A stretch of 64,000 bases of DNA from Methanobacteriota archaeon (GCA_963720465.1 OY970393.1:1504001-1568000); one strand, 5' to 3'. Positions 1 through 64,000 are shown, numbered from the stretch's first letter. Made by a program: numbers and translations. Notes: a model not told the origin generated them from the sequence alone.

Positions 1-320
1 TGGGTAACAGTCCCTTCAGGAGGGGCAAGCACGACTTTCTGCGCTTCGTTCACCTTTGGCTTGCGCACAAGAACGCGCTCCCCCATCCCGACGCCTGCAT
101 TTTGACGAATAAAACCATCTATGCGTATGATGCCCTCGTGCCAATCCTGGCGGTCGGCCCGCCAGACTTTGGCAGCGGTACTGGTCTTGCCAACGATTTC
201 TATGATTTCTCCAGGAGATAGCTGAAGCTTGAGAAGCGTGTCTGGGTCGAGTCGAGCGATACCCCTTCCCGAATCGTTCGGATAGGCTTTGGCGACTTTT
301 AGCTGGACCTCTTGCGCCAT
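1..320 (-). CDS. cdc48: CDC48/VCP-family AAA ATPase, N-terminal part (runs off the window start)
   Basis: Manual translation from ATG at 320: [42 protein letters not shown]...[11 protein letters not shown]...[13 protein letters not shown], the typical archaeal CDC48 N-domain. Confidence 0.92.
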
Positions 321-394
321 GCGATCAGAACCTAAGCTTATATGATAACACGGTGATATATAAGGGTGGCTAAAAGAGCCCCAGCTGTATATGC

Positions 395-1582
395 ATGACG
401 ATACTTGCATTTGAGCCTTTTTCAGGCGCTTCGGGGGATATGCTGACCGCATGCCTCATCGATCTTGGCGCGGACGCGTCCGCCGTTCGAGAGAACATGG
501 AAGCTGCCGCCGGCGTCGAAGTACAGATCTGCGAGGTGCAAAAGTCGGGGATACGGGCAACGCGCGTCAACGTGATCGCGCACGACGGGTCACGCTCGTA
601 CCTGAAACTCATCGACGCGATTCAGTCGTGCGGGATCAGTTCAACGATACTCGCTGATGCGAGCGCGATATTTGCGATCCTAGCAGAGGCAGAAGCAGCC
701 GTGCACGGAGTTCACAAAGACGATCTCGTATTCCACGAAGTGGGCGCTCAAGATGCCGTTGCAGATGTGATCGGCGCCTGCACTGCTGTTTCACAACTCC
801 AGGTTGACTCCGTATTTACGACCCCGATATGCGTGGGCGGAGGGTCTGTAGAGACTGATCACGGGCACCTGCCCGTACCCGCTCCTGTGACAGCTGCCAT
901 ACTCTCCAAATACCACCTGATAACCAGAGGGGGACCCGTTGAGGGCGAACTGCTCACCCCGACAGGTGCAGCTATTCTTGCCTTTTTCACCGGAATTTCG
1001 GATGTTTTCTTGCCGCAAATGACCCTCGAGCGCGTGGGGTACGGTGCTGGGTCTCGAGATTACCCCCACGCAAACGTCTTGCGTGCCACGCTCGGCCAGG
1101 TCAATGAAGATCTGCTACTCGACGACGTCCAGGTGCTCGAAACCAACGTGGACGACGTCACAGGGGAGGTGCTCGGAAGTCTCATAGAGGGACTCCTCGA
1201 AATTGGCGCGCTCGACGTGGCAATCATACCTACGACGGGGAAAAAAAGCAGAACTGGACACATTATCCAGGTGATCGCCCGACCCGCTGAATCGCACCGA
1301 CTTGCAAGGAAGATCATTGAAGAAACTGGCAGCTTAGGAGTGCGAATCACGCCTACACATCACAGAATCAAAACACTGAGGCGTTTTGAAACGGTAACGC
1401 TGCGCATCGGCAATGAATCTTACACGATCAGCGTAAAAGTTGCGACAGACCAACACGGGACTGTGCTCAACGTTGCCGCCGAATTTGACGAGGCAACTGC
1501 GCTTGCAAAGAAGCTAAACATCCCCGTTAAGCGTGTTATGAGGATGGCTGAACAGGAGGCTTGGGACCGAGTCGGCGGCTAG
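395..1582 (+). CDS. larC: Nickel pincer cofactor biosynthesis protein LarC
   Basis: [43 protein letters not shown] and [10 protein letters not shown] motifs. Confidence 0.93.
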
Positions 1583-2334
1583 TGCGTTTGATCTTTGCTT
1601 GCTCCCGCGTGTTCCGCGAGAGCTTGACTTATCGTTATTTCGCCTTTCGCTACCCTTTGGGCAAGCTTTCGCGAAATTGTTGTTCGACCTTCAGAGAGCG
1701 CTCTGGTCCTCTCTTGAATCCGCCGGATCTCACCCTTCGAAGGGAGCACGTTTTGATGCCCCGCCGGGGTGCCATGCGTGTATGCGATGTTGATTGCGGC
1801 AACGATGTCTGAGATCGCGATTCCTGCCGTGCCCTTTCCCAGGTATGGTGAGGTTCCGCTTTCATCGACGAACTCAACGGCGATGCCGTGCGAGATTAAG
1901 GCATTTGCTAAATGCGTGCTCGTCAGGCGTGCTCCGTTTCCAATTCTTACCAGGATATCAGGATAGGTCTGCTGAATCCGCTCTACAATTTTCGAAGCCT
2001 GTCTTAAAGGGACACGGTAAACAGCCTCAACGATACCATTCGCGACGACAGCAATTCCGGGTTCATCTCCTGGATCGATCCCTATGACGGCGCTTTCAGG
2101 TACGCCTGTATTTCTGAGACGTCGCATCGCTTCGCTGACCGCCATCTCGGGATCAGACGCAACAACGACATTCGGAAAAGAGATCGCGCTCGCCTCCTTG
2201 TCAGAAGTGATCACCACGCCAACTTCACGTCCTATAGCTTCGCTGGGCGCAACAGTTACAAATTTGAGCCTCTTTTCGCGAAGCTTCCTGGTGATATCCT
2301 GGTAGAGTGCGAAGTCCGTCGTTGCTAGGGCTAT
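1579..2334 (-). CDS. Conserved archaeal hypothetical protein with an RNase H-like (YqgF/RuvC-type) motif; start uncertain
   Basis: IGIDPG...GIAV, RIGNG and VDESGTSP motifs. Frame stays open upstream of the listed GTG (2217) to about 2345, reading IALATTDFALYQDITRKLRE. Confidence 0.7.
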   Translation of the reverse strand: MALATTDFALYQDITRKLREKRLKFVTVAPSEAIGREVGVVITSDKEASAISFPNVVVASDPEMAVSEAMRRLRNTGVPESAVIGIDPGDEPGIAVVANGIVEAVYRVPLRQASKIVERIQQTYPDILVRIGNGARLTSTHLANALISHGIAVEFVDESGTSPYLGKGTAGIAISDIVAAINIAYTHGTPAGHQNVLPSKGEIRRIQERTRALSEGRTTISRKLAQRVAKGEITISQALAEHAGASKDQTH

Positions 2335-2459
2335 GTAGATCTTTGCCCCCCCCTACTTTTTATTCTGGAACGAAAGTTTATAACTCTAACTCTCCATAAT
2401 GCCATAGCGAACGGCTTTGCGTTGTTTTTCAGGTTAGATTTGCTCTGAGGAAGTGAAGT

Positions 2460-3128
2460 TTGCCCCTTTATCCAAGTACCTGCCACAGCATCGATGCTCT
2501 CATCGGCGGCGGCTTTCCAACAGGGGTCCTGTCGCACATCTATGGAGAGCCGGGCAGTGGGAAGACTAGCCTATGCATGCAGCTAGCTACGAACGTCATA
2601 AGACGCGAAAAGCGCGTGATTTATATCGCGGCTGGTCCGTTCCCAAGCGAACGATTCGCTCAGGTCGCTGCAACGGACGCTGCACCGATCAGTCAAAAAC
2701 TGCTCGTTTTCGAGGTGAAAAGCTTCGATCAGCAGCGGGCTACGCTCGGCAATATCAGGAAAATAGCAAAGGAAAACGTAGGGCTTATCATTTTCGATAC
2801 AGCCACCACTTACTATCGGCTCGAACAAGCAAAAAACACGGAGATTGAGTCGCGACAAGGCTTCACCAATCAAGTTCTTTTGCTGCTCGGTTTAGCCAAA
2901 AAGTACGACCTGGCCGTTATGTTAACCAACCAGGTTTATGTCGACACCGACACAAATGAGGTGCTGCCTGTTGCGGGGTACTTGCTTGATAACCTCTCCG
3001 CCATCGTTTTACAGTTCACAAAAACTCATTCGGAACGGCGGTGCGCGATATTGAAGAAGCATCCTATACTGCCACTCGAGACAAGCGCGTATTTTAAGCT
3101 TACGGGTCGGGGACTGTCCGATGCTTAA
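2460..3128 (+). CDS. radB: DNA repair and recombination protein RadB
   Basis: Short RecA-family protein: IDALIGGG, Walker A YGEPGSGKT, LTNQV, C-terminal LKKHP. Confidence 0.9.
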   Translation: MPLYPSTCHSIDALIGGGFPTGVLSHIYGEPGSGKTSLCMQLATNVIRREKRVIYIAAGPFPSERFAQVAATDAAPISQKLLVFEVKSFDQQRATLGNIRKIAKENVGLIIFDTATTYYRLEQAKNTEIESRQGFTNQVLLLLGLAKKYDLAVMLTNQVYVDTDTNEVLPVAGYLLDNLSAIVLQFTKTHSERRCAILKKHPILPLETSAYFKLTGRGLSDA

Positions 3129-3939
3129 CCTTTTTTAGGAAATAGATGCCCTTGTAGACCGTTTCCGCCGGCCCTTCCATCAGGGCGCGGTCTTTCCTCA
3201 ACGTAACTTTCAAAGAACCACCTAACGTTTTGACGGTGACCCGAGTGCCTATGAGGCCCATCTGGTTCGCGACAGCTGCGGCTGCGACAGCACCGGTGCC
3301 GCAGCTGAGAGTCTCACGTTCAACGCCGCGCTCGTACGTACGAACAGCAAGCGTATTCCCATCGACTTTCACAAAATTGACGTTGGCTCCTAGAGGGAAC
3401 ACTGGATCAAACCGAATCTTTACTGCTAAGTCGTGCACATCAATGTCAGCTTGATCGTCAAAGATCACCGCGTGAGGTACACCGGTGTTGACCGCGGAAA
3501 CCACCACCCCGTGCATATTTTCGATGAACTGATCGCCGGTCCCGAGAGCTGGTATCGCTGAGCGGGCAAACCGAGGCTTGCCCATGTCAACAACTACCGA
3601 GCTTCTCTTAGCGGTGACCTCGCGAACCCCGGCCTTTGTCTTCACCGTCACGCTGCCGCGCTTCACATACCCGGCATCGACGGCGTACATGACGAGACAA
3701 CGAATGCCGTTTCCGCACATCTCCGCTTCAGAACCGTCAGGCTGAAGCAGTCGCATGCCCAGATCGGCGCCCGCAGGCCGGGACACGAAAAGAACCCCAT
3801 CAGCGCCTATGCCAAACCGACGGTCGCACGTCTTTATGGCAAAACTCGATTTGTTTTTGATGGCCACTTTCTCAGTCTCGTCAATGATGACAAAGTCGTT
3901 CCCATTACCGTGCATCTTGACGAACTCTAGCGCCCTCAT
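3100..3939 (-). CDS. dapF: Diaminopimelate epimerase
   Basis: KMHGNGNDF, AEMCGNGIRC, TGVPH, TYERGVERETLSCGTGA. Confidence 0.96.
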   Translation of the reverse strand: MRALEFVKMHGNGNDFVIIDETEKVAIKNKSSFAIKTCDRRFGIGADGVLFVSRPAGADLGMRLLQPDGSEAEMCGNGIRCLVMYAVDAGYVKRGSVTVKTKAGVREVTAKRSSVVVDMGKPRFARSAIPALGTGDQFIENMHGVVVSAVNTGVPHAVIFDDQADIDVHDLAVKIRFDPVFPLGANVNFVKVDGNTLAVRTYERGVERETLSCGTGAVAAAAVANQMGLIGTRVTVKTLGGSLKVTLRKDRALMEGPAETVYKGIYFLKKVKHRTVPDP

Positions 3940-3948
3940 AGCGAACCC

Positions 3949-5229
3949 TCATAGCAGGCGCGGTGGAATACACTGTCCGATCAAGAGATCCTCGTAGGTT
4001 TCGCGCCTTCGAATGATTTCTGCTTCACCCGCGCTGACGAGCACTTCACTCGCGCGTGCGCGTCCGTTGTACTGAGAGCTCATCGCAAACCCGTACGCGC
4101 CTGTGTCGAGGATAGCGATTATGTCGCCCTTTTCAACGCGTGGAAGACGTCTGTCTCTTGCCAGTATGTCGCCGCTTTCGCATATCGGGCCAACGACCGT
4201 GTACACGTGATCGGGTGTCTTATCGAGCTTATTCGCGACAATCACCTCGTGGTACGACTCATACAAGGTCGGGCGGAGCAGAAGGTTAAACCCGGCGTCA
4301 ACGCCGACGAAAGTGCTATACGCCTCCTTGACGGTGCTGACCGCACAGAGCAGAATTGCGCCGTCACCAACGACGTATCTTCCCGGTTCAAGCACGAGCT
4401 TGGGGCGGATCCCCAGCGCGCGCGCACGTTCGGTGAAGATCGGCAGAATCACACTCGCGAGGTCGAATGGGGTTGGCGCTGTCCCGGCGTACGGTATGCC
4501 CAGTCCGCTGCCGATGTCAACGAAATCGAGTTCGAGCGCAAGGTCGTTTCTGAGTTCTTCAACGATATCCATCATCCGCGTCATCATCTCTGCGAAGGGG
4601 CTAAGCTCGAGTATCTGTGAACCGATGTGGCAATGAATGCCAACAGGCCGGACACCTTCAAGTGAGAGCGCTTCGGCGTAGCACGCAAGCACCTGAGTGG
4701 GGGGGATTCCAAATTTCGATTGCGCCAGGCCCGTTGCGATCTTGGGATGAGTCGCGGGAGAAACGTTAGGGTTGATCCTGAATGCGATCTCGACCTCTCT
4801 GTCTGCATCTGAGGCAATTCGTGCGAGCGCTCGGAGCTCATCAGGTGAATCAACGGACACCCTCACGCCGGTTTCACACGCCATTGCAAGCTCGGCGTCA
4901 GTTTTTGCGTTTCCATTGAAGAGGATGCGGTCGGGTCGGATCCCGGCAAGGAGAGCAGCATACAGCTCACCATCGGAGAATACGTCGGCGCCGGCACCTT
5001 CTTGCGCGAGTATGCGCAGGATCGCTATGTGACCATTCGCCTTTGCGGCGTAGTATACATCCGCTTTAGGGAACGCGGCGGCGAAGCGCCGGTAGTTGCT
5101 TCGAATGCGCCTCTCATCGGTGACATAGAGCGGCGTGCCGTGCTTTCGCGCGAGCTCAACGGCATCGGCGCCCCCAATGATGAGGTGGCCGTTCTTCTCG
5201 CCGAGATGTTCGCGCGTGCCGAAATCCAT
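3949..5229 (-). CDS. lysA: Diaminopimelate decarboxylase (likely start MDFGTRE at 5229)
   Basis: YAAKAN PLP lysine, HCHIGSQ, LEPGRY, GPICESGD, GAYGFAMSSQYN. Start overlaps the dapL stop. Confidence 0.96.
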   Translation of the reverse strand: MDFGTREHLGEKNGHLIIGGADAVELARKHGTPLYVTDERRIRSNYRRFAAAFPKADVYYAAKANGHIAILRILAQEGAGADVFSDGELYAALLAGIRPDRILFNGNAKTDAELAMACETGVRVSVDSPDELRALARIASDADREVEIAFRINPNVSPATHPKIATGLAQSKFGIPPTQVLACYAEALSLEGVRPVGIHCHIGSQILELSPFAEMMTRMMDIVEELRNDLALELDFVDIGSGLGIPYAGTAPTPFDLASVILPIFTERARALGIRPKLVLEPGRYVVGDGAILLCAVSTVKEAYSTFVGVDAGFNLLLRPTLYESYHEVIVANKLDKTPDHVYTVVGPICESGDILARDRRLPRVEKGDIIAILDTGAYGFAMSSQYNGRARASEVLVSAGEAEIIRRRETYEDLLIGQCIPPRLL

Positions 5230-6383
5230 TATATGACCTCCTGGAGCCGCGTCACAGCCTCCTCGATCGTGCTGACGGGCACCGTCAACGCGAATCTGAT
5301 GTAGCCCTCCCCGTAGTCTCCGAAGCCAATGCCTGGCGTTGCGACAATCCCGGCATTTAGAAGTCTCATTGAAAACTCGAGAGAGGAGCTTCCGTCTGGA
5401 ACTGGAGCCCAGACATAAAACGTTGCCTTCGGCTTGTCCACGGACCATCCAATGTTCCTTAGGCCATCGACCAGTGCGTCTCTGCGCTCTAAATAGAGTT
5501 TCTTGAGTACTTCAACCGTTTCCTGTGGCCCCGTCATAGCAGCGATCCCCGATTCCTGTACCGCCTGGAATGCGCCTGAATCTAGGTTCGATTTGACCTT
5601 TCTGAGGCCAGCTATGACGTCGGCGTTTCCTACTGCAAACCCGATTCGCCAGCCGGTCATATTGTACGTTTTGGAGAGGCTGCCGATTTCGATTCCAACG
5701 TCCATTGCCCCAGGTACGGAGAGAAACGACGGAGCTACGTAACCGTCATAAGTCAGCTCTAAATATGCTGCATCGTGGCAGACGATAATATCGTTGTCAG
5801 AGGCGTAATCGACGATGGCTCTAAAAAAACCACTATCAGCGACCGCGGCCGTCGGATTGTTCGGATAGTTGATGAAGAGCAACTTGGCATCGGTCACAGC
5901 CTTGTCAATATCAGGTAAGAATCCGTTGTCAGCAGTTAGTGGCATGCTTATGGGCTTGCCATCAGCCAGGATAGTAGCAATCCTGTACACGGGATATGCG
6001 GGATCGGGAACAAGTACTTTGTCCCCTCGGTTGATAAAGGCCAAGGGAAGATGCGCTATGCCTTCCTTCGATCCGATCAGTGCGGAGGCCTCACGCGCTG
6101 GATCAACAGCGATACCTTTCTTCGCGTACCACTCACTTACGGCCTCTCTAAATGACAGCATGCCTTCAGAGGATGGGTACCGATGGTTCGCATCGTTGTG
6201 CGCGGCGCGCACGAGCGAATCTATGATGTGAGGCGGCGTTGGCTGATCTGGGTCTCCAACTCCCAGATCAATAACGTTGATTCCCTGTGCCTCCTTCGCT
6301 GCCTTCAGCGCATCTATTTGGGCGAAAAGGTAGGGCGGCAGCACCTCTAGTCTTTTTGAATACTTGATTGTCGCGTTCGCCAT
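5229..6383 (-). CDS. dapL: LL-diaminopimelate aminotransferase (likely start MANATIKY at 6383)
   Basis: LPPYLFA, IDLGVGDPD, GSKEGIAH, NYPNNPT, SLSKTYNMTGWRIG. In an operon with lysA and dapF. Confidence 0.92.
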   Translation of the reverse strand: MANATIKYSKRLEVLPPYLFAQIDALKAAKEAQGINVIDLGVGDPDQPTPPHIIDSLVRAAHNDANHRYPSSEGMLSFREAVSEWYAKKGIAVDPAREASALIGSKEGIAHLPLAFINRGDKVLVPDPAYPVYRIATILADGKPISMPLTADNGFLPDIDKAVTDAKLLFINYPNNPTAAVADSGFFRAIVDYASDNDIIVCHDAAYLELTYDGYVAPSFLSVPGAMDVGIEIGSLSKTYNMTGWRIGFAVGNADVIAGLRKVKSNLDSGAFQAVQESGIAAMTGPQETVEVLKKLYLERRDALVDGLRNIGWSVDKPKATFYVWAPVPDGSSSLEFSMRLLNAGIVATPGIGFGDYGEGYIRFALTVPVSTIEEAVTRLQEVI

Positions 6384-6679
6384 GCTTCCACCTAAGTGGT
6401 AGGCTGCGAAGTGGGGTATCACAAGCGCAGCTTCCAAAACCATGAAACATCGCAAAGTGCAACGATTTGCGATTGCTCATCATCATTGAAGTTCTTTTTC
6501 GAATAAAGACTTATTGGGGGCTGCGTTGAACGAGCAGCCGCGAATTGTTCCTGCATGGAAGCGCTGACATGAAACCAAGCAGTTCATCGGTTGCTCTTGG
6601 ATGACGCGCGTCGAATCAGCTCTGGGTGATGCAAACCTTTATTGTCTAGAAGCTTTCCATATACGCGAGAGCTGATACC

Positions 6680-7288
6680 ATGGATAATCGCAATCTAATT
6701 ACGGCGCTCGCGATCGCGGCGCTGATAACATTGGCAGTGACGGCGGCCGGCTGCACGACGAATACGAGCCCGTCTCCGACTCCGATTCCATCGAGCACCA
6801 CGACCAATGGCAACAACACGACGTTTTCAAGTGGCACTGGTTTCAATATTACGTATCCTACTGCGCTCAAAGTAGATACGTCAAACGATCCAACAACCCA
6901 AGTGAAGATATATGTGTATCTGAATCCAAGTACTGTAGTTGATGGCGTGAACGTGGGCACAAATAGTCTTAGCGCAGGCCAAACTTTGAGCAGTTATGCT
7001 GCCTCTCAGTTGGCTAACGTCACCAAATACCCGAGCTACCAACAGATTTCAAACAACACCACTACAGTTTCTGGCCAGCCAGCACAAACAGTCATTTTTC
7101 AAGGGGTCGTCCCTGTCCAGCTTAATACAACGCCAGCTACGAATACTAATATGACGCTCAAAGTAATGGAGACTTTCGTCGTAAATAACAACACTGGTTA
7201 TGTGATAGCTTACAAGGCCGTACCCAGCGACTATAACACCTACCTAGCGCAAGCACAGCGAATAATGAACTCATTTGTGCTGACATAA
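6680..7288 (+). CDS. Lipoprotein with a PsbP-like domain
   Basis: Lipobox TAAGC, Ser/Thr/Pro linker, GFNITYP motif, C-terminal AQRIMNSF. Confidence 0.7.
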   Translation: MDNRNLITALAIAALITLAVTAAGCTTNTSPSPTPIPSSTTTNGNNTTFSSGTGFNITYPTALKVDTSNDPTTQVKIYVYLNPSTVVDGVNVGTNSLSAGQTLSSYAASQLANVTKYPSYQQISNNTTTVSGQPAQTVIFQGVVPVQLNTTPATNTNMTLKVMETFVVNNNTGYVIAYKAVPSDYNTYLAQAQRIMNSFVLT

Positions 7289-7778
7289 TCAAGACGCAGA
7301 CACTCCAGATGGGTAGAGAGCCGCTTCTCTGCCCTTTATTTTCTTGTTTTGCAAGTCTAGTTGAGTTAGCACGAACAGAATTACAGCAAACGCTGCACGA
7401 AAAATTGGTGCTGTCTTCGCGTCCTTGTAAAAAAAGTTCTTTCAATCAAACTATGTAAGATACGCCGGCCATCTCAGAATCGACGGCCGACTTGCTTACT
7501 TGGTCGCAATGACCAATACTTGCGCAATACAATAGTCCCGATGCAATGCTGTGCTTTCTGATTTGGCTCGTCACCTCGCTTAGTTTAGTCAATGCTATGT
7601 CTGCTTCACTCCTATTTGTATTTTTTCATTATTAAACGTGATTGATAGCGGAATTAAGCAGCCTAAAAGAAAGAGCGCTTTTAGGCGTGCAGACCCGTCA
7701 CGGAGCTGTTGTCAACATGAAACCCTTTCTTGCTATCAAACGAATGCCGTTTCGAACAGTGACTATTGATTCTCGAAG

Positions 7779-8384
7779 CTAATCGTACAGGTAATCGTAG
7801 GACAAGTGCGAGTCCACTATCTGCGTCTTCCCGCAAGCAAGCGATTCCCTCGTCGCGCCAAAATCAGCACAATGGATCAACGTTTTACCATTTCCTATTT
7901 CCGCGGCCTGATGCGCGTCGCTGGTCCCAATGACGGGTTTATCATATTGACAAGCTAGCTGTTGCGCAAGCGCATTGCGCGAGGCGCTCGTTTTCGAATT
8001 GAATCCCTCAATGAGATCAAGGCTCTTAATGGCCTCGGGACGTAATAGGTTCTTTCCGACTCGGAATGGGTGCGCCCAAAAAACTATTCCACCTTGCGCT
8101 TTTACCTCGGTGATCACGTCGGCGGTGTTTCTAGACTTAATTTCCTCCGTGAGAAATAAACCGATCAGGTCCTCCTTGTTCGCCGTCTCAATTTCTGAAC
8201 CGACGATGACCAAAAAATCAGAGTCGTCATTCAACCTACGCGTCTTAACTGCGCCCTTGATGGTTAAGTGATCCGCGACGGCAATGCCGTCCAATCCCAG
8301 TTTCTTTGCGACCTTGAGAATGGTGGCCGGCGCCATTGTACAATCGCCCGAGTATTTTGAGTGAATGTGCAGATCAAAGATCAC
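7779..8384 (-). CDS. PHP-domain metal-dependent phosphoesterase
   Basis: DLHIHSKYSGD, IAVADH, AHPFR, GTSDAH. Confidence 0.9.
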   Translation of the reverse strand: MIFDLHIHSKYSGDCTMAPATILKVAKKLGLDGIAVADHLTIKGAVKTRRLNDDSDFLVIVGSEIETANKEDLIGLFLTEEIKSRNTADVITEVKAQGGIVFWAHPFRVGKNLLRPEAIKSLDLIEGFNSKTSASRNALAQQLACQYDKPVIGTSDAHQAAEIGNGKTLIHCADFGATRESLACGKTQIVDSHLSYDYLYD

Positions 8385-8588
8385 GTTCCTTGCACCTCGA
8401 TCGACGCGTCCATCGACTACAAACTGATGGGCGTTCGCCTGCGAAAATACTCAAGCCTAATAATCCAATGGCGGCCAATAAGCATTTGTATCTTTCGCCA
8501 ATTCTTTCCGCAACCGGGGGTTTCTGCTGGCGAGGTCATCGCGAAAAAGGAAGAAACGGTTAAGCCTAGCGCCACGTTACAACCGTCT

Positions 8589-9062
8589 ATGAAAACGCTC
8601 GTCGTTTTTTATTCTCGCACCGGTGTCACCAGAAAGGTGGCTGAAACGATCGCGCGAGCCCTCTCAGGAGACGTCGAGGAGATCGTCGCTAGAGAAGATC
8701 GAAGCGATTTTTCCGGGTACGGCCTTTCGCGCGAGGAGGCGGTCCTGAAAAAGCCCGCAGCCATCAAGGCCACGAAAAGGGATCCTGCCCGTTACGACCT
8801 CACGATCGTTGGCACGCCGGTATGGGTTCAAACCGTATCAAGTCCCGTGAGGGCCTACATCTCGCGCAAGAGAAAGCGATTCACTCGTGTTGCGTTCTTT
8901 TCCACCCAAGATCGTTCAGGGGCAGAGAGCGCGTTCGAAGAGATGCAAGAACTGTGCAACGCGACCCCGGTTGCCACCGTCAAAATTCTGCACCAAGACG
9001 TAGAAGACAACTCGTACGTTCAGAAGATCGAAAGCTTTCTAGTGCGTATCGGCAATCTGTAA
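8589..9062 (+). CDS. Flavodoxin-family protein (start MKTLVVFYSRTG)
   Basis: FYSRTGVT FMN loop, GTPVW, VAFFST. Confidence 0.85.
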   Translation: MKTLVVFYSRTGVTRKVAETIARALSGDVEEIVAREDRSDFSGYGLSREEAVLKKPAAIKATKRDPARYDLTIVGTPVWVQTVSSPVRAYISRKRKRFTRVAFFSTQDRSGAESAFEEMQELCNATPVATVKILHQDVEDNSYVQKIESFLVRIGNL

Positions 9063-9212
9063 GCGATCCTTTCAAGCTCAAAGCGCCTGGTCATCCTGCT
9101 CGCACGCGGCCGCCGTAGAGTTCGTCAAGCGTGCGCTGAGTGACAAACTAAAGTTGTTATAAATCTTAAAATAGCTACTGGCTCTATTTTACGTTGCCTC
9201 GGTCTTAAATCA

Positions 9213-9365
9213 CTAAGGTTGTTAACGGAAGCTCGGTTGATTCCACAGAAAGGGTCGATGCATGGGTTGTCTCACGCTTATCGTGAGCTTGTTGGTTCTG
9301 TGGAAAAAGGGACACGTTAGATATGTCGCGAACGGGCAAAAGTTAACGACCTTAGACTATTTTTT
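9213..9365 (+). ncRNA. Candidate structured non-coding RNA (multi-stem)
   Basis: Nested stems 9213-9226/9342-9355, 9231-9235/9333-9337, 9241-9250/9296-9305 and 9271-9276/9282-9287. TATA-like TTATAAA at 9157; T6 at 9360. Confidence 0.5.
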
Positions 9366-9556
9366 ATGACGCTTATCAGGTCCAGAGAGGCTTTACACGA
9401 AATAAGCGAACGCGATCACCAACGCCTAGCTGGGCCGGTACAAAGGTAACCACCCTCGGCCTTTGCGCGCGGCTCTCATCGCCACGCTCCGCTGATGCCA
9501 GAACTTCTGACAACGGTATTAATATCGGACTGCCCATATGGGTTAGCTGGAGCAGC

Positions 9557-11734
9557 ATGGACGTAACGGATCTACCGGAGAAGATTGCGCGTTTTTACAC
9601 TCAGCCAGACTTCAAGGAGCTTTATCCGCCGCAAGCCGAGGCTCTGGATTGTGGACTGCTCAACGGCACGAGCATGGTGGTCGCGACACCCACCGCTTCC
9701 GGCAAGACGCTGCTGGCAGAATTCGCGATGCTCAATTCGATCGATAAAGGCGGCAAATGCCTTTACATCGTCCCCCTAAAGGCGCTCGCTTCAGAGAAGT
9801 TCGACCGATTCTCGCTATTTGCCGCGTCTGGCGTGCGAGTCGGAATCTCAACGGGAGACTACGACGTTCGTGACGACAATCTGGGACGTAACGATATTAT
9901 AGTCACCACTTCGGAAAAAGCAGATTCGCTGCTGCGAAACGGCGTTGCGTGGATGCATGCACTTAGCGTAGTCGTCGCGGACGAGATACATTTGTTGGAC
10001 TCGATAGATCGCGGTCCAACGCTCGAGGTAACGCTGACTAAGCTTAAGAGACTTAATCCGACAGCCCAAATTCTCGCGCTCAGTGCAACGGTTTCCAATG
10101 CCGACGAGATCGCGGCTTGGCTTGACGCGCAACTCATAAGAAGCGACTGGAGGCCCATCGCACTGCACGAAGGGCTTTATCTTCCTGAGCGCGCCCTTAT
10201 CGCGTTCATACACGACGCGTCACCGCGTAGCGTCGTAAAAAAAGCCGTTTCAGATGGAGCCACCGACCCGGCGATAGCACTTGCCATCGATACGCTACGA
10301 GAAGGCGGCCAATGCTTGATCTTCGTCAATACACGGAGAAATGCCGAAAGCCTTGCAAAGAGAATCGCAACGACGCTGCAATCGCAATGCGATGTCGACC
10401 GCGAGGAGCTTGCTTCGAAAATCCACGGGGAGACCGGGATTGTTGAGAAGCTCGCCTACTGCGTGAGGCGCGGGGCGGCATTTCACCACGCCGGGCTTCT
10501 CAGCGACCACCGGAAACTCGTCGAAACGTGGTTCCGCGCCAACCTTATCAAGGTCATCGTCTCGACGCCTACGCTCGCGTCGGGGCTCAACCTTCCTGCC
10601 CGAAGAGTCGTTATTAGAGATTACAAGCGTTACGACGCGAACTACGGCATGATGAACATTCCCGTGCTCGAATACAAGCAAATGGCCGGTCGCGCGGGGA
10701 GGCCCGGATTCGATGCGTACGGTGAGGCGGTTCTCATCGCCAAATCGCTGAGTGAGTGTGAGGCGCTCGCAGACCACTATATTCTCAGCGAGGCCGAAGA
10801 CGTTATTTCAAAACTTGGAACGGAGACGGCGCTTCGCATGCACGTTCTCTCGACCATTTCAAACGGTTTCGCGCACACGAGGGCTGCTCTCGAACAGTTC
10901 TTCGACGCGACGTTCTTCGGATTTCAGCAAAAGACGGGACTGAACCTCTTGCGATATGCGATTGACCGCGTTTTGGCATTTCTCGAAAATGAAGAGATGA
11001 TTGTCGACTCTAGCGGGCGTGGCCAGGCGACGACTTTTGGGCATCTGGTATCACGACTCTATGTCGATCCGCTGACTGCGGTGAAGATACGAAGAGGACT
11101 AAACAACGCCGAGACGGTCAGCGACGTATCGCTGCTCCACCTAATCTGTTCCACCCCGGACGTTAAGCGCCTGTTCATGCGAAGCAAGGATTACCGCGTG
11201 GTAACTGAATTTGTCAATCAGCATCTCGATGAGTTCCTAGATGAGATTCCTGATCGATTCAGAGACGTCGATTACGACTGGTTCCTCTCTGAGGTAAAAA
11301 CGGCGATGCTCGTTAACGACTGGATAACCGAAGTAAGCGAGAAAGAGCTCACTGAAAGCTACAACGTCGGGCCAGGCGACATCAGAAATCTCGTCGATAC
11401 GGTGCAGTGGGTGAGTCACGCGCTCGCCGAGCTCGCGACCTATCTCAAGGTTCCGGCAAGGAAACAAGCCCGGGAGCTTACAGCGCGCATTCAGTTTGGT
11501 ATCAATCGCGAGCTTCTCGATCTCGTGCAACTGAAAAATATCGGCCGGGTCCGTGCTCGAAAACTGCACGATGCAGGTCTCACAAGCCGAAAAGAGCTCA
11601 AAAATGCTCCTTTTGAACAGGTGGCGGCGCTTGTTGGTCCTGCGGTCGCGTCAGACGTCTTTGCGCAACTCGGCGAACACCGTGGCGTTCTTGATCGAAA
11701 GGATCGAGGGGATACGTTTCTCACAGACGAGTGA
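9557..11734 (+). CDS. hel308: ATP-dependent DNA helicase Hel308 (Ski2-like)
   Basis: PTASGKT, DEIH, LSAT, FHHAGL, QMAGRAGRPG, C-terminal IGRVRARKL HhH. Confidence 0.95.
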   Translation: MDVTDLPEKIARFYTQPDFKELYPPQAEALDCGLLNGTSMVVATPTASGKTLLAEFAMLNSIDKGGKCLYIVPLKALASEKFDRFSLFAASGVRVGISTGDYDVRDDNLGRNDIIVTTSEKADSLLRNGVAWMHALSVVVADEIHLLDSIDRGPTLEVTLTKLKRLNPTAQILALSATVSNADEIAAWLDAQLIRSDWRPIALHEGLYLPERALIAFIHDASPRSVVKKAVSDGATDPAIALAIDTLREGGQCLIFVNTRRNAESLAKRIATTLQSQCDVDREELASKIHGETGIVEKLAYCVRRGAAFHHAGLLSDHRKLVETWFRANLIKVIVSTPTLASGLNLPARRVVIRDYKRYDANYGMMNIPVLEYKQMAGRAGRPGFDAYGEAVLIAKSLSECEALADHYILSEAEDVISKLGTETALRMHVLSTISNGFAHTRAALEQFFDATFFGFQQKTGLNLLRYAIDRVLAFLENEEMIVDSSGRGQATTFGHLVSRLYVDPLTAVKIRRGLNNAETVSDVSLLHLICSTPDVKRLFMRSKDYRVVTEFVNQHLDEFLDEIPDRFRDVDYDWFLSEVKTAMLVNDWITEVSEKELTESYNVGPGDIRNLVDTVQWVSHALAELATYLKVPARKQARELTARIQFGINRELLDLVQLKNIGRVRARKLHDAGLTSRKELKNAPFEQVAALVGPAVASDVFAQLGEHRGVLDRKDRGDTFLTDE

Positions 11735-11742
11735 GTTAGCCC

Positions 11743-12258
11743 ATGCAATATGACATTGTGGCAGGAAAAATCACTATAGAGAACGTCCAGGCTTTTTTGA
11801 GGGAACTTGACGCCATTGCGCAGTCAAGCAACACAACAATTCAAGCCGCCGACGCCACAAAAATCGCCGGGCGGCGGCACGTTGACTGTGCGGTACGCAA
11901 CGCCATTCGGTCGTTTCGCGATCATCAAAACATCGCTACGGACCTTGGCGTCGAAATCCTCCTGCACTTGAGCGCTTGCCGGCAGATACGAAAGGCGCTT
12001 GAAATGGGCGTTCACGAAGGGGAGATGGACGTGTTGTTGATTGTCGTTGGTGCGAAGAGATCAGTTGAAAGAACTGCGACGCGGCTCACGGGGTTAATAC
12101 GCTCAGACCCGCGGGTTATGGAGTACGATGAAACAAAAAACACGCCATTAATGCACGCGTTTAATATCACCAAGCAGGAGATTGCAGCTGCCGGCGGGGA
12201 CGCGAGAATACCAGACCTGGTGCGAGAGCGCTTAGTGCTTTTTGATGTGTTCAGATAA
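11743..12258 (+). CDS. cgi121: KEOPS complex subunit Cgi121
   Basis: EILLHLSACRQIRKALEMGV motif; directly downstream of hel308. Confidence 0.88.
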   Translation: MQYDIVAGKITIENVQAFLRELDAIAQSSNTTIQAADATKIAGRRHVDCAVRNAIRSFRDHQNIATDLGVEILLHLSACRQIRKALEMGVHEGEMDVLLIVVGAKRSVERTATRLTGLIRSDPRVMEYDETKNTPLMHAFNITKQEIAAAGGDARIPDLVRERLVLFDVFR

Positions 12259-12371
12259 CCCAACAAGCTTTTGCAGCGCCGTGCTTGTCGGCTTCATCTG
12301 CGTCAAACAGCACTTTGACCACCCCGGCCCTAACGTTGGCAGCGACGCCGCCGAGCACGTGAAGCAATCTA

Positions 12372-13112
12372 TCAGGGCGCGCGTACGTTGACCCACAGGT
12401 GCAATTCGTAGGTCTTGTCAAATGAATCAACGAGCGTGAACTTCAGCTTCTGCTTTTCGCCTAAGGAAGTGACCGAGATAGATATAGGCCGTTCAACGTT
12501 TTGCCCTTGGATCAGCGTCAGATTGTCGAAACGATAGAGTGTTGAATTGCCTAGCGACACCGTACCTGCATAGGTGTCGCTCGCGTTCTCGTGGTTGGTG
12601 ATGCCGAGGATCAGAGTAAACGCCGTTCCCGAAGTCACATTTGTGGGATATGCGACGGTCTGTCGGTTGCTATCCAACACATAGAACTCGCTGTAGCTGG
12701 CTTCGTTCGGGTGGGGAGCTAACAGGAGCGTCGTGCCAACCAAGGCGAGACAAAGACAAATTGCGGCTCCCACTGCCGATAGTACGATCGGGTTGCCTGC
12801 GCTGACGACGAGTCGGTCAGACTGCGGAAAGCGTCGCCACCGCGCGAACGCTGATGCTGCGAACACCGCCACGAGCGCAGACATTGAGAGTGCGAGCGTC
12901 GTAAAATCTAATCCGACGGTCATCAGAAGAACAGCGCCGTCAGCAATTGAAACAAGAACGCTAGTAATAACCGCCGCCGAGACTCTCTCCAGACTCCGCA
13001 AGTCTTGTTTTTTCGGAAACAACACAACGGTTAGCAAGAAACCAGGAATGAAAAAGAACAGTGCTGCCCCTATCAGCAGCCGAAAAACAGACAAAACAAC
13101 GGTATCCATCAT
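12372..13112 (-). CDS. DUF1616-domain membrane protein
   Basis: FFIPGF...LFP...ER, SEFYVL, YPT, GITNHE, C-terminal LHLWVNV. Confidence 0.85.
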   Translation of the reverse strand: MMDTVVLSVFRLLIGAALFFFIPGFLLTVVLFPKKQDLRSLERVSAAVITSVLVSIADGAVLLMTVGLDFTTLALSMSALVAVFAASAFARWRRFPQSDRLVVSAGNPIVLSAVGAAICLCLALVGTTLLLAPHPNEASYSEFYVLDSNRQTVAYPTNVTSGTAFTLILGITNHENASDTYAGTVSLGNSTLYRFDNLTLIQGQNVERPISISVTSLGEKQKLKFTLVDSFDKTYELHLWVNVRAP

Positions 13113-13316
13113 GCCCCTACCAAATCGTCGCGGTATTTATCTCTATCAAAGATAGACAAGTCGCGCCTATATAGTTAATCTCAGACGACAATTGGGCAAC
13201 AACGTGGGCACACTGGACCTTTGTTCGACCTAATGAACCAAAACACAAGACTTAAGCTCAAAAAGTAAAGCCTTACTCCAATAACGTTTCCCGACAGCAG
13301 ACCCATCAAACCTAAG

Positions 13317-13880
13317 ATAGTTGTTCCGACCCTCAATGAAGAGGCGACTCGGCCAGGTGATTGAGGTTCCTGTTCGCGTGCTATCGGACGAGGGTTACCC
13401 CCCGCTATATATACCATTGACGGATACTCGAAGACGCTACGCAGCAAAAAGCCCTTGAAAAAGATTAGTGCTGCCTGTTAAGCGGCCGGGGAAGTGATCG
13501 GCAGTTCGTGTTTGCGTCTGTTCGCGCACGGCGTCATTCTTGGCGCACGGATTAAGGGCGCATCGAGGGAGGGGCATGACATGACACGTACCAACGTTTT
13601 TTGGAACCGGGTGCTTACTGGCGTGGCTCGGATGCTCTTAAAAGAGGACATAGCTGTGACTTGTGCACGAGATTCTTGGGTACCTCGGGTACGTCGTCGT
13701 CCGCATAGACCTTGTCGCACAGGGAATTCTGATTGAAGCAGACATGTTTATTGAATATGCGGTCACGTCCTTGGCATAGGGAAAATGGCGATAGACTACG
13801 GCAAACGCGCAGATCGACCCAAGGTACGAGCCATCAGCGACGGGCTGAAGATAGCATCTCTCTCACTGAAGCGATGGATG
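13317..13880 (+). pseudogene. Decayed GT2 (DPM1-like) glycosyltransferase
   Basis: Frameshifted fragments in the expected order: IVVPTLNEEAT, IYTIDGYS..DAT, GVILGARIKG...NRVLT, IEADMFIE, IDYGKRADRPKVRAISDGLKI. Confidence 0.75.
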
Positions 13881-15070
13881 GCTCCGAGCGGGAGGCGAGC
13901 ACTATAAAGATCGCGTACGTGATGGATGCAATTTATCCCTACAACATGGGGGGCGCGGACAAGCGCCTGTGGGAACTCGCGCGCAAGCTCGCCGAAAACG
14001 GAGAACACGAGGTCCACATTTACGGCATGAAATGGTGGCAGGGAGCTGATACAATCGTCACGGACAACGTTCACCTCCACGGCGTGTGTGAGGTTCGCGA
14101 ACTGTACAGCAAGCAGGGCGTCCGCTCGATCACCGAGGCTCTCACCTACTCGTTGAGGGTCTTGCCGGCCTTGCTGAAGGCGGATTGCGACGTTATCGAC
14201 TGCAACCAATTCCCTTACTTTCCATGCTTGGCGGGCAAAGTTGCCTCAATCGTAAAAAGAAAACCATTAGTGGTCACGTGGCTCGAGGTATGGGACACCT
14301 ATTGGTGGGACTATCTTGGACCGATCCGCGGCAGCATCGGTAGAATTGTTGAAAGACTGACGATGCGGCTCCCTGATGGTATCGTAGCGATATCGAACAA
14401 GACGAGAGACGACCTGATACGGTGTCACGTCAAACCCGAACGCATCGACGTCATTCCCGTCGGCATCGATCTTGAGCGCATTACGATGATCGCGCCTGCG
14501 TCGACGACGACCGACGTGCTGTTTGCGGGAAGACTCATCAGTGAAAAACGCGTCGATCTCTTGCTGAACGCGATTGCGATTGCGCGAACGAAGGTTCCTA
14601 CCATTAGGTGCGCGATTATCGGAGACGGTCCGGAGCGAACCTCGCTCGAAGACCTAGCGTCAAAGCTTGGACTCGACGAGAACGTCACTTTTACGGGCTT
14701 TGTCGATCAAGACGGACTCACCGCGTTCATGAAATCATCGAAGGTATTCGTTCTCCCTTCCGAGCGCGAAGGGTTTGGCCTCGTTATCATCGAGGCAAAT
14801 GCATGCAAGTTGCCGGTGATCAGCATAAGTCACGAAATGAGCGCCGTCCGGGAACTTGTTCAAGACGGCGTCAATGGTTTCCTCGTCAGCCGCGGCTCGC
14901 CCGATGAAATCGCCGACGTTATTTTGAAGCTCATCAGCGACGACGCACTGCGTGAACAACTGGCTGAAAACGGATTTGAAATGTCAAAGAAATTCGCGTG
15001 GTCAGATATCTCAAAAAGCATTATAGATACCTACGCGAAACTGATGAGCAACCGAAGGCCAGCCAGATGA
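13874..15070 (+). CDS. Glycosyltransferase family 4
   Basis: YPYNMGGAD, FAGRLISEKRVD, LPSEREGFGLVIIEANAC. Confidence 0.92.
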   Translation: MDGSEREASTIKIAYVMDAIYPYNMGGADKRLWELARKLAENGEHEVHIYGMKWWQGADTIVTDNVHLHGVCEVRELYSKQGVRSITEALTYSLRVLPALLKADCDVIDCNQFPYFPCLAGKVASIVKRKPLVVTWLEVWDTYWWDYLGPIRGSIGRIVERLTMRLPDGIVAISNKTRDDLIRCHVKPERIDVIPVGIDLERITMIAPASTTTDVLFAGRLISEKRVDLLLNAIAIARTKVPTIRCAIIGDGPERTSLEDLASKLGLDENVTFTGFVDQDGLTAFMKSSKVFVLPSEREGFGLVIIEANACKLPVISISHEMSAVRELVQDGVNGFLVSRGSPDEIADVILKLISDDALREQLAENGFEMSKKFAWSDISKSIIDTYAKLMSNRRPAR

Positions 15071-15146
15071 CTACGTACCACTTCTTCCTGTGCCGATCAC
15101 GTGGCGGCAACAGCTCATTCCTGAACAGGCGCGAGTGCAACCCGGT

Positions 15147-16268
15147 ATGAAAGCGCTAATTGCTACGCCGTACTATTCCGGCGTGGGAGGGCTTCAGCAG
15201 TACACGTACAGAATCGCAGTCGGCTTGCACAACGCAGGAGTCGACACGACAGTCATAACCTGTTCACGCGTCCTCGACGAGTCTGGCCCGACGGTTTTCA
15301 CGCTTCCCCGACTTGCGACGGTGTCCAACACCCCGTTCAGTTTGCGCTGGTTTGGATCGATAAAGAAAGTTATCGACCATGTTGATCCCGACGTGGTGAA
15401 CGGACATTTGCCCGTCCCGTATATGGCTGACATCGCCGCCCGAGTCACTCGCGATAGGCCGTTCGTCTTGACCTACCACAATGACGCGGTGGGAATAAAT
15501 ACGACGACCAAGCTCCTGGTAATGGCCTATTATCGCTTCCTGGGCAGGGGCACCATTCGCCGCGCCAGTTGGATCATAACGACCTCTCAATACTACGCCG
15601 CGCATTCTCCGTTTCTCGAAGGTTACCTCAGCAAAACGTCCGCCGTGCCTCCCGGTGTGGACGTCGCGACATTCAATCCGGCAGTCGACTCCAACCACAT
15701 AAGAAACAAGTACGGCCCCAACGGGCACATTATCCTTTTCGTCGGTCAGCTAAGCAAAGCCCACCGACACAAAGGGCTCCCTATTCTTATCCGTGCGCTC
15801 CGAAGTCTTGACCCAAACGTTACCCTCGTGGTTGTCGGCGATGGAAACTGGCGCTCGCACTACGCCACGTATGCGCGGCGTATCGGAGTTCAAGGCCGGG
15901 TGGTATTCGCCGGGCTCATACCCGAGGAGGAGATGCCTCTTTATTATCGGGGAGCGGATCTCACGGTGCTCCCCACGCTCACCGATGCCGAAGGGTTCGG
16001 GATGGTTTTGGCTGAGGCAAACGCTTGCGGCAGACCAGTTATCGGTACGAACGTTGGAGGCATCCCGTCAGTGATCCAAGATCACTACAATGGATTCCTA
16101 GTTCAGCCGGGCGATCTGCACGGACTTGTGGAAGCAATACGAGCGGTGCTGAGCGATGAAAAGCTGGCAGACAGGATGGGCCACAATGGTTATCAGATGG
16201 TTAAGAGTCAGTTTACCTGGGCTCATGCGATTGCCCGGACTATGGAAGTATACGATGGCTTAATATGA
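15147..16268 (+). CDS. Glycosyltransferase family 4
   Basis: PYYSGVGGLQ, FVGQL...HKG, EGFGMVLAEANACGRPVI. Confidence 0.92.
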   Translation: MKALIATPYYSGVGGLQQYTYRIAVGLHNAGVDTTVITCSRVLDESGPTVFTLPRLATVSNTPFSLRWFGSIKKVIDHVDPDVVNGHLPVPYMADIAARVTRDRPFVLTYHNDAVGINTTTKLLVMAYYRFLGRGTIRRASWIITTSQYYAAHSPFLEGYLSKTSAVPPGVDVATFNPAVDSNHIRNKYGPNGHIILFVGQLSKAHRHKGLPILIRALRSLDPNVTLVVVGDGNWRSHYATYARRIGVQGRVVFAGLIPEEEMPLYYRGADLTVLPTLTDAEGFGMVLAEANACGRPVIGTNVGGIPSVIQDHYNGFLVQPGDLHGLVEAIRAVLSDEKLADRMGHNGYQMVKSQFTWAHAIARTMEVYDGLI

Positions 16269-16332
16269 GCTCAGTTGAAAAGAATAGACTGAAGCGTCCG
16301 ACCGGCTCTTTTGAATCGTAGCCCTCGAGGTT

Positions 16333-17535
16333 GTGTTCGTGAAAATCTGCATGGTCTCTAATCTTTACCCACCCTACATTCACGGTGGCGCTGAGCTGTA
16401 TGTCTCCCACATCTCAGAGAGGCTCAGCGAACGTCACGATATCTCTGTGATAACTGCTGTCCCCTTTGGCCAAAACGGATCGTCAACTCGCGACAAAGTA
16501 GGCGAGCGAAAAGAAGCCGTGTACCGATTTTACCCGTTAAACCTTTACTCGAACTATTACTATTCGCGCAAACCCGGCTTTATCAAGCCACTCTGGCACG
16601 CGTTTGATGTCTGGAATCCACACGCATACGCCTTCATAAAGGACGTGCTGAAGCATGAGCGGCCAGACCTCGTGCACGTGCACAATTTCAAGGGGTTGTC
16701 TGCGTCTGTTTTTAGTGCCGCTAAGGATCTTGGTGTTCCCACGGTTCACACCGTGCACGACTACGCCCTCGTTTGTCCCAAGACGACGCTGCTGACGAGA
16801 GCTAATGCCTCGTGCGTGAATGCTCGACGCCCGTGTCGGGTCTATCGCTCGTTTGGCAAACGAATCGATCCGGCTGTCGTTATCGCCCCGTCTGACTTTG
16901 TGCTTAACACCCTTTCCAGCTTCGGGCTGTTCGCAGACGTACGAAAGCTGAAACTTCCCCTTGGCATACCGGAAAGTGAGCCCGTCGTGAAGGTGAACAA
17001 TGGCACGTTTGACATACTCTACGTCGGCCGTCTGGGAAAACACAAGGGGGTGCACTGCCTCATCGAATCCGTGAAGGGCTTAGATCTCAAAAATGCACGA
17101 CTGCACGTCATTGGTCAGGGCAGTGACGGGGCGCGTTTCCAGCGCGCTGCGGGCGATGATGGGCGAATCGTCTTCTATGGATTTTTAGCGCCTGATACGC
17201 TGCGGCAGCTTTACAGCATCGCTGATGTGGCTGTCGTGCCGTCCATCTACGCGGAGACGTTCGGACTCGTGATACCCGAGTACTATCAACACGGGATCCC
17301 GGTCATAGGAAGCCGGACAGGCGCAATTCCTGAACTCATCGAAGACGGGTACAACGGTTTCCTGTTTCCGCCCGGTGACGTTGAGGCCCTCACTTCGCTT
17401 CTACAAATGCTTTCGTCTGATTCGACTCTCCTCAGCGAAATGAGCAAAAACGCGCGGACATCGGCCAGAACCTTTGACTTGAACGTCCACGTCCAGAAAC
17501 TCGAAGAAATATACAAAGAGGTCGCCTCACGCTAA
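16333..17535 (+). CDS. Glycosyltransferase family 4
   Basis: YPPYIHGGAE, HDYALVCP, YVGRLGKHKG, ETFGLVIPE. Confidence 0.92.
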   Translation: MFVKICMVSNLYPPYIHGGAELYVSHISERLSERHDISVITAVPFGQNGSSTRDKVGERKEAVYRFYPLNLYSNYYYSRKPGFIKPLWHAFDVWNPHAYAFIKDVLKHERPDLVHVHNFKGLSASVFSAAKDLGVPTVHTVHDYALVCPKTTLLTRANASCVNARRPCRVYRSFGKRIDPAVVIAPSDFVLNTLSSFGLFADVRKLKLPLGIPESEPVVKVNNGTFDILYVGRLGKHKGVHCLIESVKGLDLKNARLHVIGQGSDGARFQRAAGDDGRIVFYGFLAPDTLRQLYSIADVAVVPSIYAETFGLVIPEYYQHGIPVIGSRTGAIPELIEDGYNGFLFPPGDVEALTSLLQMLSSDSTLLSEMSKNARTSARTFDLNVHVQKLEEIYKEVASR

Positions 17536-18675
17536 GGCCGCCCCCTCACACACGCTAACCACGCGTTGTGCAACATTATCCCAGGCAAAAAGCGTAACCG
17601 CACGTCGCCTTGCGGCCGCCCCCATTCGTTTCACTCGCCGGTCATCCTGGAGCAAATCGATGAGCGCCGCAGCGAGAACGCCTGCGTCTCCGGGAGCGAC
17701 GAGCACCCCAGAGCTTTTGTCAACGAGTTCTGGGATCGCTCCAACAGCCGTTCCGATCACGGGCGTTCCGCACGCCATCGATTCGAGCGCCGGCTTGCTA
17801 AATCCCTCGATCAGTGAGGGCACCACCGTCACGATGGCGCGCTGATAGAGCGCGATAAGATCGTGCTGTGAAACGGAATCAACAAACTTGACCACGTCGG
17901 TTACATCGAGCGCGCGTGCGTGTGCCAACATCCGTTGCTTCAATCGTTGCGAGTCTTTGCCAATAATAACAAGCTCAACCGGAGTGACGCGCTGGGCCGC
18001 TGCGAGCGCCTCGATCAAGTACGCAATCCCTTTTCTCGCCTCAAGTCCCCGAGCGACACACACAACGAGCGGTTTCTCAGCCACAACGCCCTCGGTCGGC
18101 GCGTCTGCAGGTGTGAAAAGGTTCACGTCAACACCATTGGGTATGACTCTCAGCTTCTCCGCGTGTTCCGGATACCGCGCGAGCGCCTGCGCCATCGTGT
18201 CGCTGCTGTCGCAGATAATTGCCTGAGCCCTTCTTAATGCGCGCTTTTCGAGCGCGGCAAGCAACGTGATTGCTATGCGCGATCTCGACAGTGGTAACTG
18301 TTTCAGCTCTGACGAGGGCAGGTGGTGCAGAATCTGTACGAGAGGAGCGTTGCGATGCACTGCCACCCCCTGCGAAAGGTCGTTAATCAGATGTACGTCG
18401 CACGCCTCGCATGGCGTAGGAGCGAACGCGTAGTAGTAAAAGGCCGCAACCCCGTGACTTCTCAATAGCCGAGGGAGCGGTCGGTATCTCGCATTTGGCA
18501 CTCCCGCTCCAAACCAAGCTGCAGCGAAGGCGTCTGGCGGAGTCTGATATGCGTCGCAGCTATGCACGGTGAGGTGGCAGAGTGGTGCCAGCCAACGACT
18601 CAGCTCTAGCGCGTAAATGCCCGCACCGCCGATAAGGTTCCGGTCGTATTCGAAGGTTGATACTGCTATTCTCAC
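17527..18675 (-). CDS. Glycosyltransferase family 4
   Basis: IGGAG, IPNGVD, RKG, PSLIEGFSKPALESMACGTPV. Confidence 0.9.
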   Translation of the reverse strand: MRIAVSTFEYDRNLIGGAGIYALELSRWLAPLCHLTVHSCDAYQTPPDAFAAAWFGAGVPNARYRPLPRLLRSHGVAAFYYYAFAPTPCEACDVHLINDLSQGVAVHRNAPLVQILHHLPSSELKQLPLSRSRIAITLLAALEKRALRRAQAIICDSSDTMAQALARYPEHAEKLRVIPNGVDVNLFTPADAPTEGVVAEKPLVVCVARGLEARKGIAYLIEALAAAQRVTPVELVIIGKDSQRLKQRMLAHARALDVTDVVKFVDSVSQHDLIALYQRAIVTVVPSLIEGFSKPALESMACGTPVIGTAVGAIPELVDKSSGVLVAPGDAGVLAAALIDLLQDDRRVKRMGAAARRRAVTLFAWDNVAQRVVSVCEGAALA

Positions 18676-18699
18676 ACGCGTGCCTCTTCTGTCGTCCCT

Positions 18700-18870
18700 T
18701 TTTTGTTGCGCGACATAAGCTCACGTTGCCGATTATGCTCCTAATGACGCTCTCGTCTTTTCGTGAACGTCCTCAGCACGATGAAGGTAACGAAATACAT
18801 CCAGACCGCAATCCCGAATATGATGAATAGGTTGATCAGCCTCAGATAATACACGACGATCGCCATGAAG
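18700..18870 (-). pseudogene. Probable C-terminal remnant of a polysaccharide flippase (Wzx-like)
   Basis: MAIVVYYLRLINLFIIFGIAVWMYFVTFIVLRTFTK, then after a frameshift DESVIRSII; resembles the last two helices of archaeal flippases. Confidence 0.4.
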
Positions 18871-18969
18871 CACTCAATTTGCCCGCACCGAACCCCGACA
18901 AGTGGTAAACGTGTAACACCTCATACTTGATAAAGCATATATAATCGGAAAAGTATAGAAGGCCCAAAT

Positions 18970-20934
18970 ATGAATTTTCAGAGTCTCAGAAGCACCAGTG
19001 TCGCCTATTTGATTTTTCTGGCGCTGTGCATACCGCTCGCGATAGCCATTGGGGGTCTTGTTCAGGTCTTCTGTGCTGGCGCTGTTCTCTTTTTTTTCCC
19101 GGGGTATTTCACGTCGCTCGTCATTCTGGGAGACCAAAGCGTCGCAGGCAGGATCGGCACGGCCATTGGTTTTAGCGTCGTCTTCCTCTCCATTCTCGAA
19201 ATCGTGTACACAGCCCTGCTGATACCGGGGAATCCTCTCACCATCGTTGGGCCGCTCTTTCTTTGGACGACCCTCATGTTCGTTTTCGCCCTTGTCCTGA
19301 ACCGTGAGCAGGCACCGATCAATGCGTCTGCCCTGCTCAAGCCTGAGAATATCATAATCGTCGCGATGCTCATTTTCGGGGCTGTTGCACGGCTGGCGTA
19401 CCCGGCGACGGTAGGCACAATTCCCTTCTTTGATCCGCTCTACTGGGCAACCCGCGCGGCCTACTTCGTGCACACGGGCTTCACGGGTATACCTTCATTC
19501 CTCTCAGCGGGCGTTAGTGACGAGATCCGAGAGCGAAGCTTCGAGTTCATGATGGGATCGTTCGCGATGACCGGTAACGCGTCAATCGTCGACATGGCTA
19601 TCTGGTTCGGACCTGTGGTGGGCGTTCTGGCCTCCATAATGCTTCTAGCAGTTTTGGAGCGACTCGGTGTGACCCTGTCCGGCAAAGTCGTCGCGCTCTT
19701 CTTGTTTGTCTCAATGGCCCCGTTGTATGAACTCTTCTGGAGGACGGACATCTCGATGATGCAGGTCGTCGGCACCTATTTCGTGTTCTTTGGCCTCTAT
19801 CTCTGTGCTTCACGGGAGACGGGCTCATTCCTAGCCGGCGCGTTTGTGCTGGGGCTCTCCATTGATATTCACATCCTCTACGGCGTTTACACACCCTTCA
19901 TATTCGCGTTCGTGGTGATTGCCCAGCTCATGAAACGACAGAACACGCTCACGACGGTTGCCTCTATTCCGACATATGTGCTCGGGCTGATGCTCTTTGC
20001 CTGGCGCTTCCTCGTTTATGGCATACCCTCGGGCTTCAGTCCAGCCCTCGTCACCATCAGCTCGGCGCCGTTCAAGGGCTTCACTTCAGCTTTCGTCGCC
20101 ACCAGTGCGGTGCCGTTCGCGATGCAGTCTGTTCTCCCGCTCATAGGGCTCCAACTGATGTACCCCGATCCGACGTACATCCTCCTCTACATAACGCCGC
20201 TGATAGCGGCGCTCGCCGTCGTAGGGCTCGCAGGCTCTGTGATCGAGACGAAAGAGTGGGAGCTCTCGCATCTCGTCTTGCTCGCCTTCGTGTTAGGGAT
20301 GTTTGCCGGTTGGGTCCTGTCAACTCTGTACTTTTCGTTTGCGCCGGCGACCGCTGAAATCTTCCTCGGGCGCGGCGTGGCGTATGCCGAAGCGGCTCTC
20401 ATACCTGCTGCGGGTCTTGGGGTCTCCATACTCGAGCGATCTCTCGGACGCAGATCTGCGCTTATCTCCCCGGGCAGAATTGTCGCTATCGTGCTGGTCG
20501 CGCTTATCATATTGACCAATGCGGCGGGGGCGATAACCACCGACAAATATCAGTCGGTGATTGGACTGGACGACCTCAACGCGATACGGTACGTGGGCCA
20601 GATCCCCGGCAACGCTACAAGACTAGCGTTTTTTGCGCCCCCCAACCCGAACGACCCGTTTGCGAACGCAAGCTCCTCGCAGCGCGAGGCGCTGTTCTAC
20701 ATCTCAAACCCGTCGGCGTTTGATACCTCACCGATGGCGTACCGAGACGAGGTGTCAAACAGCACCGCTGCGTTACAGGCCGCCATGCAAAGCGACAGAA
20801 GCTTTTACAAGTACGCGATCCTGTCGGAGAACTTCGGGTCCAGTGAGCGAAACGCCTTGGACAGTTACCTCAGGTCGAACGGTTACACGCAGGTGGCGAC
20901 ATTCGGCGATGCGTGGGTTTACGAGACCAGCTAG
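18970..20934 (+). CDS. Multi-pass membrane protein, GT-C-like (lipid-carrier-dependent glycosyltransferase candidate)
   Basis: About 13-15 hydrophobic segments, DUF1616-like FFPGY start, acidic DP motif in the first external loop (FFDPLYW), soluble C-terminal domain; lies in a GT cluster. Confidence 0.6.
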   Translation: MNFQSLRSTSVAYLIFLALCIPLAIAIGGLVQVFCAGAVLFFFPGYFTSLVILGDQSVAGRIGTAIGFSVVFLSILEIVYTALLIPGNPLTIVGPLFLWTTLMFVFALVLNREQAPINASALLKPENIIIVAMLIFGAVARLAYPATVGTIPFFDPLYWATRAAYFVHTGFTGIPSFLSAGVSDEIRERSFEFMMGSFAMTGNASIVDMAIWFGPVVGVLASIMLLAVLERLGVTLSGKVVALFLFVSMAPLYELFWRTDISMMQVVGTYFVFFGLYLCASRETGSFLAGAFVLGLSIDIHILYGVYTPFIFAFVVIAQLMKRQNTLTTVASIPTYVLGLMLFAWRFLVYGIPSGFSPALVTISSAPFKGFTSAFVATSAVPFAMQSVLPLIGLQLMYPDPTYILLYITPLIAALAVVGLAGSVIETKEWELSHLVLLAFVLGMFAGWVLSTLYFSFAPATAEIFLGRGVAYAEAALIPAAGLGVSILERSLGRRSALISPGRIVAIVLVALIILTNAAGAITTDKYQSVIGLDDLNAIRYVGQIPGNATRLAFFAPPNPNDPFANASSSQREALFYISNPSAFDTSPMAYRDEVSNSTAALQAAMQSDRSFYKYAILSENFGSSERNALDSYLRSNGYTQVATFGDAWVYETS

Positions 20935-20944
20935 GCAGCGAGGA

Positions 20945-22615
20945 TCACGGCTCCTTTGTTTCCCGCGGCGCGCGCAGTATCGCCCCGTCGCTTGCCGAAC
21001 TGACTGCGGCGGCGTATCTTTTCAAGTAGCCGCCGACGTCTTTTCGCACGGGAGTCCACGTTGCCTTTCTGGCCGCAAGGACATCGTCAGTCAGCTGCAC
21101 GGCCAGCCGGTGGTTCGGTATGTCAATAATAATCTCGTCCCCGTCGTGCAAAAACGCCAACGGACCTCCCTCAGCCGCCTCTGGTGAGATGTGTCCGACC
21201 GCGGGACCCCTAGTCCCGCCCGAGAAACGGCCATCTGTAATAAGGGGCACCTTCAGCCCCATTCCTGATATCGCGGCCGTTGGCGCAAGCATTTCGGGCA
21301 TCCCGGGTCCGCCTCTGGGCCCCTCATAGCGCACGACTACAACCTCCCCTTCGCTCACCGATCCGGCCAGAATGGCCTGCATCGCCTCATCTTCGGCGTT
21401 AAATACGCGCGCTTTTCCCGTATAGCGGAGCATGTCGTCGCTCACGCCGGCGCTTTTGACGATGGCGCCCTCGGGAGCGAGGTTCCCGAAAAGCACCGTG
21501 ATGCCGCCTGTAGCGTGCACCGGATCGTCGAGGGGGCGTATGATTGCGTCGTCACGGATGTGCGCCTCGTCAGCGATCTCGTAAACGCTCTTGCCCGAGC
21601 AGGTCGTTTCGTTGCGTAACAGCGTCCGAGCGCGTTTTATGACGCCTGGGACGCCGCCGGCGGCGTCGAGGTCGCTCATGGTATACGGGCCGACCGGATT
21701 CAGGGATGCGATGTGCGGCGTCTGTGCGCTCAGTTCGTCGAAAAGCGTGAGCGGGAGCGATATGCCCGCCTCGTGCGCGATTGCGGGGAGGTGCAGCGCC
21801 GTATTCGTAGAGCCACCGATCAGCATGTCGAGGATGATCGCATTCCGAAACGATGCCTCGGTCACAATGTCGCGCGGCGTGACTCCGTTCACTATGAGGT
21901 CGACGATGCGCTTTCCAGTCGCTTCAGCAATACGCCTCCTCTGGGCATCAACGGCTGGCGTTGTCGCACAATAGGGGAGCGAGAGGCCCAGCATCTCGGT
22001 CATACAGGCCATGGTGTTGGCCGTGTACAGGCCCTGGCAGCTGCCGCACCCGGGACACGCCCGGCTAACGAGCTCTTCGAGGTGCGCTTCCGTCATGCTA
22101 CCTGCCTGGACGCAGCCGACCCCTTCAAACGTCGAGACGAGCGTGATGTCTGTGCCTTCGTAGTACCCCGGTCGCATGGGACCGCCGGTCACCACCATAG
22201 CCGGCACGTTTAGTCGCAGCGCCGCCATCAGCATCCCGGGAACGATCTTGTCGCACGACCCCACCATGACCAAACCGTCAAACTGGTGCGCCTGCGCCAT
22301 GAGCTCAATGGAGTCGGCGATGTTCTCACGGGACGGGAGGGCATAGCGCATGCCAGAGTGCCCCATGGCGATGCCATCGCAGATGCCGATGGTGCCGAAC
22401 TCGAACGCGATGCCGCCGGCCAAATGTACCCCTTTTTTAACAAACTCAGCGAGATCACGCAGATGAAGGTGACCGGGAACGATTTCGTTCCAGGCGTTGG
22501 CGATGCCGACAAACGGCCGTTCGAGATCCTCGTCCCCCACGCCCAAGGCATTCAAGAGGGCCCTTTGGGGTGCGCGTGTCACCCCCCTCGTTATTTCCTT
22601 GCTCCTTAGTTCCAT
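20945..22615 (-). CDS. ilvD: Dihydroxy-acid dehydratase
   Basis: ICDGIAMGH, CDKIVPG, GLYTANTM, YEGPRGGPGMPEM, ITDGRFSGGTRG. Confidence 0.97.
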   Translation of the reverse strand: MELRSKEITRGVTRAPQRALLNALGVGDEDLERPFVGIANAWNEIVPGHLHLRDLAEFVKKGVHLAGGIAFEFGTIGICDGIAMGHSGMRYALPSRENIADSIELMAQAHQFDGLVMVGSCDKIVPGMLMAALRLNVPAMVVTGGPMRPGYYEGTDITLVSTFEGVGCVQAGSMTEAHLEELVSRACPGCGSCQGLYTANTMACMTEMLGLSLPYCATTPAVDAQRRRIAEATGKRIVDLIVNGVTPRDIVTEASFRNAIILDMLIGGSTNTALHLPAIAHEAGISLPLTLFDELSAQTPHIASLNPVGPYTMSDLDAAGGVPGVIKRARTLLRNETTCSGKSVYEIADEAHIRDDAIIRPLDDPVHATGGITVLFGNLAPEGAIVKSAGVSDDMLRYTGKARVFNAEDEAMQAILAGSVSEGEVVVVRYEGPRGGPGMPEMLAPTAAISGMGLKVPLITDGRFSGGTRGPAVGHISPEAAEGGPLAFLHDGDEIIIDIPNHRLAVQLTDDVLAARKATWTPVRKDVGGYLKRYAAAVSSASDGAILRAPRETKEP

Positions 22616-22667
22616 ATGCCTAAAGAATGATCGCTGAAGTTATAAAAATGAGTGCGCTGCTAAGATC

Positions 22668-22695
22668 GTGCCAAAAGTGTGCCAAAAGTGTGCCA
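22668..22695 (+). repeat. 11-bp tandem repeat GTGCCAAAAGT x2.5 at the left edge of the island
   Basis: gtgccaaaagt gtgccaaaagt gtgcca. Confidence 0.7.
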
Positions 22696-22860
22696 CTTTT
22701 TAAAAATGTGTCGCATTTCGATAAATTTGCTGGCGACTAAGATGGCTCCGCGTTCAGCATCCAGGATTTTTGCTGTTCGGAGTCCCGTTTGAAAAAAAAA
22801 AGTGAGATCGCTTGATATATTTTTAGCTGTATCTGGGGCTCACGGCCGAAAACTCGCACG

Positions 22861-22995
22861 GCAGCTGATACTTTAATGTGCGTACAACAGCTTTGCTGCC
22901 GTCGGGAGCGCCGACTGGAGACATTACAGATCGGCAGATCATTCGATTATCTTCCGGAAGTTCAATGAAGCCACTGCAAACATGAGGATATCAAA
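22861..22995 (+). pseudogene. Possible C-terminal remnant of a tyrosine recombinase
   Basis: AADTLM / (frameshift) NSFAAVGSADWRHYRSADHSIIFRKFNEA; resembles the LMGH...DWxxY box II. Confidence 0.35.
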
Positions 22996-22997
22996 GA

Positions 22998-23253
22998 GCA
23001 CTATGACGGCAACGTCTACGCTTTCAACGCTGCAAGCGGGGCGAAAGTATGGGATTACACGACAGGGAGCGCCGTTCTCTGCTCTCCCGCCGTCTCAAAC
23101 TTAGTGGTCTACGTGGGGAGCAATGACGGGAACGTTTACGCCATCGGCAACGGAGCTGCGGCCACAGGTCAAGGTACGACGCCCGGCTTCGATGTGGTGC
23201 TCGCTTTTGTCGGGCTCGTAATCGCCGCTTACGTAGTGAAAAGGAAGCGCTAA
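22998..23253 (+). pseudogene. Truncated 3' end of a PQQ-like beta-propeller/PGF-CTERM gene
   Basis: YDGNVYAFNAASGAKVWDYTTGSAVLCSPAV...TTPGFDVVLAFVGLVIAAYVVKRKR*; no 5' part. Confidence 0.85.
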
Positions 23254-23669
23254 CGCCCTCCAACTTCTTCTTCTTTACGCACAGTGGCTTTTGTGTATGC
23301 CAATAATGAGTAGGTATTGGATAATAGGAATTATTAATGGCCAATGATATTAAACTCAAGGTAGGCAACAGTAGCGGCGCAGCGACCGAGCTTAAAAGCG
23401 CCTTGCTGCCACAAACGGACGGCTGCGCCACGACCGGAAAAGCCGGATACGACAATTGGGTGCGGACGTACGCAGCGCGTGGTGTCCTCTATCCGCAGAT
23501 GAATACCCTTATACAGAAGGTACAGGCGTTGCAGGGGTCGTGAAGGGGTTTTTCATTATCCTCTTCGCTTCTTTCTTTTTCTTTCACTGTCCGCACGTTT
23601 GCGATTGACTATTTCCTAGCATGTCATGTTTGTTCAACATTTTCCGTGTGACTGGCAACTTTGCCCCTC

Positions 23670-23780
23670 TGTCAGTTTCAGACCGAAGCTTTTATCGTAT
23701 CCTTTGACATTTTTTTTAGGGCAACGAACGCTTTACGAGCCATTCATGCGCGCATATAAAATCGTCTCATTTTCCATAGT
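23670..23780 (+). promoter_or_regulatory. Shared promoter/5'UTR/leader cassette, copy 1 of 5 (others at about 25170, 26757, 30070, 33510)
   Basis: GACCGRAG.TTTAT (BRE-TATA)...GGGCAACGAACG.TTT.CGAG.CA.TCATGCGCG recurs before each surface-protein gene. Confidence 0.8.
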
Positions 23781-24972
23781 TATTCTTCTCATTACAATCC
23801 TATTTACGGGCGCTGTAACCGTTCCTGCAGCAGCACAGAACGATACGATGATGTTTCGTTACAACGCCCAGCACACCGGTGATTACAGCCCCGTGGCGGG
23901 GAGCAACACGTCGAAAGGGCTGCTGACGTGGAGCTTCACGTCCGGAAACACCGTGTTCTCCTCCCCCGCCGTCGTCAGCGGGGTAGTCTACATGGGGAGC
24001 TATGACAGCAACATCTATGCCATCAACGCCACCACCGGGGCGAAGCTGTGGAGCTTCACGAGCGGAAACTATGTGCTCTCCTCCCCCGCCGTCGTCAACG
24101 GCGTCGTCTACGTAGGGAGCGATGACAACAGCACCTACGCCCTTAATGCTACCACCGGAGCGAAGCTGTGGAACTACACGACCGGAGGCTATGTGCTCTC
24201 TTCCCCCGCCGTCGTGAACGGCGTCGTCTATGTCGGGAGCGATGATGGCAACGTCTACGCCCTTAACGCTACCACTGGGATGAAAGTGTGGAACTACACG
24301 ACCCGAGGCTATGTGCGTTCCTCCCCCGCCGTCGTCAACGGCACAGTGTATGTAGGGAGCGATGACAACAACACCTACGCCCTTAATGCTACCACCGGGG
24401 CGAAGCTGTGGAACTACACGACAGGGAGCGCCGTGCTCTCTTCTCCTGCCGTCGTGAACGGCACAGTGTATGTAGGGAGCGATGACAACAGCACCTACGC
24501 CCTTAATGCTACCACCGGGGCGAAGCTGTGGAACTACACGACAGGGAGCGCCGTGCTCTCTTCTCCTGCCGTCGTGAACGGCACGGTCTACGTCGGGAGC
24601 TATGACAGCAACGTCTACGCTCTCAAAGCTACCACCGGGGCGAAGCTGTGGAACTACACGACCGGAGGCGACGTGTACTCTTCCCCCGCAGTCGCCAACG
24701 GCACGGTGTACATAGGGAGCTCTGACAACAACGTCTACGCTCTCAATGCCACCACCGGCAAGGTGACGTGGAGCTTCACGACCGGAGACTATGTGCTCTC
24801 CTCCCCGGCCGTCTCAAACGGGGAGGTCTACGTAGGGAGCGTCGATGGCAATATCTACGCCATCGGCAACGCAGCTGCGGCCACAAGTCAGAGTGCGACG
24901 CCCGGGTTCGATGTCATACTTGCTTTTGTCGGACTCGTAATCGCTGCTTATGTGGTGAGGAGGAGGAGCTAA
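23746..24972 (+). CDS. Secreted 8-bladed PQQ-like (BamB-like) beta-propeller surface glycoprotein with PGF-CTERM
   Basis: Signal peptide, 8 x 40-aa SSPAVxNGxVYVGS repeats, TPGF + TM helix + basic tail. Confidence 0.92.
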   Translation: MRAYKIVSFSIVILLITILFTGAVTVPAAAQNDTMMFRYNAQHTGDYSPVAGSNTSKGLLTWSFTSGNTVFSSPAVVSGVVYMGSYDSNIYAINATTGAKLWSFTSGNYVLSSPAVVNGVVYVGSDDNSTYALNATTGAKLWNYTTGGYVLSSPAVVNGVVYVGSDDGNVYALNATTGMKVWNYTTRGYVRSSPAVVNGTVYVGSDDNNTYALNATTGAKLWNYTTGSAVLSSPAVVNGTVYVGSDDNSTYALNATTGAKLWNYTTGSAVLSSPAVVNGTVYVGSYDSNVYALKATTGAKLWNYTTGGDVYSSPAVANGTVYIGSSDNNVYALNATTGKVTWSFTTGDYVLSSPAVSNGEVYVGSVDGNIYAIGNAAAATSQSATPGFDVILAFVGLVIAAYVVRRRS

Positions 24973-25245
24973 CCCACCCCACTTCTGCGTACCGCCCCTA
25001 GGAGTTCCTCACGAAGTACGAAGAGAGTGCCACGTACGCCTCGTCGACGGCGACCAAGTATGTCACTGTGATGGCAAAGGCGAGGTAGCAGAGTTCGCAG
25101 GGATAGCACAGCAAAACAATCTTTTTTTCGCTTTCAATGCCTTAGAGTGCATTGAGTACTGCCTTTTGTCATTAGTTTCAGACCGGAGACTTTATAGTGT
25201 CTTCTGACGCGTTGGTAGGCGTCCAAGAACGTTTTGCGAGGCATC

Positions 25246-26490
25246 ATGCGTGTATACAAAATCCTCTCATTTTCTGTGGTAGTCCTTCTTATTACAGTTG
25301 TATTCGTAGGCGGTGTAACCCTTCCTGCGGCAGCACAGTACGATACGATGCAATACCGGTATAACGCCGCGCACGCCGGCGATTACAGCCCTGTGGCAGG
25401 GCCGGTGTCATCAAACGGACAGCTGAAGTGGGGCCTCACGACCGGAAGCGTCGTGCTCTCCTCCCCTGCCGTTTCAAACGGCGTCGTCTATGTCGGGAGC
25501 GATGATGGCAACGTCTACGCCCTTAACGCTACCACTGGGATGAAAGTGTGGAACTACACGACCGGAGGCGAGGTGTACTCCTCCCCTGCCGTTTCAAACG
25601 GCGTCGTGTATGTCGGGAGTGAGAATAACAACGTCTACGCCCTTAACGCTAGCACCGGGGTGAAAGTGTGGAACTACACGACCGGAAACGCCGTGCTCTC
25701 CTCCCCTGCTGTCGTGAACGGGGTGGTCTACGTGGGGAGCAATGACTATAACGTCTATGCCCTCAACGCCACCAGCGGAGCGAAAGTGTGGAACTACACG
25801 ACCGGAAGCGCCGTGCTCTCCTCCCCTGCCGTTTCAAACGGCGTCGTGTATGTCGGGAGTGAGAATAACAACGTCTACGCCCTTAACGCTAGCACCGGGG
25901 TGAAAGTGTGGAACTACACGACCGGAAACGCCGTGCTCTCCTCCCCTGCTGTCGCCAACGGAGTCGTCTACGTCGGGAGCGAGAACAACAAGGTCTACGC
26001 CCTTAACGCTACCACTGGGATGAAAGTGTGGAACTACACGACCGGAGGGGGGGTTTATTCATCCCCGGCAGTCGTTAACGGCGTCGTGTACGTCGGGAGC
26101 GAGAACAACAAGGTCTACGCCCTTAACGCTACCACTGGGATGAAAGTGTGGAACTACACGACCGGAGGCGAGGTCAACTCCTCCCCCGCCGTCGTGAACG
26201 GGGTGGTCTACGTGGGGAGCAATGACTATAACGTCTATGCCCTCAACGCCACCAGCGGAGCGAAAGTGTGGAGCTTCACGACCGGAAGCGCCGTGCTCTC
26301 TTCTCCTGCCGTCGTGAACGGCACGGTGTATGTGGGGAGCTATAACAGCAACGTCTACGCCATCGGCAACGAAGCTGCGGCCACAAGTCAGGGTGCGACG
26401 CCCGGTTTCGAGGTCGTGCTCGCTTTTATCGGACTCGTTTTTGTCGGACTCGTAATCGCCGCTTACGCAGTGAAGACATACCGATACTGA
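25246..26490 (+). CDS. Secreted 8-bladed PQQ-like beta-propeller surface glycoprotein with PGF-CTERM
   Basis: Same architecture; 120-bp repeats; TPGFEVV. Confidence 0.92.
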   Translation: MRVYKILSFSVVVLLITVVFVGGVTLPAAAQYDTMQYRYNAAHAGDYSPVAGPVSSNGQLKWGLTTGSVVLSSPAVSNGVVYVGSDDGNVYALNATTGMKVWNYTTGGEVYSSPAVSNGVVYVGSENNNVYALNASTGVKVWNYTTGNAVLSSPAVVNGVVYVGSNDYNVYALNATSGAKVWNYTTGSAVLSSPAVSNGVVYVGSENNNVYALNASTGVKVWNYTTGNAVLSSPAVANGVVYVGSENNKVYALNATTGMKVWNYTTGGGVYSSPAVVNGVVYVGSENNKVYALNATTGMKVWNYTTGGEVNSSPAVVNGVVYVGSNDYNVYALNATSGAKVWSFTTGSAVLSSPAVVNGTVYVGSYNSNVYAIGNEAAATSQGATPGFEVVLAFIGLVFVGLVIAAYAVKTYRY

Positions 26491-26890
26491 GTGGGATGTT
26501 AGTTGGTTAAAAAGGAGTAATAATGCTCCGCTGGAGCTGGCGTTGCCTAGACTACACCGGCAGCTCCGTGTACCGGGAGTTCCTCGTGAAGTATCAAGGG
26601 ATCCCCACCTACGCCCCTCGACCGCGACAAGATATGGTACGGCGTGGGCGAATTAGCAGGGCCGGCACAGCGTGTTCCCTTCGCCCTATCCTAAGCTCCA
26701 AGTTCGTTATCTCTTTTTTGATTTCGAGGCCCTAGAGTGCATTGAGTGCTGCCTTTTGTCATCAGTTTCAGACCGGAGCCTTTATTATCCTTTGAAATTT
26801 TTTTAGGGCAACGAACGTTTTTCGAGGCAATCATGCGCGTATCCAAAATCGTGTCATTTGCAGGTACAGCTTTTCTCGCCAGAGATATCC

Positions 26891-29047
26891 ATGAACAAGT
26901 TGGTCCCACATAGAGAAACGCACGCTCGCACGCACAGTTGGAGTCGGCGTGGTAGAGAATGCATGACTCTTTTACTTCTGGCTGCGGTTTTGATCTCTCT
27001 CACCGCCGCCACGGCAAACCTCGTACCCAACGCGGCCGGGGCGCAGCCAGTAGTAGGCGCGACGACGCATCCGATACAGTACTGGATTGGCTGCGCGCCG
27101 TCGATGGTAACGAACGCCACGCTGACCTATTTTAAACAACAGGGATTCACCGCTGTCGTTATGGTTGTCCCCGACAGTCAGACGTATCAGACGCAACTCA
27201 CCACGATCAAGTCGAACAATATGCTGCCGATTATTGATATCGAGATGCCCATCTGGGACGGTGGACAGCTCCAGAGCACGCCGATAAGCAATTTTTCCGG
27301 CTATTTCCAGTCACTCAAAACCGCCGGCTGGCAATACGTCGCCTCGGAAGGCGGCAGGAGCGGCGACCTCGAGTACCTGGCGCACTACTTCAAGGGCTAT
27401 GTGAACTTCAACTGTGACCAGTGCGGCCTGTGGGAAGGGGGGTATCCGGTGTATACAAACCCCTTTACGGTCGCGAACAGCTGGGAGAGCTACTACCCAT
27501 CCGAGTGGCCCTACATCCAAAACGGATCAAAGCAGGCCGCTGCGCTTGGCATCCAGAACGGCATCCTCGCTGGCACGTGGGCTAATAGCGGCGGCGACAA
27601 CCAGATATATGCCAACTCAGTGAGCGGCAGCGGCACGCCCTCGTATCTCTCAATGCTGAACTGGTCGTATGCTAATGGAATCGGCTTCACGAGCTTCCAT
27701 GTCTGGTGCGGTGACAGTCCCAATGGGCTAAGCCAGTACCAATCATTAGGATTTGACAAGCTAGTCGCAGCCATGCAAGTGTATTACCCCGCGACCACGT
27801 CGGCGTCATTTGCCAAGGGGCAGCCCACCCAGCTCTCCCTCAGCGCGTCGAGCACGACCCCCGCCGTCAATCAGTCAGTCACTTTCACCGCCACCTTGAG
27901 TAACGGCACAACGCCGCTCTCAGGAGAGAACGCCACGATCTACCACCTCCTCAACGGCGTTCGCTACAACGACACCACCAACACCACCAACACCACCGGT
28001 CAGATCGCCGTCACCACGAGCTTTGGCTCTCCCGGCACACGTTCCTACTACGCCACGTTCGCCGGTGACGGCTCCTATCAGACATCGACGAGCAGTGTCG
28101 TCACCGTGAACGTTAAAGCACAGACCAAGGTCACCCTCACCGCCTCCAACTCCACCCCCGCCGTCAATCAGTCAGTCACTTTCACCGCCACCTTGAGTAA
28201 CGGCACAACGCCGCTCTCAGGAGAGAACGCCACGATCTACCACCTCCTCAACGGCGTTCGCTACAACGACACCACCAACACCACCAACACCACCGGTCAG
28301 ATCGCCGTCACCACGAGCTTTGGCTCTCCCGGCACACGTTCCTACTACGCCACGTTCGCCGGTGACGGCTCCTATCAGACATCGACGAGCAGTGTCGTCA
28401 CCGTGAACGTCACCAACGTCACCAAGATGCCGACCACCCTCACCCTCACCGCGTCCAATTCCACCCCCGCCGTCAATCAGCAGGTCACCTTCAATGCCAC
28501 CTTGAGTAACGGCACAACGCCGCTCTCAGGAGAGAACGCCACGATCTACCACCTCCTCAACGGCGTTCGCTACAACGACACCACCAACACCACCAACACC
28601 ACCGGTCAGATCGCCGTCACCACGAGCTTTGGCTCTCCCGGCACACGTTCCTACTACGCCACGTTCGCCGGTGACGGCTCCTATCAGACATCGACGAGCA
28701 GTGTCGTCACCGTGAACGTCGACGCTCAGACGAACATCGCCCTCACCGCGTCAAACACCACCCCAGCCGTCAATCAGTCAGTCACTTTTAACGCCACGCT
28801 CTCGTGGTGGAACCCCGCAACCGGCAAATGGGTGGCTGTCACCACGAGCGGCGAGCCGATACAGGTCTGGCACACCCTCAACGGCGTTCGCTATAACGAC
28901 ACGACAATCAACACGAACGGCAGCAGCACGGCAACGTTCACACAGAAGTGGACATCAGCCGGCACACGCTACTATTATGCCACCTTCGCTGGCGACACGT
29001 GGTATAATGCATCGACGAGCGCGGTCGTGACGATGACCGTTCATTAG
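26891..29047 (+). CDS. Secreted protein: N-terminal globular (possible glycoside-hydrolase-like) domain + 4 Ig-like repeats; start uncertain
   Basis: Hydrophobic signal, about 270-aa aromatic-rich domain (IIDIE, VASE, WESY), about 99-aa repeats VNQSVTFTATL...YYATFAGD. Confidence 0.8.
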   Translation: MNKLVPHRETHARTHSWSRRGRECMTLLLLAAVLISLTAATANLVPNAAGAQPVVGATTHPIQYWIGCAPSMVTNATLTYFKQQGFTAVVMVVPDSQTYQTQLTTIKSNNMLPIIDIEMPIWDGGQLQSTPISNFSGYFQSLKTAGWQYVASEGGRSGDLEYLAHYFKGYVNFNCDQCGLWEGGYPVYTNPFTVANSWESYYPSEWPYIQNGSKQAAALGIQNGILAGTWANSGGDNQIYANSVSGSGTPSYLSMLNWSYANGIGFTSFHVWCGDSPNGLSQYQSLGFDKLVAAMQVYYPATTSASFAKGQPTQLSLSASSTTPAVNQSVTFTATLSNGTTPLSGENATIYHLLNGVRYNDTTNTTNTTGQIAVTTSFGSPGTRSYYATFAGDGSYQTSTSSVVTVNVKAQTKVTLTASNSTPAVNQSVTFTATLSNGTTPLSGENATIYHLLNGVRYNDTTNTTNTTGQIAVTTSFGSPGTRSYYATFAGDGSYQTSTSSVVTVNVTNVTKMPTTLTLTASNSTPAVNQQVTFNATLSNGTTPLSGENATIYHLLNGVRYNDTTNTTNTTGQIAVTTSFGSPGTRSYYATFAGDGSYQTSTSSVVTVNVDAQTNIALTASNTTPAVNQSVTFNATLSWWNPATGKWVAVTTSGEPIQVWHTLNGVRYNDTTINTNGSSTATFTQKWTSAGTRYYYATFAGDTWYNASTSAVVTMTVH
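27858..28719 (+). repeat. Three near-identical ~300-bp Ig-domain coding repeats
   Basis: About 27858-28113, 28155-28410 and 28464-28719 match over more than 200 bp. Confidence 0.9.
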
Positions 29048-29586
29048 TCCAGATACGCGAGCGAGGGCGTTATTTGCGCAGAATTCTCTCAATATGGCCC
29101 TGTGTAATAATATATGACGTTACCGCCTTCGCGTCTTCACTTTCTTTGGCAGCCCTACGAAGAATTCAAACGCAAGATAATAAGTATCAAGCCGCATTTT
29201 AGTGAGATACTTGACAAAGAACTTTGCGAACGCGAGCGTCTTACTCTGACTCCATTAGGACGAATACTGCGCTAGCGTCGTCACGTGGAGGCGTTTCATC
29301 GTCTTTTACGATATCTCTCCACGAGTGTTTTTCCAGAGCACTCTCGCCGGACGAACAATCCAATCACGAGAAATATCCGCTAGTCCGAATGCATGGTTCT
29401 ACGTAGCTACAGAGTTCGTCCCTGGTAAACGCCAAAACGAGATTGCCGTGCGTTTGTCCGTTATTTGCGTATCCGTTTGGCCGGAGACGTGCGATTGCTG
29501 GTCTATCTTGCCGCGACGCAGTCGCGCCTAGCAATCATTAGTGACTCTAACTGCTGCGTTTTATCGTCAAAAGATTTGCAAAAACT

Positions 29587-29633
29587 GATGGGCTCGAGGC
29601 GATTCGAAAGCCCGGCATTCGCCGTTTAGAGGC
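29587..29633 (-). repeat. Degenerate att site: copy of the tRNA-Val 3' half
   Basis: 42/47 identity to 56126-56172. Confidence 0.9.
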
Positions 29634-29790
29634 TCATTTTTTGAATTTGGGCCCTTGCTGAGCTTTTCTGTTTACGTTCAGCAACTCTGACGAAAAAAGC
29701 TAGGGCCCCTTCGTGTACCGTTTGATATATGTCCATACTTGAACCTACAAGCCCACAAAACGCCGCGGTCGCCAAATGATCGGGGAGGCG
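29634..29790 (-). pseudogene. Putative Int-N remnant running into the att copy
   Basis: FCGLVGSSMDIYQTVHEGALAFFVRV, homologous to ORF 37420-37605. Confidence 0.6.
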
Positions 29791-30137
29791 TGAGACGGCG
29801 TCGAGCTATGAATGCCTATCTTGTGCCTGCGGTAGCAAGCGTCTCAGAACGCGTCAAGCTCGCATAACTGTTATGATTACATGGCAGCGTTTCAATGATT
29901 GGTTGCGCCGCACCCGAGCAAAGAAGAGCCCGCAAAGGAAGAAGAAGCATCAGCTAAACGCTGCACCGAAGCCGCTGGAAAATAGAAGGACGATCAAGTG
30001 GACGTCAGATCGTTCGAACGTATTCATTTTTTGACCGTTTGAACATCACAGCATAGTTTCTCCGGTCACGTGAAATCGAAGCGTTTATAGCATCTTCTAT
30101 CACGTTTCTGCATCAACGAACGTTTTGGGAGGCAGTC

Positions 30138-32267
30138 ATGCGCGTAAACAAAACCGTCTCATTTTCTGTAGTCATCGTTCTCATTACGATGTTATTTGCA
30201 AGTGTTGTAACCGTTCCTGCGGCAGCGCAGTCGACTCCCCCCACCATAACCTCCGTCAACCCCATCAACAACATGATAAACGTCCCGGTCACCAAGACGA
30301 TCGACATCACTTTCAACAAGACCGTCCAGCAAGGCACGAACTACTCCAACATCGAGCTTAAGAAGGGCGCTATCAGCGTCAACACCACCACCACCATCGC
30401 CGGCGACAAGCTCACCATCACGCCCAACGCCCCGCTCGCCTATAACACCAGCTACACCGTCTTCATTCCCAAAGACGCCGTGAAAAACGGCACGGAGACC
30501 ATGATGAGCGACTTCACCTCGCGCTTCACGACCGTAGCAGTACCGACGAAGGGCAGCACACTTGACGCTCCCGCCACCGCGAACGCCACGAGCAACGTCA
30601 TCAGCGTCACTACCAAGATGCCAACCGCGCTCACCCTTACAGCGTCCAACCCCACGCCCACCGTCAACCAACCGGTAACCTTCACCGCCACCCTCAAGAA
30701 TGGCACAACGCCCCTGTCGTCCAAGTCCGTCACCATCTACCACTACCTTAACAGCGTCCGCTACAACGACACTACCAACGCCACCAATGCCACCGGCCAG
30801 ATCACCGTCACGACAAGCTTTGGCTCTGCCGGCACACGCACCTACTACTCCACCTTTGCCGGGGACGGCTCCTATCAGAACTCGACGAGCAGCGTTGTCA
30901 CCGTGAACGTCACGGCACAGACGCAACTCTCCCTCACCGCGTCAAACACCACCCCCGCCGTCAACCAATCCGTCACTTTTACTGCCACCCTCACGAGTGG
31001 CACGACGCGCCTCCTAGGAAAAAACGTCAGCATTTACCACTACCTCAACGGCGTGCGCTACAACGACACCACTGCGAACACTGGCACCACCGGCCAGATC
31101 ACCGTCACCACGAGCTTTGGTTCTCCCGGAGAACGCACCTACTACGCCAGCTTCGCCGGGAACAGCTCCTACCAGGCGTCGACGAGCAGCGTCGTCAGCG
31201 TCAACGTCGACGCTCAGACGAACATCACCTTTACCGCATCAAACACGACTCCAATCGTCAATCAGTCGGTCAACTTCACGGCCACGCTCTCGTGGTCGAA
31301 CCCCGTGACCAGCCAGCGGCTACCTGTCATCGGCAAATCTATACAGATTTGGCACACCCTCAACGGCGTGCGCTATAACGACACGACAATCAACACGAAC
31401 AGCAGCGGCACGGCAACGTTCACACAGAAGTGGACATCAGCCGGCACACGCTACTATTATGCCACCTTCGCGGGCGACACGTGGTACAAAACCTTTAGCA
31501 GCAGCGCAGTCACCGTTGACGTCCAGACCGACACGCAAACTATCTATTACGTTCCCCAGGCAGGATCAACGTGGGTCAACCAGGGGACGGCAGGCGCCAG
31601 CTATAACGCGTACGTCAGCAATCCTGGCTCATTTCAGACCCAGTCAAACGGCTACCCCTATTGGGGTGACGACACGAGCAGTGATTTTGTCTGCATCCCG
31701 GCGGGCAGCGCAACCAACAACCAGAACGTCGTTTCGTGGGAGATAGGCTTTCATTTCTCCGGAGTAGTGGCTGGCCAGCGCTACCAGAAAATTTGGGACA
31801 AAGCGTGTGGTGGTTTCTTCTTTGAAATTGACACCTCACTTGGCGCTAATAATAGTGAACTTACCATCTACCGCGCGACAACCGGCGGCAGCGGGGCACG
31901 GTGGTACATACCGACTGATACCGTACTCCGCGCAGGCCACAATTATTACATTCAAATTGCGTGGAACACCAGCGCGGGCCCAGGAAACGAACCATATCCG
32001 ACGGTCTGGATCGGTGTGGATGGAAACGCGCCGGTGCATCAAACGCACTTCGACGAGAGCGGCGGCGCTCTTGGCGGAACCGGATCATGGTGCAACGATT
32101 CAGTGGGTTCTGCGAACCTGGGCAATACGGGTTCAGACGCTCCTGGCAAAGCGTCAGCGAAGATTGACTCGCTCAACGGCGGCTTCTTTGTCTACCGGCA
32201 ATTCAGTTCAATCGTTAATTTTAGTAACGGTGGAAACTGGAACACCGATAAACTGCGCTGGACCTAG
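30138..32267 (+). CDS. Secreted protein: SbsA-type Ig domain + 3 Ig-like repeats + C-terminal LamG/concanavalin-like domain
   Basis: Shared MRVxK signal peptide; PPTITSVNP...ITFN...LTITPNAPLAYNTSYTV; Ig repeats as in the 26891 gene; beta-rich C-terminal domain. Confidence 0.8.
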   Translation: MRVNKTVSFSVVIVLITMLFASVVTVPAAAQSTPPTITSVNPINNMINVPVTKTIDITFNKTVQQGTNYSNIELKKGAISVNTTTTIAGDKLTITPNAPLAYNTSYTVFIPKDAVKNGTETMMSDFTSRFTTVAVPTKGSTLDAPATANATSNVISVTTKMPTALTLTASNPTPTVNQPVTFTATLKNGTTPLSSKSVTIYHYLNSVRYNDTTNATNATGQITVTTSFGSAGTRTYYSTFAGDGSYQNSTSSVVTVNVTAQTQLSLTASNTTPAVNQSVTFTATLTSGTTRLLGKNVSIYHYLNGVRYNDTTANTGTTGQITVTTSFGSPGERTYYASFAGNSSYQASTSSVVSVNVDAQTNITFTASNTTPIVNQSVNFTATLSWSNPVTSQRLPVIGKSIQIWHTLNGVRYNDTTINTNSSGTATFTQKWTSAGTRYYYATFAGDTWYKTFSSSAVTVDVQTDTQTIYYVPQAGSTWVNQGTAGASYNAYVSNPGSFQTQSNGYPYWGDDTSSDFVCIPAGSATNNQNVVSWEIGFHFSGVVAGQRYQKIWDKACGGFFFEIDTSLGANNSELTIYRATTGGSGARWYIPTDTVLRAGHNYYIQIAWNTSAGPGNEPYPTVWIGVDGNAPVHQTHFDESGGALGGTGSWCNDSVGSANLGNTGSDAPGKASAKIDSLNGGFFVYRQFSSIVNFSNGGNWNTDKLRWT

Positions 32268-32671
32268 CGCCTGTATATCGGGAAGTGCGTATGATCCGGG
32301 AGGCGAAGGTGTGAAAAGAGCGGTAATGCGCGTAAGAGCGCAGCGCAACCCTAGGCGAGATTTGCAGTAGCAGAGCCGGCCGGGCTGTTGATAAGCACGC
32401 TCGAAAGGTGTGCGACAGCAAAACCCATATGGGAGCAGTTTGCTTGGCGTTGAAAAGGGTGCGGGGAGAGAGAGCGCAAAGCGGGCACCACCTTCAAGGA
32501 TGAGGAAAAAGGCGCGTGCCCGGTCAGCACGACCGAACTGTGATTGCCTTCTAAAGTGGGAAATATCTTTTGAAGAGAGAGAATGCGCTTAGATTTTGTC
32601 GCTGAGCGCTTACAATGCCGTTAAACGGGTTATTTGTTATGCCTAATCTGCGTATGTGTAACTATCGGTCA

Positions 32672-33143
32672 TCAATGCTGTGATTCGAGAATCTTAGCTA
32701 CAAAGCGCTTTACATCTGCGGCGTACTCCGTGCTTTTAACATCTCCCTCAAGAATGTCAAGCTTGCCAGCTGCTGGCATTCCGCAAAGTTTTTCCATGGT
32801 TTTGAGTGCCTTTTCACTCCCGGAACCTCCGTACGTGCAAAAGAATGCGACGCTCTTGAACTTGTTTTTGTTCTGCAGTAGATACGTCCGCACCGGGCCG
32901 GACATATTTCTTGCCCATACCGGAGTGCCGACAACGACCAGATCATATAATGAGGCATCGTTCTTAGGGGGAGCGATTCTCGCGCGAGTTCTGAGCAATG
33001 TCTGCAGTACCAGCTGAGCTCATGCCCTTTCCCTGCGTGTCGGAGACGATCGCCTCTATGTCAGCGCCGAGGGCGCCTGCAAGCGCTTCAGCTACAATTC
33101 TCGTATTTCCGGTTCGTGAGTAAAATGCTACGAGCGATTTCAT
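32672..33143 (-). pseudogene. Frameshifted flavodoxin-family gene (paralog of 8589-9062)
   Basis: MKSLVAFYSRTGNT in one frame, GTPVW...VAFFCT in another; shift near 33015-33020. Confidence 0.8.
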
Positions 33144-33577
33144 AGGTCGAGATACGAGGCACTACTTAATAGAACCGCCAGTCTGAGTTGTTACCAAAAA
33201 CGAGCTGGAGTCACGCCAATGGACAGCGAAGACGTGAATGATGCAAGAAAAGCGACGAATTTCAAAAGTGAGGCTTTGTGAGGCTCCGACCTCGCAACAA
33301 ACCATTGCTGGGGTAATAGTCAGCAGATAAAACTTAAGTTCCTGCAGTGAGCAGCAAGGGGGCCTTATCGCCCTCGGCTCCTTTTTTTCGCAAGTAGGCC
33401 CGAGCCAAGTAGCAGAACGGCTTCCTTTGGTCCTATCCTAGCCCCTAGCTCATTATCTCTTTTTTCGATTTCAAGGCCCCAAAGCAACTTAGCGCCCCTC
33501 ACTCGCCTTTTTGCGACCGGAGGCTTTATTTATCCCTTGACATTTTGTTAGGGCAACGAACGTTTTTCGAGGCAATC

Positions 33578-34798
33578 ATGCGCGTATACAAAATCGTCTC
33601 ATTTTCTGTGGTCATTCTTCTCATTAGCGTGTTATTTGCAGGCGTTGTAATCGTTCCTGCCGTGGCGCAGTACGATACGCAATACCAGTATAACGCTGCG
33701 CACACGGGCGATTACAGCCTGGTAGCAGGGAGCACACCACCAAACAACGTTCAGAAGTGGAGCTTCACGACCGGAGACCTCGTCGACTCCTCCCCCGCCG
33801 TCGTTAACGGCGTGGTCTACCTGGGAAGCAATGACCACAACATCTACGCGCTTAACGCCACCACTGGAGCGAAGGTGTGGAACTATACGACCGCAGGCTT
33901 GGTTGAATCCTCCCCCGCCGTAGTTAACGGGGTGGTATTCGTGGGGAGCGAGGACGGCAACGTCTACGCGCTCAACGCCAGCAACGGGGCGAAAGTGTGG
34001 AACTATACGACCGCAGGCTTGGTTGAATCCTCCCCCGCCGTAGTTAACGGGGTGGTATTCGTGGGGAGCGAGGACGGCAACGTCTACGCGCTCAACGCCA
34101 GCAACGGGGCGAAAGTGTGGAACTATACAACCTTAGGCGAGGTGTACTCGTCTCCCGCCGTTTTAAAGGGCGTCGTGTATGTGGGGAGCTATGACAACAA
34201 CGTCTACGCGCTCAACGCCAGCAACGGGGCGAAAGTGTGGAACTATACGACCGCAGGCTTGGTTGAATCCTCCCCCGCCGTCGTTAACGGCACGCTGTAC
34301 GTCGGGAGCTCTGACAACAACCTCTACGCCCTCAACGCCAGCAACGGGGCGAAAGTGTGGAATTATACGACCGGAGGCCACGTGCTCTCCTCTCCTGCCG
34401 TTGTCAACGGCACGCTGTACGTCGGGAGCTCTGACAACAACCTCTACGCCCTCAACGCCAGCAACGGGGCGAAGCTGTGGAGCTTTGCAACCGGGTTCAC
34501 GGTTTACTCCTCCCCCGCCGTCGCCAATGGCGTCGTCTACGTGGGGAGCGATGACAGCAACGTCTACGCCCTCAACGCCAGCAACGGGGCGAAGCTGTGG
34601 AGCTTTGCAACCGGGGCCGGGGTGGAATCCTCTCCTGCCGTCGTTAACGGCACGGTGTATGTAGGGAGCGAGGACAGCAACGTCTACGCAATCGGCAACG
34701 GAGCTGCGGCCACAAGTCATGGGATACCCGGCTTCGACGTCACGCTCGCTCTTGTCGGACTCATAATCATCGCTTACGCATTGAGGAGAAAACGCTAG
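33578..34798 (+). CDS. Secreted 8-bladed PQQ-like beta-propeller surface glycoprotein with PGF-CTERM
   Basis: Same architecture; IPGFDV + TM + RRKR. Confidence 0.92.
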   Translation: MRVYKIVSFSVVILLISVLFAGVVIVPAVAQYDTQYQYNAAHTGDYSLVAGSTPPNNVQKWSFTTGDLVDSSPAVVNGVVYLGSNDHNIYALNATTGAKVWNYTTAGLVESSPAVVNGVVFVGSEDGNVYALNASNGAKVWNYTTAGLVESSPAVVNGVVFVGSEDGNVYALNASNGAKVWNYTTLGEVYSSPAVLKGVVYVGSYDNNVYALNASNGAKVWNYTTAGLVESSPAVVNGTLYVGSSDNNLYALNASNGAKVWNYTTGGHVLSSPAVVNGTLYVGSSDNNLYALNASNGAKLWSFATGFTVYSSPAVANGVVYVGSDDSNVYALNASNGAKLWSFATGAGVESSPAVVNGTVYVGSEDSNVYAIGNGAAATSHGIPGFDVTLALVGLIIIAYALRRKR

Positions 34799-34869
34799 CG
34801 CCCTCCGACCTCTCTTTCTTTACGGAAGGGGCGTGCCGAAACACCTAGAACTTGCATGAGCGTGCCTAG

Positions 34870-35118
34870 CTCAGGTTTTTAAGCTCATGCCTCCCCCTAC
34901 TTTATACAGAGGTCATGAACCGAATCAGGAAGCGGATGCTTGTAAAATCGCCCGTCAACGCCCAATACACCGTGAGTGAGAACACGAGCACGATTTGACG
35001 GCTCCCATTGAATAATATCGCCGTGCTGCTCAGCAAGTTTTCGCAAGTCTCCAAGAACGGAACGTCCCTTGAACCGCGCCGTGGGCATTTTCTGCCTCTT
35101 GACCCCCCCCTTAAGAAA
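34870..35118 (-). pseudogene. Integrase 3'-tail remnant E
   Basis: KRQKMPTARFKGRSVLGDLRKLAEQHGDIIQWEPSNRARVLTHGVLGVDGRFYKHPLP. Confidence 0.9.
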
Positions 35119-35124
35119 ACCAGA

Positions 35125-35149
35125 GGCCGAGGGCGAGATTCAAACCCAC
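35125..35149 (-). repeat. 3'-end fragment of a non-Val tRNA (att-like)
   Basis: GTGGG-TTTGAAT-CTCGC-CCTCGGC-C reads as T-arm + acceptor 3' strand. Confidence 0.55.
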
Positions 35150-35159
35150 TTAACCTAGG

Positions 35160-36065
35160 TTAGCGTCCCCCCGTAAAGATGGCGAGGTCGATTGCGTTCC
35201 CCATCGCAGTATATCCTGCCTGGTTCGGATGCACGCCGTCAGCCATTACGAGCGCAGGATTTGAATGTCCGGGATTCAATGGGTTGTCTATGACTGGATA
35301 AAAATTGATGACCGGGTACCCCTTCAAATTTGCGTACTCAACTATCCACGCGTTCAAACTGTCCCGTTCCGCGAGGTGGTAACTGCTGGGTATGACGGTA
35401 CAGAGGACAGGCACCGCGCCGTAGGATTCGACACGACTGCACATCGCCACGATATTCGCCTGTGTAGTTGCAAGCGGCACTTCACCATTCACTATGTCAT
35501 TCGTACCGCCCATGATAATGACGAAATGCGGGTCTAAAGCAAGGGCCGTGTCTATACGGGCGACCATATCCGCCGTTTTAGCCCCGCCAACGCCCTGATC
35601 AACTACCTCCCAATCCCCGCCGAGGCGTGTTTTGAGAAGATATGGCCAGTTATTCGGGTCAGAAAACCCTTCCGTGATTGAATCTCCGACACAAACTATA
35701 AGGTGCGCGTGCAGCTGGTGCGGCGGGGACATTGGGACTGAAGTAGTCTTGCCACTGCTGCTGCCGAATGGAAACGAGCCCGCTACGAGAGATAACAATA
35801 AAAGGACTAGCACGCCGTAAAGGATATATCGCTTGTCGACCTGCTGGGATGGCTCCCGAGGCGGCAGAGCGTGTGACAGCTTATCGCCTGAAAGCTTTAG
35901 TGGGGGATGTTGGGGAGACCGGTGGGGCGGTAGCCTTGCACGGGGGAGGAAGGATGTGCCGCAATCTGCGCACAATGCGGCGTACGGTTGATTCCTCGCA
36001 CCACATTTCTCGCAGAACTTTTTGTTACCCATAACGCGCTCGTATACGTAAGTCGGCTCAAACAA
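35160..36065 (-). CDS. Membrane-anchored SGNH/GDSL hydrolase with an N-terminal zinc ribbon
   Basis: CEKCG...CADCG, TM helix, GDSIT, GGTND, DGVHPN. Confidence 0.9.
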   Translation of the reverse strand: MFEPTYVYERVMGNKKFCEKCGARNQPYAALCADCGTSFLPRARLPPHRSPQHPPLKLSGDKLSHALPPREPSQQVDKRYILYGVLVLLLLSLVAGSFPFGSSSGKTTSVPMSPPHQLHAHLIVCVGDSITEGFSDPNNWPYLLKTRLGGDWEVVDQGVGGAKTADMVARIDTALALDPHFVIIMGGTNDIVNGEVPLATTQANIVAMCSRVESYGAVPVLCTVIPSSYHLAERDSLNAWIVEYANLKGYPVINFYPVIDNPLNPGHSNPALVMADGVHPNQAGYTAMGNAIDLAIFTGGR

Positions 36066-36517
36066 TAGAGCTAAGGTCGGTTTATCCTAAGTGTTGCCTA
36101 CCGTTTTGGCTTACACACACGCGACTTAAAGATACCGATTTATGCCGCCATTTTTGATGTGTTAACGTGCACATTCATAGAAACGCGTTCCCGTGTTGAG
36201 ACAGACCGCGTCAGCGGTAGCTTGAGAGCACATTCTTGCAGTTGGGTTATCACGTTCAGCACGAATTCGCCACTCGTACAAGCAGTGTACGCCCGGATCA
36301 ATAAAGGCGAGAAGATGGAGGCCTTCTACAAGCTCTTTGCTGCTTACATTCGCACAATACCGGTGGAATAGCTAATAGAAAGCGTAGAACGAGCGCGGCG
36401 AGACGCCCAACTACGGCACGTGGTAATATAGGAGTGCCGGCGGCTACTGCCTCGGCAGAGCCGAACGTCTTGAGGGATCGTATTTGCGAACGCTTGCGAT
36501 CGAGTTGGGGGCGACAG

Positions 36518-37183
36518 TCACATCCGACCCTTCTCCATCCAATACTCATACTGATGAACCCGGTCCGCCTTGTTTGCCTCGATTAGTTGCGCGAAGAACG
36601 TTCTTCTCTCTGCGATCTCCTTCTCCTGCGCCGGATACGCGCGCTTTGTTTGAATCGATTCTGCGAGCGTCGTTCCGAGCTTAAACGCCTCGTTAATAGC
36701 AGCATCAAGGGCAGCAGAGTTCCTGTCAAGGGCAACGCCGACCTGTCCTACCGTCAAGACGCCGAGTTCATTCAGGAAATGGTTCATGTAGTCGAGCACT
36801 GCTGCGTCACCTGAACCACCGGACGTGGTCACGGAACAGCCATATTTACCCGAAAGCAGCTGACAATAAATGGCATCGGCCATCCGATCGATAACTGTCT
36901 TAAGTTGCGCGGTCACGCTGTGCATGTACACAGGCGACCCGAGCACGATCCCATCGGCGCTGAGCATCTTGTCTACCAATTCAGCGAGATCGTCCGCCTG
37001 AACACACTCACCTTCGGCGTAACAAACCTGACACCCGAGACAATACCGTATGTCCAGTGCGCCGATATCAACCAGTTCCGTTTCTGCTCCGCGCTCCTTG
37101 GCACCATCTAGGACAGCATCAACCAGCTTAAGCGTCCGACTGTTCTTCCCACGCGGACTGCTGTTTATTCCGAGTATTTTCAT
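36518..37183 (-). CDS. Iron-sulfur flavoprotein / flavodoxin-family (NADPH-FMN reductase-like)
   Basis: INSSPR, CLGCQVC...C, GSPVY, LKTVIDR. Confidence 0.9.
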   Translation of the reverse strand: MKILGINSSPRGKNSRTLKLVDAVLDGAKERGAETELVDIGALDIRYCLGCQVCYAEGECVQADDLAELVDKMLSADGIVLGSPVYMHSVTAQLKTVIDRMADAIYCQLLSGKYGCSVTTSGGSGDAAVLDYMNHFLNELGVLTVGQVGVALDRNSAALDAAINEAFKLGTTLAESIQTKRAYPAQEKEIAERRTFFAQLIEANKADRVHQYEYWMEKGRM

Positions 37184-37419
37184 CGTTGTACCTCGATTAC
37201 GTACGACAGGCCCCGCTGCTAAAATAGTTATTTCAGACTGACAACAAACATACGCTCGATATGGAGTTGCAATCGCGGTGTGGCAATATTCGCGAGGAGG
37301 AGGACTGGGGCTGCATAACAGAGGACGATGTACGCCAAGGGCAGCGACTAGCTGACACGATCTTCGTTGTCACCCTGTAAGCACACAAAGCGGCCCTGCG
37401 TGCACCAAAAAGCGAGCTA

Positions 37420-37605
37420 TTGGAGATCCGTCGCAGCAAAATCTCGATCCACCACGTCAAGGCAGGATATGACTACCCAGCAATACGCATTCCCTTCACC
37501 TTTTCAGGGCTTATAGGGCTGTCAACGTGCATCTACCAAACGGTTCATGCTGGGGCTCTTGCGTTCCTCGTAGTTGTCTCGCCGACGTCAAAAAAAGCAG
37601 TCTAG
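37420..37605 (+). CDS. Small AbrB-like protein / putative Int-N fragment
   Basis: YDYPAIRIPFTFSGLIG...IYQTVHAGALAFLVVV, homolog of 29634-29790; followed by CGTCTTGACAT (Val-GAC anticodon-arm-like) at about 37643-37653. Confidence 0.55.
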   Translation: MEIRRSKISIHHVKAGYDYPAIRIPFTFSGLIGLSTCIYQTVHAGALAFLVVVSPTSKKAV

Positions 37606-37714
37606 ATAAACGCGAAAACGCGAGTTTAAGCGTCAAATCCCCCGTCTTGACATTACGGTGCGTAACAACCAACTTATGATCGCCTATATCAGGCGGAGGT
37701 TAATTCGTTGTAAA

Positions 37715-37861
37715 AACCCAGCTAAGAAGTGTGGCGCCATCATTTCTTTAAGCGGAATCGCGTTTATTGCTCTTCCCGCAGGAATATTTGACGCCGGCTA
37801 CCTTGACGAGTGTCAACACCGACGCAATGAAAATCAGCAAACAGAGTCCAATTCCCCTTGA
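37715..37861 (+). pseudogene. C-terminal fragment of a potassium/ion channel (S6 helix)
   Basis: KCGAIISLSGIAFIALPAGIFDAGYLDE. Confidence 0.65.
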
Positions 37862-37883
37862 AATCGCTATCGGCTATTTTTAT

Positions 37884-38165
37884 TTAGATATTCTCTAAAT
37901 AATAGGGGTCGTTCTCGTCGCGTGGCACGAGAGTTATCTCATCATCCCAGGCGTCTTTTATCACGTAGGATTTGGCGACCGCATCACAAAAATAGGTATG
38001 TCCATTTAGCGCCCCCCGGAGCGTATTATACTTAGCGACGACGTAACTCGTATTTTTATCAATAAGCGCGGTTTCGGGCGCGCCGTTAACCTCTATTGTC
38101 GATATGATTATTCCCTTGACACCATCGCGCGCTATCTGTGTTTGACTTGGACGGCAGCATGCCAT
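37884..38165 (-). CDS. Hypothetical protein
   Basis: 93-aa ORF with an SD-like GAGGG upstream and a TATA-like element. Confidence 0.45.
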   Translation of the reverse strand: MACCRPSQTQIARDGVKGIIISTIEVNGAPETALIDKNTSYVVAKYNTLRGALNGHTYFCDAVAKSYVIKDAWDDEITLVPRDENDPYYLENI

Positions 38166-38640
38166 TTTTAACCCTCTATGCCCTCGATGTGTATATCACT
38201 CTTAACAATTCCTATGACGGATAGTCCTGCCGCGATCATGCCTTGCGACTTTTCTTTGAGTTGGAGTAGACAATGTCAAAGCGTTAAGGAGAGGCTCCGT
38301 TTCTGCATACCCCTTTTTTCGCCCTCAAATAACTCTCTTGAATCACGCTAGTATTGCCTCTGAATAACACGGGATGGAGACTGAAGGACTTCTCACAGTT
38401 CCTTAAAAAAATACACCATATCCAGTCTCCTATAGATAATAAAATCCCTTGCGGATCACTGAACGCGGCGTGGCGCGTTTTACCTTGGCTTAGAATCTGA
38501 ACCAGTCATGGAGGAAACATCTTTCCGATAGAGGTTGATGGTCACCCGCTGACTAGGAGCACACATACTGAACACCCCTACTCTCAAGCTCGCGCAGATA
38601 CAATCGGTGCCTTTAAGCGCTCTGATTCAGGGAGTATCAT

Positions 38641-39201
38641 TCAGCGTAGAAGGCTTACGCTTTTAAGCTCCTTAACGATTCGATCGACCGCATTAGCCGC
38701 ATCTTCGAGCTTTCGGCCGCCGGTTATAACCAGTTTGCCGGAACCAAACAAAAGAATCACCACTTTAGGATCCGATACCCGGTAGACGAGGCCGGGAAAC
38801 TGCTCGGGCTCGTACTCAATGTTCTCAAGCCCGAGACCGGTGGCAATTGCGTTCAAATTCAAAACTGCGTGAAGATCTGCTGACGCGACGATGTTCTGGA
38901 CTTTAATCTCGGGCGTTCCCTTCACGTCGATTCCGATATTTCGTAGACTTTGAAATAGATTTTCAATGCCTTTATGAACCTCATCTATGCTCTTTGCACC
39001 CGTACAGACAATTTTTCCCGATCGGAAAATTAACGCGGTGGTCTTTGGGTTCTTGGTCCGATAAACGAGGCCGGGAAACCGTTCAGGGTCATAATCTGCA
39101 CCCTCTAACGCAAGCGTGGCTTGCTTGAGGTTTATCTCTATTCCGATGCCGGTTGAGGCTACCACATTTTCAATTTTAATAGTGTCCCGCGGTTCAACCA
39201 T
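38641..39201 (-). CDS. tbp: TATA-box-binding protein
   Basis: Two TBP repeats: IENVVAS...YDPERFPGLVYR...IFRSGKIVCTGAKS and VQNIVAS...YEPEQFPGLVYR...LFGSGKLVITG. Confidence 0.97.
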   Translation of the reverse strand: MVEPRDTIKIENVVASTGIGIEINLKQATLALEGADYDPERFPGLVYRTKNPKTTALIFRSGKIVCTGAKSIDEVHKGIENLFQSLRNIGIDVKGTPEIKVQNIVASADLHAVLNLNAIATGLGLENIEYEPEQFPGLVYRVSDPKVVILLFGSGKLVITGGRKLEDAANAVDRIVKELKSVSLLR

Positions 39202-39531
39202 ACGCTTCCCTTGTTAGTTTATAAAGGCTTAAGCTAGAGAGCATGGAGAGCAAAAAAGGACGGAGATCAACGGACGGGCCTGTGTCAGGCGTCATTTCCC
39301 AATAGATCTATTTTGGGAATTATCAGACTAGCGGATAACGCCCGGCTCGACGCGTGCTCCTGAGGAAATGCGCTTGCATGCTTACGTCGCTATCTCCTCA
39401 TTGAAAAAGGAACGGCATCAATCACGATGCTGTCGCGGACATTAGCGAGAGATGCACAAACCCGCCCGTATCGTTGAGGACACGGAGAGAGGTGCAAGGC
39501 ACCCACGCGCTACGCGCTTAAATGGTACATA

Positions 39532-39871
39532 TTATTCTCTCGTGCGCTGCTCCATCACGTCGAGGTCCTGGAGCATTGCCGGCAATACCTCTTTAATGTC
39601 GCTCAGGTCGGCGCGTATGTGCCTCATATCGGCGGCGATTTCTTCTTGTATTTCCATAGTCATCTTTTCGTCTCAGTCTCAGCGAAACGAGTCCATTTAT
39701 TGCCTTTAATAGGTCGGCCTGGCACGTCCTCGCGTCGCTTCTTGATGTTTTTTTTAGATTTAGATTTAGCTTTCATTTTCTTATCAATCGCCAGGGCACC
39801 CACAGCTCAAGCGTTAACTGTCTGGTCCGCAGTGTGAGCAAGGAACCCTGCTTAAGTCGTTCTTCTTTCAT
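39532..39871 (-). CDS. Three translationally coupled micro-ORFs (39773-39871, 39660-39776, 39532-39663)
   Basis: Successive ATGA stop/start overlaps; 32, 38 and 43 aa. Confidence 0.55.
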
Positions 39872-39874
39872 GAT

Positions 39875-40264
39875 TCATTTCTTACGCCTGCGGTACGCCT
39901 TCTGGCGGCACGCGTTTGAACAATAAAGATTGCTAGTCCGCGCTTCTACCAAGTAGGTGCGGCGCCCCCATTTGTCATAGTACGGCACCTTTGGCATGCA
40001 TTTACCGCACTCAATGCACGCGTTATGTTCGCGGCGGTGGCACTTCGTGCAATGCTTCACGTAAACCTTGCCACCACATGCCGGACATACGCCAAAACTC
40101 GCAGGCGCAGATAAGGCTCTCGCGGCTGTCAAACCACAACAGACAACGTAGCTGCTACTAATTCGGCTATAAAGATTTAAGGCTTTACTCGCAGTTTGCC
40201 AGGTGCGTGCCAAAGTTGAGAGTTGCAACAACGCCGTCCTGTTGACGTTCTTGTGGTCAGGCAC
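39875..40264 (-). CDS. Zinc-finger protein of MGE type
   Basis: CPACG, CTKC, CIECG and YCSNACRQKAYRRR motifs. Confidence 0.7.
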   Translation of the reverse strand: MPDHKNVNRTALLQLSTLARTWQTASKALNLYSRISSSYVVCCGLTAARALSAPASFGVCPACGGKVYVKHCTKCHRREHNACIECGKCMPKVPYYDKWGRRTYLVEARTSNLYCSNACRQKAYRRRKK

Positions 40265-40437
40265 CTGCTGTAATCTTCTCGTGTTGGCTCATTACAGCGA
40301 TGAGTACCTCTTTTTTAGCCGCATGCGGCAGGGAGATTGCCGCTTTGTCTACTGATTTCCTTGCACCACCCCTCTGAGAAAAACCACGTTCAAAATAGCA
40401 ACCGTTATTGCCGATAAGTTCCTCTTCGGCAACGCGC

Positions 40438-40650
40438 ATGAAGAACATCACCGACTACCTTGAAAAAGAGCAGGTCGATCGGGTGCTTGCGGCGGCGCAC
40501 CAGTGCAGTCAGCGGGACTACTTCATGCTGCGGGTGCTGTGGCGCACCGGCGTGCGGGTCAACGAGTTGCTTACTATCACTCCACGCGATATCGAACCAA
40601 ACAACAGCGTGGTCAACGTCACGAAGGCGAAAGGAGGGAAGCATCGACAC
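40438..40650 (+). pseudogene. Truncated XerC/D-like tyrosine recombinase (a second family)
   Basis: YLEKEQVDRVL...RDYFMLRVLWRTGVRVNELL...KAKGGKHR, then similarity ends before HxxR and Tyr. Confidence 0.85.
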
Positions 40651-41002
40651 GAAGGAGCGGGCATCACGTTTTGCGACGTTCGCTACGATCTAGAGCTCGG
40701 AGCGCTATTGAGCGGTGAGCGCCGGGACACCTGAACTACGACGAGATACGAGAGACGTCAACACTGTATAGCCAAAAGTGCTGATTCCGGTGCATACGCA
40801 GCACCCTGAGGTGTTTAGCAATTTGCGAAAATGTCGTCATGCCAGCCAAGGAGCTAGCATTCAGACATAACGGCTCAATCCGTTAGAGTCCTGTTTAGCA
40901 GCACCCCCCTTAATCGGGTGCTAGAATATCGAAAAAACCTGTACCGCTAGTTATGATTCTTAGCAGTTAGCGGGGTATGTGTTGCGGCTATCTCTTGGTT
41001 AA

Positions 41003-41386
41003 TCACGGATTCTCCCGCCTCTCTTTGGGCCGCCCTCGCGTGAGCGATTCATACAAATTATCGAGGTATGCCTTTCGTTCTTTGATCGTCGGCTGCAATT
41101 GTTCAATAAACGCGATTCCACCCAGGCGCGTTATTTCGCGCTCCGTCTCGTTAACTTCTTGATCTAACTGCGCGAGTAAGTCAACTGCGTCATCCCTCAG
41201 GGCGGCCGCGTCGTTAAACATCGTTGCCGCGTTTCGTACGACGTCTTCCGCCTCGGTCGTAATTAGCGTCTCATAACGGTTCATCCACCAACCGACATTG
41301 TCCTTATACGTGGCTTTATCGGGGGTATTATCTCGGCGTAACGCTTTTGTAATCTTCGTTGCTGCTTTATCCAAGTTAATAGCCAT
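41003..41386 (-). CDS. Hypothetical coiled-coil protein with a C-terminal RGRP
   Basis: 127-aa ORF with an SD-like GAGGG; heptad-rich. Confidence 0.6.
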   Translation of the reverse strand: MAINLDKAATKITKALRRDNTPDKATYKDNVGWWMNRYETLITTEAEDVVRNAATMFNDAAALRDDAVDLLAQLDQEVNETEREITRLGGIAFIEQLQPTIKERKAYLDNLYESLTRGRPKERRENP

Positions 41387-41527
41387 TTTTAGACCCTCGG
41401 TTTTGCATATATCAGTAATGATACAACGGCAGCTCTATATTCGCGATATGCCCCTGTTTTTTTGGCGCGGACTATCCGTCACGCGATCATTGAAGTAGGG
41501 CTATCAACGCCCCGACGGCTGGCGGCT

Positions 41528-41638
41528 AACATCTGTTCAAATTGTGGGAAAGGCGTAACTCAAGAGGACAAGTTCTGTTCCAAATGCGGGAACTCACTTG
41601 TATTAGAAACGTTAGCATCTGAAATCTCCGGGCCATAA
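41528..41638 (+). pseudogene. Orphan C-terminal zinc-ribbon fragment
   Basis: CSNCGKGVTQEDKFCSKCGNSL; no start. Confidence 0.55.
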
Positions 41639-41682
41639 AACATATTTTTCTTGATATTCTGATCTTGCCTTTGGGTAACCTT

Positions 41683-42531
41683 TTACGTCGTACCTATCGT
41701 TAGCACTTCCAGCATACAGAAATAGAACTCTTCCAAATCAAGGATATAATTGTCGGAGTTGGGATCAAAGTGTGTTCGCCACTGCTTAAGATCTTCTTCT
41801 GATAAATATGGAGTTCCTATTTTAGCGTGCCATTCTGCATTACCTGCAATATAGCGTTTTGCTTCTGGAATGAGAGGTGAGAGTTTTTGTATGGCATGGC
41901 TTTTAGTAGATACATCTTTTAGGCCTGCCTGTAAAAAAAGCCCATGCAATTTTCGCCCGGTAAAGTTATCAAATGGGGGTTCTAAGGGATTTTCTTTAAG
42001 AGCCTGGGCCGCTGCTGTTAAGATTTTTAAAGACAACTGAGGCTCGATGGGATGGACAATAAAAAGGCCACCATCAAAATCCTTACCGGCAATTCTTCCA
42101 CCGTTCTTAGTTACTCTTTTCATCTCTTCGATAATCTTAAAATAATCTGTGACATAAGCAAAACAGTTGCTGAAAAAGACTAAATCAAAGGTATCATTGT
42201 CAAAGGAGGCATCGTGGAAATCATCTTTTCGAAACTCAATGATGTTACTAAGGGGATCTTTTTCCAGATTTTCCACAGCATAATTTATTAAATCTGGTGA
42301 GAAATCAAGCCCAACAACTCGCCCATTGGGCTTCACCTTCTCTGCTAGTAGGTGTGTCCATAAACCTGGTCCACATCCTAAATCCAGTACTACATCTCCT
42401 GGTTTAAGATTTAACTCATCAACCGTGTTACGCCGTTCCTGCAATTTTGTTTCATGATGGTCGAGAAGCCATTCTACATTGGTTAACTCCAAGCCCTTTT
42501 CACCCTTAAAATATTGATTCGTTCCTAACAT
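41683..42531 (-). CDS. Class I SAM-dependent methyltransferase (UbiE-like)
   Basis: VLDLGCGPG, VGLDFS, FDLV, EMKRVTKNGG; visibly AT-rich. Confidence 0.9.
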   Translation of the reverse strand: MLGTNQYFKGEKGLELTNVEWLLDHHETKLQERRNTVDELNLKPGDVVLDLGCGPGLWTHLLAEKVKPNGRVVGLDFSPDLINYAVENLEKDPLSNIIEFRKDDFHDASFDNDTFDLVFFSNCFAYVTDYFKIIEEMKRVTKNGGRIAGKDFDGGLFIVHPIEPQLSLKILTAAAQALKENPLEPPFDNFTGRKLHGLFLQAGLKDVSTKSHAIQKLSPLIPEAKRYIAGNAEWHAKIGTPYLSEEDLKQWRTHFDPNSDNYILDLEEFYFCMLEVLTIGTT

Positions 42532-42709
42532 AAAATATCCTCCTTATTATTTAGACGTGGAACCTATAAAGCACTTCATCAGATGAAGCTGTATTTTTGG
42601 TTGTTAATGGCGCTCGTTTAACAATAAAAGAGGCAACTGTTGATAAAACAGGAGAGGTAAGTCAGGCCAACAAAATGCTCCAAATGATGACAGTGGCAAG
42701 TATTGTAGA

Positions 42710-44062
42710 GTGATTCCTTTGGCAAAATTTCATAAAAAAATCCGAGCTAAGCCAGATGATGTACGTGAAACCGGCGAGAGGGATGAACTTTTGCCTGGAC
42801 AAGAAGACTACGATCTGATTATTGTCGGGGCCGGGCCTTCCGGGCTTTTTTGCGCCATAAACTCCATGCAGAATGGTAAAAAGATAGTGATTATAGAAAG
42901 AAAGGATTCCCCGGGGCATAAGCTCCTGATATCAGGTTTTGGCCGCTGCAATATAACTCACGATGGAGATATTCAGGGCTTTCTTGACCACTATGGAAAT
43001 CATGGCAGGTTCCTGCGCCCGGCTCTTCTCGGCTTCACGAACCGCGATCTCATTTCCTTCTTCAAAGACCTGGGGCTGGGCATGGTCCAAGAGAGGGGAG
43101 GTAAGATATTCCCGGATACTATGCAGGCAAGAGATGTGCTGAATATCTTGACCCTGCAATGCCAGGAATTGGGGGTAGTTATCAAGTGCAGCCAGGCTGT
43201 CACGTCCATAACCCGGAGGGAGGATGGTTTTTTTGTGGGCTGTGTTGGTGGCAGCTATCGCTCCAAGCTGTTGGTGATAGCCACAGGGGGATGCTCCTAT
43301 CCAGCCACGGGATCGAGCGGAGACGGCTACAGGTTTGCCGGCATCCTTGGCCACAGCATATCTGAGATCGGTCCGGCTCTAACCCCAATTTTCATAAAGG
43401 AATATCCTTTCTCTGAGCTGGCCGGTCTCTCGTTTTCGGATATGAAGATCTCGCTCTATCGCCATGCAAAAATCAAAGAACATCGGGGCGATATTCTTTT
43501 CACCCATGATGGACTCTCGGGCCCAGGAATTTTGGACCTATCCAGATATATCAGAGCAGAAGACGTAATTAAGCTCTCTTTTGTACCGGAGGACAGACGA
43601 GAGGCACTGGAGGAATGGCTCGTGGAAAGGGCACGGCGTGATGGTGGAAGGAGCTTACGGTCTGTGCTGGCAAGTCTGCCTAACTTTGTGCCTCCTGGTG
43701 TGCCACTCTCTCCCCGTTTGACAAAGAGGTTGCTGGAGATCTCGGGGATTGCCTCTGACCTGCAAACGGCTCAATTGACCCGAAAGATGCGAAATCGATT
43801 GATTGATAATCTGACAGGTCTACCTCTGGTCGTATCCGATGTTTGTGGCTTTAACCTGGCCATGTGCACCAGAGGTGGAGTGGAAACCGCTGAGGTCGAT
43901 CCCAAAACCACGCAGTCCAGACTGGTCAAAGGACTATATCTGGTGGGCGAGGTTTTGGATGTGGACGGGGATACGGGGGGCTATAATCTGCAAGCGGCAT
44001 TTTCTACGGGAATGCTGGCTGCTAGGAGCATCAAGAGCGATTTTGACAGAATTAGCGGCTAA
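42710..44062 (+). CDS. HI0933/BaiN-family NAD(P)/FAD-dependent oxidoreductase; start uncertain
   Basis: GAGPSG, KLLISGFGRCNITH, ATGGCSYP.TGSSGDG, LFTH.GLSGP, GEVLDVDGDTGGYNLQ. Confidence 0.92.
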   Translation: MIPLAKFHKKIRAKPDDVRETGERDELLPGQEDYDLIIVGAGPSGLFCAINSMQNGKKIVIIERKDSPGHKLLISGFGRCNITHDGDIQGFLDHYGNHGRFLRPALLGFTNRDLISFFKDLGLGMVQERGGKIFPDTMQARDVLNILTLQCQELGVVIKCSQAVTSITRREDGFFVGCVGGSYRSKLLVIATGGCSYPATGSSGDGYRFAGILGHSISEIGPALTPIFIKEYPFSELAGLSFSDMKISLYRHAKIKEHRGDILFTHDGLSGPGILDLSRYIRAEDVIKLSFVPEDRREALEEWLVERARRDGGRSLRSVLASLPNFVPPGVPLSPRLTKRLLEISGIASDLQTAQLTRKMRNRLIDNLTGLPLVVSDVCGFNLAMCTRGGVETAEVDPKTTQSRLVKGLYLVGEVLDVDGDTGGYNLQAAFSTGMLAARSIKSDFDRISG

Positions 44063-44115
44063 AAAAGTGTTTTAGGTGGCGTAATACTTTTCTTGTGTAA
44101 TACTAATAATCCGGT

Positions 44116-44673
44116 ATGTCTGGAGAAACAGAAGCAGTAAAAACCGTTGCCGGACTTATGGCGCTGGCAGCACGGACCGCACCGAAAGCCGTAGGACTCG
44201 ATTCAATCACTATTGAGATCGTCACGGGCAAAGACCAGGAGATGATCGCCGAGAAGATGATCCAAATCGCTGCCGAAACCGACATGGACTTTTTTCGGAT
44301 CAACGGTGAACAGGTCAAAGTCAGTGATGCAACGTTCCTCATCGGAGTAAGCGGGGGGAAGCCACTCGGACTGAACTGTGGTGGATGCGGATACGTAAGC
44401 TGCAAGGATATGGAAATAGCCAGTGCAGCGGCAAAGGCCGATAAAACGGATTACAAAGGTCCGAACTGCGTGTTCAAGGTTACTGACCTTGGCATTGCTG
44501 TAGGGTCAGCGGTGAAAACGGCGAGCATCCATAATGTGGACAATCGTGTCATGTATTCCGCCGGCGTTGCCGCAATGAAACTCGGGATGTTCAAAGGATG
44601 CAGTATGGTGTATGGGATTCCCCTGAGAGCCTCCGGGAAAAACATCTACTTTGCTGCTGCGATCGAGCATTAA
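44116..44673 (+). CDS. DUF2148 ferredoxin-domain protein
   Basis: AARTAPKA, NCGGCG..C, DLGIAVGSAVKTA, VDNRVMYSAG. Confidence 0.88.
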   Translation: MSGETEAVKTVAGLMALAARTAPKAVGLDSITIEIVTGKDQEMIAEKMIQIAAETDMDFFRINGEQVKVSDATFLIGVSGGKPLGLNCGGCGYVSCKDMEIASAAAKADKTDYKGPNCVFKVTDLGIAVGSAVKTASIHNVDNRVMYSAGVAAMKLGMFKGCSMVYGIPLRASGKNIYFAAAIEH

Positions 44674-45033
44674 ACACGATCTCGCTATGGACTTATTGCG
44701 CTATCCCGATTCCGTAAACTGTACGACGAGGAAAAATAAGGAACGATAGGCTTTTTTAACGGTAATTAGGCCCTTCGTGGTTTCTTCTCCAGAGCTTATC
44801 TCTTCCCGCGTTGAGACTGTATTAAGCTCCTCTGACAAGTTTTGTCCAATCTGTCCCGCAAGGCCTTCTAACCTAGATGTCAGGCAGGTTTAGGCCAAAC
44901 TCTGCTTGGTGGTGAGATCAGGCTTTTTTCTACAGAATGCGCTCGTTTCTAATACATCTAAAAGAGAAGACTTAAGCTACTACACTGCTCTCGTACGCTT
45001 TTGACTCATTTTTTTGTCAAGGGGGAAATGTGC

Positions 45034-45804
45034 ATGGAAAAAAAGTTATTAGTCACTATCATACTTGTTGTGATTGCCTCATTATCGATAGCGGGATGCA
45101 CTACTTCATCGACGCCTGTAAGCCAGACTCCGACGGCAGCGGCAAGCTCGGCGAGCTCACCAACCCCGTCGGTAGGCACGCAAACTCAAGCGACACCCAC
45201 TTCGTCACCCACTTCGGTGCCAACGACGCCACAACTGACAGTGGCGACTCCCGCAGAAATAGCGGCGCTACCGACAACGCCACCCGCGAACTTTCAATCT
45301 TACACCGGCCCATTCGTTGGAAGCATTAAATCGGACGTCTATCACTATCCGTGGTGCTCTGAAGCACAGAAGATTCTGCCGGAGAACCTCGTAATCTTCC
45401 CCACAGTAGCGGACGCCTGCGCAGCAGGCTACCGACCGTGTGAGGTCTGCAAGCCGCCAGCGTGCGGTTCGCCAACGCCAACACCCACACCAACACCCTC
45501 ATCCTCCATACAGGTCATTATCTCCGGTCCGACTACACTACGTGATGGCCAGGGGGCAACGTGGACCGCCACAGTTCTAGTAAATGGCGTGGCACTCCCG
45601 CAATCCCAGCTAACCAACCAAATAGATTGGTTTATTGATGGTCACGCCGCAGGTGGCTCTTGGGGTCCAGGCACACTAACCACAGATGCCAACGGTTCAA
45701 TGACAACGTGGGCTCCAAACGGTGTCCACACTCTCAATGCTGAATACCTTGGGGACCCATCCCTGCCTAACACCTCGATAACAGTAACGGTAGTAGCATC
45801 ATGA
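45034..45804 (+). CDS. Lipoprotein with an Ada-type metal-binding domain and an Ig-like C-terminus
   Basis: Lipobox SIAGC, Pro/Thr linkers, FVGSIKSDVYHYPWC...GYRPCEVCKP. Confidence 0.8.
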   Translation: MEKKLLVTIILVVIASLSIAGCTTSSTPVSQTPTAAASSASSPTPSVGTQTQATPTSSPTSVPTTPQLTVATPAEIAALPTTPPANFQSYTGPFVGSIKSDVYHYPWCSEAQKILPENLVIFPTVADACAAGYRPCEVCKPPACGSPTPTPTPTPSSSIQVIISGPTTLRDGQGATWTATVLVNGVALPQSQLTNQIDWFIDGHAAGGSWGPGTLTTDANGSMTTWAPNGVHTLNAEYLGDPSLPNTSITVTVVAS

Positions 45805-45831
45805 GCATCGAAGACGGCGTACTCAGAGAGC

Positions 45832-45912
45832 AGCACTAGCGGGAACGTCTGGTATAGCGAGTATAATCTTGGTAACTGGGGTCAATGGTCCTTCTTAGGT
45901 AACCTCCTCTAG
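45832..45912 (+). pseudogene. Orphan last repeat of a fucose-lectin/PLL-like propeller
   Basis: STSGNVWYSEYNLGNWGQWSFLGNLL*. Confidence 0.45.
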
Positions 45913-45948
45913 TTGAGCAGCCAACTAAACCAAGGCGAAACGTATGAT

Positions 45949-45985
45949 AAGAGTCGGAGCAGTCCGGCTCAACTCTTTTATTTTT
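45949..45985 (+). terminator. Hairpin + T-tract terminator
   Basis: GAGTCGGA-GCAG-TCCGGCTC, then CTTTTATTTTT. Confidence 0.5.
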
Positions 45986-46124
45986 GACTATCTGAAGGCC
46001 GGTGCTGCACCAGGATTTAGCCCATTTCAGCGCACCTTGATAGCTAAACGTGTCTGCTTGGGTTCTAGCGCATAAACTCGGCCTAGAAACGGATTGAATC
46101 TTTGCTCGACGGGCCATCTCGCTC

Positions 46125-46220
46125 TGAGAATTCGACATCGCTCCAATACTTCCTATAGATATCAAAAACCGGCCCAGGCCTTGGACTCTTGTAAAACCTC
46201 CAGTCCACACTTGCTATCCT
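46125..46220 (-). pseudogene. Integrase 3'-tail remnant F (not in the ORF track)
   Basis: Manual translation RIASVDWRFYKSPRPGPVFDIYRKYWSDVEF vs GVSGVEWGHYRNPLPENVYDIYMKYWRDVDF. Confidence 0.85.
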
Positions 46221-46319
46221 CTGTTTTCATTTCTTGCCTCTGCCTCTCGCATCACGATTCACTCCTTTTGTTTAACAAAGGGCTTAGGCCCATTCGGATG
46301 CTTACAGCAGAGCTATAGT

Positions 46320-46349
46320 AAAAAAAAGAAGCCAGGTCATCCCTGGCTT
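46320..46349 (-). terminator. Hairpin + T8 terminator
   Basis: AAGCCAGG-GATGA-CCTGGCTT-C-TTTTTTTT. Confidence 0.75.
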
Positions 46350-46582
46350 AAATCGAATTCGATTTTAGTTTTTGCGACTGCCCTGATTAATGACTGACCT
46401 TATCAGGTCGCTCGTAAATCAACGATCGTCTACGGATCACTGAAATAAGGGCACTCGCCTTTCTCTATTCTCTAATGCTCCCAGTCTTAGCAGCTGCGCC
46501 CATAGCTGAAATCAGCTATAGGTACTCGCCGTCGTTTTTACAGCAGTGCTGTAGCACGACGTGCGGTCATCGCTTGTAGACT
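46350..46582 (-). ncRNA. Candidate highly structured 3' RNA element behind the Cys-rich gene
   Basis: Six or more stems (see findings); G-U pairs favour the minus strand. Confidence 0.5.
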
Positions 46583-46585
46583 TAC

Positions 46586-47155
46586 TCAGCTCTTTGCGAT
46601 TGCCGTTGCGTTGCCCCAGGCCACGGCAGGGCTGGTGTTGATGTCTTTGATGACAACGTTGCTGTTGACAGCAGTGTTGCTCTGGCTGGTTCCGGTTGGG
46701 ATCGCAGCTTGTATACTGTCACCGGTTGCTAGCCCCCTACCGACGGTGTTATTGTCGCCAGTAACTGATTGGGTGTTTGTCTGGATGATCGTCTGCGTGG
46801 ATGCGGATGCTTGGCTTGATCCACTCGCGCTCGCGGCCGCGCCACCCTTGGCAGCGACTGCGGCTGCAGGCGTAACGACTGTCTTAACGGGCATTGGCTT
46901 CCAGACGGGCATCGCCCAGACTGCTTTGACCGCACAGCACTGAGTGACTACGCAGCACGCGACTGTTGGACAGCAGCACGTTGTGGGACAGCAGCTGCTG
47001 CAGCACGTTGATGTCACGCAGCTCGTGCACTGAGCACATACCGTCGCTGCACTAGTGCTTGACGTGACCTTGGCGGCGCACTGGGCTGAAACTGTGCCCG
47101 TCGCTGCTAGTGCCACAAAAGCGAGCACTAACAGAGACACGATAACTTTCTTCAT
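46586..47155 (-). CDS. Secreted Cys-rich / low-complexity protein
   Basis: BRE-TATA (GAAAAAGCCTTATAA) and GGAG SD upstream; signal peptide; 15 Cys in about 50 aa; Q/N/T/S-rich C-terminus. Confidence 0.85.
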   Translation of the reverse strand: MKKVIVSLLVLAFVALAATGTVSAQCAAKVTSSTSAATVCAQCTSCVTSTCCSSCCPTTCCCPTVACCVVTQCCAVKAVWAMPVWKPMPVKTVVTPAAAVAAKGGAAASASGSSQASASTQTIIQTNTQSVTGDNNTVGRGLATGDSIQAAIPTGTSQSNTAVNSNVVIKDINTSPAVAWGNATAIAKS

Positions 47156-47486
47156 GATTCATCTCCTTGTTAGGTAACTACGTTTTATCTAACGTTTTTT
47201 CACTAGAGCAGATTCTTATAAGGCTTTTTCGATTTTGACTCGTTTTTGCAGTCTCGCGGGATTCTGAACCCCCAGAGCACTCGCTCGCTCTTGAAAAAAT
47301 AGCGATCAAGAACTTTAAACGCAAGGGCAATAGGCACTGGAGCATTGGTTTCCACGGGAATCGCCTTCGGCTTGGCAACATCTCCTCATCGCTTCCAGTT
47401 CTCGCCGCAAGCAAGGGATATCGTCGTCGTTGTGTTATCCGTTCACACAAAGCGATCGTCTTTTTCCTGGTAATGGTCATAGGGCT

Positions 47487-47663
47487 ATGCTGGTGTTGGG
47501 GCCACTCGCCGTTTATGCCGTGACGCTACGAAATTTCGACCGCATCTTCGATCCCATCATCCGTTTCTTGAAAAAACACGGCAGTCAGCTGATTGCCGCC
47601 GTGTTCTTTGTCATCGGCATCTACCTTGTCGCGCGTGGCGTGACGTCGGCAATGATGTTGTAG
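47487..47663 (+). pseudogene. C-terminal fragment of a GAP/Sap-family membrane protein
   Basis: DRIFDPIIRFLKKHGSQLIAAVFFVIGIYLVARGV. Confidence 0.55.
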
Positions 47664-47697
47664 AAGATGTCATTTAAGCTTTCGAACTGATGGGGAC

Positions 47698-47975
47698 TCA
47701 ACCTGAAAGTTCGACATCGCCCCAGTATCGCACGTAAATATCGTGGACGTGCTCAGGAAGCGGATGCTTATAGAAACACCAATCCACTCCAGAAACGCCG
47801 TGAGTGAGAATGTAATTCCTGTTACTTTGATCCCACTGCAATATATCGCCCATTTGTTCACAAAATTTCCTAAGATCTCCGTGGACGATACGAGCATCGC
47901 TGTGCAACAGACGGACTTCGTTGTGCCTAAGCCACTGCTGAAAGGACAGTTGCGCAAAAGCAGGTTCATCATCTT
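47698..47975 (-). pseudogene. Integrase 3'-tail remnant D
   Basis: QDDEPAFAQLSFQQWLRH...GDLRKFCEQMGDILQWDQSNRNYILTHGVSGVDWCFYKHPLPEHVHDIYVRYWGDVEL. Confidence 0.92.
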
Positions 47976-48054
47976 GTCACAGTGTAGGGGCCAGATCGAA
48001 AGACTTAATTCCTTCCCAAATAACGCTCTGCTTTGCAGTCAAAGGTTCATTCAG

Positions 48055-48990
48055 ATGAATATCACAACGCACGCGGTCGTCGCGTTTGTGCTCGGGATCG
48101 TTCTTTTCCGCAACGTTGAGCTTGCCTTGATCATGCTCATGGGTGCCGTGATTCCTGATTTAGATCGAGAGTATTTCTACTTGAAAAGAGACCGCTACAG
48201 GGCGCTTCAGCTTCACCGAGCAGCCCTTCACAACTTTGTGGTTGCTGGGATATTGTGGGTAGCGAATCCTCTCTTGGCTCTCGGCGCCTTGAGCCATTAT
48301 TTTTTGGACATCTTTACGTCGGCTACTGATCGGGGCATTGAGTTCTTGTTTCCTTTTACTAGGGTTGTCGGCACGTGGCTGTATGGCATCGAAGGGGAGA
48401 CCAAAAACGGAGTAAAGATGTTCAAGTACACCGTCAAGGAGAAGAAAACGGGGGAAAAGAAACTACAATGGTGGGTGGAAGACCCGTGGCGTTTGCTATA
48501 TCAGACCAGTGAGGTTGATCTGTTCGAACCAAATCCGCAACCTTGGAGGAGATCCTACGGGCCTTTTAGGAATAGCAAGATTGTCGACTGGGGAATATTC
48601 GTTGGAAGCGTGTTATTTCTACTTTTGCTACTCGTGCCTGCCACATCGCGAACAACATTTTATTCATCACTCGGGCTCGACCTGCTTCACGGGTTTTGGT
48701 TCGGCTTGGCATTCGGAAGTATCGCCTTATTCTTTTGGCTAGGAGAACGTTCCCGGAAACAATCGGCTGAACCGCAGCTTAAGCTCACGAACTGGCCGGT
48801 TGACGCAGCGCTTCTCGTTGCAGTTATCCTCTTTTTCCTAGGGGGACTTTTGGGAGGGGTCTTTTCTGTGCACTTGCCCAGCACCATAGCCACAGATGTG
48901 CTTGGAGCTGGCGTCGGCTCAATAGCTATTGGTCTAATCCTATCTTACGGGTACAGGAAAATGAGAAAGTCTGAAGACCTATCACTATAA
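48055..48990 (+). CDS. Membrane-bound metal-dependent hydrolase (YdjM-like)
   Basis: TTH, GAVIPDLD, HRAALHN, SHYFLD, G...LFPF. Confidence 0.85.
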   Translation: MNITTHAVVAFVLGIVLFRNVELALIMLMGAVIPDLDREYFYLKRDRYRALQLHRAALHNFVVAGILWVANPLLALGALSHYFLDIFTSATDRGIEFLFPFTRVVGTWLYGIEGETKNGVKMFKYTVKEKKTGEKKLQWWVEDPWRLLYQTSEVDLFEPNPQPWRRSYGPFRNSKIVDWGIFVGSVLFLLLLLVPATSRTTFYSSLGLDLLHGFWFGLAFGSIALFFWLGERSRKQSAEPQLKLTNWPVDAALLVAVILFFLGGLLGGVFSVHLPSTIATDVLGAGVGSIAIGLILSYGYRKMRKSEDLSL

Positions 48991-49103
48991 AGCGACAAGG
49001 AAACAAAACTCAAGGTTGCCGCCCTGTTTTTAATGCGTTTTCACTCATTTCCTCACTCAGCACCGACTGCCTTCTTCTTCTGAAATGCCTTCGGAGATAC
49101 GCA

Positions 49104-49206
49104 TCAACCCACAAGTTCGACATTCCTCCAGTATCGCATGTACGTGCTGTAAACGTTTTCGAGCAAAGGATGCTTATAGTACTTCCAATCGATGCCGCTC
49201 ACCCCG
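49104..49206 (-). pseudogene. Integrase 3'-tail remnant C
   Basis: Manual translation GVSGIDWKYYKHPLLENVYSTYMRYWRNVELVG*. Confidence 0.9.
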
Positions 49207-49327
49207 TTCGGCCATAATTGCAGCACAGCTGAAAGACAACGCTTAAGCCAACACGCCGCCTTTTGCCTGTTGATTTCGTTTTTTTTTTTTGTCTGAGAGG
49301 ATTTGTTTGGAAAAAAAGTTCGTAGCT

Positions 49328-50104
49328 ATGAAACAGCATTATGTGCCTCAATTTTATCTTCGGAATTTCTCACCGGATGGAAAAGGGCTATGCTGCTGCA
49401 ATTTAGCGACTAGAAAATCAAAACGTCTAAAGATCAAGAAGCTTTTTGTTGAACGTGATTTCTACGCAGGTAGCTCAACGGCATCGACAATCGAACTTGA
49501 ATTATCTAAATTAGAGGGCAAGGATGCCAAGATCATTCAACAGATTCTAAAGACGCACACTCTTACAAGCAAAACGGGTGAAGACTTGTTCGATCTAAGC
49601 AGGTTAGTTCTTGTCATGGCCTCGCGGACAAAAGCAACAAAAAATAGCCTTGAGAGGAGAGCCTTTCTTTACGATTATTCTATGGAAAAACTCGGCCTTA
49701 GACCAGAAGAGGTGAGAGGTGAGAAACTTAATCCAAAATCACTTAATTTAGGCGCTATGGAATTGGTATTGAATCTGCCAGAGATAATCTCTGGTCTGGC
49801 GAACACACTCTTAATCAATAAAACGAATGATCCGTTTACCCCTTTTATCACGTCTGATTCTCCGGTGATCCGCTATAACTTAATAGCGAGAGATTTAACA
49901 GATAAAGATTTAACAGGTTTTCTAAATAAAGGCCTCATCATCGTTCTTCCGCTTAGCGAAGAGGTTGCCCTCTGTCTATTTGATGGTGAAAGATATAAGC
50001 TAAAAGACGCGATAAATGGCAATATTATCATACCGGATAGCGAAGTGTCCTATCACTTCAGGACGATAGGTTATGGGGCCCGCGTTCCCTGCCTGTTGCT
50101 TTGA
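49328..50104 (+). CDS. DUF4238-domain protein (possibly truncated at the C-terminus)
   Basis: KQHYVPQFYLRNFS, FITSDSPV, LPLSEEVALCL. Confidence 0.88.
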   Translation: MKQHYVPQFYLRNFSPDGKGLCCCNLATRKSKRLKIKKLFVERDFYAGSSTASTIELELSKLEGKDAKIIQQILKTHTLTSKTGEDLFDLSRLVLVMASRTKATKNSLERRAFLYDYSMEKLGLRPEEVRGEKLNPKSLNLGAMELVLNLPEIISGLANTLLINKTNDPFTPFITSDSPVIRYNLIARDLTDKDLTGFLNKGLIIVLPLSEEVALCLFDGERYKLKDAINGNIIIPDSEVSYHFRTIGYGARVPCLLL

Positions 50105-50775
50105 AATTACCATTTCTTGAAATTTATAATGACACTTTTCAAGGACTGGAACTGTTCAAGGTCAGAAATGAAGAGGTATTAGCTTCTTTACAGAACACTA
50201 TTGAAGAGGTTAGTAAAAAGCTTTCTAACACGTTCACATACGAGTAACAGGCTGATATTGCGCTATAATCCAGCTGTTGAGAATAACTATTTTCGATAAC
50301 TGCATTATTGAGCAGTGATAGAGATGCGCGCCCTAATGGTGATTCTGAGCAATCGCATAAAGCATTATATATCATTATTAAGCGGGACTAGCATCAGGTT
50401 AGCGGTCTAAGCGAGAGAGTGCCACTACAAAGTCGTGGCCACCGAGGCCGGCGAGTCGAATGAGAGCGAATTGAAAAAGAATAATGGATGATTTTGCGTT
50501 TAGTGTCGCGTTGGGGGGCGGTTCGCACCTTTCTGCAATTGGTCAGTCCCCCCGTCAATCCGTCGGTTAGGCCCCCATAGGCCTTTTTTGCGAACCGCCC
50601 GAAGCTTGCCACCTTAACTGGGTAGCCGTGCAGAAATTTTCACGCGCCTTTAACGTCATGAATGAACATTCCAGAGCTCTTATCCCTTCTCTGCTCGTTT
50701 TGAACACCCTTGCTAGACTCGCTAAGGTGCCTCTTAGAATGACGGAATGCAATAACCTAGCAATATAGATACCAT

Positions 50776-53700
50776 TCACTGCTCTTGTTCCCATTGTCTC
50801 TGTTTATCACGAAGGGTTGGATATCTTCCAATTAAACTTTGAAAAATAACCCCGACATCGTGCTGTAATGGTTTAGGGGTTTTGAAAAGCAGATCAACGG
50901 CGTTTCCGATGTCGCCAATGTAGCACTCCTGCGGATACTCCAACAGCTCCTTAAAAATGTCCACAAAATCCTTCTTGCTCACTGTGAAGATCATTTCCAG
51001 CATATCGCCATTTGCATAATATGGCGCTGAAATCCTTTTTGGGTATTCGAGATGAGTAGTCAGATATTCTTTTTCTGCGGCGATACATTTCTTGTAAATT
51101 GATAGAAGTTCATTTTGATAATTTGCATTGTTAAAATTATCCTTCACGAGGGAGTAGATGCTGTCATATGCGCTTTGGTCATATCTCTCGACAATCCTGC
51201 GCACATATTTAAGTGTCTTACTTAAATAGCTCTCGCCGGCGCTGCTTTTCGCATGCGATAATGACCACATATGCCAAGCAATTGTAGATTTAGTCGCTGA
51301 ATCTCTTTCAATCAAACGGCAGAGCAAATCCTTGAACGGAAGCTTTTCTTCTGGACTGAAATCTCGGCGAAGCTCGGCGAAACAGATTATGGTTCCCAAA
51401 TACTTTTTTAGAGCCTCGACATCGGCCTCCACAAAGATGTTAACTGCTTTCGTCGCGTGCGCTAGGTCAACGGACCGCAGTCTGTTAAAAACGTCGGCCA
51501 TTGCGACTTGCAAGGCCTGTCTTTTATTCTCCTCCTTTTCAAGCATCTCAAATGCAATAGCCTCTACTTCATTTGCTTGTCCCTCTGACATGAACCTCAT
51601 GCCGTTCGCCTTCGCATTTCTATTCTCAGCAAGTCGAGCCAACGCCAGGCACGATAGCTGTCTCACGTGAAGATTTCTATCTCTCGTAAGACTTCGGACT
51701 AACGCGATCACCTCGTCCACTTTACCTTCAATGCCACTCCTTACAACACTGCTGATAGCCCAAGCAGCGTACCCCCTGACGGTTCCTATGACCATGACGT
51801 TCGCATTTGCGACATCGATATCCTTTTCGTTACTGGGGTCGGGGTCGCTAACAAATCTCTCAATAAGCTCAAAACTCGGTATTGGATTCTCTTTATCTTT
51901 TGCAGCGCATTCTGTTACGAATTGCACCAGCAACTCACGCGAGTGACTAAAAGAAAACTTGGTTACGAATAGGTCGTAATTAGCAGTAAGTGCATTTGCA
52001 GCACTGAATGCGCGTTCTAATGCTTTTCGGCTATGTCTGTTGTGCAAATCGTGCAATGTCCCAGCCAGGAGCTGTTGTTCGTTGATGGTCAAAAAATCTT
52101 TGTTTTTTATGTCGTTCCATGTTGTCCAACCTTCGTTTGGGCGTTTCACGATTATCCTTGCGAACAACGCGCAGAATTCGCGCACTTGAATTTGGTTAAG
52201 GCGTTTTATGAACGACTCATTGGCGACAAGTTTTTTAAATATCGACGTTGCCCGATTTGAGTCATGACACAGTAATTTCTCGACGTTCGGAATGAGATTG
52301 CCATTGAAAAACAAATCATACTCCAGGTAGCCAGGATTGCTCGCCCACGCCTCTATTTGCGCGATTGCTTGTTTGTGGCCCATAAAAGCTAGGTCGCCTA
52401 CAACTTGGTCCACGAATGGATTGACAGGGCCGCCTGCGGCGGTTATTTTAACAGCCTCCCACTTCTGATCGTCTGTAAACTTGCCAGTTTTCAAGATCTG
52501 ATATACAAATTCAGCGTTATCAGACACATGTCTTCCTGATAGTAGGTGCCCTCCCAAAATCTCCGAGGCTTCTTGGTTGCCTTTCTTATATTCATCAAGA
52601 ACGAATGGAATAGCGATTCGATTGAGGAAATCCGGCCTGTTCTTTGAAACCTCCGTGGGCTCCACTACGCAGTTTTGTTTTATGAAACTCCACCTAGTCT
52701 CGCAGTTGAAATCTCGCAACGCTGGAATCAAGGTGCACAGGATAAATTGTTTTTCTGGAACCTCGTAATCATGCCCATAAACAGCACTTATAGGTCCGAT
52801 GAGATCCCAGCCTTCGAAATCGCACCTGAATTTTTGTCTGTAGAACTTCTCGTATTGCGTGGCGAGTTTGCTTGACATTGCCAGGAATCTGTGCTCGAAA
52901 AATTCGTTATTGTTATCGTTAAGAAAGTGTTTCAGGATTCGAAATATCTCTCTTGGGGCATAGCGACTATAGTTACCTTCGTCTCCGATGACATTGAAGG
53001 TGTTAATGATGAATTCATAGATCTGCTCTTTGGCATCCTTGGTAGATTTCTGATATAATGATTCCAATGTATTGCATAAGTCGCTTTTGCGATGCAATTT
53101 ATCCTCGTCGGCGTTGAGGTAGAAAAGCTCCTCGTCGTACTTTTCGAACTGTTTTTTCAATATGCTTAAAACCGCTTGATGCAGCGAACTATCTTTCTCA
53201 ACAATGGCCGTCAGCAGTTTTGCCAAACCGCTTTCAAAAAAAGTGTCAAAATAGAAGGTATTCAATTGATCTAAGTTGCTCTCAACAAAAGATAAAATGC
53301 ACCTCCTATTCGCCTTATTCGCTATGTTAGCACGGAAAACATCGAATAGTTGCAGAGGATAATAGATTTTGCACGCGTGCCAAACGTTCGTCCAGTCGGC
53401 CAATTTTAAGTCATGTTTGACCTTCAATTTGTCAAGCAACAAATACATTAAGGCGGGATCTTGCGATAAGGCGGTAATCTCGCTGTCTCCGGCCCCTAAA
53501 TTCCCCCCTCTCGCCGCCGCATCAATTTTGTCGATCTGTTTTTCATAACTAGTTAGTTTGGCATTAAAAATTGTTGATCTATCTTTGGCTTTAGAGGCTT
53601 GAGATTGAATTTCGCGCTCCATATCTTCGCGCTTATACACGATGCCTTCAGCAGACCCCCAATGGAACACTTTGAGTAAAATGCTGCGTACAACGTCTTC

Positions 53701-54216
53701 TATATCATCTTGGGGTAGCCAAAAGCCGATAACTTGACTGAATAACAAGTAGACTAAATCTTCAAGAACACTCTTGGGTTGCTGCCAAAGTCTTAGTTTT
53801 GAAAGGAGTTGCCCGTGCTCTCGCTCATACCCTTTCTTCGCTAACTCGTCTTCTAGAACTTCCTGCGGGTAAAATCTCAGCGCTTCTATTTGTTTAAAAG
53901 TCTCAGAAGTCTCAATGCTGCATAGGCTGGTTATCACTAGTATCTCATCGGCAGCGTCGGCAGCTTCTTTCTCTTTGTCATATAGATTCTTGACGAAAGC
54001 TTTGAGAATGTGCTCACGCAATCCCTCTTTCCGATCTTTAGCTTCACATACTATCTTGTGACCTTCGGCAAATACTAAGGTGAAGTCAATAGCGCCTGGC
54101 GTCTCCAATTGAATAGACAAGAACGCAGGAGTTTTCAGGTACTGCAGAAATAACGCCAGCGCGGCAAGTGTCTGATAGTTTTGCCCTTTGAAAGGGCCAC
54201 GTCCTGGATGTGTCAT
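50776..54216 (-). CDS. 1146-aa protein: N-terminal PD-(D/E)xK (Cap4/DUF4297-like) nuclease + HEAT/ARM-like solenoid; candidate defence protein
   Basis: KGQNYQ...LE...IDF...VCEAK; helical remainder with HEAT-like TVRGYAAWAI and DRNLHVRQLSCLALARL; AT-rich. Confidence 0.7.
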   Translation of the reverse strand: MTHPGRGPFKGQNYQTLAALALFLQYLKTPAFLSIQLETPGAIDFTLVFAEGHKIVCEAKDRKEGLREHILKAFVKNLYDKEKEAADAADEILVITSLCSIETSETFKQIEALRFYPQEVLEDELAKKGYEREHGQLLSKLRLWQQPKSVLEDLVYLLFSQVIGFWLPQDDIEDVVRSILLKVFHWGSAEGIVYKREDMEREIQSQASKAKDRSTIFNAKLTSYEKQIDKIDAAARGGNLGAGDSEITALSQDPALMYLLLDKLKVKHDLKLADWTNVWHACKIYYPLQLFDVFRANIANKANRRCILSFVESNLDQLNTFYFDTFFESGLAKLLTAIVEKDSSLHQAVLSILKKQFEKYDEELFYLNADEDKLHRKSDLCNTLESLYQKSTKDAKEQIYEFIINTFNVIGDEGNYSRYAPREIFRILKHFLNDNNNEFFEHRFLAMSSKLATQYEKFYRQKFRCDFEGWDLIGPISAVYGHDYEVPEKQFILCTLIPALRDFNCETRWSFIKQNCVVEPTEVSKNRPDFLNRIAIPFVLDEYKKGNQEASEILGGHLLSGRHVSDNAEFVYQILKTGKFTDDQKWEAVKITAAGGPVNPFVDQVVGDLAFMGHKQAIAQIEAWASNPGYLEYDLFFNGNLIPNVEKLLCHDSNRATSIFKKLVANESFIKRLNQIQVREFCALFARIIVKRPNEGWTTWNDIKNKDFLTINEQQLLAGTLHDLHNRHSRKALERAFSAANALTANYDLFVTKFSFSHSRELLVQFVTECAAKDKENPIPSFELIERFVSDPDPSNEKDIDVANANVMVIGTVRGYAAWAISSVVRSGIEGKVDEVIALVRSLTRDRNLHVRQLSCLALARLAENRNAKANGMRFMSEGQANEVEAIAFEMLEKEENKRQALQVAMADVFNRLRSVDLAHATKAVNIFVEADVEALKKYLGTIICFAELRRDFSPEEKLPFKDLLCRLIERDSATKSTIAWHMWSLSHAKSSAGESYLSKTLKYVRRIVERYDQSAYDSIYSLVKDNFNNANYQNELLSIYKKCIAAEKEYLTTHLEYPKRISAPYYANGDMLEMIFTVSKKDFVDIFKELLEYPQECYIGDIGNAVDLLFKTPKPLQHDVGVIFQSLIGRYPTLRDKQRQWEQEQ

Positions 54217-54459
54217 CGTTTTTGGACTCGTTAAGCCTTCCTCTTAGCACCTTTTAGAATAGACCCTTGGGTGATTTTTACGCCAGATAATAAGCGAGTT
54301 CGGTTTTCCAGTTAGGCAGATTAATCCTCACCTCGTAACCTAGGACAGTCTGAAGTCGCATACTTAAAGGGAGAGCTCAAGTAAAAAAGTTACGTATACA
54401 CCTACTGGCTCTCCGCAAAGAAGCGCAAGGCGGCCTATCGGCTCACACGGTCAAGCGAA

Positions 54460-54630
54460 CGTGGCCTAATGCTTCATAAATGCATCATACCGTGCGTAGG
54501 CAGCGGATGCTTGTAAAATCGCCAATCGACTCCTGAGACGCCGTGCGAGTATGTAGTTCTTATTTGACTGATCTCAGCGCGAGATACCACCTTACCACTT
54601 ACAAGTTTGCGAGATGCCTCGAAAATGGCT
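54460..54630 (-). pseudogene. Integrase 3'-tail remnant B (heavily decayed)
   Basis: *DQSNKNYIL/HGVSGVDWRFYKHPLPTH/YDAFMKH*. Confidence 0.85.
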
Positions 54631-54659
54631 CGGCAGGAAGCTCAAGTTCAGCGACAGAG

Positions 54660-56180
54660 CTAGATTGTGAAGTCGACGTCTCTCCAGTACTTCATGTAGA
54701 TATCATATACGTTCTCTGGCAAGGGATTTCGATAATGCCCCCACTCAACCCCTGAAACACCGTGTGTCAAGATGTAGGCTCTGTTTGACTGATCCCACTG
54801 AATAATGTCGCCGTACTGCTCGGCGAATTTCCTCAAATCGCCGAGAACGAACGGCTTTTGGAACCGCGACATCGAGATTTTCTGTCGTTTTATCCACTGC
54901 AAAAAGGAACTGTGAGTGAACATCAGTTGGTCGTCATTTCGCCCAGCGAGTAGGGGTTTAAGGGCTTCCACAACGCGAGGCGCCAGCGGCACGTAGTGGC
55001 TCATACGAACCTTGTCTTGCGACGAATCAACGAGGAGCACTGGCTTATCAGCAGCCAACGCCGTGCGGAACTGGCCTACCCTTAGCTTCGCCGTCGTAGC
55101 TTCGCTCCGTTGGCCGGTGTACGCCTCAAACAAAACGAACGCCGAATATTTTGCTGATCGCTCAGAACTGATCTCCCCTTCTCGTTGTGCTTTCTCTATG
55201 TGTTGGAGAACGTTGCTAATATCCTCCTTAGTCACGATACGAGAAGTGACGTTCTTGCGCTCTTTGACCGTTTTTGGAGGCTCTAAGTAGGCAGTGAACG
55301 TCTGATAGCGCGGTTCGGCGCGAGTCATGGCGAGGAACTTGAGGAAAGACTTGGCAAAGTTGAGCACTTTAGAATGAGAATCGGTCGATGTATACTCCTC
55401 TAGTGTTCGCTCCCGAAGCGTTTCGACAGTGTGATGTGATATCGCCCCTATCGTGCAATCCCACAATAGCTTTGAAGATCTGTTAATCCAATCCCGCGAT
55501 TTCTGAGCAAGGCCGCTCGTACGATACGTAACGTAACGATCAAGCTCATCCCGCGAGAAGCTAAGCGAATGCTCTTTTTGGTGAAGAGTACTCGAGGATA
55601 TGACTTTAGCCCCCTCCGCGCCGCTCTGTGTTTGCGTTGATGATGGCGTTGGTGCAGGTATCAGTGTTATTGGCTGAGGAGTTAGTGTCACTGCCTCGCG
55701 CTTCATTGCCTTCTTCGCTATTTCCTTTAAGTGATCGGCAATAGCTACACTATATTCAAACTCAGGATCTTCCACGAGCTCTTCCTCATCTTGAGGGGCA
55801 AGACGCGCCCAACGCGCTTCAGAATCGACCACAATATCGTCGAAATAAGCTTGCCAATCTATCGGCAGAAGGTCGACTAAGCGCGTAGACTCGTTCTCGT
55901 GTTGGGGTGCTGAATGAACATTTCCATTCTCGGTATATTGGTAGGAGGTCTCATCGTGCGCTTCCTCCTCTCCCAACCCTTCGCCTGCGGAGTTGTGCAA
56001 CTTTTCATCAAAGTTGTGCAACTTTTTGTCCTTGTTGTGCTCATCTTCTCCCAAGATTCTCACTACCGACAAACGGCTATCTGAGGTCTCTAACGTCCTC
56101 TGGGTCTCCGATTTGGAAAAGAATAGATGGGCTCGAGGCGATTCGAACGCCCGACCTTCGCCGTGTAAAGGCGATGTCAT
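54660..56180 (-). CDS. int: Tyrosine integrase whose reading frame overlaps the tRNA-Val 3' half (probable Int-C of a split, SSV-type integrase)
   Basis: AYTGQR (R), QDK (K), GDLRK (xxxR), LTHG (H), WGHY (Y); the frame begins inside the tRNA. Confidence 0.88.
   Translation of the reverse strand: MTSPLHGEGRAFESPRAHLFFSKSETQRTLETSDSRLSVVRILGEDEHNKDKKLHNFDEKLHNSAGEGLGEEEAHDETSYQYTENGNVHSAPQHENESTRLVDLLPIDWQAYFDDIVVDSEARWARLAPQDEEELVEDPEFEYSVAIADHLKEIAKKAMKREAVTLTPQPITLIPAPTPSSTQTQSGAEGAKVISSSTLHQKEHSLSFSRDELDRYVTYRTSGLAQKSRDWINRSSKLLWDCTIGAISHHTVETLRERTLEEYTSTDSHSKVLNFAKSFLKFLAMTRAEPRYQTFTAYLEPPKTVKERKNVTSRIVTKEDISNVLQHIEKAQREGEISSERSAKYSAFVLFEAYTGQRSEATTAKLRVGQFRTALAADKPVLLVDSSQDKVRMSHYVPLAPRVVEALKPLLAGRNDDQLMFTHSSFLQWIKRQKISMSRFQKPFVLGDLRKFAEQYGDIIQWDQSNRAYILTHGVSGVEWGHYRNPLPENVYDIYMKYWRDVDFTI
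55991..56040. repeat. 21-bp-periodic quasi-palindromic repeats near the att
   Basis: AGTTGTGCAACTTTT at 55991 and 56012; GTTGTGC at 56034. Confidence 0.7.
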
Positions 56181-56201
56181 AACCAGCTAGACCACGAGCC
56201 C
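56128..56201 (-). tRNA. tRNA-Val (TAC), intronless, CCA not encoded
   Basis: GGGCTCGTGGTCTAGCTGGTTATGACATCGCCT-TTACAC-GGCGAAGGTCGGGCGTTCGAATCGCCTCGAGCCCA cloverleaf; TATA about 25 bp upstream. Confidence 0.97.
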
Positions 56202-56335
56202 GCAGGTTACCCTACCACACGTTCATATATTAAAGTTATCAAACGCCACGGGTGCTGCTCAACACACCGTGGCCGCCGCTGGCTAAAAAAGCCCGGAATA
56301 CGATCTTTTTTACTTATTAGCGTGCCGCTTGACCA

Positions 56336-56755
56336 TCATGCCGGGGTCGCGGCGGTAATTTCCTCCCCCCAACCCATCATCGTCTCGTACATCTCTATCG
56401 CCTTCAGAAGCAGGTCCTCGGTATAGTCACCGACCTTGTACACCCACCAGTACGGCTCCCCTCGGCGCTCGATCTCAAACTTGACCGCGTCGTCCTTTGC
56501 GAGAGAGAAATCCTTGGACTCGTCTACAACGATCTCCCCACTTCCTTTGAGCTTTTCTACAAGAGGTTCCATTTTTGTGGACAGAAGAACGCTGATCCCC
56601 CTGTCTGAACCGACTTCGAGTAGAAGGTTGCTCTGGGTACCGACGGAGAACAATCGAAATCGGATGCCATCCGCCTCCTTTTGCGCGCCGCCCCGGTCGA
56701 TGAAGTTATGTGTTGCCAATATCTCTTCAGCCTGTGTTGTCGTCAATTCAGCCAT
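56336..56755 (-). CDS. Hypothetical protein
   Basis: 139-aa ORF with a GGAGTG SD and a TATA upstream. Confidence 0.75.
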   Translation of the reverse strand: MAELTTTQAEEILATHNFIDRGGAQKEADGIRFRLFSVGTQSNLLLEVGSDRGISVLLSTKMEPLVEKLKGSGEIVVDESKDFSLAKDDAVKFEIERRGEPYWWVYKVGDYTEDLLLKAIEMYETMMGWGEEITAATPA

Positions 56756-57298
56756 TATATCACTCCGTTAGTGGTACCCCCTATTGTGCCGACCTAAATA
56801 AAGGGCTGTCGCTTTATTTGCACTAAGTCGCGTCTCACGACTCTTCCGTGCGCCGTCGGGTCTCTGCGTATATGGCGGGTCCGAGCAACGCCTCGGCTCG
56901 TTCTGTAGCACTCGCTCGTGAGCGCGAAGCTCCTGCTCGTCGTGTGAACTGTTCGGCTCTTGTATCAGCTCGTCCCCTTTTCACCATACTCAAGTACGCA
57001 GTAGTGGGGTACTCCTAAAAAATCAGCAAGACAGCGCGTGGTAGGCAATTGATATGAATCGCGTTTTTGGAAAACGCGCGGAAATGCTATTATCGCGAGT
57101 GAAGAGTATCCTCAGGGCGTCGTCAGGGTACAACGTCCAGATCTAGCTCTGCCATAGTAAGCAAGGGCTTGAATTAACCGGCAGTTCTCAGAGGCTCCTG
57201 AAACGCTATACTAAGGATTTCCCATCGATAAAGAGCGCCTCTCCTCCACGAAGCGGCCCTCTCAGACCGGAATTTACCTGAACCCGCTCCTTCCTTTT

Positions 57299-57487
57299 CT
57301 AGTCCTCGGGCAGAGGTTCCAAGTAGACGATGTCGGCTCCGACGTCTTTTGCGATTTGTTCAAGTTCGGTCTTCCTCAGATAGCCCGCGTACAGATGCAG
57401 CTCCTCGCCCGCTACAGCGACAACTTGAAATCGGGGGTGTTCCGGGCCCTTTTCTACCTTCAGCCGCTCTCTCACGTAGATTTTCAT
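57299..57487 (-). CDS. Small hypothetical protein (MKIYVRER...)
   Basis: GGAGG SD and TATA upstream; 62 aa. Confidence 0.7.
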   Translation of the reverse strand: MKIYVRERLKVEKGPEHPRFQVVAVAGEELHLYAGYLRKTELEQIAKDVGADIVYLEPLPED

Positions 57488-57624
57488 CTGTGTCCTCCGC
57501 TGATGCAAAAAGTTGATATATCAGTCACTGGGGGGCGATTCTGCAGCACTTGTGATTCTCAGCGCTTTCCCCCAGGCATTTTTTCGGAACAATGTTGGAG
57601 AATAACCGCAGCCCCTCGGTGCTC

Positions 57625-58674
57625 TCACCCCTGTTTGAGGAATCCTTCAGCGGCGAGCATCTCCGCGTTGAGTATCGAAGCTCCTGCGGCCCCTCTAACG
57701 GTGTTATGGCCCATAAGCGTATACTTGGTGCCCTTGACAACGTCGCGCCTCACCCTGCCAACGGAGACGCTCATTCCGGCGTTGACGTCACGGTCAAGCC
57801 GAGGCTGCGGCCGATCCTCTTCCTCTCTGACGATTATGGGTCGTTCGGGGGCAGATGGCAATCCTTTCAGGGGCTGGAGTGAGGCCATAGCCTGTTTTAC
57901 CTCTTCAGGGGACGCGTCGACGTCCACCCACACTGACTCGGTGTGTCCGTCGATCACCGGGACGCGATTGCAGATCGCGCTGACGGTGATGCTCGCGTTG
58001 ACGACCTTTGTGCCGTTGAATGCCCCCAGAATCTTCGGTGTCTCCGTCTGCATCTTCTCCTCCTCTCCGCCGATGTACGGGACGACGTTATCGAGAATGG
58101 CCATCGACGAGACGCCGGTGTAGCCCGCGCCGGAAACCGCCTGCAGGGTCGCGACCTTGACGTCGGTGAGGCCCAGCTGCATGAGCGGTTTGAGCGTCAT
58201 GACAAGCATAATGGTGGAGCAGTTCGGATTGGTGACGATGAAACCACCCCAGCCGCGTTGCGCTTTCTGAAGCTCGATCAATTTCGCGTGGTCCTTGTTG
58301 ACCTCCGGAATGAGGAGCGGTACGTCGTCGAACATCCTGTACGAGGCGGCGTTGCTCGAAACCCCGATGCCCTCGCGGGCGTAATCCGCTTCAACGTTTT
58401 CTGCGATATCGGCCGGAAGGGACGAAAAAACCAGTTTCACGTCGTCAGGCATGTCGGTTGATCGAGTCGGGATGACGCGAAGGTCACCTATGTTTTCGGG
58501 TACTGGCGTGCTCAACCGCCAATCAACCGCGTCCTTGTAGTACTTCCCTGTGCTTCGCTCAGATGCAGTGACCGCACCGACCTCAAACCACGGGTGTGCC
58601 TCAAGGAGTTGGCAGAATCGCTGCCCGACTGCACCGGTGGCGCCAAGCACGCCGACTTGTATTAGCTTTGACAT
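57625..58674 (-). CDS. asd: Aspartate-semialdehyde dehydrogenase
   Basis: GATGAVGQRF, TNPNCS, QAVSGAGY, CNRVPVIDGH, GHNTVRGAAG. Confidence 0.97.
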   Translation of the reverse strand: MSKLIQVGVLGATGAVGQRFCQLLEAHPWFEVGAVTASERSTGKYYKDAVDWRLSTPVPENIGDLRVIPTRSTDMPDDVKLVFSSLPADIAENVEADYAREGIGVSSNAASYRMFDDVPLLIPEVNKDHAKLIELQKAQRGWGGFIVTNPNCSTIMLVMTLKPLMQLGLTDVKVATLQAVSGAGYTGVSSMAILDNVVPYIGGEEEKMQTETPKILGAFNGTKVVNASITVSAICNRVPVIDGHTESVWVDVDASPEEVKQAMASLQPLKGLPSAPERPIIVREEEDRPQPRLDRDVNAGMSVSVGRVRRDVVKGTKYTLMGHNTVRGAAGASILNAEMLAAEGFLKQG

Positions 58675-58682
58675 ATCTCACC

Positions 58683-58853
58683 TCACGCTAACGCGATTGC
58701 TCCGGATGGGCAGACATCGACACAGATGCCACAGTTTACGCAGTCCTTCGCGTTCACCACGGGCACATCGTCTAATGAAATAGCGGCGGCCGGGCACTCT
58801 TCGACACAGGTTCCACACTGCACGCACGCCTCCACATCGATGAACACTACCAT
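58683..58853 (-). CDS. 2[4Fe-4S] ferredoxin
   Basis: Two CxxCxxCxxxCP motifs. Confidence 0.93.
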   Translation of the reverse strand: MVVFIDVEACVQCGTCVEECPAAAISLDDVPVVNAKDCVNCGICVDVCPSGAIALA

Positions 58854-59036
58854 GCCAACAACCACTATCGGTTCATGAAAAAGCGGTCATATAACCATTT
58901 TGGTCAGCGGCCTCAGCATCGCTGCCCTTGTCGGCACGTAGTCCTGCGAAAGCGCGCTTACGTTGCGAAACGCCTTCAGTGGCGCTTGCTGACAATGCGC
59001 TTGCCGTGGTCGTGAGCAGCGTAGCAACTGGCAGCG

Positions 59037-59366
59037 TCACGACTCGAAGCGCGATGTTTTACCCGTCGCACTGCCTTGCGCTTTTCGAGTTCCTTTAGAA
59101 CCGTAGTCGAAGAACTTCTCAACGGTATCTCCTGAAGTCCATTCTGCTCGAATCCTCGTTCGCTTCTCAGCTCGTCGCAACGCGGACAGGATCATACGGT
59201 TGAGATTTCGCGCGCTTTCTCCTTCAAGCTCTGCCTCAACTTCGAATCCTTGATCTGTTTGTCTAATAGTTCCCTTATCAGCAATAAGCTGTTCAAGAAC
59301 CGGTTTGACGGCTGACGGGTTGTCGCTGCTCACGTGTACTGATACGCTAAACTTCAGTTGCGCCAT
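59037..59366 (-). CDS. Hypothetical protein (start MAQLKF)
   Basis: GGTGA SD before ATG 59366; ESARNLNR...LRRAEKRTRIRAEW...FFDY. Confidence 0.7.
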   Translation of the reverse strand: MAQLKFSVSVHVSSDNPSAVKPVLEQLIADKGTIRQTDQGFEVEAELEGESARNLNRMILSALRRAEKRTRIRAEWTSGDTVEKFFDYGSKGTRKAQGSATGKTSRFES

Positions 59367-59544
59367 TTTTTCACCCCAAAGCGTACGACTCTTTCCGATA
59401 TAAAAATCTGCTCGCGCGACGAACATCGTTGCAACCGTGAAGCGGAGTAAGGGCGAGGATGCAAGCATACATGTTAAGCCGGATTGAAACAGAACTGAGA
59501 CCAGCACGAGGCTTTGAGCCTCCCTAGAAGAAAAAGAGGCGAAA

Positions 59545-60138
59545 ATGACATATTGCAAAGAATGCGGCCACAAACTCGGCTTCCTTGAGCACGCAGCCGA
59601 CGGGCTGTGTAACGGTTGCCGACAACGATTGGTGCAGCAACAGGCGGAGAAAGCGCATGCGGCGGCCATAGCTCCGTATACCGGCGCAGAACTCCCGGTT
59701 GTCCCTGTTACCGGCGCGATTATGAAAAAAGGCGAGACTGCGTACTGTCGAACAGCGACGGTGCTCAAGGAGACTAAAACGGTGAACCTCGGCTATTCAG
59801 GAGCGAGTCACGGCGTCTCGATCCCACTCCCGATAAAGGTGGGGGGCTTTCCCGTGCGCTATCGCGTGGGTCAATCACGCGGCCACATCGTCAAACATGA
59901 CGAGTTGCTTGAAACGTCGCGCGGGGACTTGATCGTAAGTAATCAACGACTATTTTTAAACCCGTTCGCGGGGCACAAGCCGCTGAGCGTGCCGCTCTCG
60001 AAAATCGCCAGTTTTCACGTCTATGAGAATGGCCTCGAAGTGTGGCAGGACGGCAAGGAACGGCCCTACCTGTTCTTGCTTGGTGCGGCGGGGAGCGAGA
60101 TATGCGGGCTGTGTCTCGATAAGCTCCTTAGAGCTTAG
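59545..60138 (+). CDS. Hypothetical protein with an N-terminal Zn finger and a PH-like domain
   Basis: CKECG...LCNGC; GDLIVSNQRL...SVPLSKI. Confidence 0.75.
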   Translation: MTYCKECGHKLGFLEHAADGLCNGCRQRLVQQQAEKAHAAAIAPYTGAELPVVPVTGAIMKKGETAYCRTATVLKETKTVNLGYSGASHGVSIPLPIKVGGFPVRYRVGQSRGHIVKHDELLETSRGDLIVSNQRLFLNPFAGHKPLSVPLSKIASFHVYENGLEVWQDGKERPYLFLLGAAGSEICGLCLDKLLRA

Positions 60139-60200
60139 ATTTCGCTTTTTGCGCAAGAACAGAGAGAGCAAATAGGATCGGATCAACAGAGCGCGGCGGT

Positions 60201-61031
60201 CTAAGGCTTCTTTCCAGCCACTTTTATGCTCACCACGGAGTCCGCAAGGTCGCGTAATTCATCGGGAGTCAGGCTGATGGTGTTCCCGATCGCCTGTGCT
60301 GTTGGATCGTTTGCCATGCAGTCAAGCGGGAATGAAGACTCCTCGACGATGCGAACGTTCTCAAATCCCGCGGCCCGAATAGCCTCGAGATAGGCGTCCT
60401 TCATGATTGCGCCAGACAGGCAGCTCACATATGCCGCGGCTGATTCCCTTACGGCAGGCGGGAGCTCTCTCAGCAAGACGATATCAGATACTGCAAAGCA
60501 GCCGCTGGGCCTCAGCACCCGAAAGGCTTCCCTGAAGACGGCGGCCTTGTCAGGGGTGAGATTAATCACGCAGTTGGAGATAACGACGCTAACAGTACTA
60601 TCGGCAACGGGCAGGTGCTCCAGCTCTCCGAGCCTGAAGTCGACGTTGCTGTATCCGCCCTTGCGCGCATTCGCCCGAGCCTTTTCGATCATCTCGGGCG
60701 TCATATCAACACCGATCACGTGTCCAGCTGCACCAACCGCGTTTGCGGCAAGGAAACAGTCGAATCCTGCTCCTGATCCGAGATCAAGCACTGTCTCGCC
60801 TTCCTTCAACGAAGCAAGCGCGGTCGGATTGCCACAGCCAAGTCCGAGGTTTGCTCCTGCGGGCACTGAGGCAAGCTCTTCTTCCTTATATCCTATGGCC
60901 CGGCTAATGTCGTGCGCCAGATCAACATTGCTGCCGCAGCACTGGCTCACAGGGATAAAATTGAGCCTTTCGCCTTTCGCCACCTTCGCATAGCCGTCCC
61001 TAACCACCCGTTTTATCTTTTCCTCTTCCAT
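60201..61031 (-). CDS. arsM: Arsenite S-adenosylmethyltransferase
   Basis: N-terminal CC, LGLGCGNP, VLDLGSGAGFDCF, ISNCVINL, SCLSGA. Confidence 0.95.
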   Translation of the reverse strand: MEEEKIKRVVRDGYAKVAKGERLNFIPVSQCCGSNVDLAHDISRAIGYKEEELASVPAGANLGLGCGNPTALASLKEGETVLDLGSGAGFDCFLAANAVGAAGHVIGVDMTPEMIEKARANARKGGYSNVDFRLGELEHLPVADSTVSVVISNCVINLTPDKAAVFREAFRVLRPSGCFAVSDIVLLRELPPAVRESAAAYVSCLSGAIMKDAYLEAIRAAGFENVRIVEESSFPLDCMANDPTAQAIGNTISLTPDELRDLADSVVSIKVAGKKP

Positions 61032-61047
61032 ACACGCATCACTCCGT

Positions 61048-61314
61048 TCACGCTAAATCTTTGAAAATAGGGCCTAAAAAGCTCTTGACCGTCGCCGAGA
61101 GCTCCTCGACCTTGATCAGAGAGATGCAGCAGACCTCGCCGTTTCGCTCACAGCTAACGGCCGCCAGCTTGTCCCCCGCCCGTATATGGGCACGGTCGCG
61201 CAGCTCTTTAGGTAGGACCATCTGTCCCCGCTCGTCAACGCTCACAACCGCTTCAACCTTGCAGCTATTCTTGCCCCCATCGCTGGGCGCACAACATGAG
61301 GCTTCTTCTGTCAT
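61048..61314 (-). CDS. AbrB-family regulator, HgcC-like (HgcAB-associated type)
   Basis: CC...CKVEAVVSVDERGQMVLPKELR...GDKL...VCCISLIK. Confidence 0.8.
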   Translation of the reverse strand: MTEEASCCAPSDGGKNSCKVEAVVSVDERGQMVLPKELRDRAHIRAGDKLAAVSCERNGEVCCISLIKVEELSATVKSFLGPIFKDLA

Positions 61315-61329
61315 AGAACTCTACGTAAT

Positions 61330-61372
61330 AGTGTATTTATCAGTGTATTTAAGTTTTTCTGATAAATCAGAA
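61330..61372 (-). promoter_or_regulatory. Promoter with a palindromic operator for the hgcC-like/arsM unit
   Basis: TTCTGAT-AA-ATCAGAA (61357-61372) and AGTGTATTTA x2 around a TATA box. Confidence 0.6.
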
Positions 61373-61446
61373 TAATATGAGTAGAGATAGGACGTCAACA
61401 ACATAAACCGACGCCTGCTTAAACGGGGATCAAATGAGTGCGCAAG

Positions 61447-61863
61447 TTAGTCGCGGTCGAACGTTGACTCAAGCCACTCCCCTAGTTGGTCACGCACGCA
61501 TCGAAAAGATGCACACGGTGTGCCTTCCCCGGCATCGGGCACCGGATCATCGAAGGCTTGATGGAGATACTCCTTCCCGCCAGGAAAAATGGGGCAGTTC
61601 TCTTGCACATCGGCACAGAGCGTGACGACGTAATCGAAGGTCATGTCGTCAAACTCGTCCAGCGACTTTGCCCGCTGTGAGCTAATATCGATGCCCAGCT
61701 CAGCCATCACTTCGATCGCACACGAGTGTACCTCGGTGGGTTCATTTCCCGCGCTTTGTGCCTCATACCGGTCAGCATGCCAGGCGTTTATGAATCCTTC
61801 TGCCATCTGCGATCGCGCAGCGTTATGCGTGCAGAGGAACAGAATTTTTTGTTTAGTAGACAT
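61447..61863 (-). CDS. arsC: Arsenate reductase, thioredoxin-coupled LMWPTP fold
   Basis: LFLCTHNAARSQMAEG, SAG, VTLC...CPIFPG, FDDP. Confidence 0.93.
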   Translation of the reverse strand: MSTKQKILFLCTHNAARSQMAEGFINAWHADRYEAQSAGNEPTEVHSCAIEVMAELGIDISSQRAKSLDEFDDMTFDYVVTLCADVQENCPIFPGGKEYLHQAFDDPVPDAGEGTPCASFRCVRDQLGEWLESTFDRD

Positions 61864-61993
61864 CTTTCATCCTCATGCCGCGCTTGCGCTCAAGGCGGCG
61901 AGCAACCATAACCCGCGATCACATATCTGTGACTAACCCTCTCTCACGGGAAAGTGGCGAAAATGCTAATGCTGACAAGTCCTCGGCATCCGG

Positions 61994-62443
61994 TCAGCCT
62001 TTTTTGAGTGACTCAGCAAATTTGTGGGCATCGCGTAGGTCCTGCTCGTTCGGCCGTCCTTTAGCTATCCCGCCGAAGAGTCTCATCGGCCCGTACGTAT
62101 CAAACCCCCGACAGGAGAATTCCCCGACGACGGTCAATCCCTTCGCATCCAACTTGCTTTTTAAGGCAGAGTGATGCGACCCCCCACGCGGTGCGCCTCT
62201 AGTTGAGAATACAAATGTTTTAGCATGAAGCGCGGGAAGCGCGTCGACCCACTCGAGCAAGCGCGGATAGTGCTTTCCAAATGCGATTCCTGAACCAAGC
62301 CCGATAAGGTCATAATCGCCAAGTGCCTCGACGTCCACATCATCAGGATCGGTGACCTGGGCGTCGAGGACTACTGCCATCGCGTCAGCGATCTTTTTCG
62401 TGTTTCCGTGGTGCTCTGACACACATACGATAAGCGTTCTCAT
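61994..62443 (-). CDS. Flavodoxin-family protein
   Basis: SEHHGNTKKIA, GLGSGI, FSCRGFDT, KGRPN. Confidence 0.88.
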   Translation of the reverse strand: MRTLIVCVSEHHGNTKKIADAMAVVLDAQVTDPDDVDVEALGDYDLIGLGSGIAFGKHYPRLLEWVDALPALHAKTFVFSTRGAPRGGSHHSALKSKLDAKGLTVVGEFSCRGFDTYGPMRLFGGIAKGRPNEQDLRDAHKFAESLKKG

Positions 62444-62739
62444 ACCTTATACCAGACAAAGGTTAACCATTCGTTTCGTTCTTGAACTACAACGGGCACG
62501 ATAAAAGAGCATTGCCCGCCGCAACGCTGAGCACCAAAAGAAAAACGAAGATCAGAGTAATGGCCACCAGACTCCACTTCATACATAACATGTTTCCGGC
62601 GTCATTGAACTACTTTCCGCTACCAGCGCCGATGGCACCCTCCGCGTCTACCAACGCGAAATCGAAGGAGGATTCGTCAGCGCTGATAACTGCACTTATA
62701 TGGTTTTGATCTGACGAATGACAGGCCATACCGGCTTCT

Positions 62740-64000
62740 TCAAGCAAGCCTCTTGATCACGTCCGTTATCGAGACGGCATTAGCAAAGAAGTCGTTCCAA
62801 GCATCCTGTTTGGGATAGTTCCTAATGGTGTACGAGGTCGGGCTGATGTTAGGCAGCTCGTCCCAGACAAACGGGCTCGCTATGGGAAGCTCTGGCTCAG
62901 ATCGGGCAGCATAGGGTGCCACAGACGTCTGCATCGCGGATATCCTATTGACGTCGATGAAGATTCGTCCTCTTCTTTTCTCCTTGCCAAGCTCCGTAGT
63001 CAGCGCTGCGTCACTTTTTGCGAGGGTTTGCGCTATTTTTAGGGCGAAGTCCCTCACGCCGTCGTTATCAAGCTCGCGCGTAATGGGCACCGCAACGTGG
63101 TACCCCCTGCCCCCAGTCGTCATCACGTACGGTTTAAACCCCAACGCTTCGAGGAATCCTTTCAGTTTGAGTGCAGCTGATCGAAGCGACGGGAAATCAG
63201 GCAGCGACGGATCCAGATCAAATACCATTTCGTCGGGAATTGTGGGTCTGTCTGCTCGTGTTACCATAATGTGGGGAACGATGACCTGATTGCCGAGATA
63301 GACGATGCCTGCTTCATCCTTAACGATCGCATAGCAGGTCGTAGTGTCCTTGTGCTCGAGACACTTGCTCTCAAGCCAATCAGGAAAATAATCGGGCATA
63401 TTTTTTTGGAAGAATTTCTCGCCGCTGACCCCATCGGGAAACCTAAACATGGAGATCAGCCGGCCTTCTATATGGGGCAGCATCAGCGGCGCTATGTCTC
63501 GATAGTATTCAACAAGCTCAGCTTTCGGGATCCCCATATCAAGCTCCTTCTGGGGGTTCGTTACGTGGATTCGGTGCCCGCCCACGTCTATTTCGTCGCT
63601 AAGGTGATGCTCCTCCCCCTTCCTGACGATTATCCAGTCGTTGTCGAGGCGGGTGAACGCGTAGGTCCCGTTCAGTTTGTCACCTTTCAGGTAGATTACG
63701 AAATGGCCCTTTTTCAACGCCTCGTCAAGAGGCTGGACCTTCCCGTCTTTTATTGTAATGTTGACGAATCTTCCCTTATCCCATAGTTCGACCCTCCCTG
63801 CACCGTACTCACCTTCTGGTATCTCGCCTGAAAACTCGGCGTAGGCAACGGGATGATCCTCAGTCCTGATTGCGAGCCTTTTATCCCGCGGGTCGTCTGA
63901 CAACCCCTTTGGCACCGCCCAGCTAAGAAGAACCCCATCGTGCTCAAGCCGAAAATCAAAGTGTATCCGCCTCGCGCTATGCTTCTGTATCACGTAAAGC
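62740..64000 (-). CDS. ligD: NHEJ LigD-type 3'-phosphoesterase + primase-polymerase fusion (5' end beyond the window)
   Basis: IQKH.ARRIHFDFRLE...SWAVPKG...TEDHP (PE domain); RFPDG...FFQK...FDLDP...TTGGRGYHV...IFID (Pol domain). Confidence 0.92.
   Translation of the reverse strand, partial: LYVIQKHSARRIHFDFRLEHDGVLLSWAVPKGLSDDPRDKRLAIRTEDHPVAYAEFSGEIPEGEYGAGRVELWDKGRFVNITIKDGKVQPLDEALKKGHFVIYLKGDKLNGTYAFTRLDNDWIIVRKGEEHHLSDEIDVGGHRIHVTNPQKELDMGIPKAELVEYYRDIAPLMLPHIEGRLISMFRFPDGVSGEKFFQKNMPDYFPDWLESKCLEHKDTTTCYAIVKDEAGIVYLGNQVIVPHIMVTRADRPTIPDEMVFDLDPSLPDFPSLRSAALKLKGFLEALGFKPYVMTTGGRGYHVAVPITRELDNDGVRDFALKIAQTLAKSDAALTTELGKEKRRGRIFIDVNRISAMQTSVAPYAARSEPELPIASPFVWDELPNISPTSYTIRNYPKQDAWNDFFANAVSITDVIKRLA

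Follow-up and report, generated by a model that had tools for sequence, protein, structure and literature searches.

Orphan 3′ ends of one tyrosine integrase family in a putative composite island at tRNA-Val of a Bog-38-type peat methanogen

One feature of the 64,000-nt window analyzed here (Methanobacteriota archaeon, GCA_963720465.1 OY970393.1:1504001–1568000) is a series of orphan integrase 3′ ends ("tails") behind one full-length integrase gene at tRNA-Val (Table 1). We favor, at a probability of about one half, a model in which this is a composite island formed by elements of one integrase family, through serial integration with loss of att and gene body, together with recombination in the final ∼60 integrase codons. 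All of the integrative elements from which the island was assembled would encode this one tyrosine integrase family, whose gene would stay unsplit on integration, its 5′ end abutting att. The five orphan tails would be non-functional, neutrally evolving, 5′-truncated relics from at least five other integrase lineages, each still joined to its own 3′ flank but deprived of att and gene body. In the first of two processes, elements would integrate serially at the tRNA, or tandem elements would fuse, and an illegitimate event would remove att and the gene body; the remainder, having neither site nor enzyme, could therefore not be excised again. In the second, recombination within the conserved codons would join an integrase body to the tail-plus-cargo module of another element, and would also move or copy preassembled "cargo + tail" segments from one array or genome to another.

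Results

Table 1. Features of the island in the window (positions counted from the first nucleotide of the window)
Feature	Position	Strand	Detail
5′/middle integrase remnant	29123–29389	−	Profile positions 120–208; in-frame stops
Decayed att copy	29573–29633	−	54/63 nt identical to tRNA 3′ part and first downstream bases
Orphan tail	34900–35124	−	tblastn residues 424–497, 57% identity, E 6.8e-22; profile positions 327–394
11-kb tail-free cargo	35160–45804		Ada-Zn protein, DUF2148, HI0933-like flavoprotein, SAM methyltransferase, TBP paralogue, FMN reductase, GDSL hydrolase
Xer-like integrase fragment	40408–40734	+	Within 11-kb tail-free cargo
Orphan tail	46125–46217	−	tblastn residues 475–505, E 6.8e-6; profile positions 373–403
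Cys-rich secreted protein gene	46586–47155	−
390-bp unit	47276–47663		Recurs across many genomes of the genus, both ends the same
Orphan tail	47704–47976	−	tblastn 47704–47973, residues 416–505, 56% identity, E 2.5e-29; profile positions 313–403
YdjM-like membrane hydrolase gene	47743–48990	+	Pfam match; sole gene between two tails
Orphan tail	49110–49217	−	tblastn residues 470–505, E 4.5e-9; profile positions 372–402
Cargo block 1	49289–54216		1146-aa protein (50776–54216, −), three small ORFs, DUF4238 (49289–50104, +)
Secondary tail	54492–54591	−	tblastn two pieces, residues 457–490, E 7.5e-4; profile positions 370–388
Tyrosine integrase gene	54660–56180	−	Directly 3′ of att; profile match 54666–56048, 624 bits
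att site	56128–56172	−	Last ∼45 nt of tRNA-Val(TAC)
tRNA-Val(TAC)	56128–56201	−	ARAGORN

A divergent integrase whose gene is not split by integration

The integrase ORF (506 aa) is open from an ATG within tRNA-Val, although its true start is likely near 56063, by comparison with a 467-aa database form, and its C terminus is the block quoted in the preliminary description. An AlphaFold model built from 27 sequences has the predicted two-domain fold (core-binding plus catalytic domain) of the tyrosine recombinase/phage integrase superfamily, with pLDDT of 73–96 per 10-residue block across residues 201–430 (mostly ≥85, two blocks at 61). A Foldseek search of the PDB returned XerA, XerH, lambda Int, Tn1549 Int, and Cre; all of the top 50 matches are tyrosine recombinases (probability 0.89–1.00, E down to 1.2e-4), with TM-scores kept low (0.3–0.46) by domain placement. 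The catalytic set of tyrosine recombinases is R, K, (H)xxR, H/W, and Y. R358, K390, R450 (in LGDLRK), H473, and Y483, invariant in 27/27 integrase sequences, correspond to this set and are probably the catalytic residues. Box II begins with Gly, unlike SSV1/2 (Lys) and pNOB8 (Tyr), as given in an excerpt of PMC5495485. The protein falls short of the Pfam PF00589 gathering score (14.9 bits, E 0.023; cut-off 27.1) and has no NCBIfam match, and the family profile finds no match among PDB sequences; the family is divergent and uncurated.

In SSV-type (suicidal) integrases, attP sits within the coding sequence, so that the gene is divided into int(N) and int(C) upon integration; She et al. reportedly described such integrases and gene capture in archaeal chromosomes in 2001 and 2004. 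An SSV1-type split gene, as assumed previously for this island, is not supported. The att site lies upstream of the likely start codon, and across the family it is read through in three different frames or precedes the start, many members beginning after it. Because att is outside the coding sequence, no int(N)/int(C) halves arise, and because the far end also has no Int-N, no chimeric Int-N/att/Int-C gene would have been rebuilt at each internal junction, as had been proposed; a junction consists of att followed by a whole integrase gene. What is shared with SSV-type integrases is the targeting of a tRNA 3′ part of ∼45 nt by an archaeal tyrosine integrase, in a system where fragments mark captured elements (excerpt of PMC8371274).

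The decayed att copy lies 26.5 kb from tRNA-Val. The integrase remnant is downstream of it on the minus strand, with its 3′ side cut off by a Big_3_5 gene, and appears from its sequence to be a piece of an older integrase gene. This order, att and then a 5′ remnant with no Int-N upstream, is not the terminal Int-N/att expected at this end. The accretion model of tRNA-seeded islands predicts elements that are older and more degraded with growing distance from the tRNA; these two far-end features are the most decayed parts of the island, and the five tails show no gradient.

Tandem integration at tRNA-Val in a sister genome

Tandem integration at tRNA-Val occurs. Sister genome G010 has four perfect 43–50-nt att copies with att-integrase junctions at the same tRNA, the direct repeats of a tRNA-seeded tandem island; one internal junction extends only 80 nt before a reversed gene, which also speaks against an SSV-type split gene. 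One or two att copies are present in each of G006, G008, and G011. In G011 a full integrase is accompanied by one distal att and by tails, of which about ten are co-oriented and two lie on the opposite strand. Sister genomes also contain partial tRNA copies (positions 30–74) at 98–100% identity, and 7/12 integrase 5′ ends adjoin a tRNA or partial tRNA.

These junctions would be the starting material of a ratchet acting purely in situ, in which each tail records one integration at this tRNA, the att-integrase junction is deleted on the spot, and tails do not recombine. The descent of the window tails from different lineages fits this explanation, as does the lack of any att-like remnant near the tails (0/49 in the genome). 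We nevertheless regard it as unlikely in its pure form: an integrase and its secondary tail are passed on together at three loci and from species to species, particular cargo-tail junctions recur in more than one array and genome, intact genes have breakpoints inside the tail, arrays of eight tails lie within single att-bounded units, and the orientation of modules with respect to the tRNA is reversed from one genome to another. The preliminary idea that loss of att and gene body fixes the cargo agrees with the missing att remnants. We infer the deletion step, its enzyme, and the reason why its end point frequently falls within the final quarter of the gene.

Orphan tails and cargo of the window

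Searching the window with the integrase ORF by tblastn gave nothing but C-terminal pieces, each of them on the minus strand, and a family profile (404 positions, from 64 members) found the same five tails, in agreement with the number, strand, and places first described. Three had been said to be missing from the ORF track, which needs qualification: the listed ORFs 47670–47972 and 45836–46210 sit in other frames, and the tails in their own frame are not ORFs with a clear start. The tail at 47704–47976 is open for 92 codons, again without a clear start. The tail at 34900–35124 is convergent with a PQQ/PGF-CTERM gene, an arrangement also found in G010 but with a whole (pseudo)integrase. The secondary tail begins ∼70 nt past the integrase stop, is frameshifted, and is cut on its 3′ side after HPLP.

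Over the last 90 coding nt, the integrase copies of the window are only 38–67% identical to each other, and the nearest relative of each is at another locus or in another genome (59–86% identity; 74–83% for four of the five tails). This bears out the earlier view that the copies diverge strongly and represent several independent integrase lineages. No age gradient is visible along the five tails (n = 5).

Earlier labels for the cargo hold for DUF4238, the YdjM-like, TBP, and Cys-rich proteins, and the surface proteins (Big_3_5, PQQ/PGF-CTERM), but "nuclease" was not confirmed for the 1146-aa protein. The YdjM-like gene probably starts later than annotated, since the Pfam match begins at residue 105. 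A 1-kb segment around the Cys-rich gene is 86–88% identical to two other loci of the genome. Within the tail-free cargo, two gene-sized pieces are 96–98.6% identical to islands of other species; these recent exchanges end abruptly and outside tails, so tails are not the sole junctions.

Tails are truncated relics throughout the lineage

A profile search of the window's genome identified 49 tail-only loci, nine full-length integrase genes, and three other fragments (84 domain hits at i-E<0.05, against 0 in the reversed-genome decoy). The natural 3′ end is reached by 38/49 tails. Across 76 related loci there are 87 tails and 19 other fragments. The pattern is present in 13/13 genomes searched of the same class (Bog-38-type peat methanogens) and did not turn up in 196 further genomes of the phylum; at first look, five genomes had 49–91 tail candidates each, versus 1–7 in the others of the 196 listed individually. 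Related MAGs of the lineage are recorded from bog, fen, and peat samples.

Ordinary decay had been expected to show itself in other fragments as frequent as tails, in random tail orientation, or in tails scattered genome-wide with no link to tRNA islands. None of these was found: tails outnumber other fragments 49 to 3, neighboring integrase copies are on the same strand in 38/41 pairs, and 37/49 tails are within 25 kb of a full integrase gene. Pseudogene decay, with the tail surviving as the most conserved and longest-detectable part or as a remnant sheltered beside a selected gene, would account for the tail being the best conserved part of the family and for the neutral evolution of the relics. 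It is distinctly improbable, however, as most tails lack the space upstream for a decayed body, which is taken up by intact genes or gaps of 365–1000 bp. In addition, the profile scores the gene middle equally well for each residue, few loci are heads or middles (3/61), the orientation and distance of the neighboring gene follow no rule, and the excess of candidates is confined to one family. Truncation of the tails is real and not decay past detection.

Tail 5′ ends range over profile positions 287–384, breakpoints that are approximate since profile alignments start at conserved motifs. No tail in the window's genome starts between positions 100 and 280, whereas some do in relatives; this argues against a simple att-centered deletion, which should leave many long 5′-truncated genes.

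Column conservation in tails at codon positions 1, 2, and 3 (0.80, 0.86, and 0.60) indicates that they diverged as coding sequence. The last 54 nt are conserved at 0.79, compared with 0.66 and 0.57 in the preceding segments, as measured on the 38 tails chosen for having the 3′ end, which the 11 others have lost. The core of the secondary tail has 0.56–0.63 pairwise identity, against 0.52–0.65 at codon position 3 of the neighboring gene, which marks the relics as neutral. This synonymous rate of change argues against functional tails, whether as catalytic-tyrosine peptides that interfere with integrases of new arrivals or as RNAs, regulatory or antisense, directed against competing elements. 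Such roles could be read into the 555 tail-bearing database proteins of 30–277 aa, of which some form clusters with as many as 31 members, the few tails that begin with Met just before HPLP, and the predicted flexibility of the C-terminal segment (pLDDT<50 at residues 457–489). Most tails, however, have no start codon or contain stops or frameshifts, and in a duplicated pair the last 66 nt of the tail are 0.85 identical, versus 0.75 and 0.89 downstream and 94% in the upstream 200 nt, and so do not exceed their flanks in conservation. A function for the tails is accordingly very improbable.

The tail as a probable recombination junction

Among 37 intact genes (666 pairs), three pairs have body identity of at least 0.86, and in all three identity drops to 0.58–0.82 from about alignment column 435–450; downstream DNA is unrelated in the two pairs of close relatives examined. 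Homology between close intact relatives thus ends inside the tail, which therefore appears to be a recombination junction for cargo modules. This is the most direct support for the alternative first raised alongside the ratchet, that the tail serves as a recombination hub. Every one of the 13 pairs with a common 3′ flank also has the last 54 nt in common, but the 54 nt before these are shared by only 46%; conversely, of 24 pairs with ≥0.9 identity in that preceding segment, the last 54 nt are common to 38% and the flank to 8%. The integrase and its secondary tail have an identical junction at three loci of the window's genome and in G010, and one cargo-tail junction is common to two arrays of the genome and a bog_38 MAG. 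Ready-made junctions therefore seem, from these sequence comparisons, to travel between arrays and genomes. "Before" states exist in which the same tail type and 3′ flank stand behind whole integrase genes elsewhere. Contigs from four runs of one study have the same arrangement as the window, with no convincing or reliable joint that would reveal an event in progress.

A stronger version of this reading is that the conserved integrase 3′ end is a dedicated hub in Bog-38-class methanogens. Homology-guided crossovers, which the integrase might itself carry out as Int-pTN3 does, would capture, copy, and shuffle "cargo + tail" modules behind the integrase gene, giving an archaeal, coding-derived counterpart of integron arrays (∼10 islands and 50–70 tails per 2-Mb genome). 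We consider this possible but doubtful. Pairwise tail identities of 64%–89% over 60–270 nt are low for ordinary homologous recombination, which counts against the composite-island model that we prefer.

Discussion

In integrons, attC-type sites with a conserved core and structure stand at the end of each cassette. The island resembles such arrays in having one integrase gene followed by ordered, co-oriented short conserved elements that separate cargo units of one to a few genes. A reading of the tails as attC-like sites for the integrase, with "cargo + tail" cassettes inserted and excised singly downstream of the gene, would fit the observed spacing of 0.4–3 kb between co-oriented tails behind a full gene, as well as the finding that a tail and its short 3′ flank recur together beside different neighbors; an archaeal integrase, Int-pTN3, also has homology-guided activity on ∼100-bp segments (excerpt of PMC5495485). 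We judge this explanation very unlikely, though. Tail ends are variable, upstream junctions share no common sequence save in a few duplicated junction families, the 37 intact genes contain no strongly wobble-conserved DNA core, divergence is codon-like, tails have no similarity to att, many are decayed, and cargo gene directions are mixed (16 convergent, 15 co-directional, 7 none). In contrast to structured attC sites, the separators here are decaying coding relics, and the cargo has its own promoters in either orientation. The likeness is architectural.

The formation of tRNA islands by serial integration is already known. In the tycheposon model of Prochlorococcus, tRNA-seeded islands result from serial integration and decay (excerpt of bioRxiv 10.1101/2020.12.28.424599). 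Shared features are tyrosine-recombinase elements at a tRNA, newcomers pushing older elements inward, fragmented integrases with partial tRNAs, and accumulating cargo. As far as that excerpt goes, the archaeal remnants differ in being overwhelmingly 3′ tails without partial tRNAs, co-oriented, numbering 50–70 per genome, and found in a methanogen, and in the tail itself being the recombination junction; the excerpt does not speak of one integrase gene end being favored among remnants. In the literature searched, we found no description of near-exclusive survival of one integrase gene end, at 50–70 relics per genome across an archaeal class. Tails may serve as natural bar-codes of past invasions that mark module boundaries in the flexible genome. 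If the tail is an active recombination site, it would represent a new way for archaea to capture genes; if it is not, the islands still allow a clean measurement of how elements are disarmed after integration and how their cargo becomes fixed.

Int-pTN3 of Thermococcus carries out homology-guided recombination between similar non-att sequences of ∼100 bp (excerpt of PMC5495485), and by analogy integrase tails would be natural substrates. The two families have no detectable sequence relation, however. Tandemly integrated archaeal elements are described as swapping modules by homologous recombination (excerpt of the review PMC8371274). The exchanges proposed here are similar in joining elements at one locus, but differ from those of the excerpt in that the junction maps to the final ∼60 integrase codons and leaves orphan tails.

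The integrase gene and its attachment site

The source genome is a 2.31-Mb archaeal genome in a single contig, and the records related to it are metagenome-assembled genomes (MAGs) from peat, bog, and fen, labeled bog_38, Methanomicrobia, or Halobacteriota. A 506-codon integrase ORF opens at an ATG within the tRNA-Val gene. The product is a divergent tyrosine recombinase, scoring only 14.9 bits against PF00589 in Pfam and matching no NCBIfam model and no PDB sequence. Residues R358, K390, R450, H473, and Y483 are invariant across 27 integrase sequences, and a structure model built from their alignment matches XerA, XerH, lambda Int, Tn1549 Int, and Cre.

Integrase-related features in the window
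Feature	Position	Strand	Remarks
tRNA-Val(TAC)	56128-56201	-	tRNA search
Integrase ORF, 506 codons	54660-56180	-	ATG within tRNA-Val; ends in the C-terminal block that begins GDLRK...WDQSN
Orphan tail (secondary tail)	54492-54591	-	~70 nt past the integrase stop
Orphan tail	49110-49217	-	
Orphan tail	47704-47976	-	
Orphan tail	46125-46217	-	
Orphan tail	34900-35124	-	
Far-end att copy	29573-29633	-	54/63 nt
Integrase remnant, stop-ridden	29123-29389	-	profile positions 120-208; same strand, after far-end att copy

Sister genomes hold partial copies of the tRNA, from position 30 to 74, at 98%–100% identity, which defines the attachment site (att) as the 3′-terminal ~45 nt of this gene's product. 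The preliminary description had assumed an SSV1-type integrase, whose gene is split on integration. This premise fails because att is read in three frames or skipped and because no Int-N precedes the far-end att copy. Among 120 homologues, the tRNA-encoded peptide opens many, others begin just past it, and in a few att is translated in a different frame; at an internal att-int junction of the sister genome G010, att is read in a third frame. Integration leaves the integrase gene unsplit. The left end of the array, an att copy and then an integrase remnant on the same strand, is therefore where att meets the int gene of an older element. A tblastn search of the window with the ORF places a middle piece of the integrase at 29135–29386 and the att-encoded peptide at 29582–29632.

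In the tRNA-His and tRNA-Asp islands of the source genome, the integrase lies at the far end and points inward, with its 5′ end against att. Two integrase-att geometries are seen overall, with the gene either beside the tRNA and reading away or at the far end and reading inward (source genome, 347–387 kb and 2276–2313 kb; loci L017 and L018 of G010). In G010, att is also flanked by head-to-head integrase pairs, and at 370.7–371.0 kb of the source genome a tail is paired in inverted orientation with a 5′-shortened gene, without att between them. A tRNA or partial tRNA abuts 7 of 12 integrase 5′ ends; Rfam gave no match in the 0.2–1.5 kb inspected at each of several other sites, namely directly upstream of three other full integrases, at the inverted pair, and at the genome ends. 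Such tRNA links are under-counted, as ARAGORN found only 37 tRNA genes in the source genome, two of them odd; many may be intron-bearing or missed, limiting the mapping of att sites.

Orphan tails are abundant, co-oriented, and truncated

The same tblastn search bears out the five further C-terminal pieces reported in the preliminary description, all on the minus strand and at the expected places. A profile based on 64 members of the family recovers the same loci and yields 84 hits in the source genome versus none in the reversed genome (i-E < 0.05). The proposal that the tails derive from independent elements also holds: the six copies in the window are 38%–67% identical over their last 90 nt, and the nearest relative of each lies elsewhere.

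With tail-only loci defined by a profile start at position 287 or later of 404, the source genome contains 49 of them, together with nine full-length genes (four with intact ORFs) and three other fragments; long 5′-truncated integrase genes are rare. Neighboring loci less than 12 kb apart lie on the same strand in 38 of 41 pairs. Within arrays, loci are spaced 0.2–11 kb apart, mostly 0.6–3 kb. A full integrase gene lies within 25 kb of 37 of the 49 tails, and 38 reach the natural 3′ end. In the tRNA-Val island of a second sister genome, G011, a full gene is accompanied by about ten tails of common orientation, two on the opposite strand, and a single distal att. The corresponding island of G010 contains att in four perfect copies, with att-int junctions.

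Integrase matches occur in 18 of 18 genomes of the genus (624 in all, of which 150 were listed) and in every one of the 13 class genomes with at least 80% completeness. Outside the family the integrase occurs in 15 of 196 phylum genomes, with one to four matches each; first-look candidates number 1–7 per genome in individually listed non-family genomes versus 49–91 in five family genomes, and two Methanospirillum integrase loci have no tails. At 76 public-genome loci, some of which overlap so that the counts are not independent, the count is 80 full genes against 87 tails, 78 of which share the orientation of the central gene, plus 19 head or middle fragments. The tail is carried by 555 database proteins of 30–277 aa.

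These tails are true truncations: intact genes (YdjM-like, DUF4238, GDSL hydrolase) sit where the integrase body belongs. In other arrays, the gaps upstream of tails are smaller than a gene body. The tails diverged as coding sequence does (codon positions 1–3 are conserved at 0.80, 0.86, and 0.60, respectively), many tails contain stops or frameshifts, and the ORFs listed over two window tails use other frames. The 5′ junctions are idiosyncratic, with no common sequence upstream except in a few duplicated junction families, and none of the 49 tails has an att-like remnant beside it. A cryptic att inside the tail was rejected, as only scattered 8- to 9-mers were found and none of these in the tail, and a further att remnant at 50467–50487 proved unreal on alignment. 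Sheltering of the tail by a convergent gene was also discarded (16 convergent, 15 co-directional, and 7 with none), as was a wobble-conserved DNA core in intact genes, where the HPLPE codons show no more than a slight reduction.

Recombination junctions in the tail

Comparison of 37 intact genes (666 pairs) gives three pairs whose bodies are nearly identical (0.86–0.93); their identity drops to 0.58–0.82 from approximately alignment column 435–450, the GDLRK...WDQSN region, to the end. Downstream DNA is unrelated in the two such pairs that were checked. Tails are linked to their 3′ flanks: within groups of tails, the final 66 nt and 50–160 nt of downstream sequence are shared at similar levels of identity. 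Along the tail, this linkage weakens. The 13 flank-sharing pairs all have the last 54 nt in common, but only 46% of them the preceding 54 nt. Of 24 pairs with at least 0.9 identity in the preceding 54 nt, 38% agree in the last 54 nt and 8% in the flank. One last-segment type, YIKYWQNTQL, occurs with three different preceding segments.

Whole junctions also recur. An integrase of the DVDFT subfamily and its secondary tail form the same junction at three loci of the source genome and in G010, and the 3′ flanks of DVDFT-subfamily integrases from several further genomes are similar. One cargo-tail junction is common to two arrays of the source genome and a bog_38 MAG. Elsewhere there are whole genes that match orphan tails in tail type and flank, among them a PQQ-gene/integrase pair of G010 corresponding to the tail at 34.9 kb of the window. 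The VSLKI and QNTQLGN types are examples of tail/flank families known in both states, behind a whole gene and as orphans. Such ready-made junctions travel. The tail is a recombination junction, and an integron-like activity is possible.

We found no evidence that selection keeps the tails in comparisons of the secondary tail, a duplicated pair, and orphan-tail segments. Selection on the integrase-adjacent secondary tail was rejected, as this tail evolves about as fast as synonymous sites: core identity is 0.56–0.63 over nine loci versus 0.52–0.65 at codon position 3 of the adjacent gene. In the duplicated pair, conservation of the last 66 nt of the tail does not exceed that of the flanks, with 0.85 identity versus 0.75 and 0.89 downstream and 94% over 200 nt upstream. 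For orphan tails, ungapped identity is 0.79 in the last 54 nt versus 0.66 and 0.57 in preceding segments (intact genes, 0.83–0.84; random, 0.45), a gradient that is only suggestive because these tails were chosen for having a 3′ end, which eleven others have lost. A fresher 3′ part, if real, would fit refreshment by recombination with functional genes.

A model for array growth

The most economical account combines three processes. Elements would integrate serially or fuse; illegitimate loss of att and the gene body would disarm the junction; and recombination within the conserved tail would swap and spread modules. Arrays without internal att would then be the sole survivors of an active integrase. 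The ratchet first envisaged, in which deletion of att-int junctions fixes cargo and leaves a tail, is retained in this corrected form, with survival only of arrays lacking internal att and shorn of the split-gene premise. In contigs from four public runs of one study, the arrangement is stable; three candidate joints from one run, with sides of 28–58 nt (two with sides of 30 nt or less), were treated as repeat cross-matches.

Precedents include accretion at tRNA islands with fragmented integrases, described for Prochlorococcus tycheposons (bioRxiv 10.1101/2020.12.28.424599), tandem integration and module exchange in archaea, covered in a review (PMC8371274), and homology-guided recombination, reported for the archaeal integrase Int-pTN3 (PMC5495485). 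Literature searches returned no paper on Methanoflorens and integrase and nothing on a 3′-end bias of integrase remnants. The phenomenon is real, extends across the lineage, and represents an unusual variant of tRNA-island accretion.

Cargo and flanking genes

A 1146-aa cargo protein has no Pfam, NCBIfam, or PADLOC match except a sub-threshold Pfam HEAT_EZ hit (E 1.7e-4) and belongs to no named Atlas cluster. The tail-free cargo stretch includes, at 40408–40734(+), part of another tyrosine recombinase, which is Xer-like and distinct from the integrase above (PF00589, E 8.7e-10). A SAM methyltransferase gene (41654–42775) and a DUF2148 gene with its promoter (44079–44685) are 98.6% and 96% identical, respectively, to stretches within the tRNA-Val islands of G010 and G011, which represent two other species; the core flanks are only 83%–94% identical to these genomes. 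Both pieces end abruptly at gene boundaries, without repeats.

At least ten genomes of the genus contain a 390-bp unit (47276–47663) with the same ends and 82%–89% identity; apart from a weak SfLAP hit for its 77-aa ORF, the unit matches no family. It occurs three times in the source genome, sometimes directly after an integrase 3′ end. The TBP paralogue at 38540–39251 is 94.7% identical to a copy at 354650–355361 of the source genome, in the tRNA-Asp island, and shows 80%–88% identity to a further three. Paralogues of transcription factors seem to move along with these elements.

The conserved chromosomal flank of G011 matches the window only from ∼22.3–22.8 kb, so the island probably reaches farther left than 29.6 kb. 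On either side of the old att copy lie genes for Big_3_5 and PQQ-propeller/PGF-CTERM surface proteins (26858–34798), members of large multicopy families that contain internal repeats.

Follow-up and report, generated by a model that had tools for sequence, protein, structure and literature searches.

RESULTS AND DISCUSSION

A probable antiviral protein with a nuclease domain and a solenoid

The 64-kb stretch of archaeal DNA analyzed here (the window) carries a gene at positions 50776..54216, on the minus strand, that probably encodes a new antiviral immune protein, in which a predicted DNA endonuclease domain is followed by a long alpha-solenoid. This assignment, made from the sequence and from structural models, is considered probable because bacterial members of the same undescribed family are located beside restriction systems. 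The more specific reading, in which the product (P0001) is an NTPase-free, two-module immune protein composed of a Cap4/LmuA/HamA-class DNA endonuclease and an alpha-solenoid of approximately 900 residues, acting by the mechanism proposed below, is tentative and falls slightly short of an even chance.

The gene, at the coordinates given in an earlier note on this DNA, has an uninterrupted reading frame of 3441 nt that starts with ATG, ends with a stop codon at 50776-50778 (minus strand), and encodes 1146 amino acids. It is also AT rich, as that note had stated, with a GC content of 0.42 to 0.45 across 50 to 54 kb versus 0.53 to 0.57 in the flanks at 55 to 59 kb. The database gene call for the same protein, P0002 (1110 amino acids), begins at P0001 residue 37 and therefore lacks the conserved first helix, where the GxxYQ motif lies. 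Support for the ATG at 54216 as the true start comes from the 26 full-length homologs of P0001 (25 to 67% identity), which cover 97 to 100% of the query, except for P0003 (89%). In P0001, one conserved loop is approximately 12 residues shorter than in its closest relatives, P0003 to P0005, and a nearly invariant His is among the missing positions (columns ~914-925 of the 26-sequence alignment A1).

N-terminal domain with a predicted nuclease fold

Residues 1 to 215 (53572..54216, minus strand) are assigned to a Cap4-type PD-(D/E)xK endonuclease domain on the basis of the predicted fold and Foldseek searches. In the AlphaFold2 model of this domain (pLDDT, 82; pTM, 0.78), a helix at residues 11 to 26 is followed by strands at residues 32 to 37, 45 to 49, and 54 to 60, a helix at residues 68 to 82, a strand at residues 91 to 96, and helical structure to approximately residue 213, and this predicted alpha-beta-beta-beta-alpha-beta order is that of the PD-(D/E)xK core. 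The best Foldseek match in the PDB is Cap4 (6vm6_F; E value, 1.5e-7; TMq, 0.63; 218 columns), and the Cap4 structures 6wam, 6wan, and 6vm5 also match (Cap4 range, E values of 1.5e-7 to 7e-7 and TMq of 0.61 to 0.65). They are followed by HamA (8zue_A; 1.7e-5), HerA-DUF4297 (9c1m_G; 3.9e-5), LmuA (9nxx_D; 3.9e-5), and Avs3 (8dgc_A; 7.4e-5), with 22 PDB matches at an E value of ≤1e-3. All five of these top-matching proteins are immune effector nucleases, and the Cap4/Mrr-like identity proposed in the earlier note is borne out at the level of predicted structure.

The putative catalytic core lies at residues 11 to 60 (54037..54186, minus strand) and carries the signature G11-x-x-Y-Q15 ... E38 ... 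D44 ... E58-x-K60 that had been picked out in the earlier note; the translation shows GQNYQ at residues 11 to 15, E38, D44, E58-x-K60, and D90. In a 14-sequence alignment of the domain (alignment A3), no variation is seen at residues A3, G5, G11, Q15, E38, D44, K60, and D90, and at least 90% of the sequences have E58. The signature columns are also nearly invariant in alignment A1 (26 sequences) and alignment A6 (31 sequences). The conservation of these residues is well above chance, and they are placed at the ends of strands 1 to 3 in the model.

The nuclease call rests on the predicted structure together with a profile-profile match, in which hhalign aligned the domain to Cap4-like proteins encoded by partner genes of bacterial homologs with an E value of 6.7e-5 and a probability of just 64%. 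In a feature-atlas search, PF14130 clusters made up 8 of the 30 matches. None of the 26 family members matches the Pfam Cap4_nuclease family (PF14130) even at an E value of ≤10, and among the flanking ORFs scanned, only the upstream partner at locus L007 scores above the gathering threshold of this family (29.1 bits versus 26.2). A sequence search of PDB chains with the domain returned no nuclease and nothing meaningful. A Cap4/Mrr-class PD-(D/E)xK nuclease at residues 1 to 215 is supported by the predicted fold.

Alpha-solenoid and absence of an NTPase

A linker of lower confidence (residues 216 to 243; 53488..53571, minus strand), modeled as coil or short helix with a per-block pLDDT of 68 to 74, leads into a predicted alpha-solenoid of approximately 50 helices at residues 244 to 1146 (50779..53487, minus strand). 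The roughly 900 residues of helical repeats described in the earlier note are reproduced in the full AlphaFold2 model (pLDDT, 84.3; pTM, 0.58), in which residues 196 to 1145 are entirely helical except for a short hairpin at residues 478 to 485. The solenoid contains strongly conserved loop motifs in alignment A1, for example, around N408/D412, G469/G474, P528-D529-x3-R533, D791/P794, and R814. Foldseek searches with the full model returned only generic HEAT/ARM solenoids (CAND1, SF3B1, RRP12, and importins; TMq, 0.2 to 0.3), and a BFVD fold search returned only generic repeat proteins (TM, <0.2). The sole HEAT-like stretch by sequence, residues 813 to 866 (51619..51780, minus strand), matches HEAT_EZ (E value, 1.7e-4; 22.4 bits versus a Pfam cutoff of 27) and HEAT_2 (E value, 0.036), both under the cutoff. 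Weak HEAT matches occur in 12 of the 26 family members, the family profile matches only designed alphaRep HEAT proteins among PDB chains (E value, 0.0013), and an atlas search with the solenoid, with scores of <0.9, led only to HEAT. In fold, the approximately 50 helices and the generic solenoid matches resemble HEAT/ARM proteins, and the sequence profile is subthreshold; HEAT/ARM membership is a tentative assignment. Either DNA or protein can be the ligand of a solenoid. The median pI of the solenoid in the family is 8.0, and the P0001 solenoid is acidic (pI 6.1; net charge, -11); these values were dropped as a test of DNA versus protein binding since they are not discriminating.

As claimed in the earlier note, P0001 has no match to the Walker A pattern [AG]x4GK[ST], and no P-loop or NTPase family was detected in the Pfam scans of P0001 or the 26 members. 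Of 175 family proteins, 3 match the pattern, each at another position (1001, 480, and 471). A cryptic STAND domain, which that note had named as evidence against its own proposal, was rejected on the basis of the pattern search and the AlphaFold2 model, there being no Walker A motif and no beta-sheet beyond residue 196 except the hairpin. The conclusion that P0001 is devoid of any NTPase, a cryptic one included, is supported by the model.

Distribution and modularity of the family

With 217 representatives at 50% identity, the family is rare; it was found in 13 genome loci, mostly of CPR bacteria, with a patchy distribution across distant phyla and one copy per locus. Among 185,579 species representatives, no archaeal genome showed a family match. 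No homolog was detected by tblastn in 72,556 plasmid and 50,697 phage records, and these collections therefore provide no tie to a known conflict partner. P0001 and P0003 to P0008 form a clade with 37 to 68% identity over the full length (for P0003, from query residue 119 on).

The N-domain and a near-complete solenoid are both present in 94 of the 175 family proteins, and another 37 have more than 600 solenoid columns without the N-domain, with about 20 of these 37 (914 to 1020 amino acids) beginning at the solenoid start. P0101, P0112, and P0131 carry a different nuclease-like module in place of the N-domain, and P0099 and P0122 have an extra HTH_3 domain in front. In the favored explanation of this pattern, the solenoid is the family's constant core, to which different nucleases are joined as exchangeable effectors. 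Such a modular architecture is typical of immune proteins.

Genomic neighborhoods of the bacterial homologs

A total of 139 flanking ORFs were scanned at the 13 homolog loci, 12 of which include upstream DNA (too little is present at L003). In all 12, a small second gene borders on the 5' end of the giant gene or overlaps it. The partner gene is Cap4-like at five loci, has subthreshold Mrr matches at two, and is of the Schlafen AlbA_2 type at two, so that 9 of the 12 are nuclease-like; upstream partners of the L007 and L009 type weakly match the LmuA and HamA models of PADLOC. Partner types are shuffled even between closely related giant proteins. The single-gene system that the earlier note envisaged is thus not the rule in the family, since the partner gene is present at 12 of 12 bacterial loci with upstream DNA and three family members have such a module fused in place of the N-domain; the copy in the window is solo. 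Complex prediction with residues 1 to 700 of the L007 giant protein and its upstream partner gave a score of 0.22 against a mark of 0.32, which has no bearing on binding either way.

At 8 of these 12 loci, the immediately upstream DNA carries restriction-modification (R-M) or other defense genes in the same orientation, so that the co-occurrence with defense genes that the earlier note had named as a check is seen. These genes comprise type I R-M systems (L004 and L013), type III systems (L006 and L012, the latter with GmrSD/HEC-05), type IIG systems (L008, L010, and L011), and a Bsp6I/C5-MTase/Vsr/KAP set (L007); L002, L005, and L009 lack a nearby R-M gene. These upstream genes and the tightly linked partner gene together make a defense role well supported. 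At L008, a single insertion that separates mreC from mreD comprises three genes (R-M, partner, and giant gene), and integrases or recombinases occur near L002, L005, and L012. No SAVED or CD-NTase family, LmuB SMC protein, HamB helicase, or HerA ATPase was found among the 139 flanking ORFs of the 13 loci or in the window, and helicase-type neighbors at these loci are limited to Res subunits of R-M systems and a single DrmD-like SNF2 protein (L011). An unannotated 1000-amino-acid ORF in L012 was considered as a second solenoid and rejected. YdjM-like genes occur close to the giant gene in the window and at L002 and L005; they were dropped as a possible component because their mutual similarity is remote (E values, 0.13 and 0.002).

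Genomic island around the window copy

The tRNA-proximal position of the gene given in the earlier note was confirmed by ARAGORN and Rfam (64.6 bits), which place a tRNA-Val gene (anticodon TAC) at 56128-56201 on the minus strand, the likely integration site, with one integrase-like ORF between the two genes. This ORF (54660..55901, minus strand) has a Phage_integrase match below the cutoff (E value, 0.023) and no match in PHROGs and NCBIfam, and its frame remains open to 56180, overlapping the tRNA; the integrase call is backed by its position beside the tRNA and by a repeat of the tRNA end. The latter, a direct repeat of the 3' end of tRNA-Val at 29589..29620 (28 of 31 bases, with at least the first 18 exact), is a candidate far boundary. 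The tRNA-end pattern has two matches in the window, versus two matches in 0 of 100 shuffles, and a candidate region of approximately 26.5 kb delimited by the repeat would contain the giant gene. An integrase C-terminal remnant is present at 54474-54560 and a truncated integrase at 40408-40734. Horizontal mobility of the family is indicated by the integrases and recombinases near the bacterial loci, the mreC-mreD insertion, and the location of the window copy in low-GC DNA, where its neighbors are an integrase-like gene and tRNA-Val.

As the earlier note reported, the giant gene converges with a DUF4238 gene (49289-50104, plus strand; PF14022 E value, 2.5e-30). Strong resistance to T7 was conferred by a DUF4238 protein in the work of Rousset et al. 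(bioRxiv 10.1101/2021.01.21.427644). A functional partnership with the giant gene was rejected because the 139 flanking ORFs scanned at the 13 loci of homologs include no DUF4238 Pfam match (E value, ≤1e-4), and this gene is likely a separate defense gene of the same island. A frameshift at its end was considered and has no support. No partner-type ORF was found among the 575 six-frame ORFs of the window, and the window copy is therefore regarded as a solo form; no R-M gene adjoins it.

Comparison with known immune systems

The earlier proposal of a system outside those described agrees with the database searches. P0001 matches no PADLOC-DB 2.0.0 family at an E value of ≤1, none of seven bacterial giant proteins matches one at an E value of ≤0.01, and Pfam, NCBIfam, and PHROGs contain no convincing family for the giant protein. 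Full-text literature searches returned no description of a Cap4-type nuclease fused to a HEAT/solenoid body lacking an NTPase; the family is considered undescribed, and the supplements of large screens may list it.

DSR2 is the closest match to the proposed working mode. As described in two reports (PMC11850899, PMC11263360), it consists of SIR2 and a CTD that forms an alpha-solenoid and directly binds a phage protein, the tail tube, and, like the present family, is a single large chain with an N-terminal effector enzyme, a long alpha-solenoid, and no NTPase. However, its effector is a SIR2 NADase, whereas P0001 and the 26 members have no SIR2 match and the N-domain has a predicted nuclease fold; DSR2 shows no sequence match and no fold match among the 50 matches listed, and the bacterial members differ from it by the additional upstream nuclease-like gene. 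Avs3 and Avs4 share with the family an N-terminal Cap4/Mrr-class nuclease followed by a large helical-repeat sensor, which in Avs detects phage proteins, and Avs4 (8dgf_B) matches the full P0001 model at rank 32 in Foldseek; they differ in their central STAND ATPase, which is needed for oligomerization, whereas P0001 has no Walker A motif and no P-loop sheet. Cap4 (the CBASS effector, PF14130/DUF4297) resembles the N-domain in fold and in its GxxYQ...D...ExK layout, but its activation depends on the binding of cyclic oligonucleotides to a SAVED domain, whereas the C-terminal part of P0001 is all helical and contains no SAVED domain. LmuA of Lamassu, HamA of Hachiman, and DUF4297 of HerA-DUF4297 belong to the same nuclease class by fold and, unlike the family, are controlled by an SMC protein (LmuB), a helicase (HamB), and the HerA ATPase, respectively.

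In the best-studied immune proteins in which a Cap4-class nuclease works with a large repeat sensor, activation of the nuclease requires an ATPase (STAND, SMC, helicase, or HerA) or a SAVED domain that binds a nucleotide. If the proposed reading is true, the family would show how a helical solenoid on its own can control a DNA-cutting effector, a mode of control so far documented for the NADase DSR2. It would also provide a compact model of defense-module shuffling, with exchangeable nucleases, a tightly coupled second nuclease gene in bacteria, and cassettes that follow type I, IIG, and III restriction systems in operon-like arrays. Most of the family comes from lineages that have been little studied, namely, CPR bacteria and an archaeal island, and in which few defense systems have been tested so far.

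Proposed mechanism and alternative explanations

In the proposed mechanism, D44, E58, and K60, aided by E38 and Q15, would be the catalytic residues of the nuclease, and the solenoid would act both as a sensor and as a regulatory scaffold that keeps the nuclease silent. An invader-derived trigger, with a virus protein favored as in DSR2 and Avs, would bind the solenoid and cause a change of shape or oligomerization. The nuclease domains would then be unmasked or brought together and cut DNA, by which the virus would be stopped or the infected cell killed. The solo archaeal copy would work without a bacterial-type partner gene. By analogy with DSR2, direct sensing of a viral protein by the solenoid is plausible, and DNA or an anti-restriction factor are equally possible triggers. 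A broader version, to which we assign a low probability, is that the solenoid is a new NTPase-free immune hub that docks interchangeable nucleases (its own Cap4-like domain and swappable Cap4, Mrr, or Schlafen partners), is wired into R-M operons, and responds as a second line once restriction has been evaded or inhibited; the minimal self-sufficient unit would then be seen in the solo archaeal form.

The association with restriction genes also allows other readings. The solenoid might serve as a back-up or guard of R-M systems that senses failed or inhibited restriction (anti-restriction proteins or unrestricted foreign DNA) and releases the nuclease or nucleases, with the window copy as a detached remnant; PrrC and EcoprrI follow such a guard logic. 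At 7 of the 12 loci with upstream DNA, the partner is immediately preceded, in the same orientation, by an R-M or restriction-linked gene that overlaps it or lies at ≤41 nt. The spacing to the partner is 27 nt at L006, 41 nt at L008, where all three genes lie in the same insertion, 9 nt at L012 (GmrSD), and 29 nt at L013 (YgjP after hsdR), with overlaps at L010 and L011; at L007, a KAP NTPase gene lies 86 nt off, behind the type II set. However, the R-M types vary (I, IIG, III, and II), which makes a specific physical partnership unlikely, the window copy and three of the bacterial loci have no R-M gene near them, and defense genes cluster anyway, so that adjacency alone is no proof of coupling. 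We consider this guard role unlikely. A DNA-sensing, restriction-like enzyme appears similarly improbable. Its solenoid would wrap or track DNA, as the HEAT subunits of condensin and FANCI do, and recognize a modification, ends, or an unusual structure to be cut by the nuclease or nucleases, with no viral protein sensed. The location among restriction genes, an effector class (Cap4, LmuA, and HamA) that acts on DNA, the basic median pI of the family solenoids, and Foldseek matches to the FANCI-Y-DNA complex (3s4z_A) and condensin (7qen_D) are consistent with it. These matches are generic, however (TMq, ~0.2), and rank no better than importins or CAND1, the P0001 solenoid is acidic, and no DNA-binding domain family was found in the Pfam scans of P0001 and the 26 members.

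The remaining alternatives question an immune function of the family or of this copy. The protein might serve a mobile element, as an addiction toxin, in the exclusion of competitors, or in DNA processing during integration or transfer, or it might be a cellular DNA repair or chromatin factor. The gene is inside an integrated region beside an integrase-like gene, large HEAT proteins are mostly scaffolds in housekeeping machines, and one source gives a cluster member an unrelated cellular name. The patchy single-copy distribution, the swapped nuclease modules, the shuffled partner types, the adjacent R-M genes, and the lack of homologs in the plasmid and phage records argue against such roles, which we regard as the least probable of the explanations. 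It is also unlikely, though less so, that the window gene is an inactive relic, a solo copy in decay whose partner, and possibly also its function, were lost once it had entered the archaeal island by transfer. The absence of a partner-type ORF, the loop deletion relative to P0003 to P0005, and the integrase remnants, which indicate decay of the island, would fit a relic. However, the 3441-nt frame is intact, and all catalytic and most invariant residues are kept. The clade of P0001 may be solo as a rule, and the full-length identities among its members point to purifying selection within it.

Coding region and predicted structure of the giant protein

The giant gene (50776 to 54216, minus strand) is one unbroken ORF with an ATG start, and its product, P0001, has 1146 amino acids. 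Its GC content is 0.42 to 0.45, versus 0.53 to 0.57 in the flanking chromosome. An integrase-like ORF (from 54660; Phage_integrase at an E value of only 0.023) and tRNA-Val(TAC) (56128 to 56201) lie beyond its 5' end, and a DUF4238 gene (49289 to 50104, plus strand; E value of 2.5e-30 over profile positions 1 to 251 of 281) converges on its 3' end. The AT richness, tRNA-proximal position, and convergence with DUF4238 described in the earlier note are thus borne out. The database gene call of P0001 (P0002, 1110 amino acids) begins at residue 37, leaving out 54106 to 54216 on the minus strand and with it the first helix, which carries the conserved GxxYQ motif. The homologs support the ATG at 54216 as the start.

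The N-terminal signature previously read in P0001 (G11-x-x-Y-Q15, E38, D44, and E58-x-K60) and D90 are present in the translation, and their columns are invariant in 14 N-domains, except for E58 (at least 90%). They are also nearly invariant in the full-length alignments of 26 and 31 proteins and rank with the best-conserved columns in the family. The N-domain is recognized by no sequence library: Pfam Cap4_nuclease matches none of 26 family members, and PDB sequence searches with the domain found nothing. A structure predicted for residues 1 to 230 from an alignment of 21 rows (pLDDT of 82, pTM of 0.78) shows the order of elements typical of PD-(D/E)xK nucleases (helix-strand-strand-strand-helix-strand), and the conserved acidic residues and lysine are located at strand ends. 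Searched against the PDB with Foldseek, this model gave 22 matches at E values of ≤1e-3, of which ranks 1 to 11 are Cap4 chains (E values of 1.5e-7 to 7e-7, TMq of 0.61 to 0.65, 204 to 219 columns), followed by HamA (Hachiman), the DUF4297 subunit of HerA-DUF4297, LmuA (Lamassu), and the nuclease end of Avs3. Two independent leads agree with the Cap4-type fold match, namely, a profile-profile comparison with the Cap4-like proteins encoded beside bacterial homologs (E value of 6.7e-5, probability of 64%, motifs in register) and the language-model neighbors of the N-domain, 8 of 30 of which are PF14130 clusters. The assignment as a Cap4/Mrr-like nuclease is therefore right at the level of predicted fold and active-site layout, and we infer the activity.

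In a full-length model built from an alignment of 26 rows (pLDDT of 84.3, pTM of 0.58), P0001 is helical from residue 196 on, with about 50 helices and a single short hairpin at residues 478 to 485, which agrees with the helical repeats proposed earlier; by sequence, HEAT-like similarity is confined to residues 813 to 866 and is subthreshold. Nothing in this part could supply the parallel sheet that a P-loop NTPase needs. No match to a Walker A regular expression occurs in P0001, and the expression matches 3 of 175 family proteins, each at a different position. The absence of an NTPase, a cryptic STAND domain included, is upheld by both results. The Foldseek matches listed for the full model are only generic HEAT/ARM solenoids (CAND1, SF3B1, RRP12, importins, condensin, and FANCI; TMq of 0.2 to 0.3); Avs4 ranks 32nd. 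The solenoid has invariant loop motifs around N408/D412, G469/G474, P528-D529-R533, D791/P794, and R814, which point to a conserved, probably functional surface rather than a bland scaffold.

Family size, partner genes, and restriction context

When 1.84 billion representatives were searched exhaustively with HMMER, the family comprised 217 proteins at E values of ≤1e-3, including 124 at ≤1e-30, and a word-indexed search yielded 26 full-length relatives, all unnamed or named "hypothetical." When the architectures of 175 family proteins were classified with custom HMMs, 94 had the N-domain and a near-complete solenoid and 37 had a long solenoid without the N-domain, about 20 of which (914 to 1020 amino acids) start exactly at the solenoid start. 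P0101, P0112, and P0131 carry a different nuclease-like N-terminal module, and P0099 and P0122 carry an additional HTH_3. These counts and swapped modules indicate that the solenoid is constant and the nuclease exchangeable.

A single scan of species-representative genomes gave 13 homolog loci (L001 to L013), none of them archaeal, in CPR bacteria (Giovannoni-, Parcu-, Sacchari-, and Doudnabacteria), Margulisiibacteriota, Armatimonadota, Elusimicrobia, and two gammaproteobacterial MAGs. All 12 loci with upstream DNA have a codirectional partner gene of 198 to 394 amino acids whose end overlaps the giant-gene start or lies only a few bases from it; hence, the "single-gene" system of the earlier note is not the family norm. 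The partners of L002 and L008 are Schlafen AlbA_2 proteins, that of L007 is above the Cap4_nuclease threshold, and those of L003, L004, L009, and L011 are Cap4-like from motif, alignment, or weak matches. The partners of L006 and L013 show subthreshold similarity to Mrr_cat (E values of 0.013 and 0.16), and those of L005, L010, and L012 match no family. The giant proteins of L005, L006, and L007 fall within a single clade with full support (FastTree, 31 rows), yet their partner types differ. By eye, the N-terminal modules of P0101, P0112, and P0131 are similar to two of the partner types, and such fusions are evidence that partner and solenoid function together.

At three of the 13 loci, a small same-strand gene (170 to 216 amino acids) overlaps the giant-gene stop by 4 bases (L001, 3754 to 4404; L004, 13621 to 14133; L013, 13579 to 14115), and L012 has a gene of 208 amino acids 18 bases past the giant gene (13693 to 14319). 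One of these four encodes DUF2726, which is nuclease related, and the others have no family. The downstream gene may be a third, optional component; no such ORF is present in the window.

At 8 of the 12 loci, restriction-modification (R-M) or other defense genes immediately precede the partner and giant genes on the same strand: type I systems in L004 and L013; type III systems in L006 and L012, the latter also with a GmrSD/HEC-05 gene; Eco57I-like type IIG genes in L008, L010, and L011; and a Bsp6I/C5-methylase/Vsr/KAP set in L007. In L008, from an uncultured bacterium, the type IIG gene, the AlbA_2 partner, and the giant gene are inserted together as a block of three genes (6347 to 13633) between mreC (5552 to 6346) and mreD (13795 to 14328), a clear case of a mobile cassette. 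With such neighbors, a defense role is likely. The earlier interpretation is partly supported: it stands for the nuclease, the missing NTPase, and this likely role, but not for a single gene as the rule, and its viral-protein trigger is a hypothesis.

Proposed mechanism and relation to known systems

The solenoid would sense an invader-derived trigger, holding the nuclease in check beforehand; upon activation, the nuclease domains would be unmasked or gathered, and DNA would be cut. The closest working analogue is DSR2, described as a chain in which a SIR2 effector at the N terminus is joined to an alpha-solenoid that binds the tail tube of the phage, again with no NTPase (PMC11850899, PMC11263360). 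The effector's closest relatives are Cap4, LmuA, HamA, DUF4297, and the nuclease ends of Avs3/4, all of which require a SAVED domain or an ATPase, whereas the giant protein has neither. The logic of an effector joined to a repeat sensor is already known. Full-text searches of the literature, with the supplements of large screens outside their scope, and library models returned no description of this architecture. What is new is the family itself, with a Cap4-class nuclease presumably controlled without an NTPase, and the swappable second nuclease gene in an operon-like position behind R-M systems.

Other readings bear on parts of this scheme. The tight association of R-M genes with the family in bacteria would suit a backup or guard coupled to those systems, which the giant protein may be. 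Another possibility is that the solenoid reads DNA and not a protein. That the giant protein serves the mobile element itself is a less supported reading. The solo copy in this archaeon may also be an inactive relic: about 12 residues that its closest relatives have in a conserved loop are absent from P0001, HMMs of all partner groups found no partner among the window's 575 six-frame ORFs, and the only feature in the 443 bases upstream is the C-terminal remnant of a second integrase. Its reading frame is intact, and with P0003 to P0008 it forms a separate, well-supported clade (37 to 68% identity). Sensing by the solenoid and cutting by the nuclease remain our preferred reading for the family.

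The tRNA-Val-bounded island

A second copy of the 3' end of tRNA-Val (56128 to 56159) lies in the same orientation at 29589 to 29620 (28 of 31 bases identical, including at least the first 18), and two tRNA-end matches were obtained in none of 100 shuffles. Repeat and tRNA bound a region of about 26.5 kb whose tRNA-proximal end holds the giant gene, and the repeat suggests that 29.6 to 56.1 kb represents one or several integrated elements. The cargo is mixed: there are genes for methyltransferases and oxidoreductases, for Ig-like surface proteins, and for a PQQ propeller with PGF-CTERM.

Strong T7 resistance in E. coli is reported for a DUF4238 protein encoded in a P2 prophage hotspot (bioRxiv 10.1101/2021.01.21.427644), and in this respect the tRNA-proximal end of the island resembles small defense cargo. 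PADLOC gave no match for the DUF4238 ORF, and no support was found for a 3' frameshift in it. DUF4238 is absent from the 139 flanking ORFs that were scanned at the 13 homolog loci and was rejected as part of the family's conserved context. Genes for YdjM-family membrane hydrolases lie a few kilobases from the giant gene in 3 of 14 loci (the 13 homolog loci and the window), at 47743 to 48990 (plus strand) in the window, 5475 to 6833 in L002, and 2069 to 3280 in L005. These copies are only remotely similar (BLASTP E values of 0.13 and 0.002), so their colocation is probably coincidence.

The tRNA-bounded region also holds a complete TBP gene (38641 to 39201, minus strand; E value of 9.3e-62), possibly an additional, element-borne copy. 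Together with a PGF-CTERM protein in the window, the TBP gene marks the host as an archaeon. A tyrosine integrase fragment of 108 amino acids (40408 to 40734, plus strand; Phage_integrase, E value of 8.7e-10; phrog_216, E value of 4.3e-11) spans just the beginning of the catalytic domain and is a sign of a composite, decaying island. Just past the stop of the integrase-like ORF, a short frame (54474 to 54560, minus strand) resembles a second integrase C terminus (HGVSGV-W--Y--PLP); the two copies have about 12 of 16 residues in common by eye, and the frame appears to be left over from a previous or tandem integration.
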